Below are positions 1 to 64,000 of a stretch of DNA of 64,000 bases, piece by piece (within the stretch, counting starts at the first letter, position 1; every line of letters begins with the position of its first letter). Origin of the DNA: Verrucomicrobiota bacterium (GTDB taxonomy: Bacteria; Verrucomicrobiota; Verrucomicrobiia; Opitutales; Cerasicoccaceae). The translations under genes were made by a program, and so were the position numbers. The stretch is taken from assembly GCA_039818205.1 (NCBI GenBank), contig JBCBUK010000007.1, forward strand, positions 193,675 to 257,674, written 5' to 3'. The notes beneath the pieces were generated by a model. That model was not told the origin of the DNA. It did not search any database and saw nothing but the letters and a program-made list of their open reading frames with translations.

Positions 1-1014
1 TTAGCCGAGCGAGGCATCGACAACACCAAGGAAGTCCGACGTTCCTTGTGCAATATTAAGTTAGCCGCCCGCCACATCACGGACCTTACGGCGCAGATCC
101 AAGCATTTAGCCGCACCAACCAACTTCCGACACGGAATTTCGATCTTACGAAAATCGTCCGTGAGATTGAGGTGCTCATTGGTTCGACCCTCTCTCCGAA
201 TGTTGAACTTGAGGCCAAGATCGAAGACAGGCAGCTCGTTGTTCATGGAACTCCGAGTCAACTGAGCCAGGCTGTCATGAATCTGTGCACCAACGCGCTT
301 CAGGCGATTGGTGCGCATGACAACGGCCGCCTTGGAGTCAGTCTGGAATCCGACGAGGAAAACGCGCGGTTGGTCATTGAGGACAACGGCCACGGAATCG
401 AGGCCGACAAGCTCGATCATATTTTCGATCCATTTTTCACGACCAAACATTTTGGGCTCGGAAGCGGCCTTGGACTCGCCGTGGTTAAAGGGGTCATCGA
501 CGCCCACCAAGGTCGGATTCATGTCTACAGTGATCCCGGCGAATACACCCGATTCCTGATCGAGCTACCGCTTTCCGACGCGGAACCAATTTTCGAGGAG
601 CAACCCTCGGTCGAAGGTTATGCCGCCGTGAACACGGACCGCAACCGCACGGTTCTCCTCGTCGACGACGAGCCGACCATCCGCGGGTTGGGTGTGGATA
701 TCCTCCATTCGCTGGGCTACCGAGTGACCGTCGCCTGCGACGGCAAGGAAGCTTTGGAAATTTTCAATCGGCGCCCGGAATATTTCGACATCATTCTGAG
801 TGATTCTCGTATGCCCGAGATGACTGGGCTTGAGCTCGCAGCCGAAGTCCGCAAGGTGCGCCCCGAGATGCCGTTTATCCTGATCACGGCTTTTGACGAT
901 ACGCGGGATAACCCAATTCTAGCGGATCTCTCGATTACCAATATTTTGCCAAAGCCATTTCGCATCGAGCAGCTCCAAACTTGCTTACGACAGGCAAGTA
1001 TCGGCCTCCACTAA
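1..1014 (+). CDS. Hybrid sensor histidine kinase/response regulator, 5'-truncated by the window edge
   Basis: Frame is open from base 1. HATPase N/G1/F/G2 boxes (NLCTNA, DNGHGI, FDPFFTTK, GSGLGL) are followed by a receiver domain (LLVDDE...LSDSRMP...PKPF). Confidence 0.93.
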   Translation, partial: LAERGIDNTKEVRRSLCNIKLAARHITDLTAQIQAFSRTNQLPTRNFDLTKIVREIEVLIGSTLSPNVELEAKIEDRQLVVHGTPSQLSQAVMNLCTNALQAIGAHDNGRLGVSLESDEENARLVIEDNGHGIEADKLDHIFDPFFTTKHFGLGSGLGLAVVKGVIDAHQGRIHVYSDPGEYTRFLIELPLSDAEPIFEEQPSVEGYAAVNTDRNRTVLLVDDEPTIRGLGVDILHSLGYRVTVACDGKEALEIFNRRPEYFDIILSDSRMPEMTGLELAAEVRKVRPEMPFILITAFDDTRDNPILADLSITNILPKPFRIEQLQTCLRQASIGLH

Positions 1015-1035
1015 TCCACACCGAAGGATGCGAGC

Positions 1036-1527
1036 CTACTGATCTGCTTGAGGTAACCGCGATTCCGTTTGATCGTTGCTACTGGCTGGACGTTCGGCAA
1101 TTTGCACGCGTGTATACCCGGCCTCACGCGCCAAGTCAGAGATATTTAAGAATGCCTGGAGAGAGATGCGTGCATCAGCTTTCAAGAGCAAGATCGCATT
1201 GTTTGCACGGCGCTCCTTGCTATCTTGCTTTGCTAAGATCGACGCCCACGTATCCGCACTCATGAATTGCCCTTGATAGATCAAGCGATCATCCTGAAGT
1301 AGCGTCAATACATCCGCCGTAGGAACTCCCGCTAGTCGAGTCTGTGAAGACTGCGGTAGGGTAAGCTCCTCCAGTGCGACCGTACTGCCAGGTGCGAAGA
1401 CGAAGCGAGAACCCAGCAACGTGAGCATGAAGGCAATCAGCAAAATATCGAACAGTGCAGCGACGTCGGCTCCCGTCGGTGGAGTACGCAGTCGGCGCTG
1501 AAGTTCCAGTGGCTGAACGAGAGACAT
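1036..1527 (-). CDS. exbD: ExbD/TolR family biopolymer transport protein
   Basis: Single TM segment with the conserved Asp (ALFDILLI) and a C-terminal LLKADARI motif; directly downstream of the ExbB-like gene. Confidence 0.85.
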   Translation of the reverse strand: MSLVQPLELQRRLRTPPTGADVAALFDILLIAFMLTLLGSRFVFAPGSTVALEELTLPQSSQTRLAGVPTADVLTLLQDDRLIYQGQFMSADTWASILAKQDSKERRANNAILLLKADARISLQAFLNISDLAREAGYTRVQIAERPASSNDQTESRLPQADQ

Positions 1528-1532
1528 GACAA

Positions 1533-2249
1533 CTAAACAGCTTGTCCGGTGGGAGGTTCTTCGGTGGTGCTGTGTGGGCTCTCAATTCCTGTTTCGCTGG
1601 AAGAGCTATCATCGGCAGCCACCTCCTGAGGCAGATCGAGAATCAGAAACTGCATGATCTCATTGGCAACCCACTCCATGTCGTGGACAATTGCGCGGAC
1701 CCGACCATATAGAAAGTGGTGGGCAAGGTACGCCATCACCGCGATAGACAGGCCAGTTGCCGTAGAGATTAAGGCCTGAGCAATCTCGCCGGAAAACAAA
1801 GACGCGTTGGCATATGGACCTTCTGCCTGCATGACCGCAAACGCACGCATCAGCGCAACTACGGTTCCGAGCAGACCAAGAATCGGCGAAACTTTGGCAA
1901 TGGCAGCAATGGTGCCAATACGCCGCTCGAGTGCCGGAATCTGGATGATCGCTGCCTCCTGCACAGCAGACCGAATCTTCGTTTCGGGCTGGTCGAAGTT
2001 CATGAGCGCCGCCTTAACCACCGAGGCGGTTGGCCCCGGAGTTTCTTCGCATACGGTCAACGCCTCCAAGACTCGTTGTTTACGAACCAGATTTTTAATT
2101 CCGTCAACGAAGGCGATCACCGGGATTTGCCCGCGGTGCAGATACAAAGCCCGCTCTACAAAAAAGACAAAACCAAGCAGGCTGAGTACGAGTAGCGGCC
2201 ACATGATCGGGCCACCACGTTCGACAAGCGATAAATCCAAAAAATTCAT
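1533..2249 (-). CDS. exbB: MotA/TolQ/ExbB proton channel family protein
   Basis: GGPIMWPL start, SPILGLLGTV and IAQALISTATGL motifs. ATG at 2249 chosen. Confidence 0.92.
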   Translation of the reverse strand: MNFLDLSLVERGGPIMWPLLVLSLLGFVFFVERALYLHRGQIPVIAFVDGIKNLVRKQRVLEALTVCEETPGPTASVVKAALMNFDQPETKIRSAVQEAAIIQIPALERRIGTIAAIAKVSPILGLLGTVVALMRAFAVMQAEGPYANASLFSGEIAQALISTATGLSIAVMAYLAHHFLYGRVRAIVHDMEWVANEIMQFLILDLPQEVAADDSSSSETGIESPHSTTEEPPTGQAV

Positions 2250-2344
2250 TGAGCCAGGATGAGGCGCGGTGCACAACACCGCGCAAATTCATCCGTAAGC
2301 ATCGATCTTCAATCCTCCGGCGTCAATCCTCGGATTGGAGGCAT

Positions 2345-5173
2345 CTACTCTACTTTCGAAACATCGACAGCTGAGCTCGCGGGCTTGATTATGACAGGTA
2401 ATCCAGGCCCTGAACCGAGATACTCTGTTGCCAAAGCATTGACTTCATCGAGCGATACCGTGCCGTAATCCGTCGCCAAGGTTCGTGCCCAATCCAGCTG
2501 CTGTGGAAAAGTCGACGACCCCGAAAGGACTCGGCCGAGCCAATAGCTGTTTTTGCGAACATACTCCTCCACGAATTTCTGGATCGGCAACACCGCACGA
2601 TCGAGCTCATCCTGCGTAATGTTGCCCTCGCCGACTCCGATACCGAGGTTGCGAATGATTTCGGCTACCGATTCAACTTTCGCTGGATCGGCGAAGTTCA
2701 AGCCAAACATGTAACCGTAGCCGTCGAAGGTGTCACTGGATTCGTTTCTGGCATAAGGGCTGTAACCCTCACCAAGCTTTTCCCGTACTTCGAGGCGCAG
2801 ACGGTCACGGAATATGCTAGCGAGAACGTTTAGGCGACGAGTGCGCTCAATGTCCCAAAAGTCGGTAGTTGGCCAAAGGACCGCGGCCATCGCCCGCGGA
2901 ATGTCCGACTCAAACGTAAAGAGTTGCTCCTCGGTCGTCGTGGGAAACTCAACGCCCTTCCGCTCTGCCTTGAACAAATCCGCTTTATCGGCCCGCTTAG
3001 GCAGGGCGCCCAAGGTATCCGCTACTACGGTCTTAGCGGTCTCGTAATCAATCTCTCCAACGATCGAGATTTCCAGAAAGTCACTGGTCAACGGCTGTTT
3101 AAGCCAGCCTTTGAGCTTGGACATATCTTGCGCGGAGAACTCTTCCTCGGTGGGGAAGCCAAAGCGGAAATTGTCACCAGCCAAGTAGCTGGCCACTCGG
3201 TAACCCCAAACGCCCTCAACGGTTTTTTCGACCTTGATCGCCATTTCTTCGTAGGACTTGGCGGCAAGGCGAGCTGCTTCTTCGCGATAGCCTGGAGCGG
3301 TCAAGTAAGCGGCCACGAGTTCCAGTTGGCGACGGAAGTCCTTCGGGGTCGTTCCACCGGACAAAGCAAAGTGATCCTCGGCAACACTAAAACCAACGCC
3401 CACACTTTGACCGGCAAGCACCCGCTCAAGCTCATCGATCGAGAGCGCTTCGAGTCCGCCGGCGGTGAAGGCCAGATTGGCAAACGTGGCCAAGCCCTTC
3501 TGGCTCGGATCCATCTGCAAGTTTCCGCCGCCAAAACGAACGTAAACCTGAATCGAATTTGCCTCAAAATCCGTCTGTTTGAAATTGAGATGCACATTGT
3601 TGGCAAATACAGCCTGCTTCACGCCGATATCAGGCGCCTCAGTTTCGGAGACAACCACTCCGGCTTCACCGAAGTTGCTATAAGGCCATTCCAGCTCGGC
3701 CTCAGCAGTGGGCGGCTCGACGGCCACGCCAGCACTCTTCTTGTAGACACCCGACAACGCGGCGTCCGGGTTATCTAACTCCAAGTTGCCGCTCACGAAT
3801 ACAAAACGACCGCCATCCTTCCAAAGATTGCTCAAGGACCGTTGGGCGGTCACCGGCGAAAGTGTCGAAAGTGCTTCACGGGCTATTTCGAGATCGGCTT
3901 CGGGAGCGGTAAATACGAGCTTGTTGGACATGCTGTCGACAATGCCTGCCGACAAGTCTCGGGACTTCCGTGTCGGCGCCGCCTTCACGGCCTTCTCGTA
4001 TTCATTGAGCATCTTCGCTTTCACCTCAGCAACTTCAGCATCCGTAAAACCGTGCTCAATGGCGCGGCGAAGCTCTTGCTCAATGACCGTTAGGGCCTCC
4101 TCCCATTGGTCGGGCTGGCAGTTGACCTCGATTCCCCCGAGCTCAAAGAAATTCAAATAGTCAAAGAAGTATGCGCTCCCGGTTTTAAACGGAGCTTCCT
4201 CGGCCTTGGACAGTTTTTCGAGGCGGCGAGAGACCATCCGATTGGCCGCTGAAGTCATGATATCCCGCATGCGAACCACCTTTGAATCCGGCAATCCATG
4301 GTGTTCCTTTAAAGTCATTAAGGCGACTTCGGTGGCCGGTGCTTCCGGTTCGGAATGCAAGCGGGTTGCCAGCTCCGGCTTGGCAATGGTTCCGAGATCG
4401 ATTGTTGGCAGATCTTTGTCCACGACGGGCAAATCGCCGAACATCTTCTCGATATCCTTCGCGGCGGTCTTCGGGTCGACATCCCCGACGATCACGACGG
4501 CCATATTGTCTGACCGATACCACGTCTTGTAAAAATCGACGAACTCATCGCGATCCGCATTCTCGATAACCTCTTCGATGCCGATTGGGAAACGCTCTGG
4601 CATGCGGGCTTCCGGAAACAAAAACTCCCAATAAGCAACAAAGGTGCGATAGCCGACGGAATCGCGGTCACGCTTCTCGCTAAGGATAACCCCGCGCTCC
4701 TTTTCGATCTCTTCCTCACGGAGAAGCAGACCGCCCGCATAATCGCGGAGAACCTGAAGGCCCTCATCGATCATCTCGGCACTATTTTCAGGAAGCTCCA
4801 ACTTGTAAACGGTTTCATCAAAGCTTGTATGCGCGTTGGTATCCGCCCCGAAGCTCATTCCCAGGCGCTGAAGGAATTCAATCAACTCGCCTGGCGGATA
4901 ATTCTCCGAACCGTTGAATGCCATGTGCTCCAGGAAGTGCGCCAGGCCACGCTGAGCTTCCGTTTCCTGTAGCGAACCCGCCCGGACCAATAAACGAAGG
5001 CTTACCCGACCGGGTGGCTCGTTGTTGGGCATGATCGCCCACTCGAGGCCATTGTCCAACTGACCAGTAACAACATTGGGATCGGTGGGGAGACTACCGG
5101 GCTGCGCGGGTTTCTCCGCGTTAAGTGATAACATCGTTGCGACAAGGGCGGCCGCAACCGAGAAAATCTTCAT
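2345..5173 (-). CDS. M16 family zinc metallopeptidase (PqqL-like), secreted
   Basis: Signal peptide from ATG 5173, inverted zinc motif HFLEH, NAHTSFDETVY, four-domain M16 length. Confidence 0.93.
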   Translation of the reverse strand: MKIFSVAAALVATMLSLNAEKPAQPGSLPTDPNVVTGQLDNGLEWAIMPNNEPPGRVSLRLLVRAGSLQETEAQRGLAHFLEHMAFNGSENYPPGELIEFLQRLGMSFGADTNAHTSFDETVYKLELPENSAEMIDEGLQVLRDYAGGLLLREEEIEKERGVILSEKRDRDSVGYRTFVAYWEFLFPEARMPERFPIGIEEVIENADRDEFVDFYKTWYRSDNMAVVIVGDVDPKTAAKDIEKMFGDLPVVDKDLPTIDLGTIAKPELATRLHSEPEAPATEVALMTLKEHHGLPDSKVVRMRDIMTSAANRMVSRRLEKLSKAEEAPFKTGSAYFFDYLNFFELGGIEVNCQPDQWEEALTVIEQELRRAIEHGFTDAEVAEVKAKMLNEYEKAVKAAPTRKSRDLSAGIVDSMSNKLVFTAPEADLEIAREALSTLSPVTAQRSLSNLWKDGGRFVFVSGNLELDNPDAALSGVYKKSAGVAVEPPTAEAELEWPYSNFGEAGVVVSETEAPDIGVKQAVFANNVHLNFKQTDFEANSIQVYVRFGGGNLQMDPSQKGLATFANLAFTAGGLEALSIDELERVLAGQSVGVGFSVAEDHFALSGGTTPKDFRRQLELVAAYLTAPGYREEAARLAAKSYEEMAIKVEKTVEGVWGYRVASYLAGDNFRFGFPTEEEFSAQDMSKLKGWLKQPLTSDFLEISIVGEIDYETAKTVVADTLGALPKRADKADLFKAERKGVEFPTTTEEQLFTFESDIPRAMAAVLWPTTDFWDIERTRRLNVLASIFRDRLRLEVREKLGEGYSPYARNESSDTFDGYGYMFGLNFADPAKVESVAEIIRNLGIGVGEGNITQDELDRAVLPIQKFVEEYVRKNSYWLGRVLSGSSTFPQQLDWARTLATDYGTVSLDEVNALATEYLGSGPGLPVIIKPASSAVDVSKVE

Positions 5174-5291
5174 TGAGCGGGAAAACATAATGACCATAAA
5201 CAATTGGGAGGTTTGGTTTGCGTGCAAGCGCCAAGGCGAAAGTTATTGTTTTGTTTGACGCCCAGCGCGTTATGAAGTTCCACCAATCGTC

Positions 5292-6587
5292 ATGATCATC
5301 TTCTACCGTATATTATTCCCGTTTCTTTTGCTGGCGGGCTTGCCCTACTACGGGTTGCGGATGATCAAGCGGGGCGGCTACAGCCGAGATTGGCATCACC
5401 GTTTTGGGCAAATCGGGCCCCTGCCCGCCAAACGCGCCGGCGTGAAGCGGGTATGGGTCCAGGCTGTCAGTGTGGGTGAAATTCGGGCGCTTCAACCAAT
5501 CATGGAAGACCTGATTGCCCGCTCTGACATTGAAGTCGTGCTCACGACCACAACAAGCACCGGTTACCTGCTTGTCCAAGAGCACTATACCGAAAAATGC
5601 CTCAAGACTGGCATTTTCCCGCTCGATTGGGCCCCGTTTTGCGCCCAAACCTGGGATCGCATTGAGCCCGATATTTCACTACTCATGGAGGGCGACCTCT
5701 GGCCCGAACATTTACACCAAGCGAAAAAACGCAATGTGCCGGCGCTGCTGATCAATGGCCGCATGTCCAATCGTTCGTTTGGACGCTATCAAAAAATTTC
5801 CCGTCTGTCACACTGGCTCTTTGGAAAAATCAGCCACGTTTATGCCGCCTCCAACCGAGATGCACAACGATTTGCTGAACTTGGAATCCCCAAGGATCGG
5901 CTGCTGACGACCGGCAATGTGAAATTCGATGTGCGGGTAGAGCCGATTCTTGGCAGCGCAGAACGCCAGAATCTCCGCCGCGAAATGGGTTTCGACGACG
6001 CATCCCTGGTCATCATGGGCTCCTCAACCTGGCCAGGGGAAGAGGCATTCCTCCTCAAGGTTTTGGCTGACGCTAAAAAACAGAACCTCGATGCGCGGCT
6101 CATCCTTACCCCGCGACACGCCGAACGTCGGAAGGAAATCCGCAAGGAACTCGAGAAGCATCCAGTTGAGTTCGCTTTTCGCACCAAACAACCAAGATCT
6201 GATCGACCGTTGGATGTCTACGTGGGCGATACCACTGGAGAACTGGCGATGCTAACCCAGGCCGCCGATGTGGTTTTTGTGGGCAAAAGCCTGCCACCCC
6301 ACAATGAGGGTCAAACCCCTATTGAGGCTGCTGCTTTGGGTATGCCGATTGTGTATGGTCCGGGCATGGCCAACTTCCATCAGGTATGCCAATCATTGGA
6401 GTCTGCACACGCTGCTTGGCGGGCCCTTGATGAAGCCGATGCCCGCAAAAAATTGATCCAGCTTCTCACCGACCATCAAGCGAGGAACTCACTGGCTCAG
6501 GCAGCCCACAGCTGGCACGCCCAAAACCGGGGAGCCGCCGACCGAATCCTCCAATCCATGACCGAGCATTTTCTAAGTCCAGAATAG
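5292..6587 (+). CDS. waaA: 3-deoxy-D-manno-octulosonic acid (Kdo) transferase
   Basis: WVQAVSVGE, TTTTSTG, INGRMS, GNVKFD, PRHAER and DTTGEL motifs. Confidence 0.95.
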   Translation: MIIFYRILFPFLLLAGLPYYGLRMIKRGGYSRDWHHRFGQIGPLPAKRAGVKRVWVQAVSVGEIRALQPIMEDLIARSDIEVVLTTTTSTGYLLVQEHYTEKCLKTGIFPLDWAPFCAQTWDRIEPDISLLMEGDLWPEHLHQAKKRNVPALLINGRMSNRSFGRYQKISRLSHWLFGKISHVYAASNRDAQRFAELGIPKDRLLTTGNVKFDVRVEPILGSAERQNLRREMGFDDASLVIMGSSTWPGEEAFLLKVLADAKKQNLDARLILTPRHAERRKEIRKELEKHPVEFAFRTKQPRSDRPLDVYVGDTTGELAMLTQAADVVFVGKSLPPHNEGQTPIEAAALGMPIVYGPGMANFHQVCQSLESAHAAWRALDEADARKKLIQLLTDHQARNSLAQAAHSWHAQNRGAADRILQSMTEHFLSPE

Positions 6588-6713
6588 CGATTGATCGCCT
6601 CGAACCGCGCTCTGCTAAGGCAGTTCACAAAAAATTAGCTAATCGGATTTTACTTGAATGATGAAAAAGACTGATATCTAATCATCATTAGTTTTCACCC
6701 TCCTAACCTCGAG

Positions 6714-6917
6714 ATGTCCTACGTCAGAAGACGTCAAAGCCTGCACTATTACATCATCGGCCACCGCGTCCGGAAGGATTCGTTTTGGCGGGTAGTGACC
6801 TGCTTTACATTATTTTTGCTTGCAGTCTTAATAGGTGCGGGTTGGACTGTGTATCTTAAAGACCAGAACATCAATCAGGCGGCTTCTCGGTTGCTAGAGC
6901 AGACATTTAAGAAATAA
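6714..6917 (+). CDS. Small single-TM hypothetical protein
   Basis: 67-aa ORF with one hydrophobic segment, fills the intergenic gap and is followed by a terminator hairpin. Confidence 0.6.
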   Translation: MSYVRRRQSLHYYIIGHRVRKDSFWRVVTCFTLFLLAVLIGAGWTVYLKDQNINQAASRLLEQTFKK

Positions 6918-6956
6918 ACCTCATCTAGATTTTTTCTCCCAACACCCTCCCCATCA

Positions 6957-6996
6957 AGAAGGCCGTGCTCGCCCCCCGAGTGCGGCCTTCTCTTTT
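6957..6996. terminator. Likely bidirectional intrinsic terminator
   Basis: AGAAGGCCGTGCTCG-CCCCC-CGAGTGCGGCCTTCT plus T-rich tail, between the convergent small ORF and trpA. Confidence 0.7.
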
Positions 6997-7016
6997 CGAG
7001 AAGCCTTGGGGACGAA

Positions 7017-7814
7017 TTAGACGAGACCGCTGATTAGGGAATCGGCCTTCGAACGCAATGCCTTTACGGCAATGTCCGCATCGGAATCGCTCGCGAGACT
7101 GTTGACCAATGCACTTCCGACCACGACGCCGTCCGCTGCCTGACCAACCGCCCGAACATGCTCGGGACGGGACACCCCAAAACCAACCACAACCGGCAAA
7201 TCGGTTTGAGCCTTGATCGAGGCCACGGCATCGGAAAGCCCATCCGGGAGTTCTGCTCGCTCGCCAGTCACACCGGTGCGCGATACATAGTAAATGAATC
7301 CGCTAGTTGCATCACCAATAATCGGCACCCGTTCGGGTGGGGTCGTCGGCGCAACAATGAAAACGGTTTTCAGTCCAAGCTGATCGCAAACATCCATCCA
7401 CGTTTTGGCTTCCTCCGGGGGCAAATCGAGGGTCAAACAACCATCGACTCCGGCCTCAACGGCCCGCTGCGCGTAGGTCATTTCTCCAGGCGCGAAGACT
7501 AAATTATAATAGGTGTAGAGAACGATGGGCACTTCACTGAATTCACGGATCGCTTTGACCAGATCAAAGACTCGATCCTGGGTCATTCCCCCATCCAAGG
7601 CGCGCTGGGCTGCGAGTTGGTTCGGGAGACCATCAGCGAGCGGGTCAGAAAACGGTGCACCGAGCTCAAGGATATCCACCCCAGCTTCGATCAGTTCGCG
7701 GCAGGCGGCCAACGAGGTTTCGAAACTCGGATCGCCCGCGCAAAGATAGGCAACGAATAGCGGTTTATCTTCTTTCTGTCCTTTGGCAAATGCCTCAGTT
7801 ATGCGATCGCTCAT
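7017..7814 (-). CDS. trpA: Tryptophan synthase alpha subunit
   Basis: ELGAPFSDPLADG, YYVSRTGVTG, VGFGVS and DGVVVGSA motifs. ATG at 7814. Confidence 0.97.
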   Translation of the reverse strand: MSDRITEAFAKGQKEDKPLFVAYLCAGDPSFETSLAACRELIEAGVDILELGAPFSDPLADGLPNQLAAQRALDGGMTQDRVFDLVKAIREFSEVPIVLYTYYNLVFAPGEMTYAQRAVEAGVDGCLTLDLPPEEAKTWMDVCDQLGLKTVFIVAPTTPPERVPIIGDATSGFIYYVSRTGVTGERAELPDGLSDAVASIKAQTDLPVVVGFGVSRPEHVRAVGQAADGVVVGSALVNSLASDSDADIAVKALRSKADSLISGLV

Positions 7815-7968
7815 GAAATATCGGAGGTTTGGAGAAAAGAAAAAGACTGAGATTCGACAGCGAAGTGACAATTGTTTTTTCAACTTGGGTGAAATTTGAC
7901 CCAAAATAGGGATAATAGGTCCTTATCGCTTGCGCCCTGCTGCTCGCTGGCGCTAGATGTTTTCCGCC

Positions 7969-9549
7969 ATGTCTTGGGAAAAATTTAAAAAACACTACTT
8001 ATACGTCGACCACCTCGAGTTCGCGCTGGACATCAGCCGCATGAACTTCTCGGAGGACTACCTGGATTCCATGAAGCCGAAGATCGATCAGGCGATCTCG
8101 GACATGGAAACCCTAGAAAGTGGAGCGATTGCTAACCCAGACGAAAATCGGATGGTTGGCCACTACTGGCTACGGGATGCCAGTTTAGCACCGAGTTCGG
8201 AACTCACTTCCGCAATCAACGATTGTGTCGAAGACATCAAGGCGTTTGCCGCCAAAGTTCACTCCGGCGAATTCGTTGGCAAAAACGGCAAATTCGAACA
8301 CCTGCTCTGCATCGGTATCGGTGGCTCGGCGCTCGGTCCGGAATTCGTCCACCAGGCACTCGGCAATCCTGCCATTGATCCGCTCAGCATTCACTTTTTC
8401 GACAACACCGACCCCGATGGCATGGATAAGGTCCTTGCCGTATTGGAGGGCAAGCTCGGTAAGACTTTGGCGGTTGTCACTTCAAAGAGCGGTGGCACGC
8501 CTGAGACCCGCAATGGCATGGTCGAGGCCGAGAATGCCTGGAAGAACGCCAGCCTCGACTTCGGAGCCCACGCGGTCGCCATCACCGGCGAAGGATCTAA
8601 GCTCGATCAACACGCAATTGGAAACAACTGGATCAAGCGCTTCCCCATGTGGGACTGGGTGGGCGGCCGCACGTCGGAACTCGCCGCAGTCGGCTTAGTT
8701 CCCGCCGCGCTATCGGGATATGACGTTGACGCGATGCTACTCGGGGCGCGCGAGATGGACGTCGTCACCCGTCGCAAGGAATTTCACAAAAATCCCGCCG
8801 CCCTTCTCAGCCTAATGTGGTTCTACGCCACCGAAGGTGCTGGCAAGAAGGACATGGTCATCCTCCCCTACAAGGACCGCTTGGAGCTCTTTTCGCGCTA
8901 CCTGCAGCAGCTGGTCATGGAATCTCTGGGTAAGGAACTCGACCTGGACGGCAACACCGTTCACCAAGGCATTGCCGTTTACGGTAATAAAGGATCAACC
9001 GACCAACACGCGTATGTCCAACAGCTGCGCGACGGCGTTCTCAACTTCTTCGCAACCTTCATCGAAGTCCACCAAGACCGCAAAGGAGACTCTCCCCTGG
9101 TTGAAGATGAGTTCACGGCCGGCGATTTCTTGCAGGGTCTCTATTTAGGCACCCGCGATGCTCTTTACGAGAAGGGCAGAGAGTCGATTACGATCTCTGT
9201 GAATGACGTCACCGCCCATTCCGTGGGGATGCTGATCGCTTTATATGAACGCGCGGTTGGTCTATACGGATCATTGGTGAACATTAATGCCTATCACCAA
9301 CCAGGCGTTGAGGCAGGCAAAAAAGCCGCCGCAGGAACCCTTGAAATCCGCCAAAAAGTCGTTCATGCTTTAGCAGCAAAACCGGGCGAAACCTTTACCG
9401 CAGAACAACTTGCTGCAGAATTAGGCCTTGAAACCCAAACCGAACTCATTTTTAAGTTGCTAGAACACATGGCTGCCAATCAGAATCGTTCAATTAGAAA
9501 GCTTTCCGGCGACCCGTTCTACGAAACAAAATACACCTTGGAGAAATAA
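7969..9549 (+). CDS. pgi: Glucose-6-phosphate isomerase
   Basis: [38 protein letters not shown] and QPGVEAGKK motifs. Confidence 0.97.
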
Positions 9550-9597
9550 TTTATCTCCGCCCCGTCCCCTGAAAAACAATCTCTCTTCACAAATACT

Positions 9598-10428
9598 ATG
9601 AAAGGTCTGTCAATCGCGCTTCGAATCCTGGCCATCCTTGGTGCCATCGCTGCAGTCGTAGCTTGGCTACTCACTAACGGCAAAGTCGAAGAAATCACCG
9701 CTCAGAAAAATTCGGAGACTAATCGAGCAAATGTCTCCGCATCTCAGGTTGAGACCCTTGAGTCTGACATTCTGAGCATCCGGTCCGAAAATACCCAGCT
9801 TTCCAGCGACAACGCCGACCTCGATTCGCGAGTTAAAACGCTTCAGAGCGGTGCTTCGCGGGACAAACGCGAGATTTCGAACATCCGCAAGGACATGAAG
9901 TCCTTACAAGCCGAATACAACGAGCTGACCAGCGACTATGACGACTTGAAGAAGGAAGTTCAAATTACTGCTAACTCGCGCGACGGTGCGACCTCAATGG
10001 TTGATTCGGCTCAGATTCAAGAATACGAAGACCGCATCCAAGCATTGAACGACGAATTGGACGGTGTGAAGGACAAGTTGGTGGTTGCAGAACGCCGTGC
10101 GCTTAATGCAACCGGTGGGCTCATTGCACCTGCTGGGGACACAACTGGCGGCGGTAGCGCTGCACCCGGTTCAGTTCCTCAGGTTGCCGTTCCAACCAAA
10201 ACAGCTTCCATCCTTCGCTCCGACCTTGATCGTGGCATCCTGATCATCAGCCGTGGCCAGGTCGACGGCCTGCAAAAGCAGATGGAATTTAGTGTCGCTA
10301 AGGGCCTAAGCCGCAAAGTTCGCGTTAAAGTGGGCTCGGTTGCTCCGACCTACAGCGTCGCTTACGTGCTTCCCGGCGAAGATCCAAGTCACCTGCAAGA
10401 AGGTGATGAGGTGAAAATCACTCAATAA
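9598..10428 (+). CDS. Membrane-anchored coiled-coil hypothetical protein with C-terminal beta domain
   Basis: N-terminal TM helix, long heptad-rich region, beta-rich tail. Confidence 0.75.
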   Translation: MKGLSIALRILAILGAIAAVVAWLLTNGKVEEITAQKNSETNRANVSASQVETLESDILSIRSENTQLSSDNADLDSRVKTLQSGASRDKREISNIRKDMKSLQAEYNELTSDYDDLKKEVQITANSRDGATSMVDSAQIQEYEDRIQALNDELDGVKDKLVVAERRALNATGGLIAPAGDTTGGGSAAPGSVPQVAVPTKTASILRSDLDRGILIISRGQVDGLQKQMEFSVAKGLSRKVRVKVGSVAPTYSVAYVLPGEDPSHLQEGDEVKITQ

Positions 10429-10477
10429 GCCCTCGCGGCTTGCGATTCGCCCTATTTCAGTCATTGATAGGATTTCA

Positions 10478-10678
10478 ATGATGGATAAGAACAAACGTAT
10501 CGTGCGCCTACTTGTATTAGGTGCGGTGGCAATGATTGGTGGCCTTTTCACATCCGGTTGTGAATCTGCCGATCCACATGAAAGTGGTCTTCCATGGGCT
10601 CGACCCGCCCAGTGGGAAGGTGGCGCACCCGGATTGGGTGGCGGCGGTGGCCTGAATCAGGGCCGCACCGGCTACTAA
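10478..10678 (+). CDS. Small lipoprotein
   Basis: Basic N-terminus, hydrophobic stretch, lipobox-like TSG|C, then PWARPAQWEG. Confidence 0.7.
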   Translation: MMDKNKRIVRLLVLGAVAMIGGLFTSGCESADPHESGLPWARPAQWEGGAPGLGGGGGLNQGRTGY

Positions 10679-10727
10679 TCGAAAACATACCGTTGATTGC
10701 CCGCCCGTCGGTGGAAATGATGACTCC

Positions 10728-11453
10728 ATGACGACATCGGAGACCGCACCGACGGAAGGCAACCAGCCCGAACCTGGATTATACCTTGTTTCCACCCCCA
10801 TCGGAAACTTGGGCGATATTTCGCAGCGTGCGATCGAGATTCTAGGCAGTGTCGACCTAATCGCGTGTGAGGATACCCGCACGACCGGCCGCCTCCTAAA
10901 GCATATAGGCTCGGGCCGCCCGACCCTATCCTACCACGATCACAACGAACGTGCTCGAGCGACTGAGCTCGCCGATCGCATTGAAGCCGGAGAATCGATT
11001 GCCGTTGTTTCAGATGCTGGCACTCCAACTTTAAGCGACCCCGGATTCCGCATCACCCGAGAGTGCCACAAACGGGGTCTCCCAGTGATTCCCGTGCCCG
11101 GCGCATCTGCCTTGCTTGCCGCAGTCGCGGCCGCCGGATTACCGACCGACGCGTTTTTCTACACTGGTTTCCTACCACCAAAATCAGCTGCTCGCCGGAC
11201 CTTTCTAGGTAAGTATCAAGATTTTCCCCATACCATTGTGCTCTATGAATCTTGCCACCGAATCGAGAAATTCTTGGCCGAGATGCTCGATATCCTTGGC
11301 CCAGACAGGGTTGTCTGCATTGCACGTGAAATTACGAAGCGCTTCGAATCCATCAGGACGAAAACACTTTCTGAACTTGCATCAGAAGGCCTAATTGGCC
11401 ATAGTAAGGGCGAGTTCGTGATTTTGATATCACCTAAAGGATTTACTTTATGA
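10728..11453 (+). CDS. rsmI: 16S rRNA C1402 2'-O-methyltransferase
   Basis: LYLVSTPIGNLGDIS, ACEDTR, VSDAGTP.LSDPG, YESCHR and REITK motifs. Confidence 0.95.
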   Translation: MTTSETAPTEGNQPEPGLYLVSTPIGNLGDISQRAIEILGSVDLIACEDTRTTGRLLKHIGSGRPTLSYHDHNERARATELADRIEAGESIAVVSDAGTPTLSDPGFRITRECHKRGLPVIPVPGASALLAAVAAAGLPTDAFFYTGFLPPKSAARRTFLGKYQDFPHTIVLYESCHRIEKFLAEMLDILGPDRVVCIAREITKRFESIRTKTLSELASEGLIGHSKGEFVILISPKGFTL

Positions 11454-12520
11454 GACTTGGCATCATCGATATCGGCAGCAATTCCATTAAATTGCTTGTG
11501 GCCGAAACAGGATCAAATCTCGCCATTCACTACGAAACCACCTGGGAAACCCGGATCGGGACCAACCTGGGTGAAAGCGCTGGACCCATTCTAACGAAAA
11601 GCGCCGTCGAAAATGCCTGCAACGCCGTCAAATCTTTGATCGACGAAGCGGGCGGTTATAGCGTCGAACGTTTCTTCATCGCCGCAACTTCTGCGGTTCG
11701 CGATGCTCCCAATCGCGATGACTTCATTGAGGCCATTCATGAGACGACTGGCCAGAGGTTGCATATTTTGACGGGTGAAGAAGAAGCGGCCTACGTTGCC
11801 TGGGGAATCACCTCCGACCCAATCTTAAAACAATACAAGGAATTTTGCCTGGCAGACCTGGGCGGTGGAAGCCTCGAGCTCATCCATATACGCGACCGAC
11901 AGACGGTGAAAAAGGTCAGCTTACCGCTGGGTGCCATTCGTTTGTCCAAGCAGCTGCTGGAAGACCGGCGACTACCGATGAAATCAACGGAAATGCGGCG
12001 CATTGTTCGCCGTGTCCGCTCTAGCATTGATGATTCGGGTTTTATCTTTCCGCGTAATGTGAACGTTCTCGTTGGCACTGGCGGAGCGCTAACCGTAGCT
12101 CGAGCGATTCGGGCGGCGTGGTTAGGACAGGATGCGCAAGACTGCGGGCATTCTCTCAATTTGACCTTCCTCCGCCTGCTCTACGTTGAGCTTGCGGCAA
12201 TGACCCTTAAAGAGCGGATCTGCGTTCCCGAGCTTCCTGAAGAGCGTGCCGATATCATGCCCACGGCGCTATTGATTCTATTGACAGTCGCCGAGATGGC
12301 CGGGGTCGGATCCTACACCTACTCCGACTACAACCTTCGATATGGAATTGCGGCCAAGCTTTCCTCGGATCGCGCGATTGGACGCGGAGCACCGCCCTCA
12401 ATGCCCTATGGGCATGGTGGAAGCCTCAACAGCACCGCCGCCAGCAATTTATTTGCTGAGACGGAGAGCATTGTCCAACCGGGATCGATTACGCGAAGCG
12501 TCATCAAATACCCGAACTAG
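11450..12520 (+). CDS. Ppx/GppA family phosphatase
   Basis: IIDIGSNSIKL, ATSAVRDAPN, DLGGGSLE and LPLGAIRL motifs. Confidence 0.92.
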   Translation: MRLGIIDIGSNSIKLLVAETGSNLAIHYETTWETRIGTNLGESAGPILTKSAVENACNAVKSLIDEAGGYSVERFFIAATSAVRDAPNRDDFIEAIHETTGQRLHILTGEEEAAYVAWGITSDPILKQYKEFCLADLGGGSLELIHIRDRQTVKKVSLPLGAIRLSKQLLEDRRLPMKSTEMRRIVRRVRSSIDDSGFIFPRNVNVLVGTGGALTVARAIRAAWLGQDAQDCGHSLNLTFLRLLYVELAAMTLKERICVPELPEERADIMPTALLILLTVAEMAGVGSYTYSDYNLRYGIAAKLSSDRAIGRGAPPSMPYGHGGSLNSTAASNLFAETESIVQPGSITRSVIKYPN

Positions 12521-13464
12521 CCACGAAGTTTAATGAGCATTTGCTCGAACGCCCTTGGAATTCGACTGGTAAATCGAATGCTGTGCCCGGTAGTGGGATG
12601 CGGTAATTCGAGGCTAACGGCATGAAGAAAAACATCGGTAATCGGGGTATCGCCCGATCGAGCACGATAACCGTAGGTCGAATCGCCAAGTAGCGGGTGG
12701 CCCAAATGGCTCATATGAACGCGGATCTGATGAGTTCGGCCCGTATGGATACGACAATGCATAAGCGTGGAACGAACGCCCAATCGTTCCACAACCTTCC
12801 AATCGGTGTGTGCGGGTCTTCCATCCTCCCGGACTTTCATCCGGGTGCGAAAATGAGGGTCACGCTCAATGGGTTCACGAATGCTGCCCGCCTCTAGTGC
12901 TGGACTGCCCGATACGATTGCCCAATATTCCTTTTTCGTTTTGCGCTCAGAAAATGATGAAACGAGCGAATAGTAAGCCTCGTCATTTTTGGCGAATACG
13001 ATCACCCCGGTGGTTTGCTTGTCCAAGCGATGAACCACACCGGGACGCTCCTCCCCGCCTGCACGTGCAAGCTGCCCATTGGTATGGTGGAGCAAGGCAT
13101 GGCAAAGGGTCGGCGGGACTACTGCGGCCCCTGGATGGGTGACAATACCACTGGGTTTGTCGATCGCGATGATGTCCTCATCCTCGTAAAGAACCTCCAA
13201 GGGATACGGCATCGGCAGTACGGTGGTATCAGGAATTGGCGGAAGCAGCACAGAGAGAACATCGCCCTCGGAGACTTTAGTTCGACGGCTAGCGACGACG
13301 CCATTCAACTGCACGGCGCCCTCATCAAATAAACCTTTCAAACGTTCCCGGCTCCAATCGGCCAGGGCATCAGCAAGTGCCTTATCCGCTCGCTTTTGAT
13401 CGGATTCAGGCGGTACCGTGACCGATACCGCTTCCGGCACAGCCTCTGTTGGCTCGTTCTCCAA
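12517..13464 (-). CDS. rluD: RluA/RluD family pseudouridine synthase with S4 domain
   Basis: N-terminal S4 domain, VHRLDKQTTG catalytic motif, TGRTHQIRVH, HPLLGD. Confidence 0.88.
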   Translation of the reverse strand: MENEPTEAVPEAVSVTVPPESDQKRADKALADALADWSRERLKGLFDEGAVQLNGVVASRRTKVSEGDVLSVLLPPIPDTTVLPMPYPLEVLYEDEDIIAIDKPSGIVTHPGAAVVPPTLCHALLHHTNGQLARAGGEERPGVVHRLDKQTTGVIVFAKNDEAYYSLVSSFSERKTKKEYWAIVSGSPALEAGSIREPIERDPHFRTRMKVREDGRPAHTDWKVVERLGVRSTLMHCRIHTGRTHQIRVHMSHLGHPLLGDSTYGYRARSGDTPITDVFLHAVSLELPHPTTGHSIRFTSRIPRAFEQMLIKLRG

Positions 13465-13468
13465 AATA

Positions 13469-13972
13469 TTACATCCCCTTGTTCCGCAACTCTGTCTCGA
13501 GCGCGTTCTGAAAGTCCATCAGGTCTGCTTCCGATGGACGATATCCCTCCTCGGTGTCCGATCCAGGAATCAGCCCGAGGCGTCCCATCTGATCAACTTG
13601 CCATCCCATTGATTTTCCATCGCTGAAAGTAACGGAGCCGCTCACCATAGATCCGGGGCGCATGACCGCATCCAGCTCAACGGAAACCCCACCAATCGGG
13701 CCTTCTTCCAACAGGCTCGCATTTGCATCAACGGGTGGTCCCGCGTCAACCGGGGCACTGGGTTCGGCAGGCGCCGTTGACGCCGGCTGCTCGGGTGCGG
13801 CCGCCTCTTCATCGACCAGATCTAGCTCCAGATCATCGACAAGAAATCGCACCTCCATGTAGGTCAACTGAGCGTTGAACTCGCTTTCGATGCGACGTTG
13901 GACCTCCGCCAAGCCTTCACCAGCTTGAACCCAAGATGCTACTTGTTTCTTTTGATCATCCGTCAATTCCAT
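13469..13972 (-). CDS. Conserved-looking acidic hypothetical protein
   Basis: Tightly spaced in the operon with the rluD-like gene; two small domains joined by a Pro/Ala linker. Confidence 0.75.
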   Translation of the reverse strand: MELTDDQKKQVASWVQAGEGLAEVQRRIESEFNAQLTYMEVRFLVDDLELDLVDEEAAAPEQPASTAPAEPSAPVDAGPPVDANASLLEEGPIGGVSVELDAVMRPGSMVSGSVTFSDGKSMGWQVDQMGRLGLIPGSDTEEGYRPSEADLMDFQNALETELRNKGM

Positions 13973-14023
13973 AAACGAGGCATTGAAGCAGGGACCGCAG
14001 CTGAATCAACTGCAATCGCTTGA

Positions 14024-16222
14024 TTATTCTTTCATCCGAAAGCCTTCGACGGCCTCATCATCAGCAAGCTCAGAACGGGCTCCGCTGGCCGGTTCCTTCG
14101 AGCGGGATGAATCTTGACTGCGATAGTAGGCGTAGTTGGCGTGGTAGTACTGGTATTCTCCATCGGCGCTGAGCGGAACGCGGTTGAGGACTAAGCCCGC
14201 GAGTTGGCCGGTGTATTTTTCGATGGTTTGCTTGGCCCGCATAACCATGCGGCGCGGGTGTCGGCGATGTTGAATCACCAGCATGACCGCATCTGCGAGG
14301 CTGGCAATCAGTCCGGCATCACTGAGTCCAAGAACCGGTGGCGAATCCAAAAAGATGGTATCGTAGCGATCCTTCAGTTGGCGCAGCTCAAGCTCCAACT
14401 TCTTAACTGACAGTCGATTAAGCGCTCGCCCGGAATCTCCACTTGATAATAAATCGAGCCCGGGGACCCCAGCGGGGCGGATTGCCTCATCAAGCGGCAT
14501 CGTTCCATCAAAGACATCTGCCAGACCCGGAGATACGGATAGGTTGGCATGGCGATGCTGAACTGGGCGCCGCAAATCGGAGTCAATGATCAGAACGCGT
14601 TGCCCGGAAAGCGCCATTACCGAGGCAAGGTTTCTCAGCGTAGTTGACTTCCCTTCGCCTGGCCCCGCACTTTGCAGTGCGATAACTTTGTGGGTACCCG
14701 AATCGCCAAGCAGCTCCAGGTTCGTTTGCAGAACCCGATAGGGTTCCGCCTGGGTGGTTTCGTAGGACTTGGGTTCAACCAGGTGAAATCCGCGTGGGAT
14801 GATCCCGAGGGCCGGGAGCTCGGTGAGTCGCTCAATTTCCTCAACGCCACGGAAGCTATTGTCGCAAAGGTCCACCACCAACGCGACAACAATGCCGAGA
14901 ACGGATCCGCAAAACAGTGCGGGGAAAATGATAAAATACCAGACGGGCCATGCGCTGTGTCGCGGTGCTTCCGCCGGGCTCAAAATCTCGATACTTTTCT
15001 TCGGTGCCTGGAAATCGATCTCTCGCTGGCGAAGGGTCAGCTTCATCGTTTGGTAAATTTTCTCCTCTTCACGGAGTTCCTCAACCGCGTCCTCAAATGG
15101 GCGCATACGGCTGGTCTCCGAGCTAATCTGGGCGGTACGCATTTCTTTGAGCTGGCGTTGCAACTCACCAACACGTGCCTGCGCTTCCAGGTAACTGAGT
15201 TCCAACGAACGCTCATAGCCTCGAAGCATTTGATCCAGTTGCTGGCGAATGGTATCAATACTCCGTTGGGAGGCCTGTAATTCGGGATGCGCTTCGCCGA
15301 GTTGCGCTTCGAGCCGAGCATGTTCCTGTTGCTTAATCATGTAGGCCTCCAGGAGATCCTGAACGTTTTGATCGGAGATCAACTCGGAGTTCACGAGCAT
15401 CAACCGATCCCCTTCGGGAATGGCTCGAAAATTCTCCCAACGGGACTTTCTTCCAATCGCATCCACCCGCAATTGTATCAGTGTGCGCTCCAACGAACGG
15501 AGGTTTTCGACATCTTGATTGAGCACATCGATATTAATATCGACGCCAGAAATATTCAGTGACTGCCGCAGGCGCTCCACTTCGTCTCGCTTGGCCGAAA
15601 CGGTTGCGCCCTGCTTGGTCAATTCTTCCTTGAGGCGGTTGACCCCCTCCGTCTGGTTAGCAGTCGCAAACGCAATTCGATCGGCGGCATAGATCTGAAC
15701 GGTGGCGTTGGCGATCGCAGCCGCGAGTTGGGGTTCCCCAATTGTCCAGGCCGACACTCGAATGAGCGAAGCACCTTGCTGGGTAGTTTCCACCTTGATC
15801 ATGCTTTTGCTAAAGAACGGCCGCCCCTTCGAGAGCGGGATGCCATCGGCAAGAAAGTGATAGGCCTGCGATTCCGTCAGCGTATGGCCGTCAGCAAACA
15901 TATCTCCCAATGCCTGCTTGAGCTCCAGCGCTTCAATCACCTGATAGAGGATTTGCTTACTGGTCAGGATTTCGACCTGCTCCTTCGAAAAGAAGGGATC
16001 GTATTGGCCACCTTCTCGTGAAAAGAGAGCAACCTGCTCCTCTGGCTTGTCGACCTTGATGACCGCCGTGGCCTGATACCAACGCGGCATGGCCCACATG
16101 CCGAGGGTGGCACTCATTACGGTTAGGGCAACGATTGTGATGATCAGCCATCGGCGCAAATACAAGGCGCGCAGATAGAAGCTGAGCGTTCCACTGTCAT
16201 CTTCTGTATGAGTCGATGGCAT
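14024..16222 (-). CDS. wzc: Wzc-like polysaccharide co-polymerase / tyrosine autokinase
   Basis: Two TM segments flanking a coiled coil, Walker A GPGEGKST, IDSDLRRP, DSPP, and a C-terminal Tyr cluster (YQYYHANYAYY). Confidence 0.92.
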   Translation of the reverse strand: MPSTHTEDDSGTLSFYLRALYLRRWLIITIVALTVMSATLGMWAMPRWYQATAVIKVDKPEEQVALFSREGGQYDPFFSKEQVEILTSKQILYQVIEALELKQALGDMFADGHTLTESQAYHFLADGIPLSKGRPFFSKSMIKVETTQQGASLIRVSAWTIGEPQLAAAIANATVQIYAADRIAFATANQTEGVNRLKEELTKQGATVSAKRDEVERLRQSLNISGVDINIDVLNQDVENLRSLERTLIQLRVDAIGRKSRWENFRAIPEGDRLMLVNSELISDQNVQDLLEAYMIKQQEHARLEAQLGEAHPELQASQRSIDTIRQQLDQMLRGYERSLELSYLEAQARVGELQRQLKEMRTAQISSETSRMRPFEDAVEELREEEKIYQTMKLTLRQREIDFQAPKKSIEILSPAEAPRHSAWPVWYFIIFPALFCGSVLGIVVALVVDLCDNSFRGVEEIERLTELPALGIIPRGFHLVEPKSYETTQAEPYRVLQTNLELLGDSGTHKVIALQSAGPGEGKSTTLRNLASVMALSGQRVLIIDSDLRRPVQHRHANLSVSPGLADVFDGTMPLDEAIRPAGVPGLDLLSSGDSGRALNRLSVKKLELELRQLKDRYDTIFLDSPPVLGLSDAGLIASLADAVMLVIQHRRHPRRMVMRAKQTIEKYTGQLAGLVLNRVPLSADGEYQYYHANYAYYRSQDSSRSKEPASGARSELADDEAVEGFRMKE

Positions 16223-16311
16223 CTAAAAGATCAATAAAAGCAGAAGCATAGCCCCTCCACTGGAGGCGCGCAACCCCGTATCATGCCGATAACTTTGGCC
16301 CTGAACCAAGA

Positions 16312-17493
16312 CTAAAAGGAATAACGAGCATAGCCGCCAACCCGATTCCGGACTTGGTTGCGGCCATTGACCTGGGAATCAACAAAGTCGTAATCATAGT
16401 TGATCCAGATGGTCAGGTTATCGGTAGGCAGGTAGGAAATCCCTACCCCAGCACGGTAAGTGTATTCATCGGCGTCGGCAACAAATGTGCGACCATTGAG
16501 TTGAGCATACTGGAAAAACCCAGAACCCGAGACGGCGACTTTAGGTAAAACAAAATACTCGATATTCAACTGCAGGTCCAAGTTCTCCTGATCGAGGAAG
16601 GAAAGTGTGTCGGTAGTCTCAAAGATACCATAGGTGAGAGCTCCCGAGATATAAGACCGCTCAGTTAGCGAATAAACCGCAGTCAATTCACCATAGGGCG
16701 AATTGCGGTTCGGGTTGTTCTCGCGGATACGGAATTCGGCTCCGACGCGGGCGAGGATGAACAGGCGCTCCGCAAAATTGTAGTCAAAACCCGCGAGTAC
16801 AAAGTTGCTATAGTTGCTCTTGGGCGGCGAGTTGTCGGTGTAGTCGTTATACTCGAAACGATACTCTCCGACGAGGGTCAACTCCGGGAGGAAGACATAA
16901 CCCGCCTCGATACCCGCAATGTGCTGGAAGCGATCCAATTGATCCGCCAAAATGTTATCATCATAGAACCAAAACTGGTTACGGTATTTTGCGCCGAGCG
17001 ACCAGATTTCCGTCACATCCCACTCAACGGCGAGTTCAACATTATTTGTGAGGTAGGATTGGTCGCTTTGCAAAGCCGCTCCGGCAACAACGGCGGACTC
17101 TGGATTTTGAATGTAAGCAAATCGATTGCTGATGCTCGCGAAAATATTTGGGGCAAACGTGTGGTCTACTCGCGCCCCCAGGCGGTTGTTGCTCAGCCAG
17201 CTTTTGTCGCCTGGACGGTTCTCGAAAATCAGGATCTCCAGGTCGTAGTCGGCTGAGAAAAATGTCTGATCCGTCAACGACTGATTGTAGTCGAAATGCG
17301 GCTGGACCTGACCAACGACACTCGACACTCGGCCGTCCTGTGCTCCAAAAATGTTGGAGTCATAATAAACGCCACCGGTGACCGAGGCGTTGAAGGCATC
17401 CCCGCGCTCCTGCGTCGGAATAGGTGCGTAAACAGCGAACGTGACGGGCGCGAAGCTCGTCAGGAATAGAGACCCGAGCAGTAGTGGCTTCAT
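16312..17493 (-). CDS. Outer-membrane beta-barrel protein (exopolysaccharide-locus type)
   Basis: Signal peptide, alternating aromatic beta-strands, C-terminal YARYSF; next to wzc. Confidence 0.85.
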   Translation of the reverse strand: MKPLLLGSLFLTSFAPVTFAVYAPIPTQERGDAFNASVTGGVYYDSNIFGAQDGRVSSVVGQVQPHFDYNQSLTDQTFFSADYDLEILIFENRPGDKSWLSNNRLGARVDHTFAPNIFASISNRFAYIQNPESAVVAGAALQSDQSYLTNNVELAVEWDVTEIWSLGAKYRNQFWFYDDNILADQLDRFQHIAGIEAGYVFLPELTLVGEYRFEYNDYTDNSPPKSNYSNFVLAGFDYNFAERLFILARVGAEFRIRENNPNRNSPYGELTAVYSLTERSYISGALTYGIFETTDTLSFLDQENLDLQLNIEYFVLPKVAVSGSGFFQYAQLNGRTFVADADEYTYRAGVGISYLPTDNLTIWINYDYDFVDSQVNGRNQVRNRVGGYARYSF

Positions 17494-17526
17494 GGAATGT
17501 AGTCAGTATGGAGGGAATTGAGCGAG

Positions 17527-19311
17527 CTAGTCAGAGCCAGGACGCCGCGCAAGCGGATCCAAACACACATATACGTTATCCCAAATTTTCATCGGTTTTT
17601 GCAAGGGGAAAAACGACGGAAGGCTCCCCGAGGCCAGGCCGTGGTAAACCGCTCCCCAACCGTAGGCGCGAGCCGCGTCCCTCCCAGCGGTGTTGTGGTC
17701 GGCCTTGAGAAGCTGCGTATAGAACGGACGGTCCAATCGAGTTGGGGTCAATACCAGTGCTCCGATGGGCTGGCGGTCGACAATTTGGGCAAAATCCCCC
17801 ATAAGCGTTGGCTGCCCCCAGACATTTCCGCCGCCATACCAACATTGGCCCGCCGGCGAATCCGACATCAAGCCATAGCCTGGATAGAATTTTTTCGCGA
17901 TATCTTGTTCAATCGACCGGAACACGATTGGTGCGTAGGGCGGAAAAGAAAAGTGTGCTCGCACTCCGGGTTGCAAGATCCAGTGGATCAATGGCAGGGC
18001 CTGTAACAGGACCACCCCAGCGACCCATCCTCGCTTGCTCCATACGGAATAGTCTCCGGCGCTTTCCATTAGGATGAAAAAGAAGCCGGCGCCAAAAATG
18101 ATGAATAAGGGCGCCAACCAAACACCGGGAAGCAAGGGTGCCTCAGCTGAGTCCAGAAATGGAGCTCCGAAGGTGAGTACGGCAATCATCGCCAGCGAGT
18201 ACCAGCGCAACGCATCGGTTTCGCTGCGCTTAAAACGGTAAAACAAAGCGGCCAAAAAGAAACCGACGAACAAAAACCCGCCACCTTCCCACAGCCCCTC
18301 GCTCAGACTGGCACCAATGCCATCCAAGCCCTTGTTGATTAGCTTGCGCCAGCTGATGGCGGTCATCTCAGCTGTGAAAGTGCTGCGCACAATGGCGGGC
18401 TCAGCCGTTGGATCATCGGCGCGCCAGGCAATCTCCTGCGCCGCCAGTCCGAGCGGATTGCCCGTTAGATCAATGTTCCGCCAAAGCCATGGCGCAATTG
18501 TCACCGAAAATGCAACGAGCATGAGCGCGCCCCAAATGCCGCCCAATCTCCAATTCGGGGACTCATCAGAAACGATCCGACGCCAGGCGAAGTAAGCGAG
18601 CGTTGGAATCAATGCAAGGCCCGCGGGGTAATCTGTCAGAAACAAGAGACCGCACAGTGATCCAGCTAAGACAGGCCAAAGCAGACTGATTCCAGGTTGG
18701 CGAATTCGTTCCACCGCAACCCCGACAATGACGATCAACAGGATAAAGAAGCTCAAAAGAACGTTCCCGTTGACCCCGAGAACACCGCCCCAAACGCCAG
18801 CCGATAAAAGGTAACCCGTCCCCGCCAACCAGGCGGCCCGCGTGTTAAACAGCAGGTTGGCGATCAATGCAACCAGAGCCAAATTGATCCAGAACAGGAG
18901 CAGATTGACTCCGAGTAAGAAAAAGTCGGCTCGGTAGTAACTGTTCTCAGGATCACTTTCCAACCATGATCGAAGATCCACCGGCAGGACTCCAAGAACG
19001 GCTCCCAACACCACCGAATAAGCCGGTGCTGAATAGAGCTCGGGTAATCGCTCCTCGCCATCGGGGGTCCAGCCATGGCGCTCCTCCATCAGTGCAACGG
19101 GTTGGGGCCGCCACACTCCGGTGGTGAATCCCTGGCCATCGGCCAACGAACGGGCAAGAACCGCTTGATCCATCACGACCTCCCCACCCGGCCCCGTGTA
19201 GCGCTTGCCAGACAGGTAGATCGAGAAAACCACAATAAACAACGTGGCCCCCACATATCGGAAGACGGCACCACCCCGCCCTTCTTCCAGCCAGTGAATA
19301 AACTTCTGCAT
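17527..19311 (-). CDS. Polytopic membrane protein, probable GT-C (ArnT/PMT-like) glycosyltransferase
   Basis: About 10-12 TM segments, acidic motif after TM1 (MDQAVLARSLADGQGF), PWLWRNI...GNP motif. Confidence 0.65.
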   Translation of the reverse strand: MQKFIHWLEEGRGGAVFRYVGATLFIVVFSIYLSGKRYTGPGGEVVMDQAVLARSLADGQGFTTGVWRPQPVALMEERHGWTPDGEERLPELYSAPAYSVVLGAVLGVLPVDLRSWLESDPENSYYRADFFLLGVNLLLFWINLALVALIANLLFNTRAAWLAGTGYLLSAGVWGGVLGVNGNVLLSFFILLIVIVGVAVERIRQPGISLLWPVLAGSLCGLLFLTDYPAGLALIPTLAYFAWRRIVSDESPNWRLGGIWGALMLVAFSVTIAPWLWRNIDLTGNPLGLAAQEIAWRADDPTAEPAIVRSTFTAEMTAISWRKLINKGLDGIGASLSEGLWEGGGFLFVGFFLAALFYRFKRSETDALRWYSLAMIAVLTFGAPFLDSAEAPLLPGVWLAPLFIIFGAGFFFILMESAGDYSVWSKRGWVAGVVLLQALPLIHWILQPGVRAHFSFPPYAPIVFRSIEQDIAKKFYPGYGLMSDSPAGQCWYGGGNVWGQPTLMGDFAQIVDRQPIGALVLTPTRLDRPFYTQLLKADHNTAGRDAARAYGWGAVYHGLASGSLPSFFPLQKPMKIWDNVYVCLDPLARRPGSD

Positions 19312-20703
19312 TTACTCGGTGTCCAGTTCCGGCCAGCGGGCCAGCTTGCGGTGGAGGGTTCGCCGGGAAATACCCATTAGCTGGGCCGCCTTGGTTCGGT
19401 TTCCTTTTGCCTCCTGGAGGGCTCGGCGCAGTAACCGCTTCTCGCTTTCTTCCTTCGAAAGAGGTGGTTGACCCTCCGCCGTACCGCTACCCGCGCCACC
19501 GGATTCGTCCGTGAGGCGAGCCGCCGTTTCACCATCACCGAGGAAGCGCGGATCGAGATCGTACTCAGTGATCTCGCCCCCCCGTTTCATGACCACGAGG
19601 TTTTCGCAAAAATTGCGCAACTCCCGAATATTACCAGGCCAGGGATAGCGTTGAAGAACGCTCAACGCGGAAGTCGTCAAACGCGGCTTGGCCAGATCAT
19701 TCTCTTTTGCGAACGCACCAATAAAGTGATCGAGCAACATTGGAATATCGTCCAACCGGTCGCGCAAGGGCGGCAACACGATCGGAACCACATTGAGCCG
19801 GAAATACAAGTCTTCGCGAAATCGGCCCGCATCGACCTCCGCCCGAAGGTTTCGGTTAGTCGCACAGACGAGGCGGACATCCACCGCAATCTGTTTCATA
19901 CTACCCAAGCGCTCCACGGTTCTAGTCTCCAGAAAGCGAAGCAACTTTACCTGAGTCGGTGCATCGATTTCTCCGATTTCATCAAGGAAGAGTGTGCCAC
20001 CGTCGGCGGCCTCAAACCGACCAATGCGACGTTCCGTGGCACCCGTAAACGCACCCTTCTCGTGGCCAAAGAGTTCACTCTCAAGCAAGTTAGCGGGAAT
20101 CGCGGCACAATGAACCGGTACGAATGCACCTCGGCTACGAGAACTGTTTTGATGGATCATTTGCGCGATGAGTTCCTTACCCGTGCCCGTTTCGCCATTG
20201 AGCATGACGGTGGCCTTAGTCGGCGCGACCTGCTTGACCTCATCCAGGACGCGTTGCAGCGGTTCGCTGTTGCCGATAATTCCCTGGAAGCTGAATTTCT
20301 GATCGAGCCGCTCGTGAAGAACCCGGTTCTCCGCCTCCATATTTCGCGTCTTGAGCGCCCGCTTGATGAGAATATCGAGCTTTTCAAGATTCAAAGGCTT
20401 TGTCACAAAATCGTAGGCACCCCGCTTCATCGCTTCCACCGCGGTTTCGACATTGCCGTATGCGGTCATCATGATCACCACGGGGTGGTAGGCCATCTTC
20501 ACGGCTTTATCGATAACCGACAAGCCACTCTTGCCGGCCATACGGAGATCCGTCAGGACTACCGTAAACTCATCGGCTTCCAGTAAGCGAAATGCCTCGT
20601 CGGCATCACGCGCGACTGACACTTCGTAGTCGTCTTCGAATGCGGCCAATAAGCCTTCACGGGTATGCTTCTCGTCGTCAACGATGAGGAGGCTTTGCAT
20701 CAT
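19312..20703 (-). CDS. Sigma-54-dependent two-component response regulator (NtrC family)
   Basis: Receiver domain, [44 protein letters not shown]-terminal Fis-type HTH. Confidence 0.96.
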
Positions 20704-20746
20704 GCCAGCCGAGCTTGCTCGAAATCAGTTCGCTGGCAAACCCTAT

Positions 20747-20763
20747 TGCGCCAGAATGGCGCA
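20747..20763. promoter_or_regulatory. Perfect palindrome resembling an NtrC-family binding site
   Basis: TGCGCCA-GAA-TGGCGCA, about 45 bp upstream of the NtrC-family gene. Confidence 0.5.
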
Positions 20764-20840
20764 TTTTTCACGTTAACAAAACCTCAAAAGCCCGCTGTCG
20801 CCCATGTCCACATCTTTTCGAAATTTTCCCGTTTTCCCCC

Positions 20841-20869
20841 TTGACTGGCAATACCCACAAACATACTTT
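20841..20869 (+). promoter_or_regulatory. Sigma-70-type promoter of the tRNA
   Basis: TTGACT-17 bp-TACTTT, 15 bp before the tRNA 5' end. Confidence 0.65.
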
Positions 20870-20884
20870 CCTCGGCTTTTCTTG

Positions 20885-20960
20885 GCCACCTTAGCTCAGC
20901 TGGTAGAGCGGTTGATTTGTAATCTCCAGGTCGTCGGTTCGACTCCGACAGGTGGCTCCA
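20885..20960 (+). tRNA. tRNA-Thr(UGU)
   Basis: 76-nt cloverleaf: GCCACCT/AGGTGGC acceptor stem, GCTC/GAGC D stem, TTTGTAA anticodon loop, GTCGG-TTCGACT-CCGAC T arm, encoded CCA. The anticodon stem has two mismatches. Confidence 0.92.
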
Positions 20961-20962
20961 TT
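20911..20962 (+). repeat. attL: 52-bp direct repeat (3' part of tRNA-Thr)
   Basis: GTTGATTTGTAATCTCCAGGTCGTCGGTTCGACTCCGACAGGTGGCTCCATT, identical to 45469-45520. Confidence 0.95.
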
Positions 20963-20999
20963 TTTCCTGAAGGCTGAATCGCCTTTGAATATGCCAAAA

Positions 21000-21036
21000 C
21001 CCGCATCATTACTAAGATGGCGGGATTTTTTGTTTT
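21000..21036 (+). terminator. Intrinsic terminator after the tRNA, supplied by the element
   Basis: CCCGCATC...GATGGCGGG hairpin followed by ATTTTTTGTTTT. Confidence 0.65.
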
Positions 21037-21119
21037 CCAACCCCAGAGAGCGACTCGATTGAGATAGGAATTTCAAAATTGTTGAAAAATCCAGTATATT
21101 GGTCTATTCAGGTCTACCT

Positions 21120-22229
21120 ATGGGACGAAAGAAGAAAGGCGCACGGGTATACAGAATTAAGCATCCCACAATGAACTGGCAGGTAACGCTTACTCAGTCA
21201 GACGGACGCAAAATACGGGAATACTTCAAAAAGGAGTCGGACGCTAACAAACGAGCTGAAGAGCTCAACCAGAGAATACTGATCGAAGGAGTTGATGGGG
21301 TTTTATTTGGAGCCGAAGCTCGTGCGGAATACGCTGCTTGCAAACGCAAGCTAGCTGGACGAGATGTTTCCCTCCTCGCAGTCGTCGACGAATGGTTGAA
21401 CAGCCATCCGAAAACAATCAAAAAGGATTTTAGAGACGCGATTGACGAGTTTTGCGAGGCGAAACGGTCCGCAAATCGAAGAGAAATCACCATATCGAAG
21501 TACGCTCGGTGTCTCAAAGAGTTCCAGCTATTTTCGCTCCTATCAAGCATTGACCAAATCCAACCGCAACATTGCAGGAACTACCTACTACGGCCATCGT
21601 TAGCTCCTGCAACTATGCAAAATTACCGAGCCACACTGAGCAGTTTCTGTAGCTACTGCAGGAAGCGAGGCTGGCTAGAGACCGATCCATTAAAGTCGAT
21701 TGATCGTCCGACATTGGATGCAAACAATCCGGTTGTATTGTCCCCTGATGAGGTGGCGAGATTCATGGCTTGCTGCGCGAAGCTCAGCGATGGACGGATT
21801 GTTCGGGCGGTAGCTCTTCGACTTTTCGCGGGTTTACGCCCTGGGGAGCAAGAAGTGTTAACTGAGCGAGATATTCTAAAAGATGGGATTCGCGTTGGGG
21901 CGGGTAAGATTCGGGGCCGACGCTCGGTACGCATAGTGCCAATTTCATCAATCCTCAAGGGTTGGCTGGATGCGTTTCCTGATGCTTCGCTCCAACCAAC
22001 GAACTTCCGCAAGTTGCAGGAGCAAGCGATTGAGCAAGCTGGACTATCGAAGATTTGGGCAAAGGATATTCTCCGCCATACCTGGATCTCTTACCGGCTG
22101 GCCGAAACGAACGACGAACGGCTTGTCGCGCGGGAGGCAGGAAATTCGCCGGATATCATCTACCGGCACTACTTCCAGCTGGTTTCGGCTGACGACGTCG
22201 AGCGATTTGGGAAGTATTGCCTGCTTTAG
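21120..22229 (+). CDS. Tyrosine recombinase / phage integrase
   Basis: N-terminal arm-binding-like region, core-binding domain, catalytic AGLRPGE, DILRHTWISY and AGNSP...RHY; about 160 bp from attL. Confidence 0.93.
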   Translation: MGRKKKGARVYRIKHPTMNWQVTLTQSDGRKIREYFKKESDANKRAEELNQRILIEGVDGVLFGAEARAEYAACKRKLAGRDVSLLAVVDEWLNSHPKTIKKDFRDAIDEFCEAKRSANRREITISKYARCLKEFQLFSLLSSIDQIQPQHCRNYLLRPSLAPATMQNYRATLSSFCSYCRKRGWLETDPLKSIDRPTLDANNPVVLSPDEVARFMACCAKLSDGRIVRAVALRLFAGLRPGEQEVLTERDILKDGIRVGAGKIRGRRSVRIVPISSILKGWLDAFPDASLQPTNFRKLQEQAIEQAGLSKIWAKDILRHTWISYRLAETNDERLVAREAGNSPDIIYRHYFQLVSADDVERFGKYCLL

Positions 22230-22669
22230 CTTCCTGAATCCTCGAAGGAAACAATCGTTTTGTCGCCTTGGAATTGGTCATGTCCGGTGAGCGATGCGAA
22301 ATCGTCTCCCTGGAAGATCATCTGTTGTGGACGATCTTCTTGAGCAAAGACAGATTGAGCGTTGTAGGCCCGCCACGGCCAATCGTTAGGACGGTTTTCC
22401 CGAATGAACTCTTTCAGGGCTTCCATTCGATTGCATAGGCGCAATCCGTTATGGAGATTCTCGTTTGAATCGCTCGAATCCAATACCGGCGACTCCCATT
22501 CCGGAAGGGTCAGGTCAAGGTAGCTGATTTGCTGCTCTAGTAGCATGATTTCCTCGGTGAGCATTAGCAGGATTCGACGCCGCTCACTGAGATCGCTGTT
22601 TGCCCACAGCGCGCAGCGAAAATACCACGCAGCCGGGCGCATTGAGTGTTCTGCATTTGTGTCCGTCAT
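22226..22669 (-). CDS. Hypothetical protein of the element
   Basis: ORF convergent with the integrase and downstream of the RHH regulator; ATG at 22669 chosen. Confidence 0.6.
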   Translation of the reverse strand: MTDTNAEHSMRPAAWYFRCALWANSDLSERRRILLMLTEEIMLLEQQISYLDLTLPEWESPVLDSSDSNENLHNGLRLCNRMEALKEFIRENRPNDWPWRAYNAQSVFAQEDRPQQMIFQGDDFASLTGHDQFQGDKTIVSFEDSGS

Positions 22670-22726
22670 GTTACAAAGTATTGGACGAAGAATTGAAGTC
22701 TTGAGCTGTTTAGCGGTCAACGACAA

Positions 22727-23002
22727 TCAGCTGGCGGCCTTCTTTGCTTTGCCTGACCGTGATTTCCTCTTGTAGGGGCTGGCCGCATCCGTTGGCTCGG
22801 CCTGCGTCGTTTTTGCGGCTTTGGTAGTGGGAACCACCTTGAGTGGGCTGCTGATGTAGCCGTTTTCCTTGTAGAACTCAATTATGGCCCGCGCGGCGTG
22901 CCTGAGGAGCATGCCAGCGGGCATATCAACCTCTGCGCAAATTGCTTCGAACTCCTCTTTGAGGTCATCTTCCACGGTAACATTGATCTGTTTTCGAGCC
23001 AT
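22727..23002 (-). CDS. Ribbon-helix-helix family regulator (putative repressor)
   Basis: KQINVTVEDDLKEEFEAICAEVDM...LLRHAAR gives a beta-strand plus two helices; divergent from the replication operon. Confidence 0.7.
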   Translation of the reverse strand: MARKQINVTVEDDLKEEFEAICAEVDMPAGMLLRHAARAIIEFYKENGYISSPLKVVPTTKAAKTTQAEPTDAASPYKRKSRSGKAKKAAS

Positions 23003-23152
23003 GGTATAGAAAACCTACAATTTTTTTTCGAATTGTCGAGTTTTCTAAGTCAGTGATCCTTCGCGCCTTATCTGTATAGAGAAACTATATCGCGAGTAGG
23101 ATGTATATTTTTCTATTGTGAATATAGGTATCCTACGCATAAGTTTTCTTCC

Positions 23153-23398
23153 ATGAGCAAGAAGAACGAACTGAAGGACTGGGTAACGCCGGCATTTGTG
23201 GCTCGGCGGTTTTGTCTTAGTCCATCCACAATTTTGAAACACATCATCGCCGGAAACATTGAAGCGTTTCCGAGCCGCTTAAACAAAAAGGGCCGCCCGT
23301 CTGGTTTCCGCATAAAGCGGACTGAGGTCATGCGTTTGGATCGGTGCGGGATTCGTCCGCGCATCCACAATTTCAACAACGGCCTTCGCGCCATTTGA
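23153..23398 (+). CDS. Excisionase-like HTH DNA-binding protein
   Basis: WVTPAFVARRFCLSPSTILKHIIAGNIEA...FRIKRTEV matches the Xis/HTH_17 pattern; small and basic. Confidence 0.7.
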   Translation: MSKKNELKDWVTPAFVARRFCLSPSTILKHIIAGNIEAFPSRLNKKGRPSGFRIKRTEVMRLDRCGIRPRIHNFNNGLRAI

Positions 23399-23405
23399 GG
23401 GCCTT

Positions 23406-23609
23406 GTGATGCTGGACGAGAAAACAGACTACAACGTTATCATCTGCGAGCAATGCGGCGGCGTTGGTTATCACTGGTTCGAGGAACGGCTAGACGGGTA
23501 CGGAAAGAACACCCGCCAGCACAAGGAGGAGTGCTGCGCATGCCAGGGCTCGGGCCGTTTGTCCGTGGAGACCACGACACGCATCAAACCATTCGGAGTA
23601 TCCAGATGA
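23406..23609 (+). CDS. Small zinc-finger protein
   Basis: CEQCGGVG and CCACQGSG (two CxxCxGxG repeats); in the operon with the Xis-like gene. Confidence 0.65.
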   Translation: MMLDEKTDYNVIICEQCGGVGYHWFEERLDGYGKNTRQHKEECCACQGSGRLSVETTTRIKPFGVSR

Positions 23610-23748
23610 TCTCTACAGCATACCACTTTGGGCGACAGCAATTGGGCACAAAGCGTTTCTTGGCGCGAGGTCCTGAATCCCACATCGAGGAAAGAAGAGG
23701 AGCGAGCGCGATGAATCATTCTTCCTTTCTGCTCGTTGCAGTTACCCC

Positions 23749-23895
23749 GCTGGGTGGGTCTTTGGCTTTGCCAGGCCTGCCCAGCACTGACTTTTGCGCT
23801 CAACTCGTGTCAACCCGTCCGGCTTCGCAGGATGCGACCGGGCGGGATCAGGAGAGATTTCAGAATGACTTTATCACGGAGGGCTTGTTACCCCG
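23749..23895 (+). other. Putative rolling-circle double-strand origin
   Basis: Two long GC-rich hairpins (23749-23785, 23814-23846) and CTTGTTA (23884-23890) just upstream of rep. Confidence 0.45.
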
Positions 23896-23961
23896 TTTAA
23901 TCCAACTATTCGCACCCCCACTGCGGGTCGCAGGCGTAGCCGAAGACGGGAAGGCTCCTCA

Positions 23962-24924
23962 ATGAAACTTAACAAGATGGACCGCGGCGAAGCGTACTCG
24001 ATGGGTCGCACCGAAACCGCCTACGCCGACGAATACGCCAACAACGATTTACCTTCAGGTGAGATTCAAGTTCTGCCGTACCGGGCTAAGAGTTACCTTT
24101 GCGATGGTGGCGGACGATTGATTCATCGTGACATGGTGCGCCGGGGTATGCCGACCGATTTTACGGGCTGGTTGTTCGTTACGCTCACGCTCGATCGCGA
24201 GTTCTTCGACCACGACCCCGAGCTCGGATACTTAGTTGGCAAGGAGCGTATGCGACGCTTCTTCGATTACTTAAAGAAGCATGGTCACAAAATCGAAAAG
24301 TGGATTTGGAAGCTCGAGTTTCATCCCGAATCTCCCGAGTGGGTGCACTGGCATCTGCTATTGGATCATCGGAAGTTTGTGCCTTGGGAATTGATTCAGC
24401 GCGCTTGGAATCTTGGACGCGTCAACGTCGAGCGAGTCGAGAGTTACGCTCAGGGTCAACGCATCGGCGAGTATGAGTTTAAGTATGTCTTCAAGGAAGG
24501 CATGGGCCCGCCCAAGTGGCTGCTGAAGTATAAGCGCATTCGCTTCATCCAAACGAAGGGCATCTTCGAAAAGAAGTCTAAGACCAAAGATGAGACCGTC
24601 GAAGAGGAGCTAAACCGCAAAGAGGAACAGCACGCTTACGAAGGCAAAGACAACCGTAGCGAGTCGCCCACGATCGGTGAGCGCATGCAGATGTGGAAGC
24701 GCAAGATTACGGCGGTCTACGACACCGCTGAAGGTAAGCAAGTGCGGTCCTATGAACTCGTAACGACCGCCGAACGTTTCTTCGGCCACCTTTGGAATTT
24801 ACCAACTAACCTTCGGTGCTTGATGGCACCGTTTCACGCGATTGTTCGCAAACATCAAATAATACTAGATTATGTCAGAGTTAACAACCACCTCGCCACG
24901 CATCTCCAAGGCGCTCTTGGATAA
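23962..24924 (+). CDS. HUH-superfamily rolling-circle replication initiator (Rep)
   Basis: Motif I FVTLT, motif II KLEFH...VHWHLLL, motif III YEFKYVFK (YxxxY), in the Rep order. Confidence 0.85.
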   Translation: MKLNKMDRGEAYSMGRTETAYADEYANNDLPSGEIQVLPYRAKSYLCDGGGRLIHRDMVRRGMPTDFTGWLFVTLTLDREFFDHDPELGYLVGKERMRRFFDYLKKHGHKIEKWIWKLEFHPESPEWVHWHLLLDHRKFVPWELIQRAWNLGRVNVERVESYAQGQRIGEYEFKYVFKEGMGPPKWLLKYKRIRFIQTKGIFEKKSKTKDETVEEELNRKEEQHAYEGKDNRSESPTIGERMQMWKRKITAVYDTAEGKQVRSYELVTTAERFFGHLWNLPTNLRCLMAPFHAIVRKHQIILDYVRVNNHLATHLQGALG

Positions 24925-25372
24925 GTTCTTCATCCAGCCTGAGGCTGAGAAGCTCAAAGGAAAACACCACGTCGAAGGGCTACTGCTTGCCGGACGCGTT
25001 ACCACGATCAAGCACACGCCGCATACGAGCGAGAGAAATGGCGAGACCATCTTCAAAGTGCAAACGGCGATCGAGATCGAATCCGACGGGCGCAAGTATC
25101 AATACTCCAGTTGGTCGAACCTCAACGAGGGACAAGAACCCATCGAGCTTAAGCGCGATACGCATTACATCTTTAGCGTCGGAGGACTCAAGAGCCACCG
25201 AGTTACCGATGGCACTTATACCGATCGCAACGGAAACGAACGGGCTAACACGGTCGCCGAACTCACCGAGGTTCGCCGGCTAGAAGTAGCCGAGTTGGAA
25301 ATTCGCCCGAAGGGCGCGAGCTCCACGCCTTCGGATGCGGATGCGCGGCAGCGCGCCGCGACGAAGTCGTGA
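24872..25372 (+). CDS. Putative single-stranded DNA-binding protein (positional analogue of inovirus pV)
   Basis: Overlaps the end of rep, precedes the coat gene, beta-strand-rich OB-like pattern. The call is mainly positional. Confidence 0.5.
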   Translation: MSELTTTSPRISKALLDKFFIQPEAEKLKGKHHVEGLLLAGRVTTIKHTPHTSERNGETIFKVQTAIEIESDGRKYQYSSWSNLNEGQEPIELKRDTHYIFSVGGLKSHRVTDGTYTDRNGNERANTVAELTEVRRLEVAELEIRPKGASSTPSDADARQRAATKS

Positions 25373-25446
25373 GCTCCTTTCCTTGTTATACCTGTCGTAA
25401 CTGACGCCAAATTTCGTCGACGAACCAAACCAAAACCAAGATCAAA

Positions 25447-25647
25447 ATGAATCCATTCAAAAACATATGGGCCGTCTTCTTCTGCATGATGGCAACGACG
25501 TTTGCCCAAGTAACCACATCGGACCTAAGCGCGGTTGAAACCGCCGTGGGCGATGTCGAAACCATCTGGGGAACAATCGCTACGATCATCATCGGCGTTG
25601 CTGCCGTGATGGTGGGTAAGAAGTTCCTCCGAAGGGCAGGCTCCTAA
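25447..25647 (+). CDS. Filamentous-phage (inovirus) major coat protein-like
   Basis: 20-aa signal peptide (..ATTFA|) and a 46-aa mature chain with an acidic amphipathic N-part, hydrophobic TM (IWGTIATIIIGVAAVMVG) and basic tail (KKFLRR). Confidence 0.8.
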   Translation: MNPFKNIWAVFFCMMATTFAQVTTSDLSAVETAVGDVETIWGTIATIIIGVAAVMVGKKFLRRAGS

Positions 25648-25655
25648 ATCAACAC

Positions 25656-25688
25656 AGGGGCGGGCCATAAACCCGCCCCTTTTATTTT
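25656..25688 (+). terminator. Intrinsic terminator after the coat gene
   Basis: AGGGGCGGG-CCATAAA-CCCGCCCCT followed by TTTATTTT. Confidence 0.85.
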
Positions 25689-25785
25689 CGACTCGCGATG
25701 CGCGATGGAAATTGGTCTAACTTGGTTAGTGTGTGCCACCGGCGTGTTTCATTATGCAAATACTCGATAATCTAACTTCCGAGAA

Positions 25786-25802
25786 AAGAGATCAAGTCTC
25801 AC
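25786..25802. promoter_or_regulatory. 17-bp palindromic operator (putative iron/Fur-type box)
   Basis: AAGAGATCAAGTCTCAC, upstream of the Fe3+ ABC operon. Confidence 0.5.
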
Positions 25803-26017
25803 CATAAAGGCGTTGAATTTGAGAATGAAATTGCTCCCAAGTCGAAAACGCCTGCGGCCCAAATCGAAATTATCTATTGTTGTAAACCCTAGAAAAATAA
25901 CGATTTGCGTGAATCAAAAATACCAAAACTGAGAAAGAACCTAATTAGTCCTCCGAAAAGCAACCGCTATCACTACACATTCTATTATTTCGTCAAACGA
26001 TTGCTAGTCCAATTACA

Positions 26018-26046
26018 TTGACAAGCGACTTAGTCTCAATTTCATA
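26018..26046 (+). promoter_or_regulatory. Promoter of the iron ABC operon overlapped by the 17-bp operator
   Basis: TTGACA at 26018-26023; AAGCGACTTAGTCTCAA (26023-26039) fills the -35/-10 spacer. Confidence 0.6.
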
Positions 26047-26195
26047 AAGTCACAGTATCGAGACCACCGTAACAAAAATTTAACCAAAAATTTTCGATTC
26101 GGTATCGGGCTTTGGACGATCTTCCGAGACTGATTGATCATACGACCCCTCTAGCAAACAAATCTCTGAACACTTTTATATTGAGCGCGCCTACG

Positions 26196-27206
26196 ATGAA
26201 ACGAAGCAGTATCTCCCTTGTAATATTTGGTCTAATAGGATTTTCACTATCCTTAGATGCGCTGACGGTTTACAGCTTCCGACATTATCCAGCCGACGAT
26301 GCTTTGTTTGAAAAATTCACCGAGCAAACTGGCATTCCGGTAGAGGTTGTTAAAGCCAAAGCGGGAGCGCTCTTGGAACGCCTAGAAGCAGAAGGTGATC
26401 AGTCACCGGCGGACATTCTGATTACCTCTGACGCAGCCCGCCTGCACATAGCGACTGAGAAAGGTCTTTTGCAACCAATCGACTCACCGATCCTTAAAGA
26501 GCGGATTCCTCCTTACCTGCGTGACCCGAACGACAACTGGTTCGGTTTTACACAGCGAGCTCGAGTCTTCGTATACAATCCGGAATCTGTTTCTAGTAAA
26601 GACCTGACGACCTATGAAGATCTCGCCAATCCAGAGTGGCGAGGTCGGATTGTATGCCGTTCATCCTCTAACGTTTATAATCAGTCTTTGTTGGCATCAG
26701 TCATCGCAGCGGACGGAAAAGACGCTGCGATCAATTGGGCAAAAGGTGTAAGAAAGAACATGGCGCGCGCACCGCAGGGCAATGACCGGGACCAAATCCG
26801 CGCAGTAGCAAAGGGCTTAGCCGATCTCGCAATCGTGAACACCTACTACGTCGGTCTAATGTTGAATTCAGATGACCACAAAGACCGAAAAATCGCCCAA
26901 CGGCTAAAAATATTCTTCCCTAACCAGGCTAACCGCGGCACTCACATAAATATCAGCGGAGCAGGCATCACCAAAGCTTCGAAAAACATTGAGGATGCCA
27001 AAGCCTTTCTAGAATTTTTGGCATCCGATGAAGCCCAAAGCACATTCCCAAACGCAACTTACGAATATCCTGTAGTAAATGAGGTTGAGTGGTCCGAACA
27101 ACAAAAGGAGTGGGGCCAGTTTAAATCAGACACCCTATCACTAGACCTCCTAGGCGAGAATAACGCCAACGCGATTCGCGTATTCAACCTAGCGGGTTGG
27201 GAGTAA
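26196..27206 (+). CDS. fbpA: Fe(3+) ABC transporter substrate-binding protein (FbpA/FutA type)
   Basis: Signal peptide, VYSFRHY, RSSSNVYNQSL, GNDRDQI, NTYY iron-binding tyrosines, GTHINISGAG. Confidence 0.92.
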   Translation: MKRSSISLVIFGLIGFSLSLDALTVYSFRHYPADDALFEKFTEQTGIPVEVVKAKAGALLERLEAEGDQSPADILITSDAARLHIATEKGLLQPIDSPILKERIPPYLRDPNDNWFGFTQRARVFVYNPESVSSKDLTTYEDLANPEWRGRIVCRSSSNVYNQSLLASVIAADGKDAAINWAKGVRKNMARAPQGNDRDQIRAVAKGLADLAIVNTYYVGLMLNSDDHKDRKIAQRLKIFFPNQANRGTHINISGAGITKASKNIEDAKAFLEFLASDEAQSTFPNATYEYPVVNEVEWSEQQKEWGQFKSDTLSLDLLGENNANAIRVFNLAGWE

Positions 27207-27208
27207 AC

Positions 27209-28813
27209 GTGAATCGCCAATTGCAGCTGCGCCGAGCAGTTGACAGCTGGTCGATTAGCACGGTCGTCGTTTGTTTGGCGATCTTGACCCCGTTGGCAGT
27301 CATTTTCCTATCGGTTTTTAAGACAGCCCCCGACTGGCAGCACATCCAGTCTACTGTTCTCACCCTCTATATAGGCAATACACTCTTCCTAGTTTTCGCA
27401 GTAGGATTTGTCGCGTTTCTTTTCGCTGCACCGACTGCTTGGTTTGTGGTCTACTACGATTTCCCTGGCAAACGGTGGCTATCATGGGCCTTGGTCTTGC
27501 CCTTGGCGATTCCCACGTACGTCGCGGCCTTCACCTACTACGATTTATTAGACCACACGATACCCTTGATAGTTGCTGCAAGGAAAGCCTGGGGGTTTGA
27601 GGCCTCCCAAAGGTTGGAACAAATTCTTCGATACGGCTTGCTCGTCCTCCTGATGAGCAGTGTCCTCTACCCATACATCTTCTTTACTCTCCGGGCGTCA
27701 TTTATGCGCCAGCAAGCGGTTTTCCTAGAGGCAGGCCGTATGCTGGGCAAATCAACTGGCAGTATTTTCTGGCAGATCGCACTCCCCCTATCCAGACCAG
27801 CATTGGTGGCAGGCCTCGGCCTAGTGGCGATGGAAGTAATCAATGATTATGGCGCCGTCAATTTCTTTGGAGCTCCGACACTGACAGAAGGGATATTCCG
27901 AACTTGGTTCGGACTGGAGGATCAAGCATCGGCAATGCGCCTGGCCTTATCAATGACCGTGCTCGTCCTCATTTTGCTTGGATTTGAATTGTGGACCCGT
28001 CGACGGGTGCGCTTCGCGGCCGGAGAACTCGAAGGGCATAGCCTCATGCCAGTCCGAATTCGCGGGTACAAGGGTTGGCTGATTACATTCATATGTATTG
28101 TTCCTCTTTTCACAGGATTTCTTTTCCCTGTCTTCCGCCTGCTACATTGGGCCGTGCTTTCATTTGGAGATTTTGACTTTTCTACCATTGGCCCACAGAT
28201 AACCAAAAGCTTAATACTCGCGGCCACAACTACCGTTATACTCGGAGCTGTCGCATTACTATTCGCGTTTTGCGGACGAGTACACCCTAGTCTAAGTCTT
28301 CGCCGAATAATTCGTGTAGCAACCATAGGATATGCGATACCTGGTGCAGTCATTGCAGTCGGCGTTATGACCTTGTTCGGCACGGTCGACCAAATGGTTT
28401 CTCATCACATCCTTGGCGGAAGCCTATTTGCGCTTGGGTTCGCTTACCTCATTCGGTTCCTCACGATTGCATACCAACCACTTGATGCGGGGATGAATAG
28501 CGTTGGTCAAAGCCTTCTTGATGCATCGTTCATTCTAGGCAGGTCGAGAATTCAAACGCTTCTAAGAATACACCTCCCTTTGTTGATGCCAGTGCTGCTT
28601 GCGGCATCAATTCTCGTCTTTATCGATATCCTTAAAGAACTTCCGCTTACTTTGATCCTGCGGACAAGTGACTTTGAAACACTAGCAACCTATGCTTTCG
28701 GATTTGCAAAAGAGGGCGCAATCTATGATTGTTCCATACCGTCGCTTTGTATTATCTTGGCCGGCAGCGTTGGTTTGATTCTGGCCAATCGTTGGATGCG
28801 GCCTAGCACATAG
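27209..28813 (+). CDS. fbpB: Fe(3+) ABC transporter permease
   Basis: Duplicated BPD permease with LPLAIPTYV, LPLSRPA and ILKELPLTLILR motifs; GTG start. Confidence 0.92.
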   Translation: MNRQLQLRRAVDSWSISTVVVCLAILTPLAVIFLSVFKTAPDWQHIQSTVLTLYIGNTLFLVFAVGFVAFLFAAPTAWFVVYYDFPGKRWLSWALVLPLAIPTYVAAFTYYDLLDHTIPLIVAARKAWGFEASQRLEQILRYGLLVLLMSSVLYPYIFFTLRASFMRQQAVFLEAGRMLGKSTGSIFWQIALPLSRPALVAGLGLVAMEVINDYGAVNFFGAPTLTEGIFRTWFGLEDQASAMRLALSMTVLVLILLGFELWTRRRVRFAAGELEGHSLMPVRIRGYKGWLITFICIVPLFTGFLFPVFRLLHWAVLSFGDFDFSTIGPQITKSLILAATTTVILGAVALLFAFCGRVHPSLSLRRIIRVATIGYAIPGAVIAVGVMTLFGTVDQMVSHHILGGSLFALGFAYLIRFLTIAYQPLDAGMNSVGQSLLDASFILGRSRIQTLLRIHLPLLMPVLLAASILVFIDILKELPLTLILRTSDFETLATYAFGFAKEGAIYDCSIPSLCIILAGSVGLILANRWMRPST

Positions 28814-28814
28814 T

Positions 28815-29546
28815 ATGCTCGAGATAGCGAACATTCGTAAAGTCTACGAGAACGACAGCCATGCAGCCGTCGAGGATGTCTCGTTGGAGCTCCCAGCGGG
28901 CAAAATCATTACGCTGCTTGGTGAAAGCGGATGTGGTAAAACTACCCTGCTCCGAATGATCGCTGGACTCGCTGTTCCAAACGAAGGAGAAATTCGCTTG
29001 AACAACGAATTGATGGTCGGGCCATCGACTTGGGTCCCACCACAGAAGCGAAAAATCGGTATGGTCGCACAAGGCGGTGCTCTCTTTCCCCACATGACGG
29101 TTTTCAAAAACATCGCTTATGGACTCTCACATTTGAACAAAAATGAACGCCTGGACCGCATTCGCCAGAAGCTCGAGCTGGTCGGGCTAGCAGACAAACA
29201 ACATCGCTATCCCCATGAACTCTCGGGCGGCGAGCGCCAGCGTATTGCACTCATTCGTGCCCTAGCCCCTAGCCCACGATTGATCTTATTGGACGAGCCA
29301 TTCAGCAACCTAGACACGACGCGAAAGAAACTCTTGCGAACTGAAGTTCGGTCCATCCTAAAGCGAGAGAATATGACTGCGATCCTCGTTTCTCACGATC
29401 CACAAGACGCACGACACTTCGGCGATCTTATCGCTATCATGCGCTCCGGAAGAATTAGTCAAAGCGGAACAAAAGAAGAGATCATCAGCCATCCATGCAA
29501 TGAATATTGCTCCGAACTAATCGGTGAGATCGGTAAAGACTCTTAA
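28815..29546 (+). CDS. fbpC: Fe(3+) ABC transporter ATP-binding protein
   Basis: GESGCGKT, LSGGERQR and LLDEPFSNLD; short form with no obvious C-terminal TOBE domain. Confidence 0.9.
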   Translation: MLEIANIRKVYENDSHAAVEDVSLELPAGKIITLLGESGCGKTTLLRMIAGLAVPNEGEIRLNNELMVGPSTWVPPQKRKIGMVAQGGALFPHMTVFKNIAYGLSHLNKNERLDRIRQKLELVGLADKQHRYPHELSGGERQRIALIRALAPSPRLILLDEPFSNLDTTRKKLLRTEVRSILKRENMTAILVSHDPQDARHFGDLIAIMRSGRISQSGTKEEIISHPCNEYCSELIGEIGKDS

Positions 29547-29564
29547 AGCGTTCATAGTAGAAAT

Positions 29565-29591
29565 GGGCCGACGGATTTTCTCCGTCGACCC
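29565..29591 (+). terminator. Hairpin after the iron ABC operon
   Basis: GGGCCGACGGA-TTTTC-TCCGTCGACCC; weak U tract. Confidence 0.45.
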
Positions 29592-29708
29592 TGGTCATGC
29601 TTGGCTTATTTGCGTATGGATGTAGAGTAGCAGGTGATCGCAAAATTGAACGTGCAGATTCATTGGATCTGCACCAAACGCGTTGAGGGTAGAACGAACA
29701 AAATCAGT

Positions 29709-29742
29709 GTCCGTTGACGGGGGCTGACTCCCGCCAACGGAC
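29709..29742 (-). terminator. Terminator hairpin after the PEP-CTERM gene
   Basis: 13-bp stem GTCCGTTGGCGGG/CCCGTCAACGGAC on the minus strand, followed by T-rich sequence. Confidence 0.6.
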
Positions 29743-29748
29743 GGTGCA

Positions 29749-30423
29749 TTATCGACGCATACGGCGCATCAAGAGAAGTCCACTGGCAACACCAAAGATA
29801 AGCGCATAAGTCGAGGGTTCTGGAATGACAGTTCCTTCGAATGCGTTTCCGCTATCAAGTTGCATCGCGAAACTCGCAGAATGGGCGATCGAATCCCATT
29901 CTATGGTAAAGTCAGAAATCGTTACGCCAATAGCAGAGAGATCCCACTGATATGCATTAATCGTGGAGGGGCTTCCGCCAAAAGCGAAATTTCCAGACAT
30001 ATTTTCTGAAATATCTGCAGCGAGCTCTTGCGCTCCACCATTATAGCTCAATGTCGGGCCACCAGAAATCGCGCCGACCATATCAATCTGAAAAACGACT
30101 GTTTCGAGACCTGAGATTGGAGAAGACGCACTAATGAAGAACGAACCAGGAGTGTCGAAATTATAGATCGAAGTCGAAGCCGGGTATCCACCGCCCCCAG
30201 CAACCTTGTCAAACGTGACAGATCCGACGTCCGCGGAAATTGGAGTGCTCCATCCAGCCGTGTTCGTAAAGAAGCTATTGTAGCCCGATGAGGTAGGATA
30301 GTTTGATGAGTTCAGATCCTCCCAGCTTGACCGTTGTGAAAGTCCGGGGAGAGCTACGTTTAAGACTCCAAAACTGGGCGTGAGACCGGCCAGTAGTGCC
30401 GTGAGAATGAGTTCTTTTTTCAT
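29749..30423 (-). CDS. PEP-CTERM sorting domain protein
   Basis: Signal peptide; C-terminal IPEPSTYALIFGVASGLLLMRRMRR. Confidence 0.92.
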   Translation of the reverse strand: MKKELILTALLAGLTPSFGVLNVALPGLSQRSSWEDLNSSNYPTSSGYNSFFTNTAGWSTPISADVGSVTFDKVAGGGGYPASTSIYNFDTPGSFFISASSPISGLETVVFQIDMVGAISGGPTLSYNGGAQELAADISENMSGNFAFGGSPSTINAYQWDLSAIGVTISDFTIEWDSIAHSASFAMQLDSGNAFEGTVIPEPSTYALIFGVASGLLLMRRMRR

Positions 30424-30455
30424 TGATTATTGAGTAGTTGACAGTGCCAATTCGA

Positions 30456-30552
30456 TTGAAACTCGGTCTCAATCGCAAATATGGTGCGACTAAATCTCAA
30501 CATTATACTTGAAGTCAACAGAAAATTTAAATTTATTGCAATCAAGTCTCAT
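30456..30552. promoter_or_regulatory. Three 17-bp palindromic operators in a divergent promoter
   Basis: TTGAAACTCGGTCTCAA (30456-72), GTGCGACTAAATCTCAA (30484-500), TTGCAATCAAGTCTCAT (30536-52). Confidence 0.7.
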
Positions 30553-30607
30553 GTGCATGAAGATTGTGTCATATTGCTAACCATTTAATAAACAATAAGC
30601 TACAAAG

Positions 30608-31063
30608 ATGAACTCCCTCCCTATTGACATTATTTATGGAACCGTTACCGGAAATGCCCAAGATCTAGCCGAAAAACTGTCTGATCGATGCGATCAAATC
30701 TCAATACCATGCACGCTGACTGCCGCGGAGGACTGGGACAATGAGCGCTTTAAACAACCAAATCGGAGAACCGTATTGATATTCTCAACCTGGGGTGATG
30801 GCGAGCCGCCTGACGACGCGATTGAATTCTGCGAGAACATCTACGACAAGAAAGTCGATGTGCACCAGCTCCAGTATGTTGTGGTCGCTCTTGGCGACAG
30901 CGCCTACGATGATTTTTGCGGATGCGGTCGGCGGCTCGATGAGTCCTTAAGTGCTGCTGGCGCAACCAAGATCATGGACCGAGTAGAGCTCGATGTCGAT
31001 TTCGATGATGATTTCGACGCCTGGATGGAAAACTTTCTGAACGGCGCAACCGCACCCTGCTAA
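30608..31063 (+). CDS. Flavodoxin (short-chain, MioC/CysJ-N-like)
   Basis: YGTVTGNA, STWGDGEPPD and LGDSAYDDFCG FMN-binding motifs. Confidence 0.92.
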   Translation: MNSLPIDIIYGTVTGNAQDLAEKLSDRCDQISIPCTLTAAEDWDNERFKQPNRRTVLIFSTWGDGEPPDDAIEFCENIYDKKVDVHQLQYVVVALGDSAYDDFCGCGRRLDESLSAAGATKIMDRVELDVDFDDDFDAWMENFLNGATAPC

Positions 31064-31082
31064 AACTATCCTCACTACCACA

Positions 31083-32039
31083 ATGAAGAAAGATCCTTTA
31101 TCATCTAAGAAAAAGAACTGCGGTTCGGTGCCAGAACAGTGCCCTTGCTGCAAAAGCACTCAACTCGAGGTCGAACGGGCATGCGAACTGCAGCCTCAGT
31201 TTAACGAAATCCTTGGCGACCTTTCAAAGCTTGGGTTGCTACTCTGCTTCGCCCGTAACCGAAGTTGCAGTATTGGTGTCGCCGGATGCGTTCCCGACCT
31301 ACTGACCGACAAAACATCCTCAGCTGGTTGCAACTACGATATGAACCTACACCTGAACACGCCCGCCTGGCAATACGCCTACTCAGTGCATGAACGGAAT
31401 AGCAATGGGGGTTCTTTCATCGGCATGGAGTTTTTCGACAAGAATCACAATGGCCTATTTCGCATAGCACTAACGCCTGATTCCGAGGTACAAGAATTCC
31501 AGAACATCACTCGAAACTACTATCGCCGCCCAGTCTCAGCAGAGGAGATCGGCACCTGGAGGCGAATGGCAGAACTAACGCCTTTGAACGAGGCGAACCA
31601 CACACCTATCAGCGAGAGCTTTATACAAAAAGACTCTTGGAGTGCGCCGCTCGTGAGTTCCGAACGACAGGAAACGAACGATGAAATGGGCTTTAGCGGC
31701 CACCTACCGCTCTGCCGCACAGCGCTCGCCGAAGCGCTCAACGACAACGCGGAGTTAGTTCTTACTGTTGCTGGCGGCTTCGGGCGCGTATGCACAACCT
31801 TTGCCCCGAAAGTCTTGGAAGATGCTCAGCGAGGTTGGCTATTTGCCGGCGGAGACGGCCGAATGCTACGCTTTAATCCGTGTGCAGTTGCGACCTATTG
31901 GATCGGGAAGCATGAAACCCCAAAAGAGTCTTACAGCTACCTAGAAGCAGTCGATTGCTTTGGTGACTTGATTCTAAGAATCACGTCCTACAACCCCGAC
32001 AGCCATCGGAATTGGCAAGCACTTGCCTCTGCATTCTAG
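31083..32039 (+). CDS. Divergent HemS/ChuS/ChuX-like heme-utilisation protein
   Basis: Two repeated domains with the HemS-like pattern (LGLLLCFARN...NLHLN...WQYAYSVHE...MEFFD...LFRIALTPDS) in an iron context. Confidence 0.6.
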   Translation: MKKDPLSSKKKNCGSVPEQCPCCKSTQLEVERACELQPQFNEILGDLSKLGLLLCFARNRSCSIGVAGCVPDLLTDKTSSAGCNYDMNLHLNTPAWQYAYSVHERNSNGGSFIGMEFFDKNHNGLFRIALTPDSEVQEFQNITRNYYRRPVSAEEIGTWRRMAELTPLNEANHTPISESFIQKDSWSAPLVSSERQETNDEMGFSGHLPLCRTALAEALNDNAELVLTVAGGFGRVCTTFAPKVLEDAQRGWLFAGGDGRMLRFNPCAVATYWIGKHETPKESYSYLEAVDCFGDLILRITSYNPDSHRNWQALASAF

Positions 32040-32132
32040 CCGAAAATTAGCAACGTTAAGAATACATTCGGGCTGAAAGAAACAATCAGATCTCTCTGAC
32101 CCGAACCCCAACAACAATTGGCCAAACGAGTC

Positions 32133-32603
32133 CTAGCGGTTGCAACTACAACCGATCCTTATCTGTTCGAATCGAGCACGGATATGGACTGAGATTTCGG
32201 CGTCTTCATGGCTGCGGTTAGGATGAAGATATCGCCGACGCAACTCTCGGCAGGAATCTTCTACAGGAATCGTTTCTCCGCAATCCTCGCAAAAAATATA
32301 GACCCTCGCACTGGATCTAATAACTACTTCATACAGTTGTTTTTTTTCAATTCCAACAACACGACGAATCAACTTACATTCCTCAAGAAGAGATAGTGTG
32401 CGATAGATGGATGTAATGGAAATCGAGCGATCCTCAGAACGAACGACTTCGAACAACTCTCGAGCATTGAACGCTCTATCGTAGACAAAGAGTGATCTTA
32501 CAATCAATCGCCGGGCACTCGAAACCTTGTGACCGGAAACCCTAATCGTGTTCTCGAAATGCTCGAGAACATCAGAATGATCAATGTCATAGGATTCGTC
32601 CAT
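32133..32603 (-). CDS. Fur-family transcriptional regulator, degenerate metal site
   Basis: Fur winged helix (ISITSIYRTLSLLEECKLI) and CEDCG retained; the His-rich motif is absent. Confidence 0.82.
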   Translation of the reverse strand: MDESYDIDHSDVLEHFENTIRVSGHKVSSARRLIVRSLFVYDRAFNARELFEVVRSEDRSISITSIYRTLSLLEECKLIRRVVGIEKKQLYEVVIRSSARVYIFCEDCGETIPVEDSCRELRRRYLHPNRSHEDAEISVHIRARFEQIRIGCSCNR

Positions 32604-32867
32604 TGTGAGAGGGGTTTAACCGCAGATTGAAGAACGAGACTTTCGATAAGGACCAATCAAACTACATCGATGATACTGTGTCACAAGTGCATCGAGCCTT
32701 TTTTTTGGCCCCAGAAGAAGTTAGACTGTCTGTTCAGCTTGCCTTGGAACTCAAAAGGACCTGGATAGCGGGCGCTAAATTTTCGTCCCCAGGCCAATCG
32801 CAATAAGAAAAGTCTCTCAACAAAGAGGCACACCGCTTCGTTCCTCGCCTAAAGATCACTTCAGCTA

Positions 32868-32972
32868 ATGCAATGAATTAGCATTTTTGAAAAAGGCGTT
32901 TTTAAAACTGAAAAACCAATTTTCCTCTTGAAAACGAGTCGCATTATCCATCTTCTCGCAACTGCGTCGCAT
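32868..32972. promoter_or_regulatory. 17-bp operator copies upstream of the pilin operon
   Basis: TTGAAAACGAGTCGCAT (32928-44), TCGCAACTGCGTCGCAT (32956-72), and a weaker ATGCAATGAATTAGCAT (32868-84). Confidence 0.6.
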
Positions 32973-33021
32973 TCTCACGGAAAACCTGTGTTGCCCGCAA
33001 AAATTCTAAATAATATAAACC

Positions 33022-33792
33022 ATGACTACCAAACCACAAAACAAGCGCTACAAGTCGCACAAGGGTCTTACTCTTGTTGAGCTACTCGTAGTTCTCGTAG
33101 TACTCGTCGCTACAGGCGGTCTGCTCGTTCCAACTATTAACAACGCTTTGTCACGTAGCCACGTCGCTACCTGCGCAACTTCTTTCCCTGAAGTTCATCA
33201 GATGATGCAACGAGTTCAGATCGAAGCCGGCCAATTCGGAACTGACTTCGATTCAGGCCTGGACACTGCAGACACCACCACTCCTGTTAACTCGGTGCCA
33301 TTCGCAGGTGCAACTCTTCAAGCTGTTGCATTGACTGCCGCCGAAGCTGATGCGCTGGCTGCAGTCGGTATCACTACCGTCGTTGATCACGACGCAACTG
33401 CCGCTGACTACAACGTCACCTTCAATATCGGCTCAACACAACGGACACTTGGTGACGGCGAAGAAGTCATCACTTTGACCGACGCCCAAGCTGACGGAGT
33501 ATTCCTCCCAAGCGCTGGTGCAGAGAAGTACATCTGGCTCGGCATTGGCCGCGACTGGTCGCTGCTCAGCACTTTGGCTCCAGAACCACCAGTTCACTTC
33601 GGTGACACACCAGGTTCTTTGCCAGACGAAGTTCACTCTCGTTTCGGTATCATCATGCAAGTAGCAGACGAAGCTGGTGACGCTCTCGAAGCAGCTGAGT
33701 TCAAGCGTATCAGCTACTGCATCGACGGTGACGGTTTCGAAACTGGCGACAACCACATCGAAGTCTACTGGCAAGAGATTGCCCAGAACTAG
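33022..33792 (+). CDS. Type IV prepilin-like protein (candidate major pilin)
   Basis: Class III signal KSHKG|LTLVELLVVL with E5. Confidence 0.9.
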   Translation: MTTKPQNKRYKSHKGLTLVELLVVLVVLVATGGLLVPTINNALSRSHVATCATSFPEVHQMMQRVQIEAGQFGTDFDSGLDTADTTTPVNSVPFAGATLQAVALTAAEADALAAVGITTVVDHDATAADYNVTFNIGSTQRTLGDGEEVITLTDAQADGVFLPSAGAEKYIWLGIGRDWSLLSTLAPEPPVHFGDTPGSLPDEVHSRFGIIMQVADEAGDALEAAEFKRISYCIDGDGFETGDNHIEVYWQEIAQN

Positions 33793-33828
33793 TTTCTTGC
33801 TAGTTACAGACCGTCAAATGTTTAAGAC

Positions 33829-33859
33829 GGGGCGCATCGAGCAACTCTCGATGCGTCCC
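33829..33859 (+). terminator. Intra-operon hairpin after the first pilin
   Basis: GGGGCGCATCGAG-CAACT-CTCGATGCGTCCC followed by TTCTCCATTTTT. Confidence 0.65.
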
Positions 33860-33885
33860 TTCTCCATTTTTAAGATTCAAATACG

Positions 33886-34644
33886 ATGAAAAGAAAAACA
33901 GCACATTTCCCCGATCGCCATAGCGGTTTGACCCTCGTTGAACTACTCGTCGTACTGACAATCATTACGGCGGTCGCTACAATCATTATTCCGATCCTTC
34001 CAGACACTAACCAACTGTCGAACGGTTCAACCGGATCAGGAAATATGCGAGAAGTCATCAAGGCCGTTGAGACACATCGCAGTGCAACTGGCAGCTACCC
34101 GAATAGCTGGGATAGCCTAATTGATGCCGACGGAGATATTCTACCAACCGGAGGAACGGCTGATCTCGAAGTGCTAGACATCAGCTCTCCGACCGCGAAT
34201 TCCGACGAGGAAGCAATCGCCAATGCCCTGGCAAATGCAGATATCACCGAGGCATTTCAACACAACGACTTTACTGATACAGGAGTAAATCAGACCTTCG
34301 CTGGCGTAAACAACGCCGTAGACGAACTTGGAGCTGGAAATGTAGCGGTTCTCACGACAGCCGGTGAACTTGGCCTCGGATTGAATGCAAGTGGCGGCGA
34401 CATCGTCCGCTATGTTGCATTTGGCCTTGGAAACAACAGCACAATGATTGGACGTACAATGGCTGATGCTCCCGTCAAGTTTCTTGGCGGCGGAGACAAC
34501 CCTAGAAGCCAATACGCGCGTTGGATTGTCGTCTTTAGCGTATTCTCTGATGAGTCCCTCCGCCTAGCGACGGTCGCAGGACTTGATGATGATCAGCTGC
34601 GCGGAATCAATTTCCACATCGACGGATTTTACGACGCATTCTAG
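33886..34644 (+). CDS. Type IV prepilin-like protein, paralogous to the first
   Basis: RHSG|LTLVELLVVL; shares WDS/FDS, GLG/GIG and APV/PPV motifs with 33022-33792. Confidence 0.9.
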   Translation: MKRKTAHFPDRHSGLTLVELLVVLTIITAVATIIIPILPDTNQLSNGSTGSGNMREVIKAVETHRSATGSYPNSWDSLIDADGDILPTGGTADLEVLDISSPTANSDEEAIANALANADITEAFQHNDFTDTGVNQTFAGVNNAVDELGAGNVAVLTTAGELGLGLNASGGDIVRYVAFGLGNNSTMIGRTMADAPVKFLGGGDNPRSQYARWIVVFSVFSDESLRLATVAGLDDDQLRGINFHIDGFYDAF

Positions 34645-34702
34645 AGCATTTTGATAGTTTCTTGGGTAAGCTCTCTCATCCTTCTCTGTGCACAGTTCCA
34701 CT

Positions 34703-35314
34703 ATGCTAGGCTTTAGATCCATTAATCGGCGACAGACAAGTGGCTTCACTTTGCTTGAGCTTCTCACCGTCCTCACAATCATGGCAGCCGTCGGTGGAAT
34801 TGTTGTCACCACCTTAGGCAGCGGGCTTACCGTTGTTGATGGTGCCGGAAGGAGCGTAACAGGAGAAGCGGTTGCAACGCAGGCCACATTTATTGAGATT
34901 GAAAAAGCCCTGATGGGAAGTCGCGAGCAAAGCGGCTATCATACCCATAACTTGGAACTACCGTCGCGCATCGCTGGTCTGCTTATCGATGTCGACGGCC
35001 TCGGCAGTTTTGATTTCACCAGTCATCTCGGCTGGAACGGCCCTTACCTGTTTGACACCGGTGCCCGCTATGGCGACGCAACCGAGCCAGCCGATGCCGA
35101 CAACTTCACCTCAACATATGGGAATGACAGCGACCCCGCAATTCTGGATGCCTGGGGGAAGCCAATTGTGCTTCAACAATCAGATACAACGGACGCCCGC
35201 CTGGTTTCTGCAGGACCAAATCAGATTCTTGAAACAGACCCAAGCAATGCAGTCGATGCTGATCGTGGAGACGATCTAGTTCGCTTCTTACTGACGATTG
35301 ACCCCAACCTTTAG
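34703..35314 (+). CDS. Prepilin / GspG-like pseudopilin
   Basis: TSG|FTLLELLTV, GWNGPYL, DAWGKPI...LVSAGPNQ. Confidence 0.88.
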   Translation: MLGFRSINRRQTSGFTLLELLTVLTIMAAVGGIVVTTLGSGLTVVDGAGRSVTGEAVATQATFIEIEKALMGSREQSGYHTHNLELPSRIAGLLIDVDGLGSFDFTSHLGWNGPYLFDTGARYGDATEPADADNFTSTYGNDSDPAILDAWGKPIVLQQSDTTDARLVSAGPNQILETDPSNAVDADRGDDLVRFLLTIDPNL

Positions 35315-35348
35315 CCGAGTGCCCTACTCTTCGAAAACAAAGCCTCCT

Positions 35349-36314
35349 ATGTCTACAGGTCTAACACTTGTGGAGTTGTTGGTTGTACTTAGCATTCTCG
35401 CGGTAATCTCAACCGTCGCCTTAAGGAGTATTGCACAAATTACCGAGGAAAAGCGTTTCAGCGCAAATATCACCCAACTTGAAGAAATCCGAGAATCCGT
35501 TCTTGGAGGCGATGATGCAGGCGGTTTCATCGGAGACATCGGGCGTCTACCGGTTGCTCAAGGTTCTATCGTCGATGAGCAACTCTCCGAGCTTTGGGAC
35601 GGAGGAAGCCTCCCTGCCTACTCGATACAAACGCCAAGCGGCGACAGCGAGGTTCAACTCGGGGTTGGTTGGAGAGGGCCTTACATCAACCTCGGAATCA
35701 ATCGCAACAGTCTTTCCGATGGGTTTGGAAAAACACTTGTCTTCTACGAAGCAGACGGCGATTCAGCTACGAATGGCGAGGAAATCGCAATTGTCCAAAG
35801 TCTCGGCGTCGACGGAGCATCGGGTGGAAGTGGTGTCAACAGTGACACCGCAGTTGCTCTCGAAGCCCAATCTGGAGCAGTCTCCCAAGGGCTCTCTAAT
35901 GTTGAAATGAGTAACAGCGAAGATGTTGTTGTCATCGTTCAGAACGAATCTGGCAATATCTTGGAAAGCGATGGACAGTTTATCCTCGTTCGCGCCTATG
36001 GAGCTAGTTTTGCCGCCGACGGTAGCGGTGGTCTTCAAACGCTTGGTCAAGCAAAGTATGATTTTACCGATGCTGGCGACAATCCGGGAGGTGTAACTGA
36101 GATAGCATCACGTTCATTCACACTTAACAGTCTTCCCTACGGCCCAAAAGTTTTTCGTGCTTACCAAGTAGACGATTCAACCCTACCAGGGATCAATGAT
36201 GATTTGACTGAACAGCCTGCTGTAGCACCAACTGCCGAGCGGATTTCTGTTGCTACAGCAATCGTCGTCCAGGGAAGAACTAACGTGCTCAACCTAACAC
36301 TGCTTCAACGCTAA
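35349..36314 (+). CDS. Prepilin / GspG-like pseudopilin with C-terminal extension
   Basis: STG|LTLVELLVV, GWRGPYI, DGFGK...VQSLGVDG. Start uncertain (35298-35349). Confidence 0.85.
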   Translation: MSTGLTLVELLVVLSILAVISTVALRSIAQITEEKRFSANITQLEEIRESVLGGDDAGGFIGDIGRLPVAQGSIVDEQLSELWDGGSLPAYSIQTPSGDSEVQLGVGWRGPYINLGINRNSLSDGFGKTLVFYEADGDSATNGEEIAIVQSLGVDGASGGSGVNSDTAVALEAQSGAVSQGLSNVEMSNSEDVVVIVQNESGNILESDGQFILVRAYGASFAADGSGGLQTLGQAKYDFTDAGDNPGGVTEIASRSFTLNSLPYGPKVFRAYQVDDSTLPGINDDLTEQPAVAPTAERISVATAIVVQGRTNVLNLTLLQR

Positions 36315-36315
36315 G

Positions 36316-37713
36316 ATGGCTAATCCATTTTCAAATCGTCCGGCGAAAACAGTCTTAGTGGATACGGGGCACGGCTACTTTCGGGTAGATCTAGGCCAGA
36401 AAGCAGGTCGCTTTCAAGTTCTCCGTGTCATTACTAACGGCGATTCATCTGAATCAGCCCGTTCAGACGATTTCTTTGAAGATGCGTTAGCCGTTGACGA
36501 CGGAGCTTGGATTACCGCCCTTCTGCAACTAAAGCCAAAGCCGGCTGCGGCAGTTAAAGTGCTCAGCGCGAAGGTCGCGGCGGCTGTGATGGAAATGCCT
36601 TACCTCAGTGGAGAAAGCGAGGGGGAATCGGTTTCGATGGAGCTTGAGAGCCTAACAGGCTTGAGCACTGTTGAATCACAATGGACTTGGAAACGGCTCC
36701 CCAGCGAAGAGGGCTTATTGAGAGCATGGGCAATCCAAGCTTCATTTGAACAGCTAATGGCTTGGCGTAACGTAGTCGGCTCAGTTCGCGGATGCCACTT
36801 GGCAGCGGTCTGCCACCCCGGCGGGATACAGTTAGGAACTGTTTCACAGCTAGAGCTTTGGCCCGGTTTAGCCCTCTATCAGCAGACCGACACCAATGCA
36901 CGCAATCTCCAGGGTTGGTCAGGAGAAGGCTCCAGCATCTCGGCTGTGGCCGATGTCTCAGTAGGCGACTCAATTTCTCGAGGTAACCTACTTTTACTAC
37001 TTCCCAATGGAGAAATTCCCGCTGAGGCAAGTGATTGTGCTACGATACGGTTGGATGAGGAAGCAGGTCGCCTAAAATGGGCTGAACATCTCGCCGAAGC
37101 ATTGGACCCTTTGAGTAAATCTCTCGAAGCGCTTCCGCGGCTCGTGATTCCCAAACCCGAGATGTCCAATCGCGAGTTGGCTCTCGTAACCGCGGGAGTA
37201 ACGGGTGCCGCAGTTCTTCTTGCAGTAGCACACTTCGCTTTCGTTAAGACATCCAGTAAAAACCTCGAGCAACAAGTTGCTTCAATGAGACTGCCTGTGG
37301 AAGAGGTTCGGGATGGCGAGAAAAAGATCAATGACCTTAAGCGAGAGCTTAGAAGGTTACAGGGCAAAAGAAGCGACGAACCGTTTGATGTAAGCGCTCA
37401 TCGCTCTCGGATGGCAAGTCTATTGCATCTTCTAGCCCATGCAGTCAATGAGGAGGTAGTCATGCAAGGTATCGAAAGCCGCGGCTTGGATATAATGGTT
37501 TCCGGAGTCTCGGCATCGTCACAAGGGCCCGCCAACTATGTCCGCTCCTTAAACCAATTTGTCACCGATACTGGATGGCGTGCAACGCTTGCTGGTCGTG
37601 ATGCGACTCTTGTATTTCCAGATGGTGGCCCGTGGACGTTTACTGTGGAGCTCTCACCGGCGAACGATAGCCTAGCGAGCGCCCAGGCAAACCAAGGGAG
37701 GACTCAACCTTGA
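36316..37713 (+). CDS. GspL / PilM-PilN-like assembly platform protein
   Basis: Large cytoplasmic region, single TM, coiled coil and a PilN-like C-terminal domain; operon position. Confidence 0.65.
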   Translation: MANPFSNRPAKTVLVDTGHGYFRVDLGQKAGRFQVLRVITNGDSSESARSDDFFEDALAVDDGAWITALLQLKPKPAAAVKVLSAKVAAAVMEMPYLSGESEGESVSMELESLTGLSTVESQWTWKRLPSEEGLLRAWAIQASFEQLMAWRNVVGSVRGCHLAAVCHPGGIQLGTVSQLELWPGLALYQQTDTNARNLQGWSGEGSSISAVADVSVGDSISRGNLLLLLPNGEIPAEASDCATIRLDEEAGRLKWAEHLAEALDPLSKSLEALPRLVIPKPEMSNRELALVTAGVTGAAVLLAVAHFAFVKTSSKNLEQQVASMRLPVEEVRDGEKKINDLKRELRRLQGKRSDEPFDVSAHRSRMASLLHLLAHAVNEEVVMQGIESRGLDIMVSGVSASSQGPANYVRSLNQFVTDTGWRATLAGRDATLVFPDGGPWTFTVELSPANDSLASAQANQGRTQP

Positions 37714-38279
37714 ATAGTTTATCCAAGAGAGATCGCCTTTTGCTCACAGTATTACCCGCCGCAGTACTGCTGTTAATTTATGGCTTTTTCATTTCGAAGC
37801 CTGCCATGAATGAATTGAAGGAACTACAGCGCCAAGCTGATGCTCTCCAAACACGCATGCCTCCTCAAGCCGAGCGAGCCAGAGTCCGCCAGGAACAGGT
37901 TAAGTTGAATTCGCAGGTTCAGAAGCTCAAAAAAAACAATGGCTCAGGTTCGGGTACACCGGCACTGGTACCAACTTCTGATGCAACGATGCGTGCCGAT
38001 GCTTTATTCGAGGCACTACTTGAGCAACATCGAGTTATCTTGATGAGCGAGGCGATAGCGGAAACTAACGATACACGTGCCTTTCGTCGAATCACCGACA
38101 ATAGTCCAGGCACCACCCTCTGGAAAATTGAACTTGCTGGCAATTACGCCAATGTTGCCCATTTGCTCGCCGCTCTCGGAGAGACTCATCTTCCCATAAC
38201 GCCGGTTGCACTAGAGATGGATGCCAGCCTTCAAACAAAATCCGATCTTCGTCGGTGGTATCTCTGGAGTTACCGATAA
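37710..38279 (+). CDS. GspM / PilO / MshJ-like protein
   Basis: LSKRDRLLL start, TM, coiled coil, IELAGNYANVAHLLAAL motif. Confidence 0.7.
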   Translation: MNSLSKRDRLLLTVLPAAVLLLIYGFFISKPAMNELKELQRQADALQTRMPPQAERARVRQEQVKLNSQVQKLKKNNGSGSGTPALVPTSDATMRADALFEALLEQHRVILMSEAIAETNDTRAFRRITDNSPGTTLWKIELAGNYANVAHLLAALGETHLPITPVALEMDASLQTKSDLRRWYLWSYR

Positions 38280-39451
38280 TGGAAGATACAGAAGTAAAAG
38301 CATCGCAACGGCTCTTAAATGAGATGCTACAAGCGTTGGTTGAGCATGACGCCTCAGACCTGCACTTAGCTCCAGACCATTCGCCACTTTTTAGAATCGA
38401 TGGTCGATTGCGAACAGAAGAACCATTCCTTGCTCGGCTTAACAGTAACCAGCTCCAGTCGATCGCATCTCAGTTAATTGGTGATAACGTATCTGATGCG
38501 ATTCCTCCCTCGGGGTCTATCGATGGCGCGATGAGCTTAGGAGCGGACAAACGCTTCCGATATAACGTATATAATCGACTACCGGGTATTGCTATTGCGA
38601 TACGTCGATTAGAGAGCCGCTTTCGCAGCCTAGAGGAACTCGGGCTACCCCAAACGCTTACCAACTGGTGTGATCTGAGTGATGGCTTAATCCTAGTTGC
38701 TGGCCCCACTGGCTCGGGCAAAAGCACGACTCTGGCAACGCTTATTGATCAAATCAATCGAACGCGCTCGACCCATATTATTACGATCGAAGATCCAGTT
38801 GAATATCTCCACCTCTCGCAAAAGAGTCGAATTGATCAGCGACAGGTGGGGACTCATACACCCGATTTTCATTCAGCGCTCATATCCAGCCTTCGGCAAG
38901 ACCCAGACGTCATTCTAGTTGGCGAGATTCGTGAAAGAGAAACGATTCGGACTGCGTTGACCGCGGCTGAAACCGGACACTTGGTGTTTGCGACGGTTCA
39001 TGCTCCAGACTGTGCCGGGGCAATTCAACGAATTTCTTCTGCATTTCCCGCCGATGAACAATCCGGAGTTCTACGGCAACTAAGCATGAACCTACGCGGT
39101 GTCCTGACACAGCACCTTGTGCCGTCGGACGGCCCGGTAACAACTAGACCCCAGCCTAACCTGGGTAAACGTCCACGGGTTGCCTTGAGCGAAGTTCTTC
39201 AAGTAACACCTGCTGCAGCTAACCTCATTGCCCGCGGCCAGTTCCACAATCTCTATTCATTTATGGAGACTGGTGCGAAACATGGAATGCAAACTCTGGA
39301 AGAGTGCCTTCTCCAATGGGTAAGAACTGGGTTTTTGCAGCGATCAACCGCACTCGCTTGCACGCGAAATCCGAGAATCCTGGAGCAGCGCATGGCCAGA
39401 GAATTGGGAGCCTCCCATTCATCAACTGCTAACGCACGCCTACGCCGATAG
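38279..39451 (+). CDS. pilT: PilT/PilU family retraction ATPase
   Basis: ASDLHL, GPTGSGKST, HIITIEDPVEY, LRQDPDVILVGEIRE, AAETGHLVFATVH, AAANLIAR (AIRNLIRE-like), GMQTLE. Confidence 0.9.
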   Translation: MEDTEVKASQRLLNEMLQALVEHDASDLHLAPDHSPLFRIDGRLRTEEPFLARLNSNQLQSIASQLIGDNVSDAIPPSGSIDGAMSLGADKRFRYNVYNRLPGIAIAIRRLESRFRSLEELGLPQTLTNWCDLSDGLILVAGPTGSGKSTTLATLIDQINRTRSTHIITIEDPVEYLHLSQKSRIDQRQVGTHTPDFHSALISSLRQDPDVILVGEIRERETIRTALTAAETGHLVFATVHAPDCAGAIQRISSAFPADEQSGVLRQLSMNLRGVLTQHLVPSDGPVTTRPQPNLGKRPRVALSEVLQVTPAAANLIARGQFHNLYSFMETGAKHGMQTLEECLLQWVRTGFLQRSTALACTRNPRILEQRMARELGASHSSTANARLRR

Positions 39452-39467
39452 TTTATCTACGTTTGCT

Positions 39468-41042
39468 ATGTCTTCCGCCGAAAACCTCAAAACCGATACC
39501 AGAGTCTCTGCGCAGGAAACGCTCAGCGAGGCAGCGGCATTGGACCTTGAGGAGATCAAATTTGATCCGCGTTGGGCGCTGCAAACCCCGCCCAGCCTCA
39601 TGATCCGCCGGCGTTTACTTCCTCTTGTCGAGTTGGAAGGGAAACTACATGTGGCCGTCGAGAAGTCACTCGACCCGACCTCCGAAAAACTTTTGCAGCG
39701 GTTGACGGGTCTGCCTCTCGTTCCAGTTGTTGCTACCGGAGATTCAATCCGAGCTCTGCAAACCAGGCTCTTTGGGAACCTTCGAAACGCGAGTCGGCAA
39801 GATCGCCCGATCATCGATACGTCTTCGACGCGCGTGGAGGTCCGTGACGGCAACGCGGAAGAAGCAGTAACGGTTTGCGATCAACTACTGAAGACCGGCT
39901 TAATCCGTGGAGCATCGGATATTCATTTCAACGTACAACGAGATGGTTCAGTCCAAGTTCGGCTCCGCATCGACGGCGTACTCACTGAGGAGCTTGTGCT
40001 ACCGGAAGGTTTACGTCTAGCACTGTTCAATCGCTTGAAAGTTCTTGGCGGTCTGGATATCTCAGAAAAACGTGCGTCCCAAGACGGATCCTTTGCCTTT
40101 GAACCTGGCGGTGTTTTGCCCCGTGCGGAAGTACGTATGGCCACAATTCCTGCGAGGCATGGAGAACGCATTACACTGCGTTTACTCATGCGGGAAGACA
40201 GTGGCCTAACTCTAGACAGTTTGGGGTTCTCGGAACAGCACCGTGATCAATTTTCTCGCGCGATTAGTCTTTCCCACGGAATGATCCTACTCACGGGACC
40301 AACTGGAAGCGGTAAAAGCACAACTCTTTATGCCGCGATCAAGCATCTGCTTGCGCAGAAAATGGTTAATGTGATGACTGTAGAGGACCCCGTCGAATAC
40401 GAGATCGATGGGGCAACACAAACCGAAGTTGACGCGCGTCGAGAAAAGGTTTCATTCGCGTCATCCTTGCGTAGTATTCTGCGGCACGACCCAGATGTAG
40501 TAATGCTGGGAGAGATACGAGACCGTGAAACCGCGGAGCTAGCGGTTCGTGCAGCGCTTACGGGTCACCTAGTATTGAGCACTCTGCACACAAACACCGC
40601 CGTAGGCGCGGTTACTCGCTTGATTGATCTAGGAATCGATCGCTTCCTGATTGGCACCATTCTCCGATTGGTTGCTGCTCAGCGACTCGTGCGCGTTCTC
40701 TGTCCGCAATGCCGAATCAAAGACAGTATCGCAGATTCCGAGGCAGCACTTTTGCATCAGCCCGCTCTTCAAGGAGAACCTTGTTGGCGTCCAAAAGGAT
40801 GCTTACACTGTGCCAGCCGGGGATTCGTTGGCCGTTCTGGCCTATTCGAAGTTTTCCCAATCGGTTTGGAGGAATCTCGCCTAATCGGCAACGCATCAAA
40901 TGCCGATTCGATTGAATCGAAACTAGTTGAACTGCGGGATGCAAACAAGAACCCATCGCTGATGTCCGATGGCTTAAAGCGTGTTCAATCCGGACAAACG
41001 ACCATTCAAGAGGTGATTAACGCAACCTCGGACTTCGTGTAA
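39468..41042 (+). CDS. GspE/PilB family extension ATPase
   Basis: N-terminal T2SSE_N-like region, ASDIH, GPTGSGKSTTLY, TVEDPVEY, GEIRD, tetracysteine CPQC...CLHC. Confidence 0.93.
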   Translation: MSSAENLKTDTRVSAQETLSEAAALDLEEIKFDPRWALQTPPSLMIRRRLLPLVELEGKLHVAVEKSLDPTSEKLLQRLTGLPLVPVVATGDSIRALQTRLFGNLRNASRQDRPIIDTSSTRVEVRDGNAEEAVTVCDQLLKTGLIRGASDIHFNVQRDGSVQVRLRIDGVLTEELVLPEGLRLALFNRLKVLGGLDISEKRASQDGSFAFEPGGVLPRAEVRMATIPARHGERITLRLLMREDSGLTLDSLGFSEQHRDQFSRAISLSHGMILLTGPTGSGKSTTLYAAIKHLLAQKMVNVMTVEDPVEYEIDGATQTEVDARREKVSFASSLRSILRHDPDVVMLGEIRDRETAELAVRAALTGHLVLSTLHTNTAVGAVTRLIDLGIDRFLIGTILRLVAAQRLVRVLCPQCRIKDSIADSEAALLHQPALQGEPCWRPKGCLHCASRGFVGRSGLFEVFPIGLEESRLIGNASNADSIESKLVELRDANKNPSLMSDGLKRVQSGQTTIQEVINATSDFV

Positions 41043-41043
41043 G

Positions 41044-42273
41044 ATGGGGCAGTTTTTCCATACATCAAGCCTGCCCTCAGGTGAGCGTCGCCAAGGTGTT
41101 ATTGAAGCCGATACCTTGGACGCCGCGCGTTGGTCGCTGCTAGAACAGGGTTTGCGTCCAGAGAAGCTACAGCCAGCGGGTGCCAATCAAGTTGGACAGA
41201 GCGGCGCAGCATCATCATTCGAGCTCAACCGTGTTGATCCGCGCAATTGGGGCGGCGTAAAATCAGTCCATATCGAACTGACACTTCGGCAGCTATCGGT
41301 AATGCTTCGTAGTGGTTTAACGCTGTTGGCTGCAATTGATACGATCATTGAACTTCCGCCCTCGCGAGCAGTGCGTCGTACTTACGAACAAATTCGTGTT
41401 AAGCTCGAAGGTGGAAGCTCTCTGGCAGATGCGATCTCCGATGAGAAGGGCTTTCCTAAATCGGTTGTCGCGATGATCAGCCTTGGTGAAGAAAGTGGAA
41501 ACCTCGATATCGTAATGAGACGATCGGCCGAGGCGATGGAAAGCGTTCGCCGAAACCGCAACGCCATGATCACCGCCCTATTCTACCCGACCTTCACGTT
41601 GACCTTCGCAATTGGCATCTGCGTATATATGGTTATCGCAGTTATTCCGCCAATGAAGAGAGCCCTTCAAGCATTGGGTCGACCGTTACCCGGGATGACT
41701 CAGTCCCTGCTTGATTTGTCCGATTTCGTCAACACTTACGGACCGGCCATTCTTGCCATTGTTGTCGTCTCGATTCTGACCTTTATATTCATCTATCTTT
41801 GGCCACCCGGCCGGTTAGCTGTTGACCGCACTCTTTTGCGACTTCCGCTTGCCGGTACAATCCTAAGATGCGGAGGAACAGCGCTTTTCGCCCGTTCCAT
41901 GGCAACGCTATTAGAAAGCGGCATTCGGTTGGTCGAGGGCCTTCGCATTCTTACTGCAGTTCACGGGAACAAGCATTTTGCTGCGGTGGTAGACTCAGCC
42001 CGCAATCGCATACTTGAAGGTGGAACGCTCGCGGACAGTCTAGGCCGTGGCCGTGCATACACACCGATGATGGTTAAAATGGTCGGAGTCGGAGAGTCAT
42101 CCGGTAACCTAGAGGAAACTTTGGTCAATGTTGCCGACTTCCATGATGAACGACTGCAGACCCTAATTAAACAGCTTAGCGCCCTTATTGAGCCGATGAT
42201 CGTACTGTTAGTCGGCGGGCTGGTCGGTTACATATATATAGCCTTCTTCGTTGGCCTCTATGGAGCCATGTAA
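41044..42273 (+). CDS. GspF/PilC family inner-membrane platform protein
   Basis: Two T2SSF repeats (RQLSVMLRSG, GEESGNL, GESSGNL, LIEPMI). Confidence 0.93.
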   Translation: MGQFFHTSSLPSGERRQGVIEADTLDAARWSLLEQGLRPEKLQPAGANQVGQSGAASSFELNRVDPRNWGGVKSVHIELTLRQLSVMLRSGLTLLAAIDTIIELPPSRAVRRTYEQIRVKLEGGSSLADAISDEKGFPKSVVAMISLGEESGNLDIVMRRSAEAMESVRRNRNAMITALFYPTFTLTFAIGICVYMVIAVIPPMKRALQALGRPLPGMTQSLLDLSDFVNTYGPAILAIVVVSILTFIFIYLWPPGRLAVDRTLLRLPLAGTILRCGGTALFARSMATLLESGIRLVEGLRILTAVHGNKHFAAVVDSARNRILEGGTLADSLGRGRAYTPMMVKMVGVGESSGNLEETLVNVADFHDERLQTLIKQLSALIEPMIVLLVGGLVGYIYIAFFVGLYGAM

Positions 42274-42354
42274 AACCAATTTTTCATGAGACTACTGCAA
42301 ATCAAACTTCTGGTCCGTAATTCTGAGGATCTCGAGCGGCTATTCCTTTCTAAA

Positions 42355-44514
42355 ATGAAGATTCTGATCGCCCTGATGATGTTACTTGGCATCCAGTCTG
42401 GCCACGCCCAATTCGATGGGGCAAGGCTTCCCGATCCAACACGTCCGAATCCGGTAACTAAAGATCCATCTAGCCCGAATCCGATCACCAAAGAAGCTCT
42501 GGACGCTCTTCGCCGTTCTGGCAACAGTACATCAAGCAACGATGATAAAGAGGTAGATATCGACTACATCCTCGTCGGTTTAGTAATCGGTGGAGACGTG
42601 GATTCACAACGAGGTGTCGCCCTAATCGCGGTGGATGAGAAGCTATTCTTAGTTGGCGAAGGTCAAACAATTCGCAGTGGTGATCACGACATCACGGCTA
42701 CGCAGATCGATGGCGATTCGATTATCGTATTCGATAATAAGGCCAACGAGGCCCACGTCCTTCGGAAAAACGTGCTTGGATTACCCGATGAGGAGGGAAA
42801 GTTATCAATCGTTGAATTTGCCGGTATTCCACTACCGTTCGCAATGCAGGCGTTGTCCTATGTGACAAATCTTCACATTGCTGTCTCAAGCGAAGCGCGC
42901 GATACCGCAGTAACACTGTTTTTGCGAAATGTCACGCCTGAGGAGGCCTTGGAAACGCTAGTAGCGACCCATCAACTCTATTCTAGCCCGATCAACGGTT
43001 CAGATATTTTACGCCTCCAAACTGTCGAAGAGTTTGCTCGCGGATCAACTACTTTCAGGGAGGAACGAAGCCGCGTTTTCACTCTTCGCTTCCCTAATGC
43101 CCGCGACATTGCACTTTCCATACGAGACCTCTTCGGGGAGCGCGTTCGGCTATCAGAGCGCATTGATGAAAGCGAAGAACCCGGTGAGTTCTTGACGGAT
43201 GATCTAGAGCAACGACTGGAGCGTTTCGATATCATTGCTGGCCGTAGCCAGGGTCTTGGTACCACGAGTGATACAACTACAAATGGTTCCAATTTCACTT
43301 CTAATCGCCTTTCGTCATCATCCTTCAACAGCAATCAAACGCAAAACTTTCGTGATACCGGACGTCGCAATGATCAGTTCAACAATAGAAACCGCTTCGA
43401 TTTAACCGAAGAGGAACTCCGTTTATTGGGGACCGTGGACGCAACACGAATCGAAGCGATTCGCGACGCTCGAGCCGACATCTTCGTATCAGTGATTGAT
43501 CGCTTAAATAAGTTACTCATCCGCACTCGCGACGAGCATACTATGGAGGAAATTGCCGTTTTGATTGAGGAACTCGACCAGCCTGCGAAACTGGTATTTC
43601 TAGAAGTTCGCATCCTTCAAGTTCAATTGGACGATGGTCTTGATACCGCTTTTAATTGGTCATTCAATGCCGGTGGATTTAGCGGCAGTTTCTCACCCGG
43701 TAACCCAACTGTTAACGGAAACTTCGTGTTCAGTTATCTGAACGATACTTTTCGAGCCGATCTGCAATTGCTCCAAGATAGGGACAAACTCACGGTCTTG
43801 GGACAGCCTGCATTGATGACGGCAAACAATGAAGTTAGCCGAATTTTTATTGGTGAACAAGTCCCAGTACTCGTTGGTTTCGGCGACAACACGACTGTCG
43901 TTACCGACCTAGGGAACACCGTAAACTTTGCGAATGCAGAGTATGTAGATCAAGATGTGGGCTCTACGCTTCTAATAACGCCTAACATCAATGATGATGA
44001 CACCGTCGAACTGAGATTGCTACAAGAAGAATCTCAAATCGTTAGAAATGGAGCCAATATTCTGGTGCCAGATGGCGATGGAACCTTCGACGAGCGTGCC
44101 ATTGATATCGTCGCGGCCCAGACCGTTAGCGGAACATTCATTGCGGCAAACAATCGGACCTTCGCAATCGGTGGATTGATTCAAGAATCGATCGAAGACG
44201 AACGGTCTCAGATTCCCGTTCTTGGCGATCTACCGCTAATAGGGCGGGCGTTTCGCAACCAAGCAACCACCCGTACTCGAAACGAGATCATCCTGCTCAT
44301 CACCCCAAGTATTATAGAGAACCCGTCCCACGGTGAGACCCTAGCCCAAGACTACGTGGATAGGCATTCACTATATCCAGATACTGACATAAAAGGCGGA
44401 AATCTAGGCGTTTTCAACGAAGACGAGGTGCTTGTTCCTGGTGAGCCGGCAAACGACCCTCCAGAAGAAGCCCTCGATGCATTATTCCACGATCGCTTCG
44501 GACCACGCCGATAA
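42355..44514 (+). CDS. Secretin (GspD/PilQ/MshL family) with an N-terminal MshK/PilP-like domain
   Basis: Signal peptide from ATG 42355; secretin motifs VFLEVRILQV, VGSTLLITPNIN, IPVLGDLPLIGRAF, EIILLITPSII. Confidence 0.92.
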   Translation: MKILIALMMLLGIQSGHAQFDGARLPDPTRPNPVTKDPSSPNPITKEALDALRRSGNSTSSNDDKEVDIDYILVGLVIGGDVDSQRGVALIAVDEKLFLVGEGQTIRSGDHDITATQIDGDSIIVFDNKANEAHVLRKNVLGLPDEEGKLSIVEFAGIPLPFAMQALSYVTNLHIAVSSEARDTAVTLFLRNVTPEEALETLVATHQLYSSPINGSDILRLQTVEEFARGSTTFREERSRVFTLRFPNARDIALSIRDLFGERVRLSERIDESEEPGEFLTDDLEQRLERFDIIAGRSQGLGTTSDTTTNGSNFTSNRLSSSSFNSNQTQNFRDTGRRNDQFNNRNRFDLTEEELRLLGTVDATRIEAIRDARADIFVSVIDRLNKLLIRTRDEHTMEEIAVLIEELDQPAKLVFLEVRILQVQLDDGLDTAFNWSFNAGGFSGSFSPGNPTVNGNFVFSYLNDTFRADLQLLQDRDKLTVLGQPALMTANNEVSRIFIGEQVPVLVGFGDNTTVVTDLGNTVNFANAEYVDQDVGSTLLITPNINDDDTVELRLLQEESQIVRNGANILVPDGDGTFDERAIDIVAAQTVSGTFIAANNRTFAIGGLIQESIEDERSQIPVLGDLPLIGRAFRNQATTRTRNEIILLITPSIIENPSHGETLAQDYVDRHSLYPDTDIKGGNLGVFNEDEVLVPGEPANDPPEEALDALFHDRFGPRR

Positions 44515-44905
44515 CGTTAAAGACTGGTCTGGTTGTCTACGGTCATGCTAAAGATCGTTATTTATACCAAAATCCATATGCGTTTATTTGCGTTTTGACT
44601 ACCGCAAATCATTGAAAGACTCTGACAGCAACTGCTTGAACCCCACCTTTAGGCCCAGACAATATGACTGTAATTGGCCGATTGATGTTTGGGTTGTTTA
44701 GTTGTTTGAGGTTCGGGCGGACTGAGGGCGCGATTGATAAAGGGGTTGATTTCCCTTTTTCTCGAATCGACTATTTAGAATAGCTTTCAAGCATATCCGA
44801 ACAATCAGCAGAGCCTTAGAGGGTGATGCTCTTCTAAGATCTTGGGTTTGGAAGACCTGCGGGCACTGCTTTGACTTTGGAGCTTTCAGAAGCATACAGT
44901 AAACC

Positions 44906-45343
44906 ATGGATATTGATAAAACCAAACTACATGTCACTCTTCTGAAATCTGGAGCCGCGCTTACTTGTGATCAAGTTGTTGATGACTTCATTCCAGAAAC
45001 ATTTTTGGAAACTGTTGAGTCTGGTTGGATCTCGGATGAGAGTTCTTTTGGGCCGATCTATCTGACTTCATTAAGCAAAATGCTAGATGTTAATAGGCGT
45101 GATCCAAGTGCTCTCGAGGCTGGATTGCTAATAATTGGTAGCGCCTCAAATGGCGATCCATTCGTGTTAGATCTTAATTCTGATAGCGGCGAAGTTGGCT
45201 ATCTGTCCCATGAACGTTTTTGGAATGGTGGTGGAGTCGATTCATATGTAAAACTGTCGGATTCGCTGATAGATTGTCTTGAGCTTTCTTTGACCGATGA
45301 ATCTTTCCCTATCGATTGGTATCAAGCTTCGGGCATTGATTAG
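44906..45343 (+). CDS. SMI1/KNR4 (SUKH)-like protein
   Basis: Acidic 145-aa protein with LLIIGSASNGDPFVLDL...GEVGYLSHE...LSDSL pattern. Confidence 0.6.
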   Translation: MDIDKTKLHVTLLKSGAALTCDQVVDDFIPETFLETVESGWISDESSFGPIYLTSLSKMLDVNRRDPSALEAGLLIIGSASNGDPFVLDLNSDSGEVGYLSHERFWNGGGVDSYVKLSDSLIDCLELSLTDESFPIDWYQASGID

Positions 45344-45468
45344 AAGCATTGGTTTGCTTGGCGTGTTTTGCTTGAGTTGTTACTTTGTAGGCAAGAAAGG
45401 GCGAACGCATACATAATAGTCTACTTTCAGTCTACTACACACTATCCTCCTTATTAACTGGCTAGTTC

Positions 45469-45520
45469 GTTGATTTGTAATCTCCAGGTCGTCGGTTCGA
45501 CTCCGACAGGTGGCTCCATT
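45469..45520 (+). repeat. attR: 52-bp duplicated tRNA-Thr 3' fragment
   Basis: Identical to 20911-20962; lacks the 5' acceptor strand and the D arm. Confidence 0.95.
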
Positions 45521-45993
45521 CTGAGTATCAATGGATGAGAGAAGGAAAAGGGGCAACTAAAGCGAAGTATCGTTAACTGGTGCTCGGAATCAAGATGGGT
45601 TCTCTTTGAGAGATCACCAACTAATCGGGAACAACTGACGTAGTGTAGCATCGGATCAGTAAACCCTCCACCCGGTATTTCTCTGATATGACGGAATGTT
45701 CTCCGCACCTTTCGATACGCTGCGGCGTCGGATTACCGGTTCGTGAGTGGGAATTGGCTTACCTAGAATTTACTGGATGAGTACTACTTTTGGCCAGCTG
45801 TACAATCGGCTAGTTGTGTATTTTTTGGGAATTGATAAAATGCGGAGTCAAATACCTCTCTTCCCCGATTCAGTAAAAAAATAGCCTCGTAGTTGATGAG
45901 ACCGCTTTGAAGCGGCTCAGCTAGACAATCGTACCGTAGCCAGATGCGGGAAGGCATCCGGCAATCCTACCCAATTTACTTCACACTAGAACC

Positions 45994-48900
45994 ATGCTCT
46001 TTCTCAGATCACTAGACCTCACAAAAATCACGTTTTACTATTTTTTCATAATCTCGATCGTTTTTGGAATTACCCACCAGTTGGCAAGCCAAGCACTGCC
46101 GGTCCCTGATTATGAAAACATATCGAATGGAAACCGATTTCGGTCTGACCAGGAAGTCAGCTTCAATGCCCGAGTCGAAGACGCAACTGGAGACGTCAAA
46201 TCAATCATCCTCCGTGTCAATGGCATCGAAGTACCGGGCGTCGTGATTCCAGAGTTCTCGATTACGAATGCCGACTTCGTTTCGAATGACACCTGGTTCG
46301 GAATCAAGTCAAACGGAATGATTCGTGAGCTACTTTACAAAGGTCGACTATTGTTTACCACCCGCACCCGGATCGATATGATCAACTCGTCAGGCAATTA
46401 TGTAAAGCTAGCCGTACCTGATGTTATGACTCCGACCGTTACAGACGATACGGTATCGTTTGATGAAGAGTTCTTTAGCAATGGCAGGACATTCCGCTAC
46501 AGAACTACTTATACGCTGGTCGATAATGCGATCCGTTTCCGCGCGGAAATCGCAAATACTGGGGGTAGTCTCAATTTTGGTCGAATCGCGATCACCCTAC
46601 CTAAATCGCAATATGAAACCCACGAGTATGTTGTGGACGGTGAAACCCGCTCCTACGGGACGAACCTATCTCGTCGCCATGTGAACAGCTATCAGGCATC
46701 CACCACACCAGGCTACAACTTCAAATTTCAAAATTTCGTTGAAGGTTCGGAGATCTCGATATTTGAAAACGACGATCGATACATCCTAACGTTATATGCG
46801 AACGCTAGCGATGTCATCGAGTTTGATATCCAATTCCCTCAAGGTGGCGAATGGTCTCGAGGCGGCATAACGACGAGTCGAATAGCCAACGGGAGCTTTG
46901 AAACGGGTTTCAACAAATGGGGTGTGGACTTCAACAATCGTGACCTTGATTCCCGGAAGCGAATCGTAACTGACGAAAAACTTCATGGGCGCCAAAGCCT
47001 GCAGCTCGATCTCGTAAGACGTTCCGGATTCCAGAACAAGGCAAAGGTTACCAGCGAATATTTTCAGGCGCCGTTCCAATCAGAGATTAATCTGAGAGCC
47101 TATCTGAAAGCCAATCGCGAGAACGTTAAAGTAACGATGGGTGTCCGCTACTATCCGATTGAAGCGATCCTCAACCAGGACGCCATTTCAATCACATCCG
47201 AGGAGATCACGCTATCGACCGAATGGCAGCCGATCAACTTTTCGACAGTTCTTCCGAGGTCCCTGCAGGGTGCTTACTGTATCTTCTTTGAGATCAACGG
47301 AGGAACGAGTGATGCCGTTGTCCATATCGACCGGGTAACGGTTACCGATGATGCCCGCGAAGGTTACGTCCACTATTCTCCAGTCGAATGTTCCGGCGAC
47401 ACAGCCGCATCCGACAATCTTTGGGAACCTGATCAAGTGATCCCAATTAGCTCGTTTGTGCGTAATAATCGGAATGAGGACCTGACGCTGACGATCCTGC
47501 TAGATATACTCGATCCGTTCTATCACCGCGTCGTTAGACGAACGATTACCAAGACGGTTCCAGCTTACTCAACGATAACTGATGTATTTAACAGCAACCA
47601 AATTCGCCTTAGCAAACGAGGTGCCCATCGTGCCTATATTCGAGCTTTCTACGAAGATGGCACCTTAGCCGCTCAACAAGGATTTACCATCGGCATACTA
47701 GAAGAACGCACGACGTTCAACGTACGCCCTGAAGGTCGGTTTGGCGCAAACATTCGCATGCAGGGCGGAAACTATTGGCAATACCTCGACTACGCTTCTC
47801 GGATTGGATTCACCTGGACTCGAGCGGTAACAAACTTCGGGTGGGAGAACATTCAACCCACGGAAGGTGGCCCACTAGAATTTAACTCGATCGAGAATAG
47901 CCTAGCGGACCACGAAGTCCGTGGACTGACTCCGATTGCGATTGTCCGGGGAATTCCACGGTGGGCAAGCGCAGCGCCAGCGGGTGCGTCCAAGTATAAC
48001 AACTACCCCCCTAAGAACGCCTACATGGATGACTTTCAGTCGTTTCTGACCCAGTTGTCTGACCGCTATAAAGACCGCGTATTCTTTTACGAAATATGGA
48101 ACGAACCCGAACTCAGTAAGTTCTACCGCGGAACGCCGACTCAATTCGGAGAAATTCTGAAGCGCGCATTTTGGGGAATCAATGCAGGCTCCCCTGATGC
48201 TGAAATTGCCGCATTTGGACTGACAGACTACCCGAGTGGAGCCCGACCGTTCTTAAGAAGCGTTTTCGATAGTCTAGGAACCAACGAATTCTGCGACTCC
48301 GTTGCCTGGCACCCCTATCGACAAGGAAGAAAAGGGCCGGAAGAAACCAATATGCGAAGTGAGTTCAACATGATTCAAAGCGACATTCAGGAGTATGGTG
48401 ACGCCAAAGACCTGCAGGCGACAGAAATTGGTTGGTTCGCGCCGGAGAAATGGTCGGTCCCCTATACACCGTTTAAGAACTCACAAATACCAGAACACAT
48501 CGCAACGGAAGAAGAATGCGCCCGATGGTATAGCCAAATGGCCGTAACTGCGTTTGCCCATCGTGTCCAGTCATTCATCTATTTCACGTTTACCGAAGGC
48601 GACATCTCAGACCGATGGTTTCACGGTTTCATCGGTCCGAATTCACGTTCGCTCAAGTCGGTATTTTTCTCCTCCGCTGCCTGTATCCGCAACACTGATT
48701 TCGGAGATATCATCGACCAGCGCTTTCATTTTTCCAATCTGTATACGACCGAATTTCGTCACCCAGATAAAGACGTCTTGGTTTTGTGGGCAAAGCAAGG
48801 GGGCATCGATATCGAAATCGATACCGACGTGCCCATCGACGGAGAAGACCTTTATGGAAACGCGTTCCAGCTACACCCAAAGAACGGTAAAGTCTGGTTA

Positions 48901-49263
48901 ACCGTCACTGAAGACGTTCTTTATCTGAAAACATCGCGTAGCGGCATTCAACTGCGCCAAGCCAGTTTCGCGCTGAGAGAACGGGAGCGGATTATATCCC
49001 CTGGCTCCACCGTCGAACTCGGCATTAATGGCAACCTACCGGCTGGCACAACACTTGAAGTCGACTCCGGGTTTGTGGGTTCCAGCCAAATCATTTCGAC
49101 TCCGGCTAGCTTTACGTTGACCCCAAGAAATCGAGTCATTCCGAACAATCGGTACCAAGTCCTTGGAGAGATTCGTTCCGGCGAGACGGTAAACGGACTG
49201 ATCCAATGGTCCGTAATCCCCGGGCAGTATAAAGGAGCCGTGGATCTACCCGTGAATCTCTAA
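45994..49263 (+). CDS. Large secreted clan GH-A glycoside hydrolase (GH39/GH5-like) with a CBM-like module
   Basis: Signal peptide, IANGSFE CBM-like module, TIM-barrel motifs YEIWNEP (acid/base), AWHPY and ATEIGW (nucleophile). Confidence 0.8.
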   Translation: MLFLRSLDLTKITFYYFFIISIVFGITHQLASQALPVPDYENISNGNRFRSDQEVSFNARVEDATGDVKSIILRVNGIEVPGVVIPEFSITNADFVSNDTWFGIKSNGMIRELLYKGRLLFTTRTRIDMINSSGNYVKLAVPDVMTPTVTDDTVSFDEEFFSNGRTFRYRTTYTLVDNAIRFRAEIANTGGSLNFGRIAITLPKSQYETHEYVVDGETRSYGTNLSRRHVNSYQASTTPGYNFKFQNFVEGSEISIFENDDRYILTLYANASDVIEFDIQFPQGGEWSRGGITTSRIANGSFETGFNKWGVDFNNRDLDSRKRIVTDEKLHGRQSLQLDLVRRSGFQNKAKVTSEYFQAPFQSEINLRAYLKANRENVKVTMGVRYYPIEAILNQDAISITSEEITLSTEWQPINFSTVLPRSLQGAYCIFFEINGGTSDAVVHIDRVTVTDDAREGYVHYSPVECSGDTAASDNLWEPDQVIPISSFVRNNRNEDLTLTILLDILDPFYHRVVRRTITKTVPAYSTITDVFNSNQIRLSKRGAHRAYIRAFYEDGTLAAQQGFTIGILEERTTFNVRPEGRFGANIRMQGGNYWQYLDYASRIGFTWTRAVTNFGWENIQPTEGGPLEFNSIENSLADHEVRGLTPIAIVRGIPRWASAAPAGASKYNNYPPKNAYMDDFQSFLTQLSDRYKDRVFFYEIWNEPELSKFYRGTPTQFGEILKRAFWGINAGSPDAEIAAFGLTDYPSGARPFLRSVFDSLGTNEFCDSVAWHPYRQGRKGPEETNMRSEFNMIQSDIQEYGDAKDLQATEIGWFAPEKWSVPYTPFKNSQIPEHIATEEECARWYSQMAVTAFAHRVQSFIYFTFTEGDISDRWFHGFIGPNSRSLKSVFFSSAACIRNTDFGDIIDQRFHFSNLYTTEFRHPDKDVLVLWAKQGGIDIEIDTDVPIDGEDLYGNAFQLHPKNGKVWLTVTEDVLYLKTSRSGIQLRQASFALRERERIISPGSTVELGINGNLPAGTTLEVDSGFVGSSQIISTPASFTLTPRNRVIPNNRYQVLGEIRSGETVNGLIQWSVIPGQYKGAVDLPVNL

Positions 49264-49299
49264 TTCATCCCCAACAACTTCCAATTGAAAGTTAGAAAA

Positions 49300-51849
49300 A
49301 TGATTCCTGTAAAATCAGCAGTAATCTGCTTTTCGCTATTCGCATTTCTGATAGCCGCTCAGTTGCACGGACAACAAACTCACCGCAAAACCTGGTCTCT
49401 CGACCTACCACCAGGCGAGCACACCTTAACGGTCTACTCGCAGACCGCCGATGGCCGCACCTCTAGCGGCAGGACGATCAATATCTATGTTAATGCACCC
49501 CCGAACACGGCATACTCGAGTCTGCCAAATAACAAACGCTTCATAAATCATTTGCCAATCATCGTAGGTGCGACGGCCTCAGATGACCGAGCGGTCCGGA
49601 AAGTAAGCCTGCAGGTGGATAGCGGGGCGCCAATGGATGACTCGAATCCCCCCTACTCATGGGATATATCAGGGCTATCTCCAGGCATGCATGAACTCAC
49701 CTTGGTTTCTTGGGACGATGACGGTGAAGCCTCGACCCCGAAACTCAGAACGATTGAAGTTGTGGATCCCAACGTATATTTCACGAATCTCGACCGATAT
49801 GAAAACCTTACAGTTGGCGACAGCATTGGCGTCACGGCAACCCACAACCTCATCGGCTTCCTTGACCGCATTGATCTGTTTCATAACGACGACCTGGTAG
49901 CGACCGAAATTGCATCACCTTATGAGTGGGGAGAAGACAACACAAACCGCACAGACCTTCCACTACTGAATCTGCCGGCAGGCACTCATTCATTAAAACT
50001 CAAGGCACATTACCTCGGCGAAGCCTATTCAACTGAACAGGAGATTCAGTTCTCGGTTGGACACCTCGAGGGCTGGACCGTCGGAACCATTGGCTCGTCA
50101 TCATCCGCTAACCCCTTCGTGTATGTCGACCCGGCAGTTAACTCCGTGACCCTTGAATCTGCTGGGCAAAACATCAACTCGACGTCTGACGATATTGGAT
50201 TCAGCAATCAACAGTTGCCTTCAGGTGATGCCCTAATCATCGCAAAAGTTGAGGATGCCCAAGGTGTGGATGCCTACGCAAAGGCAGGCATCATGATCCG
50301 GGCATCGATGGCTCCCGATGCAAAATACTCCGCTCTATTCTTTACACCCAACGGAAACCTAGGGCACTTCCGACGATTGAACAAAGCTGAGGATGCTCAA
50401 GTTACCTGGTTTGGTCAGCCGGGTTTCCCTTGCTGGCTGAAACTTGTAAAGCGTGATGGCGAGATCAGTGGCTTCTATAGCCGGGATGGCGAAGACTGGA
50501 TACCAACCGCCACCGACCCGATAACCATCAACAACGCGCCGGCGGTGGGGCTTTTTACCAGCGCTCGCAGTGATACTGATCGTGTTCGTGGCGAATTCTC
50601 TGAAGTCTATGCGGAGCCACTCAGAGACAATTTTTCCAGCTGGGTAAAAACCAACTTTCAGCCCGCTCAGTGGCCAAGAAAGATTCGATTCAGAAACAGT
50701 GAAGACCATGACCTCGACGGTGTCGTTGATTTCATCGAATATTCAACGGGAACGAATCCAAGAAATGGTAATCAAAACCGACCATCGATCACGAGCGGTA
50801 TCACTGGTGAAACCCAAATTCGCGTACAGATCAACAAACAGATGATGGACACGGTTTGGTCGATTGAATCATCCTCAAACCTAATCGACTGGGCGCAAGC
50901 GCTACCGACATCAACCACCGTCGAACGAGAAGATGCTCAGACAAGGACCTACCGCTATGCCTTCCCTCAGCTCGATCCGTCGAATCTCTATCGCATACGG
51001 TTTTACGAGGCTCAGTTTCCGCTAGATACAATAATTTGGTTGAAATCGGACAGGACGAACCGATTCCTGTCGGCATCCAACACCAACTCGATCCGAGCAA
51101 ATGCCTCGGAGATAACTGACCATGAAAAGTGGATCATTTCCCAAACGAACGACGGTGCTTACGCAATCAGATCCATTGGCACTGGGCACTTTGTCCGTCT
51201 AAACAATCTGACCGCAAAGACATTCAACGCAAACTTCGATGGGAATCCGGATGATTTCGCTTGGGCACGTCTACTAATGGCACTGCGAGAAGACTCAAGA
51301 ATCGTCATTCAATCGCAACTTGATGACGTTGGCTTTTGGATTCCAGACGTCACAACGAATGACCGGGTCGCTGGTAACGGAACCATTGACGAACCCGAGG
51401 CTGGATTTACTTGGGGAATGGTTTCAATCCCACCACCGTCTCTAGACACCAACATCTGGATTCGCTTCCAAGAAACCGGCACCTACTTGACTGCTACCAG
51501 CCCCGGTGATGCGAATGCCACCGCGATCACGAATCAAGAAGCGTGGCAGTTAACCAGAGTTCCTGGAGAAAGCGAATACGTGGCGCTTCAATCGGTTACT
51601 AATGGTGGTTTTCTCGCGCTGCGGAACCTCACCGAGAAAAGGCTCTGGCTCAATCCGACCTCAATCGATTCGCTTGGCTCTTGGGCTCAATTTAAACTCA
51701 TCGATTTGGGTGACGGTTTCTTTGGGTTGATGCCGCGGGTTGCCGAGTCCTTTCTCCAGGTCGATCCGGAACATCCCGACTTTGAGGTAAATGGACTAGG
51801 CAACGAAAATTCACCTGGCATCGTACTGTATTGGGGAATGTTGCCTTGA
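49300..51849 (+). CDS. Secreted multidomain non-catalytic protein (Ig-like, ConA-like lectin, fascin-like repeats)
   Basis: Signal peptide, Big-type Ig repeats (PYSW...LSPGMHELT), AKAGIMIRAS...WLKLVK lectin-like domain, DHDLDG..DFIEY..GTNP motif, two beta-trefoil-like repeats. Confidence 0.75.
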   Translation: MIPVKSAVICFSLFAFLIAAQLHGQQTHRKTWSLDLPPGEHTLTVYSQTADGRTSSGRTINIYVNAPPNTAYSSLPNNKRFINHLPIIVGATASDDRAVRKVSLQVDSGAPMDDSNPPYSWDISGLSPGMHELTLVSWDDDGEASTPKLRTIEVVDPNVYFTNLDRYENLTVGDSIGVTATHNLIGFLDRIDLFHNDDLVATEIASPYEWGEDNTNRTDLPLLNLPAGTHSLKLKAHYLGEAYSTEQEIQFSVGHLEGWTVGTIGSSSSANPFVYVDPAVNSVTLESAGQNINSTSDDIGFSNQQLPSGDALIIAKVEDAQGVDAYAKAGIMIRASMAPDAKYSALFFTPNGNLGHFRRLNKAEDAQVTWFGQPGFPCWLKLVKRDGEISGFYSRDGEDWIPTATDPITINNAPAVGLFTSARSDTDRVRGEFSEVYAEPLRDNFSSWVKTNFQPAQWPRKIRFRNSEDHDLDGVVDFIEYSTGTNPRNGNQNRPSITSGITGETQIRVQINKQMMDTVWSIESSSNLIDWAQALPTSTTVEREDAQTRTYRYAFPQLDPSNLYRIRFYEAQFPLDTIIWLKSDRTNRFLSASNTNSIRANASEITDHEKWIISQTNDGAYAIRSIGTGHFVRLNNLTAKTFNANFDGNPDDFAWARLLMALREDSRIVIQSQLDDVGFWIPDVTTNDRVAGNGTIDEPEAGFTWGMVSIPPPSLDTNIWIRFQETGTYLTATSPGDANATAITNQEAWQLTRVPGESEYVALQSVTNGGFLALRNLTEKRLWLNPTSIDSLGSWAQFKLIDLGDGFFGLMPRVAESFLQVDPEHPDFEVNGLGNENSPGIVLYWGMLP

Positions 51850-52315
51850 GCCTTATCAAAGCATCAGGCAGCATCTCCAAGCCCTTATAAAATAAGGCCT
51901 TCAAGCAACAAAGGGTTACCATCAATAACAGGATACAAAACAGGAACTCAACTATGTCCTGAAGCATATTCTTCATCGTACAACTATTGTCTAGTAGCCA
52001 GGATCGGATCTTTTTGATAGAGTTCTATTACAAAATTTTTCCAATCCTCCTTACCCTTCTTTTTTCAGTTAGACACCAACCCCACTTAGAACCGGTATCT
52101 ACTGTAAGAAAAATAACCTATGGTGAAGCCCATGCTTCACGATAGTTCCCTTCCCATATCGACGAATCGGCCACGGAAAGAGCCCGACCCACAACGATAC
52201 ATTACACCTGTAATAACTCTCTATCCAGCCAGCGACGATCGAACAGACGCGCATACACGAAGATTAGCAATAGGCTAGTTTACCCTTCAAAAACCACCCC
52301 TAGCACGTAAAGAAA

Positions 52316-53998
52316 ATGGATCGATTAATCCGGCGGTTATTCCGTACCCCACATCCCGAAAGTTGCCCAACCTCACGCGAAGGCTCCTCTCAACCCTCAC
52401 TCAATTCAACCTTCAAATATACAGCAGTAATATTAACTCTTTCTCTCGGCTCCGTAACCGCTAGTGCCAGTAAGCACCTAGAAGGCTTTTGCACACGGGT
52501 GACAGCGGGAGACCATTCCCTCTGGACCGTTACACAGGCCCAGTTTGAGGCAGCCTGCCAAGCCGCCGCCAATGAGGACCCTGAAAGCTCAGGAACTCTG
52601 GAGATTGGGCGAAAGTTCGGGATTCAAAATGTCAAGTTTCTGGCGCAAGAGCCGCTTACCATACCTCATCAGTATTCTGAACTAAAAATCTTGGGATATG
52701 GAAAGTACAACACGAAGATCGTCGTCGACTTTGAGCCAAATTCCAATGCGTTCTCGGGCCAAGGCTTGCTCACAATCGAAGCCCAGGGAGTCCATGTTTC
52801 CGAAATCGGTTTTGACGGCAAACACTACACCGATAGCACAAAGCGAGTGCCAAACTTGGTGAATTGCGGTCTTCAAGGCGTTAGCCCACCGGAGGGCCTC
52901 TCATTCATTAATTGCCTGTTCAAGAACTCCGGAAATCGCGGAATTGTCGGCGGTCCGATATCAGTTACCAAGGACAGCTCACTGGGATCGAATGGATCGA
53001 ACGCAGGCACCATGTTGCTACGCGACATTACGGTCGAAAATTGCCATTTCAAAGACTTCACGGATAAGACCGCCGAAGGTAAACATGCAATCGGTATCGC
53101 GATCTACTTCGGCAATCGGGCATCATGGGAAAACTCTGGTGGCGTATGGGATACGGACGAAGTGCCGTCTTCGACTATCACCAAAAACCTTATTTCAAAC
53201 ATTGTTCGCGGCGTGATCGGCGACTGTGGCAACGATGAATGGTTTGGAGACTATTCGGAAGCAACCGATGAAGAAGATGTTCAGAACGTTATCGAAAACC
53301 AACCCAGTAAGCAATGGGGCAGCGTAGCAGAGACCAGTTTCTCCTATACCTTGATCGAAGACAACACCTTCTTAAGCATGAAGCGCTGGGGCATCGGATT
53401 CGCCAATGCCAAGAAGGTTACCATCAACAAGAACGTAATATCCCTAGATATTACCGCACATACCTTCAGCCATTGCATCCACCTTGAGGCCGGCGCCAGC
53501 GCATTTAACATAACAGAGAACACGCTTACCAACGACAAAACTGGCGTGCGAACTGACGGGACGCTGCAGCCCCTCAATGCCTGTATCGCGATTCTTGACG
53601 GCACCAATGGAGACTTTCAAAACGATGATGGTCTCTTTAATATCATCATTGATAATAACACCTTCGACGGTAAGTGCGCGAATGCAATCTACTCCGAAGT
53701 CGGGATAACGGACACACATACACTGCAACATGCAAGCGATGATCTCATGGATGCTTGGCCCAATTTAGGTTCCAATCTCTTAATGACCTACATCAATCGC
53801 CTAAGGCAATACAAGATCCAGATCGTCAACAACGACTTCTCCCAATTCAATGTCAACTGGGTGAATAACCATTCCGGCGATACAGCCAGCACCGGGTGGC
53901 ACTATCGCTTGGAGAGCAATCCTCTCGGAACTTTCGACATCACCACTAACAACAACTACGGCACCTACGCCAATTCCACATTTGTTGTTAATCAGTAG
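52316..53998 (+). CDS. Right-handed parallel beta-helix protein (pectin lyase-like fold)
   Basis: Asn-ladder repeats (ITVENCHF, IEDNTF, ITENTL, IIDNNTF, IVNNDF); hydrophobic N-terminal export segment. Confidence 0.72.
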   Translation: MDRLIRRLFRTPHPESCPTSREGSSQPSLNSTFKYTAVILTLSLGSVTASASKHLEGFCTRVTAGDHSLWTVTQAQFEAACQAAANEDPESSGTLEIGRKFGIQNVKFLAQEPLTIPHQYSELKILGYGKYNTKIVVDFEPNSNAFSGQGLLTIEAQGVHVSEIGFDGKHYTDSTKRVPNLVNCGLQGVSPPEGLSFINCLFKNSGNRGIVGGPISVTKDSSLGSNGSNAGTMLLRDITVENCHFKDFTDKTAEGKHAIGIAIYFGNRASWENSGGVWDTDEVPSSTITKNLISNIVRGVIGDCGNDEWFGDYSEATDEEDVQNVIENQPSKQWGSVAETSFSYTLIEDNTFLSMKRWGIGFANAKKVTINKNVISLDITAHTFSHCIHLEAGASAFNITENTLTNDKTGVRTDGTLQPLNACIAILDGTNGDFQNDDGLFNIIIDNNTFDGKCANAIYSEVGITDTHTLQHASDDLMDAWPNLGSNLLMTYINRLRQYKIQIVNNDFSQFNVNWVNNHSGDTASTGWHYRLESNPLGTFDITTNNNYGTYANSTFVVNQ

Positions 53999-54033
53999 CA
54001 GAACCCCCATATAACAGCCAAACTTCGTTCAGA

Positions 54034-55005
54034 ATGAAATCAAAGATGCCAAGAATCGCTGCGGCGACGGCGATCATTTCCCTTCTGACAGCGATCGGCT
54101 TCCTTAAGGCAACGCAGCCAACCGAAAACCTTAAGGAACTGATCGCCGAAGGGCGGCCCGCTGCAAACCCCTTTGTATCGGTGCCCGACTCAACCCCGGT
54201 TGCTCAATCCATCGAGATCAACCGTGCACCCAACGATCGAATCAGGCGATTGGTCGGTCGTTTTGAATCAATATCGGCGACGGGAAATGTCGAATCATTG
54301 CAGGCCTTTTTAGCCGAGTTGCTTGAAGAAGATGAGGCACTAGCCCTCGAGGTTCTCTCTTCCTTGAATCAAAATGTAGAGTTTCCTTACCACCTGAGCA
54401 GAACATTGGCTAAATGGTATGGCGATACACCTGTCCTGGAAGCGATCAATCGCAACTCAGATCTCGAGCGCACACAACCGCGTCTCTATAGGCGAACAAC
54501 ACTCAGATTACTTCGCAAAAAAAGTGGAAACACCTCCCCAAAGGAGGTTCTCGATTTCATTCTCCTGCCTAGGAATCAGTACTATCGAACCACGGCCGCC
54601 TTCCAGGTCGCAGATCAGTTGATATCCGCTAACCCGGATCAGGCGATGGACACGATTCTTCTCTTCCAGACAATCGAAGACCCCGCACTTGCCCAAACGA
54701 TGCTAAGCTCAGCCTACTCAACTTGGGTACGCAACGATCCGCTCGCGGCACAAGCCTACCTCAACCAGACACCCTACTGCCGCACCCATATTGACGCTAT
54801 TAGTACCCTCGTCATGCGCTATGGAAAAGACGATCCATCGGCCGCGATGTCGTGGATCGTCCCGATTGACGAACCCGAACTGCGTCGTGACTTGTTTCAA
54901 TACATCGCATACGAATGGAAGAAGCAGTCGTCCCAAGCCTATACGGACTGGCTCGACGATCAGGATCCTGAGCTGCGCAACTACCTCCAGTCGAAGATTC
55001 AATAG
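54034..55005 (+). CDS. Hypothetical exported helical-repeat protein
   Basis: N-terminal hydrophobic segment; repeats such as WVRNDPLAAQAY and YGKDDPSAAMSW. Confidence 0.7.
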   Translation: MKSKMPRIAAATAIISLLTAIGFLKATQPTENLKELIAEGRPAANPFVSVPDSTPVAQSIEINRAPNDRIRRLVGRFESISATGNVESLQAFLAELLEEDEALALEVLSSLNQNVEFPYHLSRTLAKWYGDTPVLEAINRNSDLERTQPRLYRRTTLRLLRKKSGNTSPKEVLDFILLPRNQYYRTTAAFQVADQLISANPDQAMDTILLFQTIEDPALAQTMLSSAYSTWVRNDPLAAQAYLNQTPYCRTHIDAISTLVMRYGKDDPSAAMSWIVPIDEPELRRDLFQYIAYEWKKQSSQAYTDWLDDQDPELRNYLQSKIQ

Positions 55006-55180
55006 ATCTGGAAATCAAACTGGGCGAGCGACTCCAACGATCGGAAAAGTGTCCCGGTTCTATCCTGCAAAGGGATGGAACCGTTCGTCCAATATGACTT
55101 CCGTCTAGTAGCGGATTCTCTGGCATCTGCTACAATTGTTCATTGGAAGCAAGAAACACCCAACCTAAGCATCGATAACT

Positions 55181-56581
55181 ATGACGTATCCGTCCGAGAA
55201 ACTAATTCGAACCATACTCGCTTTCTGCATTGCAGGAGTCTTATCAGCCTCAATAAGCAATGCTGACGACAAACCAAACATTATCATAATAATAACCGAT
55301 GACCAGGGTTACAATGATGTCGGATTCAATGGCAGTGAAGAGATACCGACGCCAAACGTCGATCGTATCGCAGACGAGGGAGTTCGATTTACGCAGGCCT
55401 ATGTGACGCATCCATTCTGTGGGCCCAGTCGGGCTGGTCTTCTATCAGGGCGCTATCAGTATCGATTCGGATTCGAAGGAAACCCCAGCCTAAACCCACG
55501 CGACGAAAAAGCCGGATTTCCGACTTCAGAAGAAATGATTTCGGAGATGTTAAAGCGAGCTGGCTACACCAATATGATCGCTGGAAAATGGCACATGGGA
55601 ACTCACCCACGCTTTCATCCGTTTAAACGAGGATTCGATGAATTCTTCGGATTTCTGGCGGGCGGACACCAATATTTCCCGCATGAGCTGACGGTCAAAG
55701 ACATGATGGCCGTGAAAAACAAAGGCGAATGGTACCGCACAAAACTTCGTCACAACGGCGAGATCTACGAGATGCAACGGGACTACCTCACGGACGAGAT
55801 AAGCGACTTTGCTGTAGATTTCATCGAACGTCGCGGAAAGCAAGACGAGCCCTTCTTTCTATACTTGGCCTACAACGCTCCTCACGGCCCGCTCCAAGCA
55901 ACTCAGACATATCTGGACCGATTTCCGAACATAGAGGACAACAAGCGGAGGACCTACGCAGCGATGATCAGTGCAGTCGACGATGGGGTTGGTCGAGTAC
56001 TGGATACGCTTGATCAGATGGAGATTGCAGGTAATACCGTCGTTTTCTTTCTCTCTGACAACGGTGGCGTAATGAAGAAAGGAAAAGAAAATTGGTCGGA
56101 CAATTCGCCATTGCGAGCCGGCAAAGGGAGCTTCTTTGAAGGCGGAAATCGTGTTCCATTTGCCATGCGCTGGCCAGCTCGAGTGAAAGCCAAGCAAGAC
56201 TACAACGAGCCGATCAGTTCCTTGGATATCGCTTCGACGTTGGCCGCTCATCTCAACATCCAACCTCAAAAGACTCTCGATGGAATCGACCTCCTGCCCT
56301 ATCTCAACGGTGTCGCAAGACGAGCACCCGATCGCGAGCTCTACTGGAGAAATCTGAAGTCTGGCAACATAGCCGTCGTATCGGGAGATTACAAATACAT
56401 GAAGTCGGCGAAGAACAGTTCACTCTTCGACTTGAGCTCCGACATTGGGGAAAGCAAGAACCTAGTGAAGAAGAACGCTGAAGTGGTCGGTTCGATGGAG
56501 TCAAAACAAGAAGACTGGCTAGAAGGCATGGCCACTGAACCGGCATTTAATTTCGCAGACACATGGCCGCGGAAGAACTAG
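55181..56581 (+). CDS. Formylglycine-dependent sulfatase (S1)
   Basis: Signal peptide, KPNIIIIITDDQG, CGPSRAGLLSGRY, GKWH, YNAPH, SDNGG. Confidence 0.95.
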   Translation: MTYPSEKLIRTILAFCIAGVLSASISNADDKPNIIIIITDDQGYNDVGFNGSEEIPTPNVDRIADEGVRFTQAYVTHPFCGPSRAGLLSGRYQYRFGFEGNPSLNPRDEKAGFPTSEEMISEMLKRAGYTNMIAGKWHMGTHPRFHPFKRGFDEFFGFLAGGHQYFPHELTVKDMMAVKNKGEWYRTKLRHNGEIYEMQRDYLTDEISDFAVDFIERRGKQDEPFFLYLAYNAPHGPLQATQTYLDRFPNIEDNKRRTYAAMISAVDDGVGRVLDTLDQMEIAGNTVVFFLSDNGGVMKKGKENWSDNSPLRAGKGSFFEGGNRVPFAMRWPARVKAKQDYNEPISSLDIASTLAAHLNIQPQKTLDGIDLLPYLNGVARRAPDRELYWRNLKSGNIAVVSGDYKYMKSAKNSSLFDLSSDIGESKNLVKKNAEVVGSMESKQEDWLEGMATEPAFNFADTWPRKN

Positions 56582-56640
56582 GGCCACAAGCAATTCACAC
56601 GATTGGCCAAGTTGGCTCGCTGAGAGCGTAGGAAGCATTA

Positions 56641-56678
56641 TCAATGCCCCGGAACATCGTTCCGGGGCTTCGCATTGA
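56641..56678. terminator. Hairpin between convergent sulfatase genes
   Basis: GCCCCGGAAC-ATC-GTTCCGGGGC with outer TCAATG/CATTGA. Confidence 0.6.
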
Positions 56679-56720
56679 CTCAGAAGGTCAAGAGGTCAAT
56701 GCCGCAAGCTATACCAATGA

Positions 56721-58616
56721 TCAAATAGCAGGGATCAGGCCTACCGGAATATCTAGTTTCTTATCGTCCGCGCCTTCCGCAAAAGTGCTTATCGAGTAGC
56801 TATTCTTCTCGGACCAGTCGCATTCCACCCGGCCATCACCGAGCACAATGCTGCCCAGTTTCTGGCGAAACCAGGCAGCGAGTTCCCGATACGCCGGATC
56901 ATTCGCGACGTTGTTCAACTCCAATGGATCTACGCGGAGATCATAGAGCGCTAGTTCCGCCTTCTCAACCGGGCACTTCATCGCCCACTCGATGTTTTTA
57001 TTCAGATTACCTTTTTTCACTAAGCCCTTGAACGGCCGAGTCCGCATAGAAAACCCGAAATCGTGTGACCGAAGATAAGCACGGGGACCATACACCAAAT
57101 TCATTTCGCCGAGCGCATATTCGCGCTGATCCGCCTTTCCAGCAATAACCTCCGCGAGGTCATAGCCATCCAGATAGTCGTATTGCCGATCGTGGATATC
57201 GACTCCACCCGCAGCAAGAATAGTAGGCGCAAAATCGACATACTCGACTATGTCGTCAAAAACGATACCTGGTGGGAATCGCGTCTTATCGGAAGAAACG
57301 ACGATTGCTGCGTTGTGTATGGACTCACGCCAGGGGGTAAACTTCGTTTCAATACCCTGCTCACCAAGATGCCAGCCATGATCACCGACTGTGTAGACAA
57401 TCAGGTAGTCACGATTATGAGCGTCACAAAATTCTTTAAACGCGACAACCACTTCACCAATTAGGGCGTCCCCGTAAGCACAGAAAGCATAGTAGTCGCG
57501 GATCGCCTGCTGCACGTCCTCCTCAGTATAGGCACGTCCTGCCGAAACATCCTCCGGTGTATTCGCGATGATCTTCATTTGCTTCGCGATTTTCATCAAC
57601 TGCGGAGGAAGCTTCTCAAACTGATCACGCGAGAACTTCGGTACAGTGTAAGTCTTACCTAAAAAGTTTTCGCGAAATGCCTGCGGCGGAAGTACTGGGG
57701 TATGGGGCAAACGCAGCCCAACTTCAATCATCGCAGGGCGATCCGTAGGCACCCCTTCAAATGCTTCGCCGAATGAAGTTGAGTAAGATTGATTAGCATT
57801 CTCCAAGTAGTTTCGAAACTCTTTAACAATGTAAGCATCAACGGTTTTGTCAGCAGGTTGTGGGTTCCGACCGCCGTAGATCAAGTTCTTCGAAAAGAAC
57901 CCCTTCGGATAGGCACGCAGGAGATCAAACTCCGCGTCGGTTCGCTCAATCTCAGCAACGTCTTTTGCGCTCAGCGCTTCGACATGGCGTCGGGTAAAGT
58001 AAACGCGCTCCGACCCATCTGGATACATCACTTTTTCCTTCTTACCTAAGACCTTCGACTTCCCTCCAATATTGCCTCTAACTGAATGCGAGTAGATATC
58101 GCCCAATCCGTTTGCTTGGAGATCGTGCTTAAAATGAACCCGTGTCCCCCAGAGCCCTTCAGTGTTGTAAGCATTCGGCTTGGTAAAAATGTAAGAATCC
58201 ATCTTTCCAAACGCACCTGTGCTATAACCATACTCGCGCATCGTTTGGTGAACGATCGGAGTAACAAAGTCCGCCATCTGGTGGGTCAATTCGAAAGCGT
58301 AGTGTCCATTTCGAAATGGATACCGCCCCGTATGCATGGAACCGCGTGACGGCCCACAAGCCGGAGAATTAACAATTGCTCGGGTAAACAGAACACCCTC
58401 TTCCGCCAAGGCATCAATGTTCGGCGATTCCACATACCCAAGGGGGCTCTCATCCGTTCCATAGACAGCGCGATTAAAACAAGCCAATGAGTCGGCACGC
58501 TGGTCGTCCGTTACAATCCACAATATATTGGGCAAATCATCCGCGACATCAGACCTGGCGCCTACACTGGCGACAACACACGATCCGACAGCTCCAAACA
58601 AAGCTAAAAACCTCAT
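56721..58616 (-). CDS. Formylglycine-dependent sulfatase (S1, long type)
   Basis: Signal peptide, PNILWIVTDDQR, CGPSRGSMHTGRY, PHTP, GDHGWHLGE, LYDLRVDPLE. Confidence 0.93.
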   Translation of the reverse strand: MRFLALFGAVGSCVVASVGARSDVADDLPNILWIVTDDQRADSLACFNRAVYGTDESPLGYVESPNIDALAEEGVLFTRAIVNSPACGPSRGSMHTGRYPFRNGHYAFELTHQMADFVTPIVHQTMREYGYSTGAFGKMDSYIFTKPNAYNTEGLWGTRVHFKHDLQANGLGDIYSHSVRGNIGGKSKVLGKKEKVMYPDGSERVYFTRRHVEALSAKDVAEIERTDAEFDLLRAYPKGFFSKNLIYGGRNPQPADKTVDAYIVKEFRNYLENANQSYSTSFGEAFEGVPTDRPAMIEVGLRLPHTPVLPPQAFRENFLGKTYTVPKFSRDQFEKLPPQLMKIAKQMKIIANTPEDVSAGRAYTEEDVQQAIRDYYAFCAYGDALIGEVVVAFKEFCDAHNRDYLIVYTVGDHGWHLGEQGIETKFTPWRESIHNAAIVVSSDKTRFPPGIVFDDIVEYVDFAPTILAAGGVDIHDRQYDYLDGYDLAEVIAGKADQREYALGEMNLVYGPRAYLRSHDFGFSMRTRPFKGLVKKGNLNKNIEWAMKCPVEKAELALYDLRVDPLELNNVANDPAYRELAAWFRQKLGSIVLGDGRVECDWSEKNSYSISTFAEGADDKKLDIPVGLIPAI

Positions 58617-58703
58617 AGTATTTCCGAGTTTGTATAATGTTAATTAGGGCGACGGCAGAACCCTTAAACCGCGCAGCCTGCAAGCTTGGCTTCCATTAGA
58701 AGA

Positions 58704-58746
58704 ATGTGCTGAGCCAAGTCCCCATTTTTTTCTTGGCCCAGCACAT
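58704..58746 (-). terminator. Hairpin downstream of 58817-59329
   Basis: 15-bp stem ATGTGCTGGGCCAAG/CTTGGCTCAGCACAT on the minus strand, followed by TCTTCT. Confidence 0.5.
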
Positions 58747-58816
58747 CTATCGATCCCGCTCAATAAACATTGTACAAACTATCGAATTAGGGTGACCAAG
58801 TTAAGTAGACAATAGT

Positions 58817-59329
58817 CTAGGTATTCAACTGACTCGCTTGATGGTCCACGCCACTCTCTTGCTTATGCTCAAGTTCCACTCGCAAGATTTCCAATTCTTG
58901 TGCCTTAGTCATCAATGCTTCTTCCGATTCATGGAGCCTCCGCTCGCGCTCCTCCATCTCGATTCTACGTGGGTCGATCGCTTCTAGTATGCCAACGTAT
59001 TCTCTTAGCGTCACAATAACACTTTGAGAGTGAGCCACACTATCCTTTAGTCTATCAATCATGCCCAGCATTGACTGGATTGGCCCCGGAAACATCAAGG
59101 CTCCCGTATCTTCGCACTCTTCCGAAGCGACAAGAGCCCATTGTATTGGTTCGACACCAGGTGGTTCAAATTGAGCCACCAGAATCTCCCAGCCGGAGTA
59201 CTCTTTATGTAACTCTCGAATGGCAGCGACAGACTGCGGTTCGTCGAGAACATTGTCACCAATAGCAACCCAGAAACGATCTTTCTTATTCGTCTCTTCT
59301 ATCAGCTTACTTAGGTTGGTCATTAACAT
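58817..59329 (-). CDS. Hypothetical protein with C-terminal coiled coil
   Basis: 170-aa ORF with an E/R-rich heptad tail. Confidence 0.65.
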   Translation of the reverse strand: MLMTNLSKLIEETNKKDRFWVAIGDNVLDEPQSVAAIRELHKEYSGWEILVAQFEPPGVEPIQWALVASEECEDTGALMFPGPIQSMLGMIDRLKDSVAHSQSVIVTLREYVGILEAIDPRRIEMEERERRLHESEEALMTKAQELEILRVELEHKQESGVDHQASQLNT

Positions 59330-59774
59330 GCTTATTCGATCTCCGCGGCGGATTTCCTAAAGGGACCGAAACAACAGTTTCAGGCGTCAAAATTTGCCGA
59401 TCGCGCTAGTCCGGCATTGAATCGACCGATAGGAAAGCTCGACCGACTGACCGATGGTCTGCGCATTTCAACTACCGAGTCAAATGACTGGTTTGCTTAC
59501 GTTATAGGGATGCTAGCACACCGCCCCAGGATAGACCAAGTGTAACGAAATAAAGCTCCGTTCGCTAGTAGACTATAGTCTGATGCGCATAACCTCATAT
59601 GACATCCGTCTAGTTAACTAATCCAACCAAAACAGCTATAGTGTAAGGGTAGTTCATAGCGATCGAGCAGTTTTTAAAACACGACAAACGAAACTCGATC
59701 AGCTGTATCCCATAACCGTTAGTTCGCATATAGCACACAGAAAAGATCAACCCCAACCGCATATCCAAGAATCA

Positions 59775-60590
59775 ATGAAAAAAGAAAAATTGGCAAATGC
59801 CTCATTAATCGTTGTAGCAACACTACTATCCCAAACAGTATCCGCTCAGACAATTGATTTCAACTCACCCCCTTTCACCGCTGGAGCCGGCCTCAACGGC
59901 CAGCAAAACTGGTTAGCGGAATCCAGTTGGAACGTTGATGTTGGAGGCGGCTCCGTTTCAACAGACACCAACGCTGAAATAGCCGTTCTCAATACCCCAG
60001 TTACCCTTGCAGTCGGAGAAACATTCTCGTACTACGTCGAGTTCCGATACACCGGAACTTACGCGGTCCCAACCGGAAACCTCTCGCTCTTTCAAACTGG
60101 ACTCAATGATTCAACCGGGCTTGTCGCAAATACGGCCGCCAATACTGATGCCCATTTTAATGTTCAGGCATTTGGCACCAACCAAGACCAACGTCTTTTG
60201 GTTGGCTTCACAAACATCAGTGGAGACAATAATCTAGATCCGATCGACACTAATCACACGTATCGCATTGAATACGAGATTACTCTGGGAATCGACGCCG
60301 CGTCCACGAACTACGTTGGCCGGTTCGACAATATCTCCACCGGACAAGACGGAGGTGATTCCAACTTCAGCGGCATCGATACTTCCATCTATGATGCTCT
60401 TACTGGATCCGGCGCCTACGTATACTTCCAATCGCTAAACCCGGCCGCAAACGCCAGCGGTCTGACAGGCGTTGAGGTTGGCCGAGTAGCCATCATCCCT
60501 GAACCAAAAGTTTACAGTTTGATAGTTGCTGCAGGCGCATTTCTTTTCGTTCACCTCCGAAAGAAGCAATCCCGAAAGACCTCGTGTTAA
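59775..60590 (+). CDS. PEP-CTERM sorting domain protein
   Basis: Signal peptide, LNGQQNW motif, C-terminal IPEPKVYSLIVAAGAFLFVHLRKK. Confidence 0.9.
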   Translation: MKKEKLANASLIVVATLLSQTVSAQTIDFNSPPFTAGAGLNGQQNWLAESSWNVDVGGGSVSTDTNAEIAVLNTPVTLAVGETFSYYVEFRYTGTYAVPTGNLSLFQTGLNDSTGLVANTAANTDAHFNVQAFGTNQDQRLLVGFTNISGDNNLDPIDTNHTYRIEYEITLGIDAASTNYVGRFDNISTGQDGGDSNFSGIDTSIYDALTGSGAYVYFQSLNPAANASGLTGVEVGRVAIIPEPKVYSLIVAAGAFLFVHLRKKQSRKTSC

Positions 60591-60815
60591 ACAAAGGAAG
60601 TAAAAAAGATCCCAACAACGGCAAAATCGTTTTTCAGCTACTGAGCTCTGGGAATCTCGGGTTAAGCAAAATACGTTTTCTACACCCGGCGCTCAATAGG
60701 TCATGACAGGAGGAATTTGGCAGTCATCACAACGGCCCCAATGCCATCAGGCTAGACTGCCAAATTCCCTTGTCACCAATCCACGAGCAAGAAACATCTG
60801 ACAAAGAAGACAGCA

Positions 60816-61082
60816 ATGGGATACCTCGGAGTCGCTATTTTCATCGCCGCTTTCTCGGTGCTCGCACTGAGCATCAGAGGCCTATTCAACAAGGATTGGT
60901 CCTTTTGGAGCACTTTCGGGGGAGTCACACTTTCTGCTATCGCCAGCGTAAGTATCATACACGGACTGAGTGAAACTCGATCTGCTTCACCCCCTCAGCT
61001 GATATTCTTCTCAATCATACTCCTCATCGGTATTGTATGCTTCGGTCGACAACTGAAACTGTGCTTTCGGCCTCGAAGCTGA
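60816..61082 (+). CDS. Small membrane protein (3 TM)
   Basis: Three hydrophobic segments in 88 aa. Confidence 0.5.
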   Translation: MGYLGVAIFIAAFSVLALSIRGLFNKDWSFWSTFGGVTLSAIASVSIIHGLSETRSASPPQLIFFSIILLIGIVCFGRQLKLCFRPRS

Positions 61083-61181
61083 GTATTAGAAACCGACACC
61101 ATTATTTTCCCGACAACACCCTTCGCCAAGTTGCTGGGAGAATCCCTCATCCAATACTGAGTTACTATTCCATATCTCGAC

Positions 61182-62162
61182 ATGCATACTCCTAAGTCCT
61201 GGGCTTTGATAGCTTTCGTTTCCTTAATCAACTCCGCATCGATACTCGCTAGCAATGTAGGTTCCACAGGCCTGGCTACGACGACCTCAGAAAACACGGG
61301 TAACGTAATCGAGAACAAACAAGAATACGTCCCGCAACCAGTGGTCAACCAAGCGATACCTGGCGCAAGATGGAAGCTTCTTGAAGACTTCTCCGACGAG
61401 TTCGACCACGACCAGATTGACACGAAACGTTGGAACAATGAAATAAGCCCATGGGGCGAACGCGCATGGTCGCCAGACAATCTATGGCAGAAAGACGGAA
61501 AGCTCTTCATTCAAGCCCGCTATGAACCACACACCGATTCGAGAGGTCGGCATTTTTTCTATAAACTAGGGATTCTCCAGACTCACGGAAAGACAACCTA
61601 CGGTTTCTTCGAAGCCAGGATCAAGGGTTCCAGCGTGTTCCCCGGAATGTGTCCCGCATTTTGGTTGTACAGCAACCGGCGGGAGCTCAACCCGGACTAT
61701 CCTGAGATTACTTACAGCGAGATCGATATCGTCGAGCTCCAGATGGGTGAGTACAACATGGAATCAGAGAAGCATAATGACATCAGCTACATCGATCTGA
61801 ATCTTCATTGCCGTATTATTAAGGATGGAAAAGAAATCTGGCAGCGCCCCAATAGTCTCCCAGAAGTTTGTCGACATGGCTGGCAAGCTCCATGGGATCC
61901 AAGCGAGGATTTCCACACCTACGCGGTCGAGAACACGCCGGAGAAAATCACCTGGTATATCGATGGACAGAAAGTTGCGGAAGAAGACAATCTCTATTGG
62001 CACCTACCAATGAGCCTCGCCCTGACGATGGAGCTGCGCCCACCCTACATCGATTGGGTTGGTGTTGATGGTAGAGTGCCGGTCCCCGAAGCGTCAAAAC
62101 CAGACGGCTTCCCAACCCATATGGAAGTTGACTATGTGCGCAGTTGGGTCCGGGACAACTAG
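61182..62162 (+). CDS. cgkA: GH16 kappa-carrageenase-like enzyme
   Basis: YSEIDIVELQ catalytic motif, plus FPGMCPAFWLYS, WDPSEDFHTY, DNLYWH and GFPTHMEVDYVR, which I recognise from CgkA-type kappa-carrageenases. Confidence 0.82.
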   Translation: MHTPKSWALIAFVSLINSASILASNVGSTGLATTTSENTGNVIENKQEYVPQPVVNQAIPGARWKLLEDFSDEFDHDQIDTKRWNNEISPWGERAWSPDNLWQKDGKLFIQARYEPHTDSRGRHFFYKLGILQTHGKTTYGFFEARIKGSSVFPGMCPAFWLYSNRRELNPDYPEITYSEIDIVELQMGEYNMESEKHNDISYIDLNLHCRIIKDGKEIWQRPNSLPEVCRHGWQAPWDPSEDFHTYAVENTPEKITWYIDGQKVAEEDNLYWHLPMSLALTMELRPPYIDWVGVDGRVPVPEASKPDGFPTHMEVDYVRSWVRDN

Positions 62163-62177
62163 TAATTTTTTATACCG

Positions 62178-63653
62178 ATGAATACCAAACTATTGATCGT
62201 CTACACACTCCTCCACACTTCGCTTTTTGGAGAACGAATCGCGCGGCCACCGGTTCCATACGACCCGAGTGACTACGAGCATGCTTCCGAAGAGCAGATC
62301 GAAAAATTCAGAGATTGGAAATTTGGGATGAGGATCCATTGGGGGCCCTACTGTCTTGTCGACGGGAAGGAATCTCATGTTCTTATTCCCAATCGCCTCA
62401 ACGCTAGAAAAATTCATGGTGATGCCCAAAGAGAATTTCGCTACGACTACCAGCAGCTCTACAGATCCTGGAATCCGACTGGTTTTGACGCCGAGGAATG
62501 GATCGATCTAATCGAGCTCGGCGGATGTCGGTTCTTCACTTTTACGACGCGGCATCATGATGGTTTCTCAATGTTCGATACTCAAACCAAGGTAAAGAGG
62601 AGATTCTCCTATCGGAATCCAGATGTTCCCGACGAGATCGAAGAATGCGACCTTTCCTATAGTATCATGGAAACGCCGTTCGGCCGGGACGTCACGCGGG
62701 AACTATGTGATGCTGCCCGGAAACGCGGACTCGGCATCAGCCTCTACTACTCCCATCCAGATTGGTACGATGCCGACTTCCGCATCGACGAACGTCATTG
62801 GTTTCAGGACCAAAACTACACCAGCGAAACCGACCCTGAAGGCTGGAATCGAATGGTCAACCGACACCGGCAGCAGCTAATCGAATTACTGTCAAACTAC
62901 GGCCGAATCGACATGATCTCGTTGGACCTGTGGATGCCGGAAATATTCTATGCTGATATCGTAGAGACACAGAAAGCGATCCGAAAAATCCAACCACATG
63001 TGATGTTCCGCAACCGAGGGATCGGCTCTTACGGCGACTACTACACACCGGAAAGAACACTCGGAAAATCGAATCGAGGAAAGCCCTGGAGCGTCATTTA
63101 TCCCTGTAGCACCAATTTTTCCTACATGGAGAATGATGAGTATAAACCGGTCTCATGGATAATATCGAGCTTGATTGATTCGGTCGCCAAAGGCGGCAAT
63201 TTCCAAGTCGCATTTGGACCACCACCAAATGGGAAATGGCAACAAGAGGTCGTTGACCGCATGAAAACAACTGGCCAATGGATGAAAACCAACGGTGAGG
63301 CGATATACGAAACTCGCCCCCGGAGCGGTGGCAAAGGATCATTCAAAGAGGACGGCTTCGCCAAACAAAACGGTTCATGGGAAGCATCTGAGATATATTT
63401 TACTCGCAGCAAAGACTACAAAACGATCTTCGCCCTCTACATTGGCGAGCCCGCCGAGGCGATCAGACTATCCTCAATTGATCCACAAGAAGGCGCAACA
63501 ATGACACTGTTTGGAAGCCAGAGAGAAGACCCGCTTGAATGGCGTCAGACGGATGATGGCCTTGAGATCAACCTACCTAAGGATATTGCATCGATCACTC
63601 CTGGAATTGCTTACGCAATAGAAATCAGCCTCCCAACACCCTACCCCGAATAA
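62178..63653 (+). CDS. GH29 alpha-L-fucosidase family protein
   Basis: KFGMRIHWG, TTRHHDGFSMFDT, LYYSHPDW, ELLSNYG and NGEAIYETRP motifs. Confidence 0.9.
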   Translation: MNTKLLIVYTLLHTSLFGERIARPPVPYDPSDYEHASEEQIEKFRDWKFGMRIHWGPYCLVDGKESHVLIPNRLNARKIHGDAQREFRYDYQQLYRSWNPTGFDAEEWIDLIELGGCRFFTFTTRHHDGFSMFDTQTKVKRRFSYRNPDVPDEIEECDLSYSIMETPFGRDVTRELCDAARKRGLGISLYYSHPDWYDADFRIDERHWFQDQNYTSETDPEGWNRMVNRHRQQLIELLSNYGRIDMISLDLWMPEIFYADIVETQKAIRKIQPHVMFRNRGIGSYGDYYTPERTLGKSNRGKPWSVIYPCSTNFSYMENDEYKPVSWIISSLIDSVAKGGNFQVAFGPPPNGKWQQEVVDRMKTTGQWMKTNGEAIYETRPRSGGKGSFKEDGFAKQNGSWEASEIYFTRSKDYKTIFALYIGEPAEAIRLSSIDPQEGATMTLFGSQREDPLEWRQTDDGLEINLPKDIASITPGIAYAIEISLPTPYPE

Positions 63654-63845
63654 GGTTCTCACAGTCCGATGGAGGATTGCTCTTTCAATGGTTCAATCGA
63701 TTCGGCAATGCCCACCGGCTTTGTGAGGTCTTTGTCAATGATGCACCGAATTTTGCGCGTTCAAAAGCGACAAAATAGTTGATATCCGCTCCCGACAATC
63801 ATAACCTTTCGCCATCGAAAAAGGAAATGTAAAAGGACATCCAAG

Positions 63846-64000
63846 ATGATGCGATTCCCTGGAGCCCTGGTTGTCGCGGTGCTTTATCTCGTCTCCGTCC
63901 TCACGTGCCCGGCTAAACCGCTAGAAGAGATTGACCAGATTAAAAGGCTCGAGCCCGAGGCTGCCGAAAATAGCCTTCCCGTTGCCGCGGCAACGGGAAG
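63846..64000 (+). CDS. N-terminus of a probable secreted protein, truncated by the window edge
   Basis: ATG at 63846 gives MMRFPGALVVAVLYLVSVLTCPA|KPLEE..., open to the window end. Confidence 0.55.
   Translation, partial: MMRFPGALVVAVLYLVSVLTCPAKPLEEIDQIKRLEPEAAENSLPVAAATG

Follow-up and report, generated by a model that had tools for sequence, protein, structure and literature searches.

Inoviruses, the filamentous phages, are defined and detected by the pI marker in Roux et al. (2019, PMC6813254), as excerpted. Two satellites of Vibrio cholerae, RS1 (2.7 kb) and TLC (5.4 kb), rely on XerCD/dif instead of an integrase of their own, and their packaging by a helper has been demonstrated, according to extracts of PMC3545932. 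Accessory hotspots of filamentous prophages are described in the available portions of PMC12715192 and PMC11630473 as inserts of about 2 kb on average, mostly for defence, in phages whose morphogenesis genes are intact. In the literature found, an element like the one reported here is undescribed and there are no papers on filamentous prophages in Opitutales, although the supplementary tables of PMC6813254 may list these prophages.

The window, the whole 64,000-nt stretch analysed (without N), comes from the 4.85-Mb assembly GCA_039818205.1, called G000 below. The reading I consider reasonably likely is that a tRNA-integrated filamentous prophage lost pIII, pVI and pI to a 19-kb iron-uptake/filament insert but kept both att ends, and that it is now likely an iron-starvation island for its host, which could still excise but would make no particles unaided. 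Gene content, the pIII breakpoint, the identical att cores, the arm-like repeats and the conserved catalytic residues can be read directly from the DNA. The ends and the integrase are as follows.

20885..20960, + strand: tRNA-Thr(tgt), the integration target (ARAGORN)
20911..20962, + strand: attL core, 52 bp (exact repeat)
21100..21118, + strand: putative integrase arm-type site pair GTCTAT..GTCTAC, just 5' of the int start (repeat comparison)
21120..22229, + strand: tyrosine integrase, 369 aa (phrog_1, E 4e-29)
45417..45436, + strand: putative arm-type site pair GTCTAC..GTCTAC, inside attR (repeat comparison)
45469..45520, + strand: attR core, 52 bp (exact repeat)

The initial annotation had bracketed the element with an exact 52-bp direct repeat of the 3' part of the tRNA, and this is confirmed. 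The copies lie 24,558 bp apart, form the sole long perfect repeat in the window and are the only two copies of the 52-nt sequence in the whole assembly; an assembly-wide repeat search found no third att inside the element. The att repeats of sibling prophages measure 49-57 bp and begin near the anticodon. The marks of an integrative island found here are a displaced tRNA fragment at the far end, an integrase with its catalytic residues (R240, K263, D316-x-x-R319-H320, G341-N342 and Y351, invariant in all seven aligned family members) and putative arm sites at both ends. A single-sequence search of viral and genome contigs gave no matches to the integrase, and an alignment-based search gave at least 17 viral loci, 23-36% identical; none of those listed had a Rep, coat or Zot match.

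Members of this integrase family carry their own repeat pair before int, repeated 33-63 nt inside attR. The paired motif occurs five times in 4.85 Mb, two of these being the element's own sites. The cognate arm match reached p<=0.031 in seven of eight elements (p=0.004 for the window element), although the cognate arm had the highest score of its row in only four of the eight. The attR arm of the window scores 22-24 with the three closest integrases only and <=18 with six others, but a four-gap match in a coding region of G014 beat its cognate arm (26 versus 24). From these comparisons I infer that the GTCTAC pairs are putative arm sites of the integrase. As matching repeats lie inside both att sites, the two ends are likely those of a single element rather than of a phage with a foreign island added, which, with no internal att, supports the earlier view of a single att-bounded unit.

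A tandem fusion, in which a complete prophage stood beside an older island at the tRNA and one deletion took the right half of the phage, the inner att and the left end of the island, I regard as unlikely. tRNA-Thr is indeed a hotspot, for in G001 an unrelated 24.8-kb island and a frameshifted sibling integrase lie behind a 50-bp repeat, and contig C20 of G014 displays exactly such an intermediate: tRNA-Arg, a complete inovirus of 19.3 kb, att, a 28.8-kb filament/iron block and att. However, in the window the arm pair at the outer att is that of this integrase, while the outer att of G014 abuts a coding gene. The fusion would also require the older island to have belonged to the same integrase subgroup, so that it merges into the main reading. 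It is more improbable still that a short-read assembler, passing through a shared 3.5-kb core, linked the left end at tRNA-Thr to a right end that does not belong to it. Three of 132 contig ends do converge on this core (C2, whose last 77 nt are identical, C16 and C35), but the assembled path alone pairs a Thr(tgt) attL with a Thr(tgt) attR and matching arms, the junction from pIII to the cargo lies outside the repeat, and no contig ends at this att.

The phage core comprises the following.

22226..22726, - strand: conserved phage gene, no assigned function (51% to the G005 sibling)
22727..23002, - strand: likely Arc/RHH-like repressor (phrog_3180, E 0.015; 76% to the G005 sibling)
23153..23398, + strand: Xis-like HTH protein (phrog_66, E 0.02, weak; 88% to the G005 sibling)
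23406..23609, + strand: small CxxC zinc-finger protein (profile search and sibling comparison)
23711..23965, + strand: conserved ORF, 84 aa (sibling comparison)
23962..24924, + strand: HUH rolling-circle Rep, ORF2/G2P family (PF23343; 71% to the G005 sibling)
24872..25372, + strand: SSB/pV-like protein (position and weak leads only; 77% to the G005 sibling)
25447..25647, + strand: major coat protein, pVIII-like (PF05356; 92% DNA identity to contig C35 of G000)
25698..25712, + strand: first five pIII codons and left cargo breakpoint (identity to contig C35 of G000 ends at 25712)

Profile searches recovered every gene listed in the initial annotation, the Xis-like (E 0.02) and SMI1/KNR4 (E 0.0025) matches being weak, and added an RHH repressor-like gene, an SSB-like gene, the pIII stump and an IS3 end. 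Rep scores 35.4 bits against a PF23343 cut-off of 27.8 (E 1e-8) and has HWH and YxxKY motifs; the coat protein scores 26 bits against a PF05356 cut-off of 23.5. The SSB-like protein has atlas leads of 0.85-0.86; its single-sequence fold model (pLDDT 48) is uninformative and gave no fold match at E<=0.001. The 3' end of the 84-aa ORF (about 23915-23955) is the best conserved DNA 5' of rep, with a weak hairpin, and as a guess I name it a candidate replication origin. Open frames for int, xis, rep, ssb and coat, together with the alignment of catalytic residues, bear out the description of int and rep as intact-looking, but the core has near-identical counterparts in sibling prophages at three contig ends, so that it may be a collapsed repeat and its intact sequence a multi-copy consensus.

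Contig C35 of G005 holds a complete 13.6-kb prophage whose int, repressor, xis, rep and ssb share gene order and 58-88% protein identity with the element, which supports the proposed inovirus origin; it continues with coat, pIII-like, pVI-like and Zot/pI genes and has a 53-bp att. On C35 of G000 the order is coat, pIII, pVI, Zot. In the element the pIII stump frame closes after 25 codons, and pI (Zot), pIII beyond its first five codons and pVI are absent, a point that the initial annotation lacked. Matches to PF05707 (pI/Zot) in G000 fall on C35 and C42 only, none of them in the element. By its genes the phage part is half an inovirus, and with pIII, pVI and pI missing the element cannot build virions alone.

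It could instead be an active satellite that excises, replicates by rolling circle, supplies coat, borrows pIII, pVI and pI from a near-identical resident sibling, is packaged into long filaments and carries an iron regulon to new hosts, with pilus and secretin as possible phage receptor and exit pore. I think this unlikely. The open frames named above fit it, as do the two Zot genes of G000 and the candidate helper contig C35, which has a pIII-pVI-pI block and a coat region 92% identical to that of the element but whose prophage is split over contigs. RS1 and TLC work by such packaging (PMC3545932, extracts), and as the DNA packaged sets filament length, inoviruses could in principle carry large cargo. 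Nevertheless, no second example was found in the stretches fetched around the three other pilin matches from 400 genomes of the order, or at any of the eight full-length pilin loci among those listed, no packaging signal was identified, and phagemid yield drops sharply above 10 kb, according to the excerpt of PMC13147996. Were the satellite reading true, the withdrawn VPI-phage idea would have an actual counterpart in this element, which would also be the missing link from inoviruses to the widespread, undescribed pI-less rolling-circle islands of the order.

Returning to the preferred reading of a truncated prophage, the insert and right edge contain the following.

26024..26044, no strand: two overlapping Fur-like boxes before futA (11.9 and 12.5 bits)
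26196..29546, + strand: FutA/FbpA-type Fe3+ ABC transporter, binding protein, permease and ATPase (profile searches)
29749..30423, - strand: PEP-CTERM surface protein (TIGR02595, over cut-off)
30457..30499, no strand: two Fur-like boxes in the gap from the PEP-CTERM gene to flavodoxin (16.7 and 13.9 bits)
30608..32039, + strand: flavodoxin and HemS/ChuX-like genes (profile search; no other close copies in G000)
32133..32603, - strand: additional Fur paralogue (39% identity with the native one, on C3)
32671..32977, no strand: three Fur-like boxes in the gap from fur to the first pilin gene (12.8, 10.2 and 9.1 bits)
33022..44514, + strand: ten-gene type IV filament operon (profile searches)
44630..44730, no strand: remnant right end of an IS3-family element, bordering the cargo on its right (81-87% identity with four other IS ends in G000)
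44906..45343, + strand: orphan SMI1/KNR4-like gene, weak (PF09346, E 0.0025, below cut-off)

The Fe3+ binding protein matches PDB 2pt1 (E 2e-105). The filament operon codes for four prepilins, PilM/N-like and PilO/GspM-like proteins, PilT, PilB/GspE, PilC/GspF and a secretin, so that the type IVa set of prepilins, extension ATPase, platform, secretin and retraction ATPase PilT is present; PilT passes TIGR01420 (363 bits versus a cut-off of 319), and PilB, PilC and PilQ are all under their equivalog cut-offs, with T2SS GspE, F and D scoring slightly higher. Prepilin peptidase is absent from the operon, and one is coded on C4. Only one IS end was found at the cargo, with no left IS end, and no toxin remnant 5' of the SMI1-like gene.

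A Fur-box matrix trained on the flavodoxin promoters of five relatives, its consensus having originally been spotted in the window itself, scores >=12.5 at all three cargo promoters and in nine of 579 background upstream regions. At equivalent positions the pilin-side boxes of relatives score 16.4 and 11.9 (G008) and 14.0 (G116), but futA of G008 reaches just 9.8 and many genome-wide matches fall inside ORFs. Next to the pilin gene, the best box may belong to fur. The E. coli-type Fur consensus gives only two 13/19 matches. Top intergenic matches elsewhere include what I take to be feoB-like and sdhC-like genes. Because a Fur-like palindrome precedes futABC, flavodoxin, the filament operon and the pilus operons of relatives, the cargo looks like one iron-starvation regulon whose genes are likely co-induced by iron shortage. 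This suggests that a type IV filament system of marine verrucomicrobia is regulated by iron; PilA1 in iron uptake of Synechocystis offers a comparison (PMC4144903, in extract).

Where did the cargo come from? A chromosomal cluster of flavodoxin, hemS, a gene X and fur occurs in G001, G002, G005 and G008; in G000 X-fur lies on C3, and flavodoxin-hemS solely in the element. Trees of flavodoxin-hemS are compatible with vertical descent, and the pair is probably the host's own, moved into the element. A transfer of the pair into G000, suggested by a grouping of G000, G003 and G008, was rejected, since G000 is basal in the marker tree and only G003 is thus discordant. Tetranucleotide distances are not diagnostic (cargo windows in the 57th-96th percentile, right flank in the 93rd). 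I infer that chromosomal genes of this family, some of them the host's own, were collected into the cargo and that IS3 was active at the right junction.

The cargo is absent from tRNA-Thr in all five same-genus genomes, the check proposed for relatives, though these are distant (72-76% DNA identity at a flanking gene) and their flanks are not syntenic. The combination of phage and cargo occurred in no other genome or contig searched, and the cargo blocks were never found together, or within a phage, in other genomes; in G008 they lie far apart. Searching 400 genomes of the order for the pilin gave three other matches, with no phage or fut gene alongside in the fetched stretches. Pilin-alignment scans gave at least 159 loci; among those listed, eight had a full-length match, and none of the eight had a phage or iron gene up to 10 kb away. 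The 28.8-kb block of G014, with FTR1/imelysin iron genes and a type IV filament operon whose gene order is the same, was rejected as the same element (28-42% identity, outside the phage's own att); blocks of its type occur without a tRNA in stretches from G001 and G005.

In operation, Fur would keep futABC, PEP-CTERM/flavodoxin-hemS and the filament operon repressed until iron is scarce, and the filament system, once on, might help to reach or display iron-scavenging surface proteins. Were the repressor common to the sibling prophages lifted, Int and Xis could free a 24,558-bp circle, which Rep could replicate. Excision is plausible on sequence grounds, and travel would need a sibling phage. 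The proposal that the element is a fitness-island vector is unsupported: no morphogenesis gene follows coat, the phage-cargo combination was seen nowhere else in the genomes and contigs searched, G008 has the cargo blocks in scattered places, and at least flavodoxin-hemS looks relocated from the host. On the preferred reading, the locus shows a filamentous prophage caught at base resolution turning into a cargo island, and as pI is absent such elements escape pI-based inovirus searches.

Smaller pI-less versions are frequent in this bacterial order, and int-xis-rep-ssb elements with cargo and without pI make up eight of the 11 att-delimited, Rep-bearing elements in relatives. They share with the window element the Rep family, a tRNA att, the lack of pI and cargo after ssb, but are 6-9 kb long, mostly have another integrase subfamily, carry restriction or Sir2-type cargo and have no recognisable coat gene. 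Judged by its genes, the window element is an oversized relative of these common defence-carrying elements, its inovirus origin still visible.

Like the integrase-coding inovirus prophages of Roux et al. (PMC6813254, as excerpted), the element has a tyrosine integrase, a tRNA att repeat, an HUH Rep, a small coat gene and the gene order of a complete sibling; unlike them it lacks pI, is 24.6 kb long, beyond the inovirus range of about 5-15 kb, and host-type cargo makes up three quarters of its length. With RS1 and TLC, in the extracts of PMC3545932, it shares its own Rep and repressor, the lack of morphogenesis genes and a candidate helper in the same chromosome, but it retains a coat gene, a pIII stump and its own integrase, and its packaging by a helper would be putative. 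Its cargo lies between core module and att, as in the prophage hotspots (PMC12715192, PMC11630473, available portions), but here 19 kb replaces morphogenesis. Finally, the VPI-1/TCP island, to which the withdrawn 'VPI phage' refers, is likewise an att-flanked integrase island coding for a type IV filament system, but has no inovirus genes in that account (PMC3545932, extracts), whereas the element has inovirus rep, ssb-like and coat genes.

The element at 20911-45520 is well delimited and real: the exact 52-bp repeat of tRNA-Thr claimed in the initial annotation was verified, and no third copy was found in the assembly of the same genome (G000; 4.85 Mb in 66 contigs, the window being 193675-257674 of contig C7). 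Every gene named in that annotation was recovered within the element, although the Xis-like (E 0.02) and SMI1 (E 0.0025) assignments are weak.

20885-20960, tRNA-Thr(tgt)
44630-44730, right end of an IS3, between the cargo and the phage's right arm
45469-45520, right att copy of the tRNA-Thr(tgt) 3' part, exact, 52 nt

Judged by its sequence, the phage portion amounts to one half of a phage. On contig C35 of the same-genus genome G005 lies a prophage that is complete, 13.6 kb long and integrated at tRNA-Thr(cgt) with a 53-bp repeat, to which the element shows 58% identity in integrase, 76% in repressor, 88% in Xis, 71% in Rep and 77% in the SSB-like gene, with gene order conserved. Beyond the SSB-like gene this prophage has coat genes, then pIII-like, pVI-like and Zot/pI genes; the shared order in the window ends with the coat gene. 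The contig also numbered C35 in G000 starts within a coat gene (DNA 92% identical to the window's) and continues with pIII-like, pVI-like and Zot genes. Identity between the two stops at 25712, five codons into pIII, and Zot matches in G000 lie only on C35 and C42; therefore the cargo of about 19 kb sits at the former place of the morphogenesis genes. The integrase keeps every residue invariant across all seven aligned family members (including R240, K263, R319 and Y351) and shares the family's D-for-H change. Three of 132 contig ends (C2, C16, C35) converge on the phage core, which is probably common to sibling prophages and collapsed in assembly; a sibling would thus be a candidate helper and have its repressor in common with the element, and "intact" may describe a consensus.

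The sibling in G000 (C35 1-7707 and C21 1-3417) has large genes beyond pI, one of 489 aa, one of 255 aa and a third of >1750 aa that is cut by the contig end. Carrying large cargo may thus be habitual in this prophage family. The G005 prophage holds between int and repressor (L065 1836-5247) a four-gene moron encoding AAA_28 kinase-like, nucleoside 2-deoxyribosyltransferase, thymidylate-synthase-like and one unknown protein, which looks like a nucleotide-targeting anti-phage system.

A GTCTAT/GTCTAC repeat pair precedes the int start and a GTCTAC/GTCTAC pair lies 50 nt inside attR, a paired pattern that occurs five times in G000, both element ends included. Eight integrase-family members with both ends each have their own pair at these same two places; for two of them (C16/C21 and C2/C26) the ends lie on different contigs and were paired by assumption, their att sequences being identical. 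Cognate arm scores, set against 3000 random stretches of genome, gave p<=0.031 in seven of eight members and p=0.004 for the window element, whose attR arm was matched by the three closest integrases only. On the other side, the cognate pair ranked top of its row in only four of the eight, and a gapped match within a G014 coding region scored above the window's own pair. Both ends appear to belong together, and on the lambda-type integrase model the pairs would act as arm sites.

A complete prophage and an older cargo island, side by side at the tRNA and merged by one deletion, could also, less probably, have produced the element. The relative G014 keeps this alternative alive: in tandem there, a complete inovirus is followed by an att, and the 28.8-kb filament-plus-iron block behind it by a second att.

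G014:C20 19057-67097 (L087-L089), complete inovirus plus att-flanked block

The inovirus there has a secretin of its own. In the block, which lacks an integrase, a type IV filament operon is accompanied by MoxR-transglutaminase, FTR1, a pair of imelysins and a di-haem protein. The same block also occurs in G005:C28 and partly in G001:C42.

Stepwise capture of family-native iron genes is the simplest reading of the cargo's origin; they would have entered a prophage, resident or incoming. Sister genomes were compared at tRNA-Thr(tgt), as the initial annotation had proposed, and none of the cargo lies there in G001-G005 (in G001 an unrelated 24.8-kb island occupies the site). FutA is present in 2 of 40 relatives, a close secretin in one of 40, and a search of 400 genomes from this order matched the cargo pilin in 3. 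The nearest named relatives of a cargo pilin are labelled Verrucomicrobiota, one of them Rubellicoccus; the host itself probably belongs to Opitutales. G008 has the entire ten-gene filament operon in the same order (52-82% identity), with futABC 115 kb from it and fld-hemS megabases off, and no phage genes adjoin any of these in the stretches fetched. Near the operon in G116 and G281 there are neither phage nor fut genes. No second phage-plus-cargo copy turned up in the pilin search of the 400 genomes or among the further pilin loci listed. A chromosomal fld-hemS-X-fur cluster exists in G001, G002, G005 and G008; in G000, X-fur stays on C3 and fld-hemS is solely within the element. The fld-hemS trees are compatible with vertical descent.

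In G003, fld-hemS lies away from the native cluster beside an IS3 transposase (L070 1-2184, contig C20) and is discordant with the marker tree, and is therefore mobile on its own. The tRNA-Thr(tgt) at 20885 is flanked by a sigma-54 regulator, whereas same-genus genomes have sugar ABC genes upstream, so the site itself lies at a rearrangement point. Elsewhere in G000 (C16 13079-14107), there is a seven-tRNA cluster in which one member, Asn(att), has an unusual anticodon; the cluster probably sits on another mobile element.

The cargo is probably one regulon under putative boxes. The candidate Fur-like box, a 7-1-7 palindrome (TGAGAYTNARTCTCA), was first spotted in the window; its matrix was trained solely on flavodoxin promoters of five relatives (7 sites). 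Within 400 nt upstream it scores 12.5 at futA, 16.7 at fld and 12.8 at the first pilin, and 9 of 579 background upstream regions score at least 12.5. Orthologous pilin promoters reach 16.4 (G008) and 14.0 (G116), orthologous futA promoters 11.5 (G032) and only 9.8 (G008). Fourteen of the 23 top genome-wide matches fall inside ORFs; the intergenic ones include genes that I take to resemble feoB and sdhC. G014 and G005 have a distant paralogue of the filament operon linked to FTR1, imelysin and di-haem genes, and in G001 such a paralogue is linked to FTR1; the short stretches tested at these loci contained no box. The filament system carries PilT, and against models of pili and of type II secretion its scores come out intermediate. 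It may have a role in iron capture, for which PilA1 of Synechocystis is a precedent (PMC4144903).

In 18 stitched loci, together with G005 and G014, eleven Rep-bearing elements could be delimited by their att repeats. Three are complete inoviruses (13.6, 18.7 and 19.3 kb); the other eight are int-rep-ssb elements without a pI match, with restriction, Mrr, Sir2 or unknown genes as cargo, the defence-type genes being type I RM, Mrr, NotI-like plus C5 methylase, and Sir2.

L110, L115, L116, L117, L119, L120, L121, L122, tRNA-integrated int-rep-ssb elements without pI, 6-9 kb each

No Zot occurs anywhere in the G003 and G012 assemblies. These eight may form a class of rolling-circle islands or satellites that has not been described before, and the window element is an oversized one of their kind, its coat gene and pIII stump still visible.

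Two prophages, L107 (G185:C30 1403-19274, 17.8 kb) and L111 (G010:C37 1667-16634, 14.9 kb), have the window's integrase family and arm-site layout without its type of Rep; each encodes a small packaging-type ATPase, and L107 a PM2-type double-jelly-roll capsid (PF18628, PF25513). The lysogeny module is common to filamentous and tailless phages, as has also been described in Vibrio (PMC12715192). In L066 (G013:C20), L067 (G002:C6) and L069 (G009:C1) a single Rep is surrounded by oppositely oriented Zot and pIII-like genes, two of each, which form head-to-head double morphogenesis modules.

By membership criteria the element is not an inovirus. Inoviruses measure about 5-15 kb, with pI as defining marker (PMC6813254), and have accessory regions of some 2 kb on average (PMC12715192); phagemid yield falls above 10 kb (PMC13147996). 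PMC3545932 records that the VPI-phage claim was withdrawn and describes RS1 and TLC as small satellites dependent on a helper. On sequence criteria the element qualifies as a tRNA integrase island, and it is built like a satellite, with putative mobility.

Follow-up and report, generated by a model that had tools for sequence, protein, structure and literature searches.

A cluster of small genes beside a tRNA-Thr(TGT) gene in a Cerasicoccus-like verrucomicrobium raises the question of how a locus with the replication and coat genes of a filamentous phage can be devoid of genes for assembly, and whether it is a complete prophage, a remnant, a satellite, or not a phage at all. In this study, we analysed a stretch of 64,000 nucleotides of contig JBCBUK010000007.1 (the window) and found that 20911-25712 very probably represents the left half of a prophage of the inovirus type (Tubulavirales-like) at the tRNA gene, that is, a deletion or recombination derivative without the assembly genes. 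The preliminary description had read this region as a filamentous prophage or satellite of a verrucomicrobial host. All the genes it named, from the integrase through a 66-aa ORF and a terminator, were found in place, and the host agrees with the lineage and with the named relatives (a Cerasicoccus frondis record, Ruficoccus, and Puniceicoccales). The inovirus derivation also stands, but a complete prophage does not, as the phage part ends five codons into gene III and contains no Zot gene.

The tRNA-Thr(TGT) gene (20885-20960, + strand, ARAGORN) has its 3' 50 nt within a 52-bp repeat (attL, 20911-20962) identified by blastn and pattern search. An exact copy of this 3' part lies at 45469-45520 on the + strand (attR, blastn 100% over 52 bp), and therefore the att-bounded unit is 24.6 kb, of which 4.75 kb are phage and 19.8 kb hold iron-uptake and T2SS-like genes. 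A 25-mer pattern from the repeat occurs twice in the window, where 0 copies were expected, and no third copy was found in the window even with up to 3 mismatches. Downstream of the tRNA, a terminator-like hairpin with a T-run (21000-21036, +), read from the sequence, was probably supplied by the phage left end, because the complete prophage in the Cerasicoccus frondis record (G005) has the same arrangement after attL. An empty site could not be defined in relatives: in G002 the tRNA and the left flank are on separate contigs, and none of 30 relatives matches the right flank.

All eight ORFs of the island are uninterrupted. The first encodes a tyrosine integrase (21099-22229, +) of 376 aa from a TTG at 21099, with an ATG at 21120, which matches phrog_1 integrase (E 4e-29) and has SAM-like N-terminal domains in Pfam. 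Two integrase paralogues in the same genome, with 76% and 60% amino acid identity, adjoin tRNA-Lys(CTT) at the end of contig C2 and tRNA-Thr(CGT) at the start of contig C16. The next gene (22226-22726, -) encodes a 166-aa protein without an assigned family, for which Pfam, PHROG, and NCBIfam gave no match and an atlas search likewise yielded none usable; it is conserved in related elements, with tblastn relatives on C45, C42, and C16 and in G005 and G003. A putative RHH/Arc-like repressor of 91 aa (22727-23002, -) is divergent from the rightward operon, which begins with an Xis-like HTH protein of 81 aa (23153-23398, +). The RHH and Xis labels given to these two proteins beforehand correspond to matches below cut-offs (RHH_1 at E 0.15 and an Arc-like PHROG at E 0.015 for the former; HTH_17 at E 0.016 and a PHROG excisionase at E 0.021 for the latter), and the former also has a weak match to RelB/DinJ (E 0.0025). 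Their G005 counterparts show 76% and 87.5% amino acid identity, respectively. A 67-aa Zn-ribbon protein with two CxxCxGxG motifs follows (23406-23609, +), matching phrog_7429 (E 6.6e-6) and, below the cut-off, DnaJ_CXXCXGXG (E 0.0025). In the region upstream of rep (23610-23961, +), the final ~85 nt are conserved with G005 in a DNA alignment, including a small hairpin CTGCG-GGT-CGCAG, and this segment is a candidate operator or origin. The wider 23600-23970 had been singled out as a hairpin region; it contains local hairpins, but its folding is no better than that of shuffled sequences (z -1.0; 20 of 100 shuffles as good).

The replication initiator is a 320-aa rolling-circle (HUH) Rep (23962-24924, +), which matches PF23343 (REP_ORF2-G2P), an inovirus/plectrovirus-associated family, at 35.4 bits against a curated cut-off of 27.8. 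Its translation contains the FVTLT, HWHLL, and YEFKY motifs as had been proposed, and H129, W130, H131, Y171, F173, K174, and Y175, which form the HUH and YxxKY columns, are invariant among 26 aligned homologues, all of which (26/26) carry PF23343. Tblastn found no match to this Rep among 50,697 deposited phage records, and in IMG/VR a scan by pattern confirmed no close relatives. The next gene overlaps rep by 53 nt and occupies the gene V position (24872-25372, +). Its 166-aa product belongs to an orphan family, with no match in Pfam, PHROG, or NCBIfam and 2 matches among 1.84 billion representatives. The AF2 model has a mean pLDDT of 63.9, and its core (residues 36-140) consists of five strands with a pLDDT of about 70-86. 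Structure searches rank OB-fold ssDNA binders first, albeit as weak matches (Foldseek E >= 3.7e-3, i.e. at least that value; VIA Z 7.2 to RPA70, in the tool's middling range), and the atlas lead was Putative_G5P at 0.85. Position together with this middling OB-fold match is suggestive of a single-stranded DNA-binding protein.

The 66-aa protein (25447-25647, +) is identified as a major coat protein precursor by PF05356 (Inovirus Coat protein B), which it matches at 26.0 bits against a curated cut-off of 23.5; this is the single match in the six-frame translation of the 4.85-Mb genome, and none of 14 control genomes contains one. The predicted signal peptide ends at TFA|Q (cleavage site read by eye), and the mature chain of 46 aa has, as read from the sequence, an acidic N-terminus, a hydrophobic core, and a basic (KK..RR) C-terminus. 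An intrinsic terminator with a GC stem of 9-11 bp and a T-run follows (25656-25690, +). The same small protein could instead be a VirB2/TrbC-type pilin, which would make the island a non-phage rolling-circle integrative plasmid or mobilisable element. TrbC/VirB2 (PF04956) is indeed its second Pfam match at 15.3 bits, and in G013, a related genome, the protein at the equivalent position matches TrbC at 21.8 bits and not PF05356. Small Rep-bearing integrative elements without coat genes are also present in family genomes. However, neither TrbC score reaches the 27.9-bit cut-off, whereas PF05356 passes its own. A search of 177,635 PDB sequences with the coat-family profile gave the Pf3 and PH75 inovirus coats as the top two, weak matches (E 0.031 and 0.19), and no pilin. 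Furthermore, Pfam revealed no conjugation gene in the island. In G005, in G013, and at the start of contig C35 of the genome that holds the window, the coat gene precedes a gene III-like ORF and Zot, and in the first two it comes directly after the SSB-like gene. We therefore consider the pilin reading, which the preliminary description had named as one that would refute its own, scarcely credible, and an inovirus-derived module is supported by two families, PF23343 and PF05356, that both score above curated cut-offs.

What the left half has lost can be seen from complete relatives. The G005 prophage lies at tRNA-Thr(CGT) between repeats of at least 40 nt that are 13.6 kb apart. As indicated by tblastn and ORF analysis, G005 and G013 have the same Rep-SSB pair followed by the coat gene, a gene III-like ORF of 483-581 aa, and Zot (45.1 and 43.5 bits), with PHROG 197/1675 'protein I of M13' also matching, and G005 has a 115-aa gene VI-like ORF between the gene III-like ORF and Zot. 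In the genome of the window itself, C35 and C42 carry Zot-centred modules: C35 starts inside a coat gene, after which come the terminator, a 605-aa ORF that has a signal peptide and a hydrophobic C-terminus, then a small membrane ORF and finally Zot (76.9 bits). Among 18 places with a homologous Rep in 16 family genomes, Zot is 2.8-3.9 kb downstream in seven, which shows that Rep loci of this kind do co-occur with pI/Zot, and is not nearby in nine; the remaining two are on contigs that are too short to tell. The idea that pI-based detectors would miss the element thus applies only to the window copy, since both the lineage and the genome carry pI.

In the window, homology to C35 covers the coat C-terminus, of which 37 aa are identical to the C35 fragment, and the conserved terminator, with 91.7% identity over 180 nt (15 of 180 positions differ), and ends at 25712, so that the alignment places the breakpoint between 25712 and 25713. 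The gene III stump (25698-25775, +) has 5 codons homologous to the 605-aa ORF, is unrelated thereafter, and stops after 25 codons. No gene III- or VI-like genes follow the coat gene, the later ORFs being transporter and T2SS genes by Pfam, and pI/Zot (PF05707) gave nothing on the contig of the window, its matches in this genome being only on C35 and C42. Could the join be an assembly chimera, with a true locus in which the coat gene of the window runs on into C35? C35 ends inside the coat gene, and phage-related repeats break up the assembly (at the C2 end, the C16 start, C42, and C45). Nevertheless, 15 of 180 positions distinguish the two copies, so both versions of the coat C-terminus, terminator, and gene III start exist. 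In addition, run X1 has a distinct Logan contig (11,284 nt) that bridges the breakpoint, matching 25545-27000 with 0 differences, including 168 nt left of the join, while another X1 contig departs from the window at 25712 into C35 sequence. The Logan contig probably derives from the same reads as the assembly and so is not fully independent. Taken together, a chimera is very unlikely, and we regard the truncation as real.

The 19.8 kb from 25713 to 45468 consists of non-phage genes inside the att-bounded unit, which by Pfam encode an iron ABC transporter, flavodoxin, HemS/ChuX, Fur, four pseudopilins, two T2SSE ATPases, T2SSF, and a secretin. At the DNA level, the T2SS-like part (38000-45468) has only short matches in 5 same-genus genomes and a match of 69% identity in G008, and the iron-transporter part up to 30000 has no long same-genus match. 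Nothing resembling a phage right end was found near attR or within 25713-26111, and the 19.8 kb could therefore have arrived another way. Our guess at the order of events is that a phage integrated at tRNA-Thr(TGT) in tandem with an island, and that a subsequent deletion or recombination, with its left end five codons into gene III, would have removed the gene III-like, gene VI-like, and pI/Zot genes. The phage half would thereby have become joined to the iron-uptake and T2SS-like genes, with one 52-bp att pair enclosing all.

The truncated element may still encode functions for excision as a 24.6-kb unit, initiation of rolling-circle replication, coating of ssDNA, and provision of coat subunits. 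Since it cannot make particles alone, its spread would depend on complete relatives in the same cell, and overall it is best read as a deletion derivative that would move only with a helper. Whether it does so as a working satellite is a separate matter. In such a scenario, induction would excise the element, its own Rep would replicate it, and pIII, pVI, and pI of a co-resident inovirus would package and export it, perhaps with the 19.8-kb cargo in a long filament. By annotation the element retains replication and integration and lacks the morphogenesis genes, all eight ORFs are intact, and the deletion spared exactly the coat gene and its terminator. Moreover, the 4 nucleotide differences in the identical coat C-terminus are all silent, against 11 in the 65 non-coding nt that follow, although such silent-only differences could predate the truncation. 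The same genome has the complete morphogenesis modules on C35 and C42, whose compatibility is suggested by that identical C-terminus, and run X1 contains variant contigs 88-99% alike across 22100-25700, so that a putative helper would share the regulatory, Rep, and coat modules. Filamentous satellites without morphogenesis genes are an established kind, as described for Vibrio cholerae (PMC3545932), and within this family Rep loci lack Zot as often as they are complete. On the other hand, a breakpoint inside gene III looks accidental rather than like a designed end, the excisable unit is about 1.8 times the size of the 13.6-kb G005 prophage, and for this Rep lineage the 16 family genomes, a set outside the closest Rep/coat relatives P0002/P0030 and P0003/P0029, yielded no further case of this truncated arrangement. 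Contig depth in X1, which is not copy number, was 20.7-22.1 for window-specific contigs, 35.9 for the chromosomal flank, and 47-115 for the variants, and gives no sign of amplification of the window copy. A working satellite thus seems a possible but rather doubtful reading, and ordinary prophage decay is the most likely explanation of the truncated copy. Still more improbable is that the whole 24.6-kb unit is a helper-dependent filamentous 'hitch-hiker', excised on induction of the complete co-resident inovirus, replicated as ssDNA, and exported in long filaments built partly of its own coat; if true, filamentous phages would have a counterpart of phage-inducible chromosomal islands, one by which a secretion system moves among Verrucomicrobiota.

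The preliminary description knew of no characterised filamentous phage from this group. Inovirus prophages predicted in Verrucomicrobia have already been published: the host-group validation table of Roux et al. 2019 (PMC6813254) lists 4 species, one example being a sequence of 11,868 bp (Opitutaceae bacterium TAV1). Those elements, like the one in the window, are computationally detected integrated inoviruses of the same phylum but were found around pI-like genes, and they are set beside it here by the description given in that paper (PMC6813254); the accessible text of its supplement has 0 occurrences of 'Puniceicocc' and 'Coraliomargarita'. Deep-sea Lentisphaerae strains are described as releasing inoviruses reported to be extrachromosomal (PMC11361711), which, compared by that description, are likewise chronic filamentous phages of the PVC group but of a different phylum. 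We found in the literature no isolated filamentous phage of Cerasicoccus- or Ruficoccus-like marine Verrucomicrobiota. Our results document a family of tRNA-integrating inovirus prophages in these bacteria, in which half-phages of this kind, common here, escape pI-centred detection. The truncated copy and, in one cell with it, a complete relative of roughly 92% identity also form a natural pair for asking whether filamentous satellites exist outside Vibrio.

Pf1/Pf4-like phages of Pseudomonas are integrating inoviruses with their own tyrosine integrase. The window element resembles them in integration at a tRNA gene by a phage integrase with an excisionase-like partner, in a putative repressor divergent from the replication operon, in the order of Rep, putative ssDNA-binding protein, and major coat protein (about 46 mature residues), and, in its complete relatives, in the morphogenesis genes downstream. 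Unlike them, the window copy is devoid of genes III, VI, and I, its Rep is matchless among the deposited phage records, and its SSB candidate is an orphan.

The ORFs of RS1 are not known to include a coat gene or an integrase. In contrast to RS1 and TLC of Vibrio cholerae, the element in the window has retained a gene for the major coat protein, a candidate SSB, and an integrase of its own, and 19.8 kb of cellular-type genes are fused to it. RS1 has four ORFs, rstR, rstA, rstB, and rstC, as described in PMC3545932, and both RS1 and TLC integrate by host XerC/D, in part according to PMC4246890. As far as that description of RS1 and TLC goes (PMC3545932), the window element is like them an integrated, filamentous-phage-derived element with its own replication and regulation genes and without morphogenesis genes, accompanied by co-resident complete filamentous phages able to supply capsid and assembly proteins.

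The genes downstream of tRNA-Thr(TGT) (20885-20960) make up half of a filamentous phage, which breaks off five codons into gene III. The preliminary description, made from the sequence alone, had read 21120..25770 as an inovirus-like replication and coat module, and its account of the genes was accurate. A tyrosine integrase (21099-22229, plus strand; phrog_1, E 4e-29), for which NCBIfam added only weak XerC/D-type matches, is followed on the minus strand by a 166-aa ORF (22226-22726), whose Atlas scores of 0.83 or less are at noise level, and an RHH-like ORF (22727-23002). On the plus strand lie Xis/HTH-like (23153-23398) and Zn-ribbon (23406-23609) ORFs, which like the RHH-like ORF gave sub-threshold matches only, a 320-aa Rep (23962-24924), a second 166-aa ORF (24872-25372) that shares 53 nt with rep, a 66-aa coat ORF (25447-25647), and a GC-rich hairpin with a T-run (25656-25690). 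We take the RHH-like gene and the Xis/Zn-ribbon/Rep/SSB/coat operon, from which it diverges, to make up together the usual lysogeny switch of integrating inoviruses, as in Pf-type phages.

The FVTLT, HWH, and YEFKY motifs are present in the Rep translation, which matches PF23343 (REP_ORF2-G2P) with 35.4 bits (cut-off 27.8). The HUH histidines and the YxxKY tyrosines do not vary in 26 aligned homologues, and a Rep profile found no match at E <= 1 among PDB sequences. Upstream of rep, the hairpin region described earlier (23600-23970) does contain local hairpins, but as a whole it folds no better than shuffled sequence (z -1.0; 20 of 100 shuffles equal). Its last ~85 nt, including a small hairpin just upstream of rep, are conserved with a relative in Cerasicoccus frondis. 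An 84-codon frame at 23711-23965 was rejected as a gene for now, having no family match and requiring a 17-nt gap in the alignment with this relative; conserved DNA upstream of rep is more likely.

The ORF at 24872-25372 has no family match in Pfam, PHROG, or NCBIfam, and a set of 1.84 billion representative proteins includes only two relatives of it, one 73% identical and the other weak. Its AlphaFold2 model, built from a four-sequence alignment, has a mean pLDDT of 63.9, with a five-stranded core at residues 36-140 (pLDDT about 70-86). Foldseek of the model against the PDB returned nothing at E <= 0.001, and the top rows, from E 3.7e-3 upward, are OB-fold ssDNA binders (RPA domains, SSB, PriB). 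OB-fold nucleic-acid binders also predominate in a VIA-align comparison with 48,161 chains, where the best Z of 7.2, in a range rated middling by the tool, was for the RPA70 ssDNA-binding domain. Viral hypothetical clusters (0.92) and a Putative_G5P cluster (0.85) came up in Atlas and serve as leads only. From its position, together with a suggestive fold, we label it a putative ssDNA-binding protein. Its family showed no link (hhalign probability 1.1%) to the ORFs of ~100-115 aa located after distant Reps, for which Pfam gave no match in seven cases of seven.

The reading of the 66-aa protein as an inovirus coat protein, and not a pilin, held up. It passes the cut-off of PF05356 (Inovirus Coat protein B; 26.0 bits against 23.5) and stays below that of TrbC/VirB2 (15.3 bits against 27.9), and PF05356 matches the entire 4.85-Mb genome, translated in six frames, just once and 14 control genomes not at all. 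Six coat-position proteins were combined in a profile, for which the best two matches among 177,635 distinct PDB sequences, although weak, are the major coat of Pf3 (1ifp, E 0.031) and that of the inovirus PH75 (1hgv, E 0.19); no pilin was among the matches.

A complete filamentous prophage, by contrast, is not present at this locus. The window's contig has no match to Zot/pI (PF05707), the only matches in this genome being on two other contigs, C35 and C42. The terminal 180 nt of C35 are 91.7% identical to window 25533-25712. C35 opens within a coat gene, the last 37 residues of which are identical to those encoded in the window (the two coat alleles differ upstream of precursor residue 30), and continues through the same terminator to a 605-aa ORF (signal peptide, acidic middle part, hydrophobic C-terminus), then a small membrane ORF and a 388-aa Zot (76.9 bits; PHROG 197/1675, 'protein I of M13'). 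In pairwise alignment, the homology stops at 25712, past the fifth codon of the 605-aa gene, and the window runs on for 20 unrelated codons before a stop. The join at 25712/25713 is not obviously an assembly error: in X1, the only sequencing run found to contain the stretch (as Logan contigs; no RNA run was listed for it), one contig of 11,284 nt spans 25545-27000 with no differences, and another departs from the window at 25712 into the exact continuation of C35. Both forms, therefore, exist. A few genes past the Zot module, C35 also carries an open-ended 1755-aa ORF (L007, 3-5267, minus strand) with an RHS repeat match, which could be host or cargo.

Further phage parts are scattered over the same genome. 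One integrase paralogue (76% aa identity) adjoins tRNA-Lys(CTT) where C2 ends, and another (60%) adjoins tRNA-Thr(CGT) where C16 starts; C16 begins within a homologue of the 166-aa gene at 22226-22726 (89% over 28 aa), C45 encodes a second Rep (33-36% identity; PF23343, 58.9 bits), and C42 a second Zot (49 bits). For about 22100-25700, X1 includes variant contigs that resemble the window at 88-99%. We infer from these sequences that the genome probably contains at least one complete prophage, ~92% identical to the regulatory, replication, and coat part in the window, which would run from the start of C16 through the unassembled variant contigs into C35; the end of C2, C45, and C42 would then belong to a second, more distant prophage. 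Just after their differing Zot genes, C35 and C42 share a near-identical short ORF start (L007:7709-8005 and L008:3201-3389), which suggests mosaic exchange between two phage types. Contig depths were 47-115 for the variants and 51.7 for the one continuing into C35, against 22.1 (20911-22010) and 20.7 (25545 onward) for window-specific contigs and 35.9 for the left chromosomal flank; because such depths are not copy numbers, no amplification is claimed. Within window 20000-27000 the island-specific contigs are thus shallower than the left flank, and some of the population may lack the island, or there may be a second strain.

Complete relatives were found by tblastn and ORF reading on loci from related genomes. 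In Cerasicoccus frondis NBRC 105381 (contig35; G005:C35), tRNA-Thr(CGT) is followed by int, four cargo ORFs, the 166-aa homologue, RHH, Xis (87.5% aa identity), Zn-ribbon, Rep (71%), SSB (77%), two coat-like ORFs, a 483-aa ORF, a 115-aa ORF, and a 380-aa Zot (45.1 bits), and at least 40 nt of the 3' part of the tRNA recur as a direct repeat 13.6 kb downstream. This element is a prophage that is complete and bounded by att sites. Its cargo ORFs (192, 162, 456, and 308 aa; L025:2836-6247), which separate the integrase from the regulatory genes, are missing from the window copy. A second complete element (G013:C20) has Rep (54%), SSB (52%), a 93-aa coat-position ORF, a 581-aa ORF, and a 398-aa Zot (43.5 bits). 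Across the GTDB family, Rep matches occur at 18 places in 11 of 16 genomes. Zot lies 2.8-3.9 kb downstream on the same strand at seven of these places, and thus homologous Rep loci do co-occur with Zot genes; nine, including the window and one stop-broken copy, have no such Zot, and two are on contigs too short to judge.

Seven Zot-less loci with a distant PF23343-type Rep (L040-L046: G003:C29, G012:C33, two on G009:C1, G015:C10, G002:C1, and G008:C1) look like small integrative rolling-circle elements. In these, Rep is followed by an overlapping ~100-115 aa beta-rich ORF and then by cargo ORFs, with functions judged by eye, and no coat gene was seen. At least L042 and L043 have, also by eye, a large integrase-like ORF downstream, preceded in L042 by an Xis-like ORF. 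Elsewhere, pairs of Zot-centred modules, set back to back with one on each strand, fit within some 12 kb (L047, G002:C6:252000-271999; L048, G009:C1:2902000-2921999; and G013:C20:148176-158336), and in each pair no Rep of this family was detected for one of the modules.

The 52 nt at 20911-20962, from the anticodon arm to the tRNA end plus 2 nt, are exactly repeated at 45469-45520 (blastn). A 25-mer of this repeat has two matches in the window at up to three mismatches, with none expected by chance, and no third, degenerate copy was found at that threshold. The repeats enclose 24.6 kb, consisting of the phage half and 19.8 kb of iron-uptake and T2SS/T4P-like genes: an iron ABC transporter, a flavodoxin, a HemS/ChuX protein, and Fur, together with four N-methyl pseudopilins, two T2SSE ATPases, T2SSF, and a 742-aa secretin. 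In DNA searches, the T2SS-like genes (38000-45468) gave only short matches in five same-genus genomes and reached 69% identity in G008, which belongs to another genus; for the iron-transporter part, as far as 30000, no long match came from the same genus. A dispersed repeat of ~100 bp at 44632-44730 is 81-87% identical to copies on contigs C26, C16, and C38 of the same genome, with a shorter 53-nt match on C24. Near attR and at 25713-26111, no phage right-end homology was found in comparisons with the right end of the G005 prophage and with the whole genome; only the att core and the 57-nt overlap with C35 matched. Our guess at the simplest history is that phage and island would have stood in tandem at the tRNA, and that a deletion then began in gene III and extended past the middle att site. 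In G001, of the same genus (L027, G001:C13:1-12000; G001:C13:27584-27662), the corresponding full tRNA-Thr has a partial repeat 24.7 kb away, followed by a homologous, apparently frameshifted integrase (two tblastn pieces in different frames), with a second, unrelated integrase close by. With two att copies and two integrases at the corresponding tRNA, elements do therefore pile up there, and the tRNA-Thr is an island hot spot.

Int and Xis would be expected to excise all 24.6 kb as one unit. Rep would nick a putative origin that probably lies within the conserved block ahead of rep, ssDNA would be sequestered by the OB-like protein, and a signal peptide would direct the coat protein into the membrane. 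The window copy alone, lacking pI, pIII, and pVI, cannot form particles, and the element is either a dead remnant or dependent on a complete relative. We put first the reading as a remnant, without proven activity. A working satellite of the complete co-resident phage seems unlikely to us: such a helper resides in the same genome, all ORFs are intact, and the coat C-terminus, with silent differences only, equals that of the complete copy, and RS1/TLC are a precedent (PMC3545932); yet the breakpoint falls within gene III, the search turned up no other locus of the same architecture, and depth is not raised in the window-specific X1 contigs.

Among known phages, Rep has no tblastn match in 50,697 deposited records. 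A pattern from six close Rep sequences gave 80 matches in IMG/VR viral contigs and 303 in JGI metagenome contigs, none confirmed, and one true locus in genome contigs; a 21-residue match in a gammaproteobacterial MAG was disregarded. Among the papers listed in a literature search on inovirus and Verrucomicrobia, none showed an isolated filamentous phage of this phylum. In the consulted parts of Roux et al. 2019 (PMC6813254), the main text does not name Verrucomicrobia and 'Puniceicocc' does not occur in the supplement, which does list Verrucomicrobia as a validated host group with four species, one element of 11,868 bp being from Opitutaceae bacterium TAV1. Inovirus release has also been reported for Lentisphaerae, of the same PVC group (PMC11361711). 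Verrucomicrobiota as a predicted inovirus host phylum is not new, and the part worth an experiment is whether the window copy is a satellite in the manner of RS1 and TLC.

What the first reader, a model, noticed from the sequence alone, without database searches (positions are those of the whole stretch)
25447..44514. Coat protein without a pI/Zot morphogenesis module; a type IV filament machine occupies the cargo instead
Seen: after the coat-gene terminator there is no pIII-like adsorption protein, pVI or pI/Zot ATPase anywhere between the att sites. The same element encodes two secretion ATPases, a platform protein and a secretin. Known: inoviruses need pI to assemble, some use a host secretin (CTXphi uses EpsD), and many use retractile type IV pili as receptors. 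Three inferences, most conservative first: (a) a defective prophage whose morphogenesis genes were replaced by cargo; (b) a satellite that supplies its own coat and borrows pI from a helper; (c) speculatively, an element that exports coated ssDNA through, or provides a receptor via, its own type IV filament system. The intact coat ORF with its signal peptide and terminator is a hint of selection favouring (b) or (c).
Basis: inference. Interest (0 to 1): 0.75.

Follow-up and report, generated by a model that had tools for sequence, protein, structure and literature searches.

The report
Truncated filamentous prophage carrying iron-pilus cassette
A filamentous prophage in a marine verrucomicrobium is cut off just after its coat gene and joined to about 19 kb of ordinary bacterial iron-uptake and pilus genes; the pilus machine likely serves the host's iron response, not phage export, and a sister prophage in the same genome keeps the missing assembly genes.

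Summary
Observation confirmed. A 24.6-kb island at tRNA-Thr holds integrase, Rep, SSB-like and coat genes, no pIII/pVI/pI, then iron-uptake genes and a full type IV filament (T4F) operon. The same genome has a sister prophage whose coat end is 92% identical and runs on into pIII-pVI-pI; the match stops five codons into pIII, which marks a truncation. The two closest cores elsewhere are complete inoviruses. Of 50 scorable related Rep loci, 26 have pI, 23 show neither coat nor pI, and one is coat-only (also broken in pIII); none has a T4F operon. The same T4F operon occurs in four other genomes with no phage gene nearby. In 3 of 4 testable genomes it has the palindrome found before iron genes, so it is likely an iron-regulated host cassette. 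Coat terminator and signal peptide are standard parts, not signs of special selection. Packaging by the sister (b) stays open: att sites, integrase, Rep and a candidate origin are intact. Export through the T4F (c) has no support. Earlier scan notes describe other decayed members of this element family in this genome, not this arrangement.

The parts
20885..20960 (+). tRNA-Thr(TGT), integration target
   Evidence: ARAGORN
20911..20962 (+). attL core (52 nt)
   Evidence: 100% direct repeat with 45469-45520
21099..22229 (+). tyrosine integrase, full length
   Evidence: phrog_1 E 4e-29; 76% and 60% identical to sister integrases at tRNA-Lys (C2) and tRNA-Thr CGT (C16)
22226..22726 (-). conserved family-specific ORF (166 aa)
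   Evidence: homologues in C45, C16, C42, L041, L045; no Pfam
22727..23002 (-). Arc-like repressor (likely)
   Evidence: phrog_3180 weak, E 0.015; 76% to L041
23153..23398 (+). excisionase-like regulator (likely)
   Evidence: phrog_66 weak, E 0.02; 87% to L041
23406..23609 (+). small CxxCxGxG zinc-finger ORF
   Evidence: PF00684 below cut-off; 41% to L041
23962..24924 (+). rolling-circle Rep (PF23343), intact
   Evidence: invariant H129-W-H131, Y171, Y175 in 19-sequence alignment; dN/dS 0.11 vs L041
24872..25372 (+). SSB-like protein (likely OB fold)
   Evidence: position; all-beta model pLDDT 64; top Foldseek rows mostly OB/SSB folds but none at E<=0.001
25377..25407 (+). conserved non-coding motif CTTG-N-T-N-N-ACCT-N-TCGTAA-Y-TGACGC; candidate plus-strand origin
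   Evidence: same place in L041, L042 and a C26 remnant; CTTG-ATA core resembles the pC194 origin (PMC5031790); function untested
25447..25647 (+). major coat protein (pVIII-like) with signal-peptide-like N-terminus
   Evidence: PF05356 above cut-off; residues 30-66 identical to C35 coat
25656..25680 (+). intrinsic terminator after coat
   Evidence: shared with complete sister C35
25699..25712 (+). stub of pIII start; truncation breakpoint
   Evidence: similarity to C35 ends at 25712; a Logan loose end at 25712 continues into the C35 pIII sequence
26112..29546 (+). ABC transporter (SBP, permease, ATPase), likely Fe3+ FbpABC/FutABC type
   Evidence: PF13343, PF00528, PF00005; iron specificity inferred from context and recalled sequence likeness
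29749..30423 (-). PEP-CTERM surface protein
   Evidence: TIGR02595 above cut-off
30608..32039 (+). flavodoxin and HemS/ChuX-family gene
   Evidence: PF00258, PF05171; pair conserved in 7 of 7 relatives fetched
32133..32603 (-). Fur-family regulator
   Evidence: PF01475
32927..32945 (+). TGAGA-N5-TCTCA-like palindrome before the pilin operon (candidate iron box)
   Evidence: score reached by 1.1% of 1200 background upstream regions; related sites at 25787, 26024, 30457, 30485, 30537
33022..36314 (+). four pilins/pseudopilins
   Evidence: PF07963 in all four
36316..38279 (+). PilM/N-like and PilO/GspM-like assembly proteins (likely)
   Evidence: PF04612 weak for 37710-38279; 36316-37713 no family, labelled by position; syntenic orthologues
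38255..39451 (+). PilT-family retraction ATPase
   Evidence: TIGR01420 363 bits vs cut-off 319
39468..41042 (+). PilB/GspE extension ATPase
   Evidence: PF00437 + MshEN
41044..42273 (+). PilC/GspF platform
   Evidence: PF00482
42286..44514 (+). secretin
   Evidence: PF00263 + STN
44631..44730 (.). insertion-sequence end remnant
   Evidence: 81-86% to IS-adjacent stretches on C16, C26, C38; IS3-family label recalled from the transposase motif
44906..45343 (+). orphan SMI1/KNR4-like gene
   Evidence: PF09346 below cut-off, E 0.0025
45469..45520 (+). attR core

Best explanation
This is a tRNA-integrated filamentous prophage cut five codons into pIII and joined to a 19-kb block of bacterial iron-uptake and type IV filament genes; it likely persists as a passive genomic island kept for that cargo, which is likely switched on by iron shortage, and it cannot build virions alone. 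Steps. Shown: the left 4.8 kb is the regulatory, replication and coat half of a family of inoviruses whose complete members continue pIII-pVI-pI; the break lies at 25712; the T4F operon exists elsewhere with no phage context. Inferred: a deletion or recombination (an IS end lies at 44631-44730) replaced pIII-pI and older cargo with the host-type block; a Fur-family protein represses the ABC transporter, flavodoxin-HemS and pilin promoters through the TGAGA-N5-TCTCA palindrome; the T4F builds a retractile pilus or pseudopilus from its own four pilins using the host prepilin peptidase on C4; the coat gene is intact because the break is recent or the core is refreshed by recombination with sister copies.
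For: Window 25533-25712 is 91.7% identical to the end of C35, which continues into a 605-aa pIII-like ORF, a small pVI-like ORF and a 388-aa Zot with its Walker A. The two closest cores (Rep 71% and 54%) are complete: coat, pIII, pI; both IMG/VR relatives are complete too. Survey: 101 Rep hits, 84 distinct, 50 scorable: 26 with pI, 23 with neither coat nor pI, 1 coat-only, and that one also ends in a 67-aa pIII-like stub with no T4F. No secretin hit in any Rep locus. The operon is syntenic in G008, G116, G281, G702 (PilB 52-82% identical) with no Rep, coat or pI profile hit in the flanks fetched; G116 and G702 have neither Zot nor this Rep family genome-wide. A matrix trained only on flavodoxin upstream sites of six relatives scores the pilin upstream regions of G000, G008 and G116 in the top 1.1%, <0.1% and 0.5% of background. 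The genome holds other deletion products: C42 pI lacks its first ~27 residues including Walker A, C45 has Rep without SSB/coat. Degraded inoviruses that keep cargo are described in Vibrio (PMC12715192, section 9 read).
Against: Nothing in the mobility half is visibly decayed: att cores are identical, integrase, Rep, SSB-like and coat ORFs are full length, and a candidate origin is retained, so 'passive' is not shown. Coat differences to C35 are 4 synonymous, 0 non-synonymous in 37 codons. The coat profile missed 5 of 26 pI-bearing loci (one, L042, has a coat by eye), so coat-only elements may be undercounted; 8 of the 23 'neither' loci were scored by profile only. The palindrome seed was chosen by eye from this window, background came from G000 only, and G702 shows no such site directly before its pilins. 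Iron regulation and the substrate of the ABC system are untested.
Confidence: 0.68

Rival explanations
1. Helper-dependent satellite: the element excises, replicates as a 24.6-kb circle from its own origin with its own Rep and SSB, and is packaged with its own or the sister's near-identical coat through the sister's pIII, pVI and pI, so spreading the iron/T4F cassette.
For: Intact att, integrase, excisionase-like gene, Rep, SSB-like gene, coat and candidate origin; a sister with an identical mature-coat C-terminus and intact pI in the same genome; the sister itself carries at least 8 kb of cargo after pI; RS1 and TLC are packaged by helper inoviruses (PMC3545932 passages); the T4F operon is patchy (3 of 400 in an order sample), as mobile cargo would be.
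Against: Coat-without-pI is 1 of 50 and that case looks decayed; RS1 and TLC are 3-5 kb and RS1 borrows the capsid; Vibrio inovirus cargo averages 1.9 kb against 19 kb here; no sequence shared between right ends of family members that could be a packaging signal; the other four copies of the operon are not on such elements.
Confidence: 0.22
2. The element exports coat-wrapped ssDNA through its own T4F machine, which replaces pI.
For: Only co-location inside one pair of att sites. Some inoviruses leave through a host type IV pilus secretin (PMC2212043 passages).
Against: pI is an FtsK-HerA ATPase and the only conserved inovirus marker (PMC6813254 section 6), not a PilB/PilT-type ATPase; the coat has no N-methyl pilin motif while the operon has four pilins of its own; the meningococcal phage needs its pI and the secretin but not piliation; the earlier claim that a pilus island is a filamentous phage (VPIphi) was shown incorrect; the operon stands alone in four genomes, two without Zot or Rep; zero of 50 related loci pair it with a Rep.
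Confidence: 0.03
3. Side use (not exclusive of the best reading): the island's secretin or pilus serves as exit pore or receptor for the complete sister phage, which has no secretin gene of its own after pI.
For: No secretin homologue found on C35; PilT makes the filament likely retractile; secretin borrowing is known.
Against: The genome has three other secretin-like loci and several other PilB/PilT homologues; complete relatives occur in genomes where this secretin was not found (G005, G013).
Confidence: 0.08
4. Assembly chimera: the collapsed repeat core joined the wrong contigs.
For: Sister cores are collapsed: C2, C16 and C35 end in sequence like the window's, and variant contigs pile up over 22209-25519.
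Against: attL and attR on the two sides are the same tRNA-Thr(TGT) sequence; one Logan contig spans coat to cargo with no differences; C35 and the window diverge in sequence before the break, so they are two real copies.
Confidence: 0.03

Closest known systems
Integrase-bearing inovirus prophages (Inoviridae/Tubulavirales; Roux et al. 2019, PMC6813254, section 6 and passages read)
   Same: Rep, SSB-like and single-TM coat genes in the usual order; terminator after the coat; att-flanked at a tRNA
   Different: No pI, pIII or pVI in this copy; 19 kb of long bacterial genes; 24.6 kb in all
Degraded CTX-I inoviruses that keep their cargo region (PMC12715192, section 9 read; its Supplementary Fig. 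6 not seen)
   Same: phage relic that has lost core genes and keeps accessory DNA between the structural module and the att end
   Different: own tyrosine integrase instead of XerC/D; cargo ten times larger and metabolic/surface rather than mainly defence
RS1 and TLC satellite filamentous phages of Vibrio cholerae (PMC3545932, passages read)
   Same: replication and regulatory genes without morphogenesis genes, with a complete helper in the same genome
   Different: 3-5 kb against 24.6 kb; RS1 has no coat gene; packaging shown for them, untested here. The 23 coat-less, pI-less Rep elements found in relatives fit RS1 better than this element does
VPI/TCP island and the withdrawn VPIphi idea (PMC3545932, passages read)
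   Same: att-flanked island with integrase and a type IV pilus operon, in a host with filamentous phages
   Different: VPI has no inovirus Rep or coat; VPI was shown not to be a phage genome
Meningococcal MDA phage (PMC2212043, passages read)
   Same: shows how an inovirus and a type IV pilus secretin can be linked
   Different: MDA encodes and needs its own pI, and does not need piliation

Membership tests
Inovirus (complete prophage) | pI/Zot morphogenesis ATPase in the element | tested here: not met
   Zot only on C35 and C42
Inovirus (complete prophage) | short single-TM major coat protein | tested here: met
   PF05356 above cut-off
Inovirus (complete prophage) | rolling-circle Rep and ssDNA-binding protein | tested here: met
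   Rep PF23343; SSB weaker: OB-like fold rows without E<=0.001
Inovirus (complete prophage) | pIII and pVI minor coat genes | tested here: not met
   only a 14-nt stub of the pIII start
Inovirus (complete prophage) | release of filamentous ssDNA particles | not testable with these tools
   needs culture
Inovirus satellite (RS1/TLC type) | own replication genes, no morphogenesis genes | tested here: met
Inovirus satellite (RS1/TLC type) | co-resident helper with intact pI | tested here: met
   C35 pI 388 aa with Walker A; the helper's core is collapsed in the assembly, so its activity is unknown
Inovirus satellite (RS1/TLC type) | recurrent, conserved helper-dependent design | tested here: not met
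   coat-only in 1 of 50 scorable loci, without this cargo
Inovirus satellite (RS1/TLC type) | packaging signal and packaging by the helper | not testable with these tools
   no shared right-end sequence found; packaging needs culture
Type IV filament system (T4aP/T2SS-like) | pilins with class III signal, extension ATPase, platform, secretin | tested here: met
Type IV filament system (T4aP/T2SS-like) | retraction ATPase PilT (pilus rather than T2SS) | tested here: met
   TIGR01420 above cut-off
Type IV filament system (T4aP/T2SS-like) | prepilin peptidase | tested here: met
   not in the element; one copy on C4
Fur-type iron regulon | shared operator before iron genes, bound by Fur, repressed by iron | tested here: inconclusive
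   palindrome scores high in 3 of 4 testable pilin upstream regions; binding and regulation untested

The most novel reading that the evidence does not exclude
A 24.6-kb inovirus satellite that keeps its own origin, Rep, SSB and coat, borrows pIII-pVI-pI from a near-identical sister prophage, and moves a complete iron-regulated uptake and retractile-pilus cassette between marine verrucomicrobia inside extra-long filaments.
Probability: 0.15. Interest if true: 0.7.

Novelty: new member of a known kind. Interest (0 to 1): 0.3.

Why it matters
As read here it is a cargo-swollen phage relic, a known outcome, in a host group whose inoviruses are little described (three paper searches, listed none on them). 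It matters modestly because it shows an inovirus integration module bracketing a 19-kb iron and pilus cassette, and points to an apparently iron-boxed type IV filament operon with a patchy spread in this phylum. If the sister phage packages it, filamentous phages would be moving far larger cargo than the 2 kb typical of Vibrio inoviruses, and the strain offers a direct test.

Tried and rejected
Single-protein scans of viral contigs, genome contigs with the secretin, metagenome contigs with the close-Rep alignment and GenBank phages found nothing; alignment A1 then gave 2, 14 and 59 loci. No RNA holder listed, so coat expression is unchecked. Contig depth on the cargo (about 20.5) equals the right flank (about 20) and is below the left flank (about 36); it is not a copy number and says nothing firm on excision. 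A hairpin origin upstream of Rep was not supported (z -1.4). A guessed Fur-box pattern gave 2 matches against 0.7 expected, 18 of 100 shuffles as good, and was dropped for the palindrome. The sigma-70 scan matched chance. I took 44631-44730 for a shared packaging signal at first; it is an IS end. Comparing right ends of five family members showed no shared motif. The coat alone finds no relative in 150 other genomes and two proteins in the large set, too few for a coat-based survey. A pI-secretin fusion suspected in L118 was not confirmed by Pfam. dS to other genomes was saturated for most genes, so dN/dS cannot date selection. No complex prediction was run because the report claims no binding.
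Full report
Observation. ARAGORN finds tRNA-Thr(TGT) at 20885-20960 and its 3' 52 nt recur exactly at 45469-45520, giving a 24.6-kb element. From the left it encodes a tyrosine integrase, a family-specific ORF, weak Arc-like and excisionase-like hits, a PF23343 Rep, an SSB-like ORF and a PF05356 coat protein with a terminator. The SSB label rests on position and a modest model whose best PDB rows are mostly OB folds, none at E<=0.001. Then come an ABC transporter, a PEP-CTERM protein, flavodoxin, a HemS-family gene, a Fur-family gene, four N-methyl pilins, two assembly proteins, PilT, PilB/GspE, PilC/GspF and a secretin, an IS end at 44631-44730 and a weak SMI1/KNR4 hit. No Zot or pIII-like gene lies inside. 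Named relatives of the Rep come from Ruficoccus, Cerasicoccus, Opitutaceae and Akkermansia records, so the host is a verrucomicrobium.

The sister in the same genome. The Zot family search of the whole genome finds C35 and C42. C35 begins inside a coat gene; its first 180 nt are 91.7% identical to window 25533-25712, covering the coat 3' part, the terminator and the first five codons of a 605-aa pIII-like ORF, after which the sequences part. C35 goes on to a pVI-like ORF and a 388-aa Zot with Walker A, then at least 8 kb of cargo that includes an RHS-repeat protein. Related integrases end contigs C2 (tRNA-Lys) and C16 (tRNA-Thr CGT), whose att copies lie on C26 and C21. In the one run that holds the stretch, variant contigs stack over 22209-25519 (summed depth 80-185 against about 21 on the cargo), a loose end at 25712 reads into the C35 pIII, and one 11,284-nt contig spans coat and cargo without differences. 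So several sister cores are collapsed in the assembly, and the coat-cargo join is real in that data set, which may be the source sample. Which integrase belongs to C35 is not resolved. The genome also holds other deletion products: C42 pI lacks about 27 N-terminal residues with the Walker A, C45 and C48 have Rep or a Rep piece with no coat hit.

Relatives. The Rep has matches in 20 of 150 related genomes. The two closest cores, L041 (Rep 71%, SSB 77%) and L042 (54%, 52%), continue through coat, pIII, pVI and Zot, as do both IMG/VR hits. I pooled the loci and scored them with home-made profiles. Of 101 Rep hits, 84 were distinct at 95%; 34 had under 6 kb downstream and no pI and were set aside; of the 50 left, 26 have pI (coat detected in 21), 23 show neither coat nor pI, and 1 has coat without pI. 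That one (L129/L141) has a Pfam-positive coat followed by a 67-aa pIII-like stub, host genes directly upstream and no T4F: an independent truncation. The coat profile has misses, and only 15 of the 23 were also read by eye. PilB, PilT, PilC and secretin queries hit three Rep loci (a lone PilT-like gene in two, PilC in one) and never a secretin.

The cargo. Close orthologues of the secretin occur in 3 of 400 genomes of an order sample and 2 of 400 of a phylum sample, four genomes in all. In each the operon is syntenic, and the Rep, coat and pI profiles find nothing in the flanks fetched (the G281 contig ends at the first pilin). G116 and G702 have neither Zot nor PF23343; in the single-contig G008 the nearest Rep and Zot lie about 220 kb away; G281 has Zot on another contig. 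The HemS-like gene is in 10 of 15 family members and 5 of 5 congeners, beside flavodoxin in all 7 regions fetched; in this genome its only copy is in the island. A TGAGA-N5-TCTCA-like palindrome clusters before the ABC operon, between the PEP-CTERM and flavodoxin genes, and before the pilins. A matrix trained on 8 sites upstream of flavodoxin in six relatives gave scores reached by 1.3% (ABC), 0% (flavodoxin), 1.1% (pilins here), 0% (G008 pilins) and 0.5% (G116 pilins) of 1200 background regions, against 20% and 89% for Rep and integrase. The seed was picked by eye from this window, and G702 lacks a site directly before its pilins. The simplest reading is one iron-responsive cassette that has nothing to do with the coat gene.

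Selection on the coat. Against C35 there are 4 synonymous and 0 non-synonymous differences in 37 codons; the six coat substitutions listed are all third positions by my count, with one 9-nt in-frame insertion. This shows constraint at some time, not after the break. The terminator is shared with C35, and a hairpin follows the coat in complete L042. What does keep the satellite idea alive is that att cores, integrase, Rep and SSB-like gene are whole, and a non-coding motif between SSB and coat is conserved in L041, L042 and a C26 remnant. Its CTTG-ATA-like core resembles the pC194 origin (PMC5031790, one passage; PMC7072734, passages), so it is a candidate plus-strand origin, untested.

Comparison with what is known. 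pI is an FtsK-HerA ATPase and the only conserved inovirus marker (PMC6813254, section 6 and passages), so this copy fails membership as a complete inovirus while working like the left half of one. RS1 and TLC are small helper-packaged satellites, and the claim that the TCP pilus island is itself a filamentous phage was shown incorrect (PMC3545932, passages). The meningococcal phage needs its pI and the PilQ secretin but not piliation (PMC2212043, passages). Degraded Vibrio inoviruses that keep their cargo are reported, with cargo near 1.9 kb (PMC12715192, section 9 and passages; the supplementary figure was not seen). PMC5714925 (passages) gave background on origins only. Searches (listings and abstract starts only) showed no paper on a coat-plus-T4F element or on these verrucomicrobial elements; the library omits most subscription papers.

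Verdict. Real observation; most likely a truncated inovirus prophage turned cargo island (0.68); helper-packaged satellite possible (0.22); T4F-driven ssDNA export unlikely (0.03). New member of a known kind; interest 0.3.

Noticed in passing
L044, L045, L048, L050-L053, L055-L060, L062, L064, L133, L136, L138-L140, L143, L166, L196: 23 of 50 scorable Rep loci show neither coat nor pI; 21 of the 23 have a tRNA gene in the fetched region, 12 have an SSB profile hit right after Rep, and those read by eye carry varied cargo (methylase, toxin-antitoxin and defence-like ORFs). They look like a widespread class of RS1-like satellites or integrative rolling-circle plasmids in Verrucomicrobiota. Possibly more interesting than the finding itself.
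   Followed up: partly
window 25787-26038, 30457-30551, 32929-32977; L082 1365-1765; L083 11319-11719; L111-L116 flavodoxin upstream: Palindrome TGAGA-N5-TCTCA, a candidate iron (Fur-type) operator in this family, also before a rare PilT-bearing type IV filament operon.
   Followed up: partly
window 25377-25407; L041 6750-6785; L042 14030-14060; L073 590-625: Conserved non-coding motif between SSB and coat, candidate rolling-circle origin.
   Followed up: partly
L069 (C35) 3-7707 and window 44906-45343: The complete sister carries a >1750-aa RHS-repeat protein after pI; the window ends with an orphan SMI1/KNR4-like gene, perhaps left from older RHS-type cargo.
   Followed up: no
L070 (C42) 1620-3217: A mirror-image deletion: regulatory genes joined straight to a pI lacking its Walker A, with Rep, SSB, coat and pIII gone.
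   Followed up: partly
L118 5262-6884; L148, L153, L176: Long pI-profile frames (540 aa in L118) with a beta-rich C-terminal extension that might be a fused secretin-like domain; Pfam finds only Zot in L118.
   Followed up: partly
L120 (G001:C13) 1482-2821: A congener has a related integrase, split over two frames, next to a tRNA-Thr(TGT) repeat that bounds a separate ~25-kb island with different cargo.
   Followed up: no
window 19312-20960: The NtrC-like gene beside tRNA-Thr here is not beside a tRNA in five relatives, where tRNA-Thr(TGT) follows an ABC ATPase gene in the four congeners fetched; this site has been rearranged.
   Followed up: partly
window 45521-55005: Lower-GC run of large secreted-protein genes right of attR, probably an older island.
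   Followed up: no
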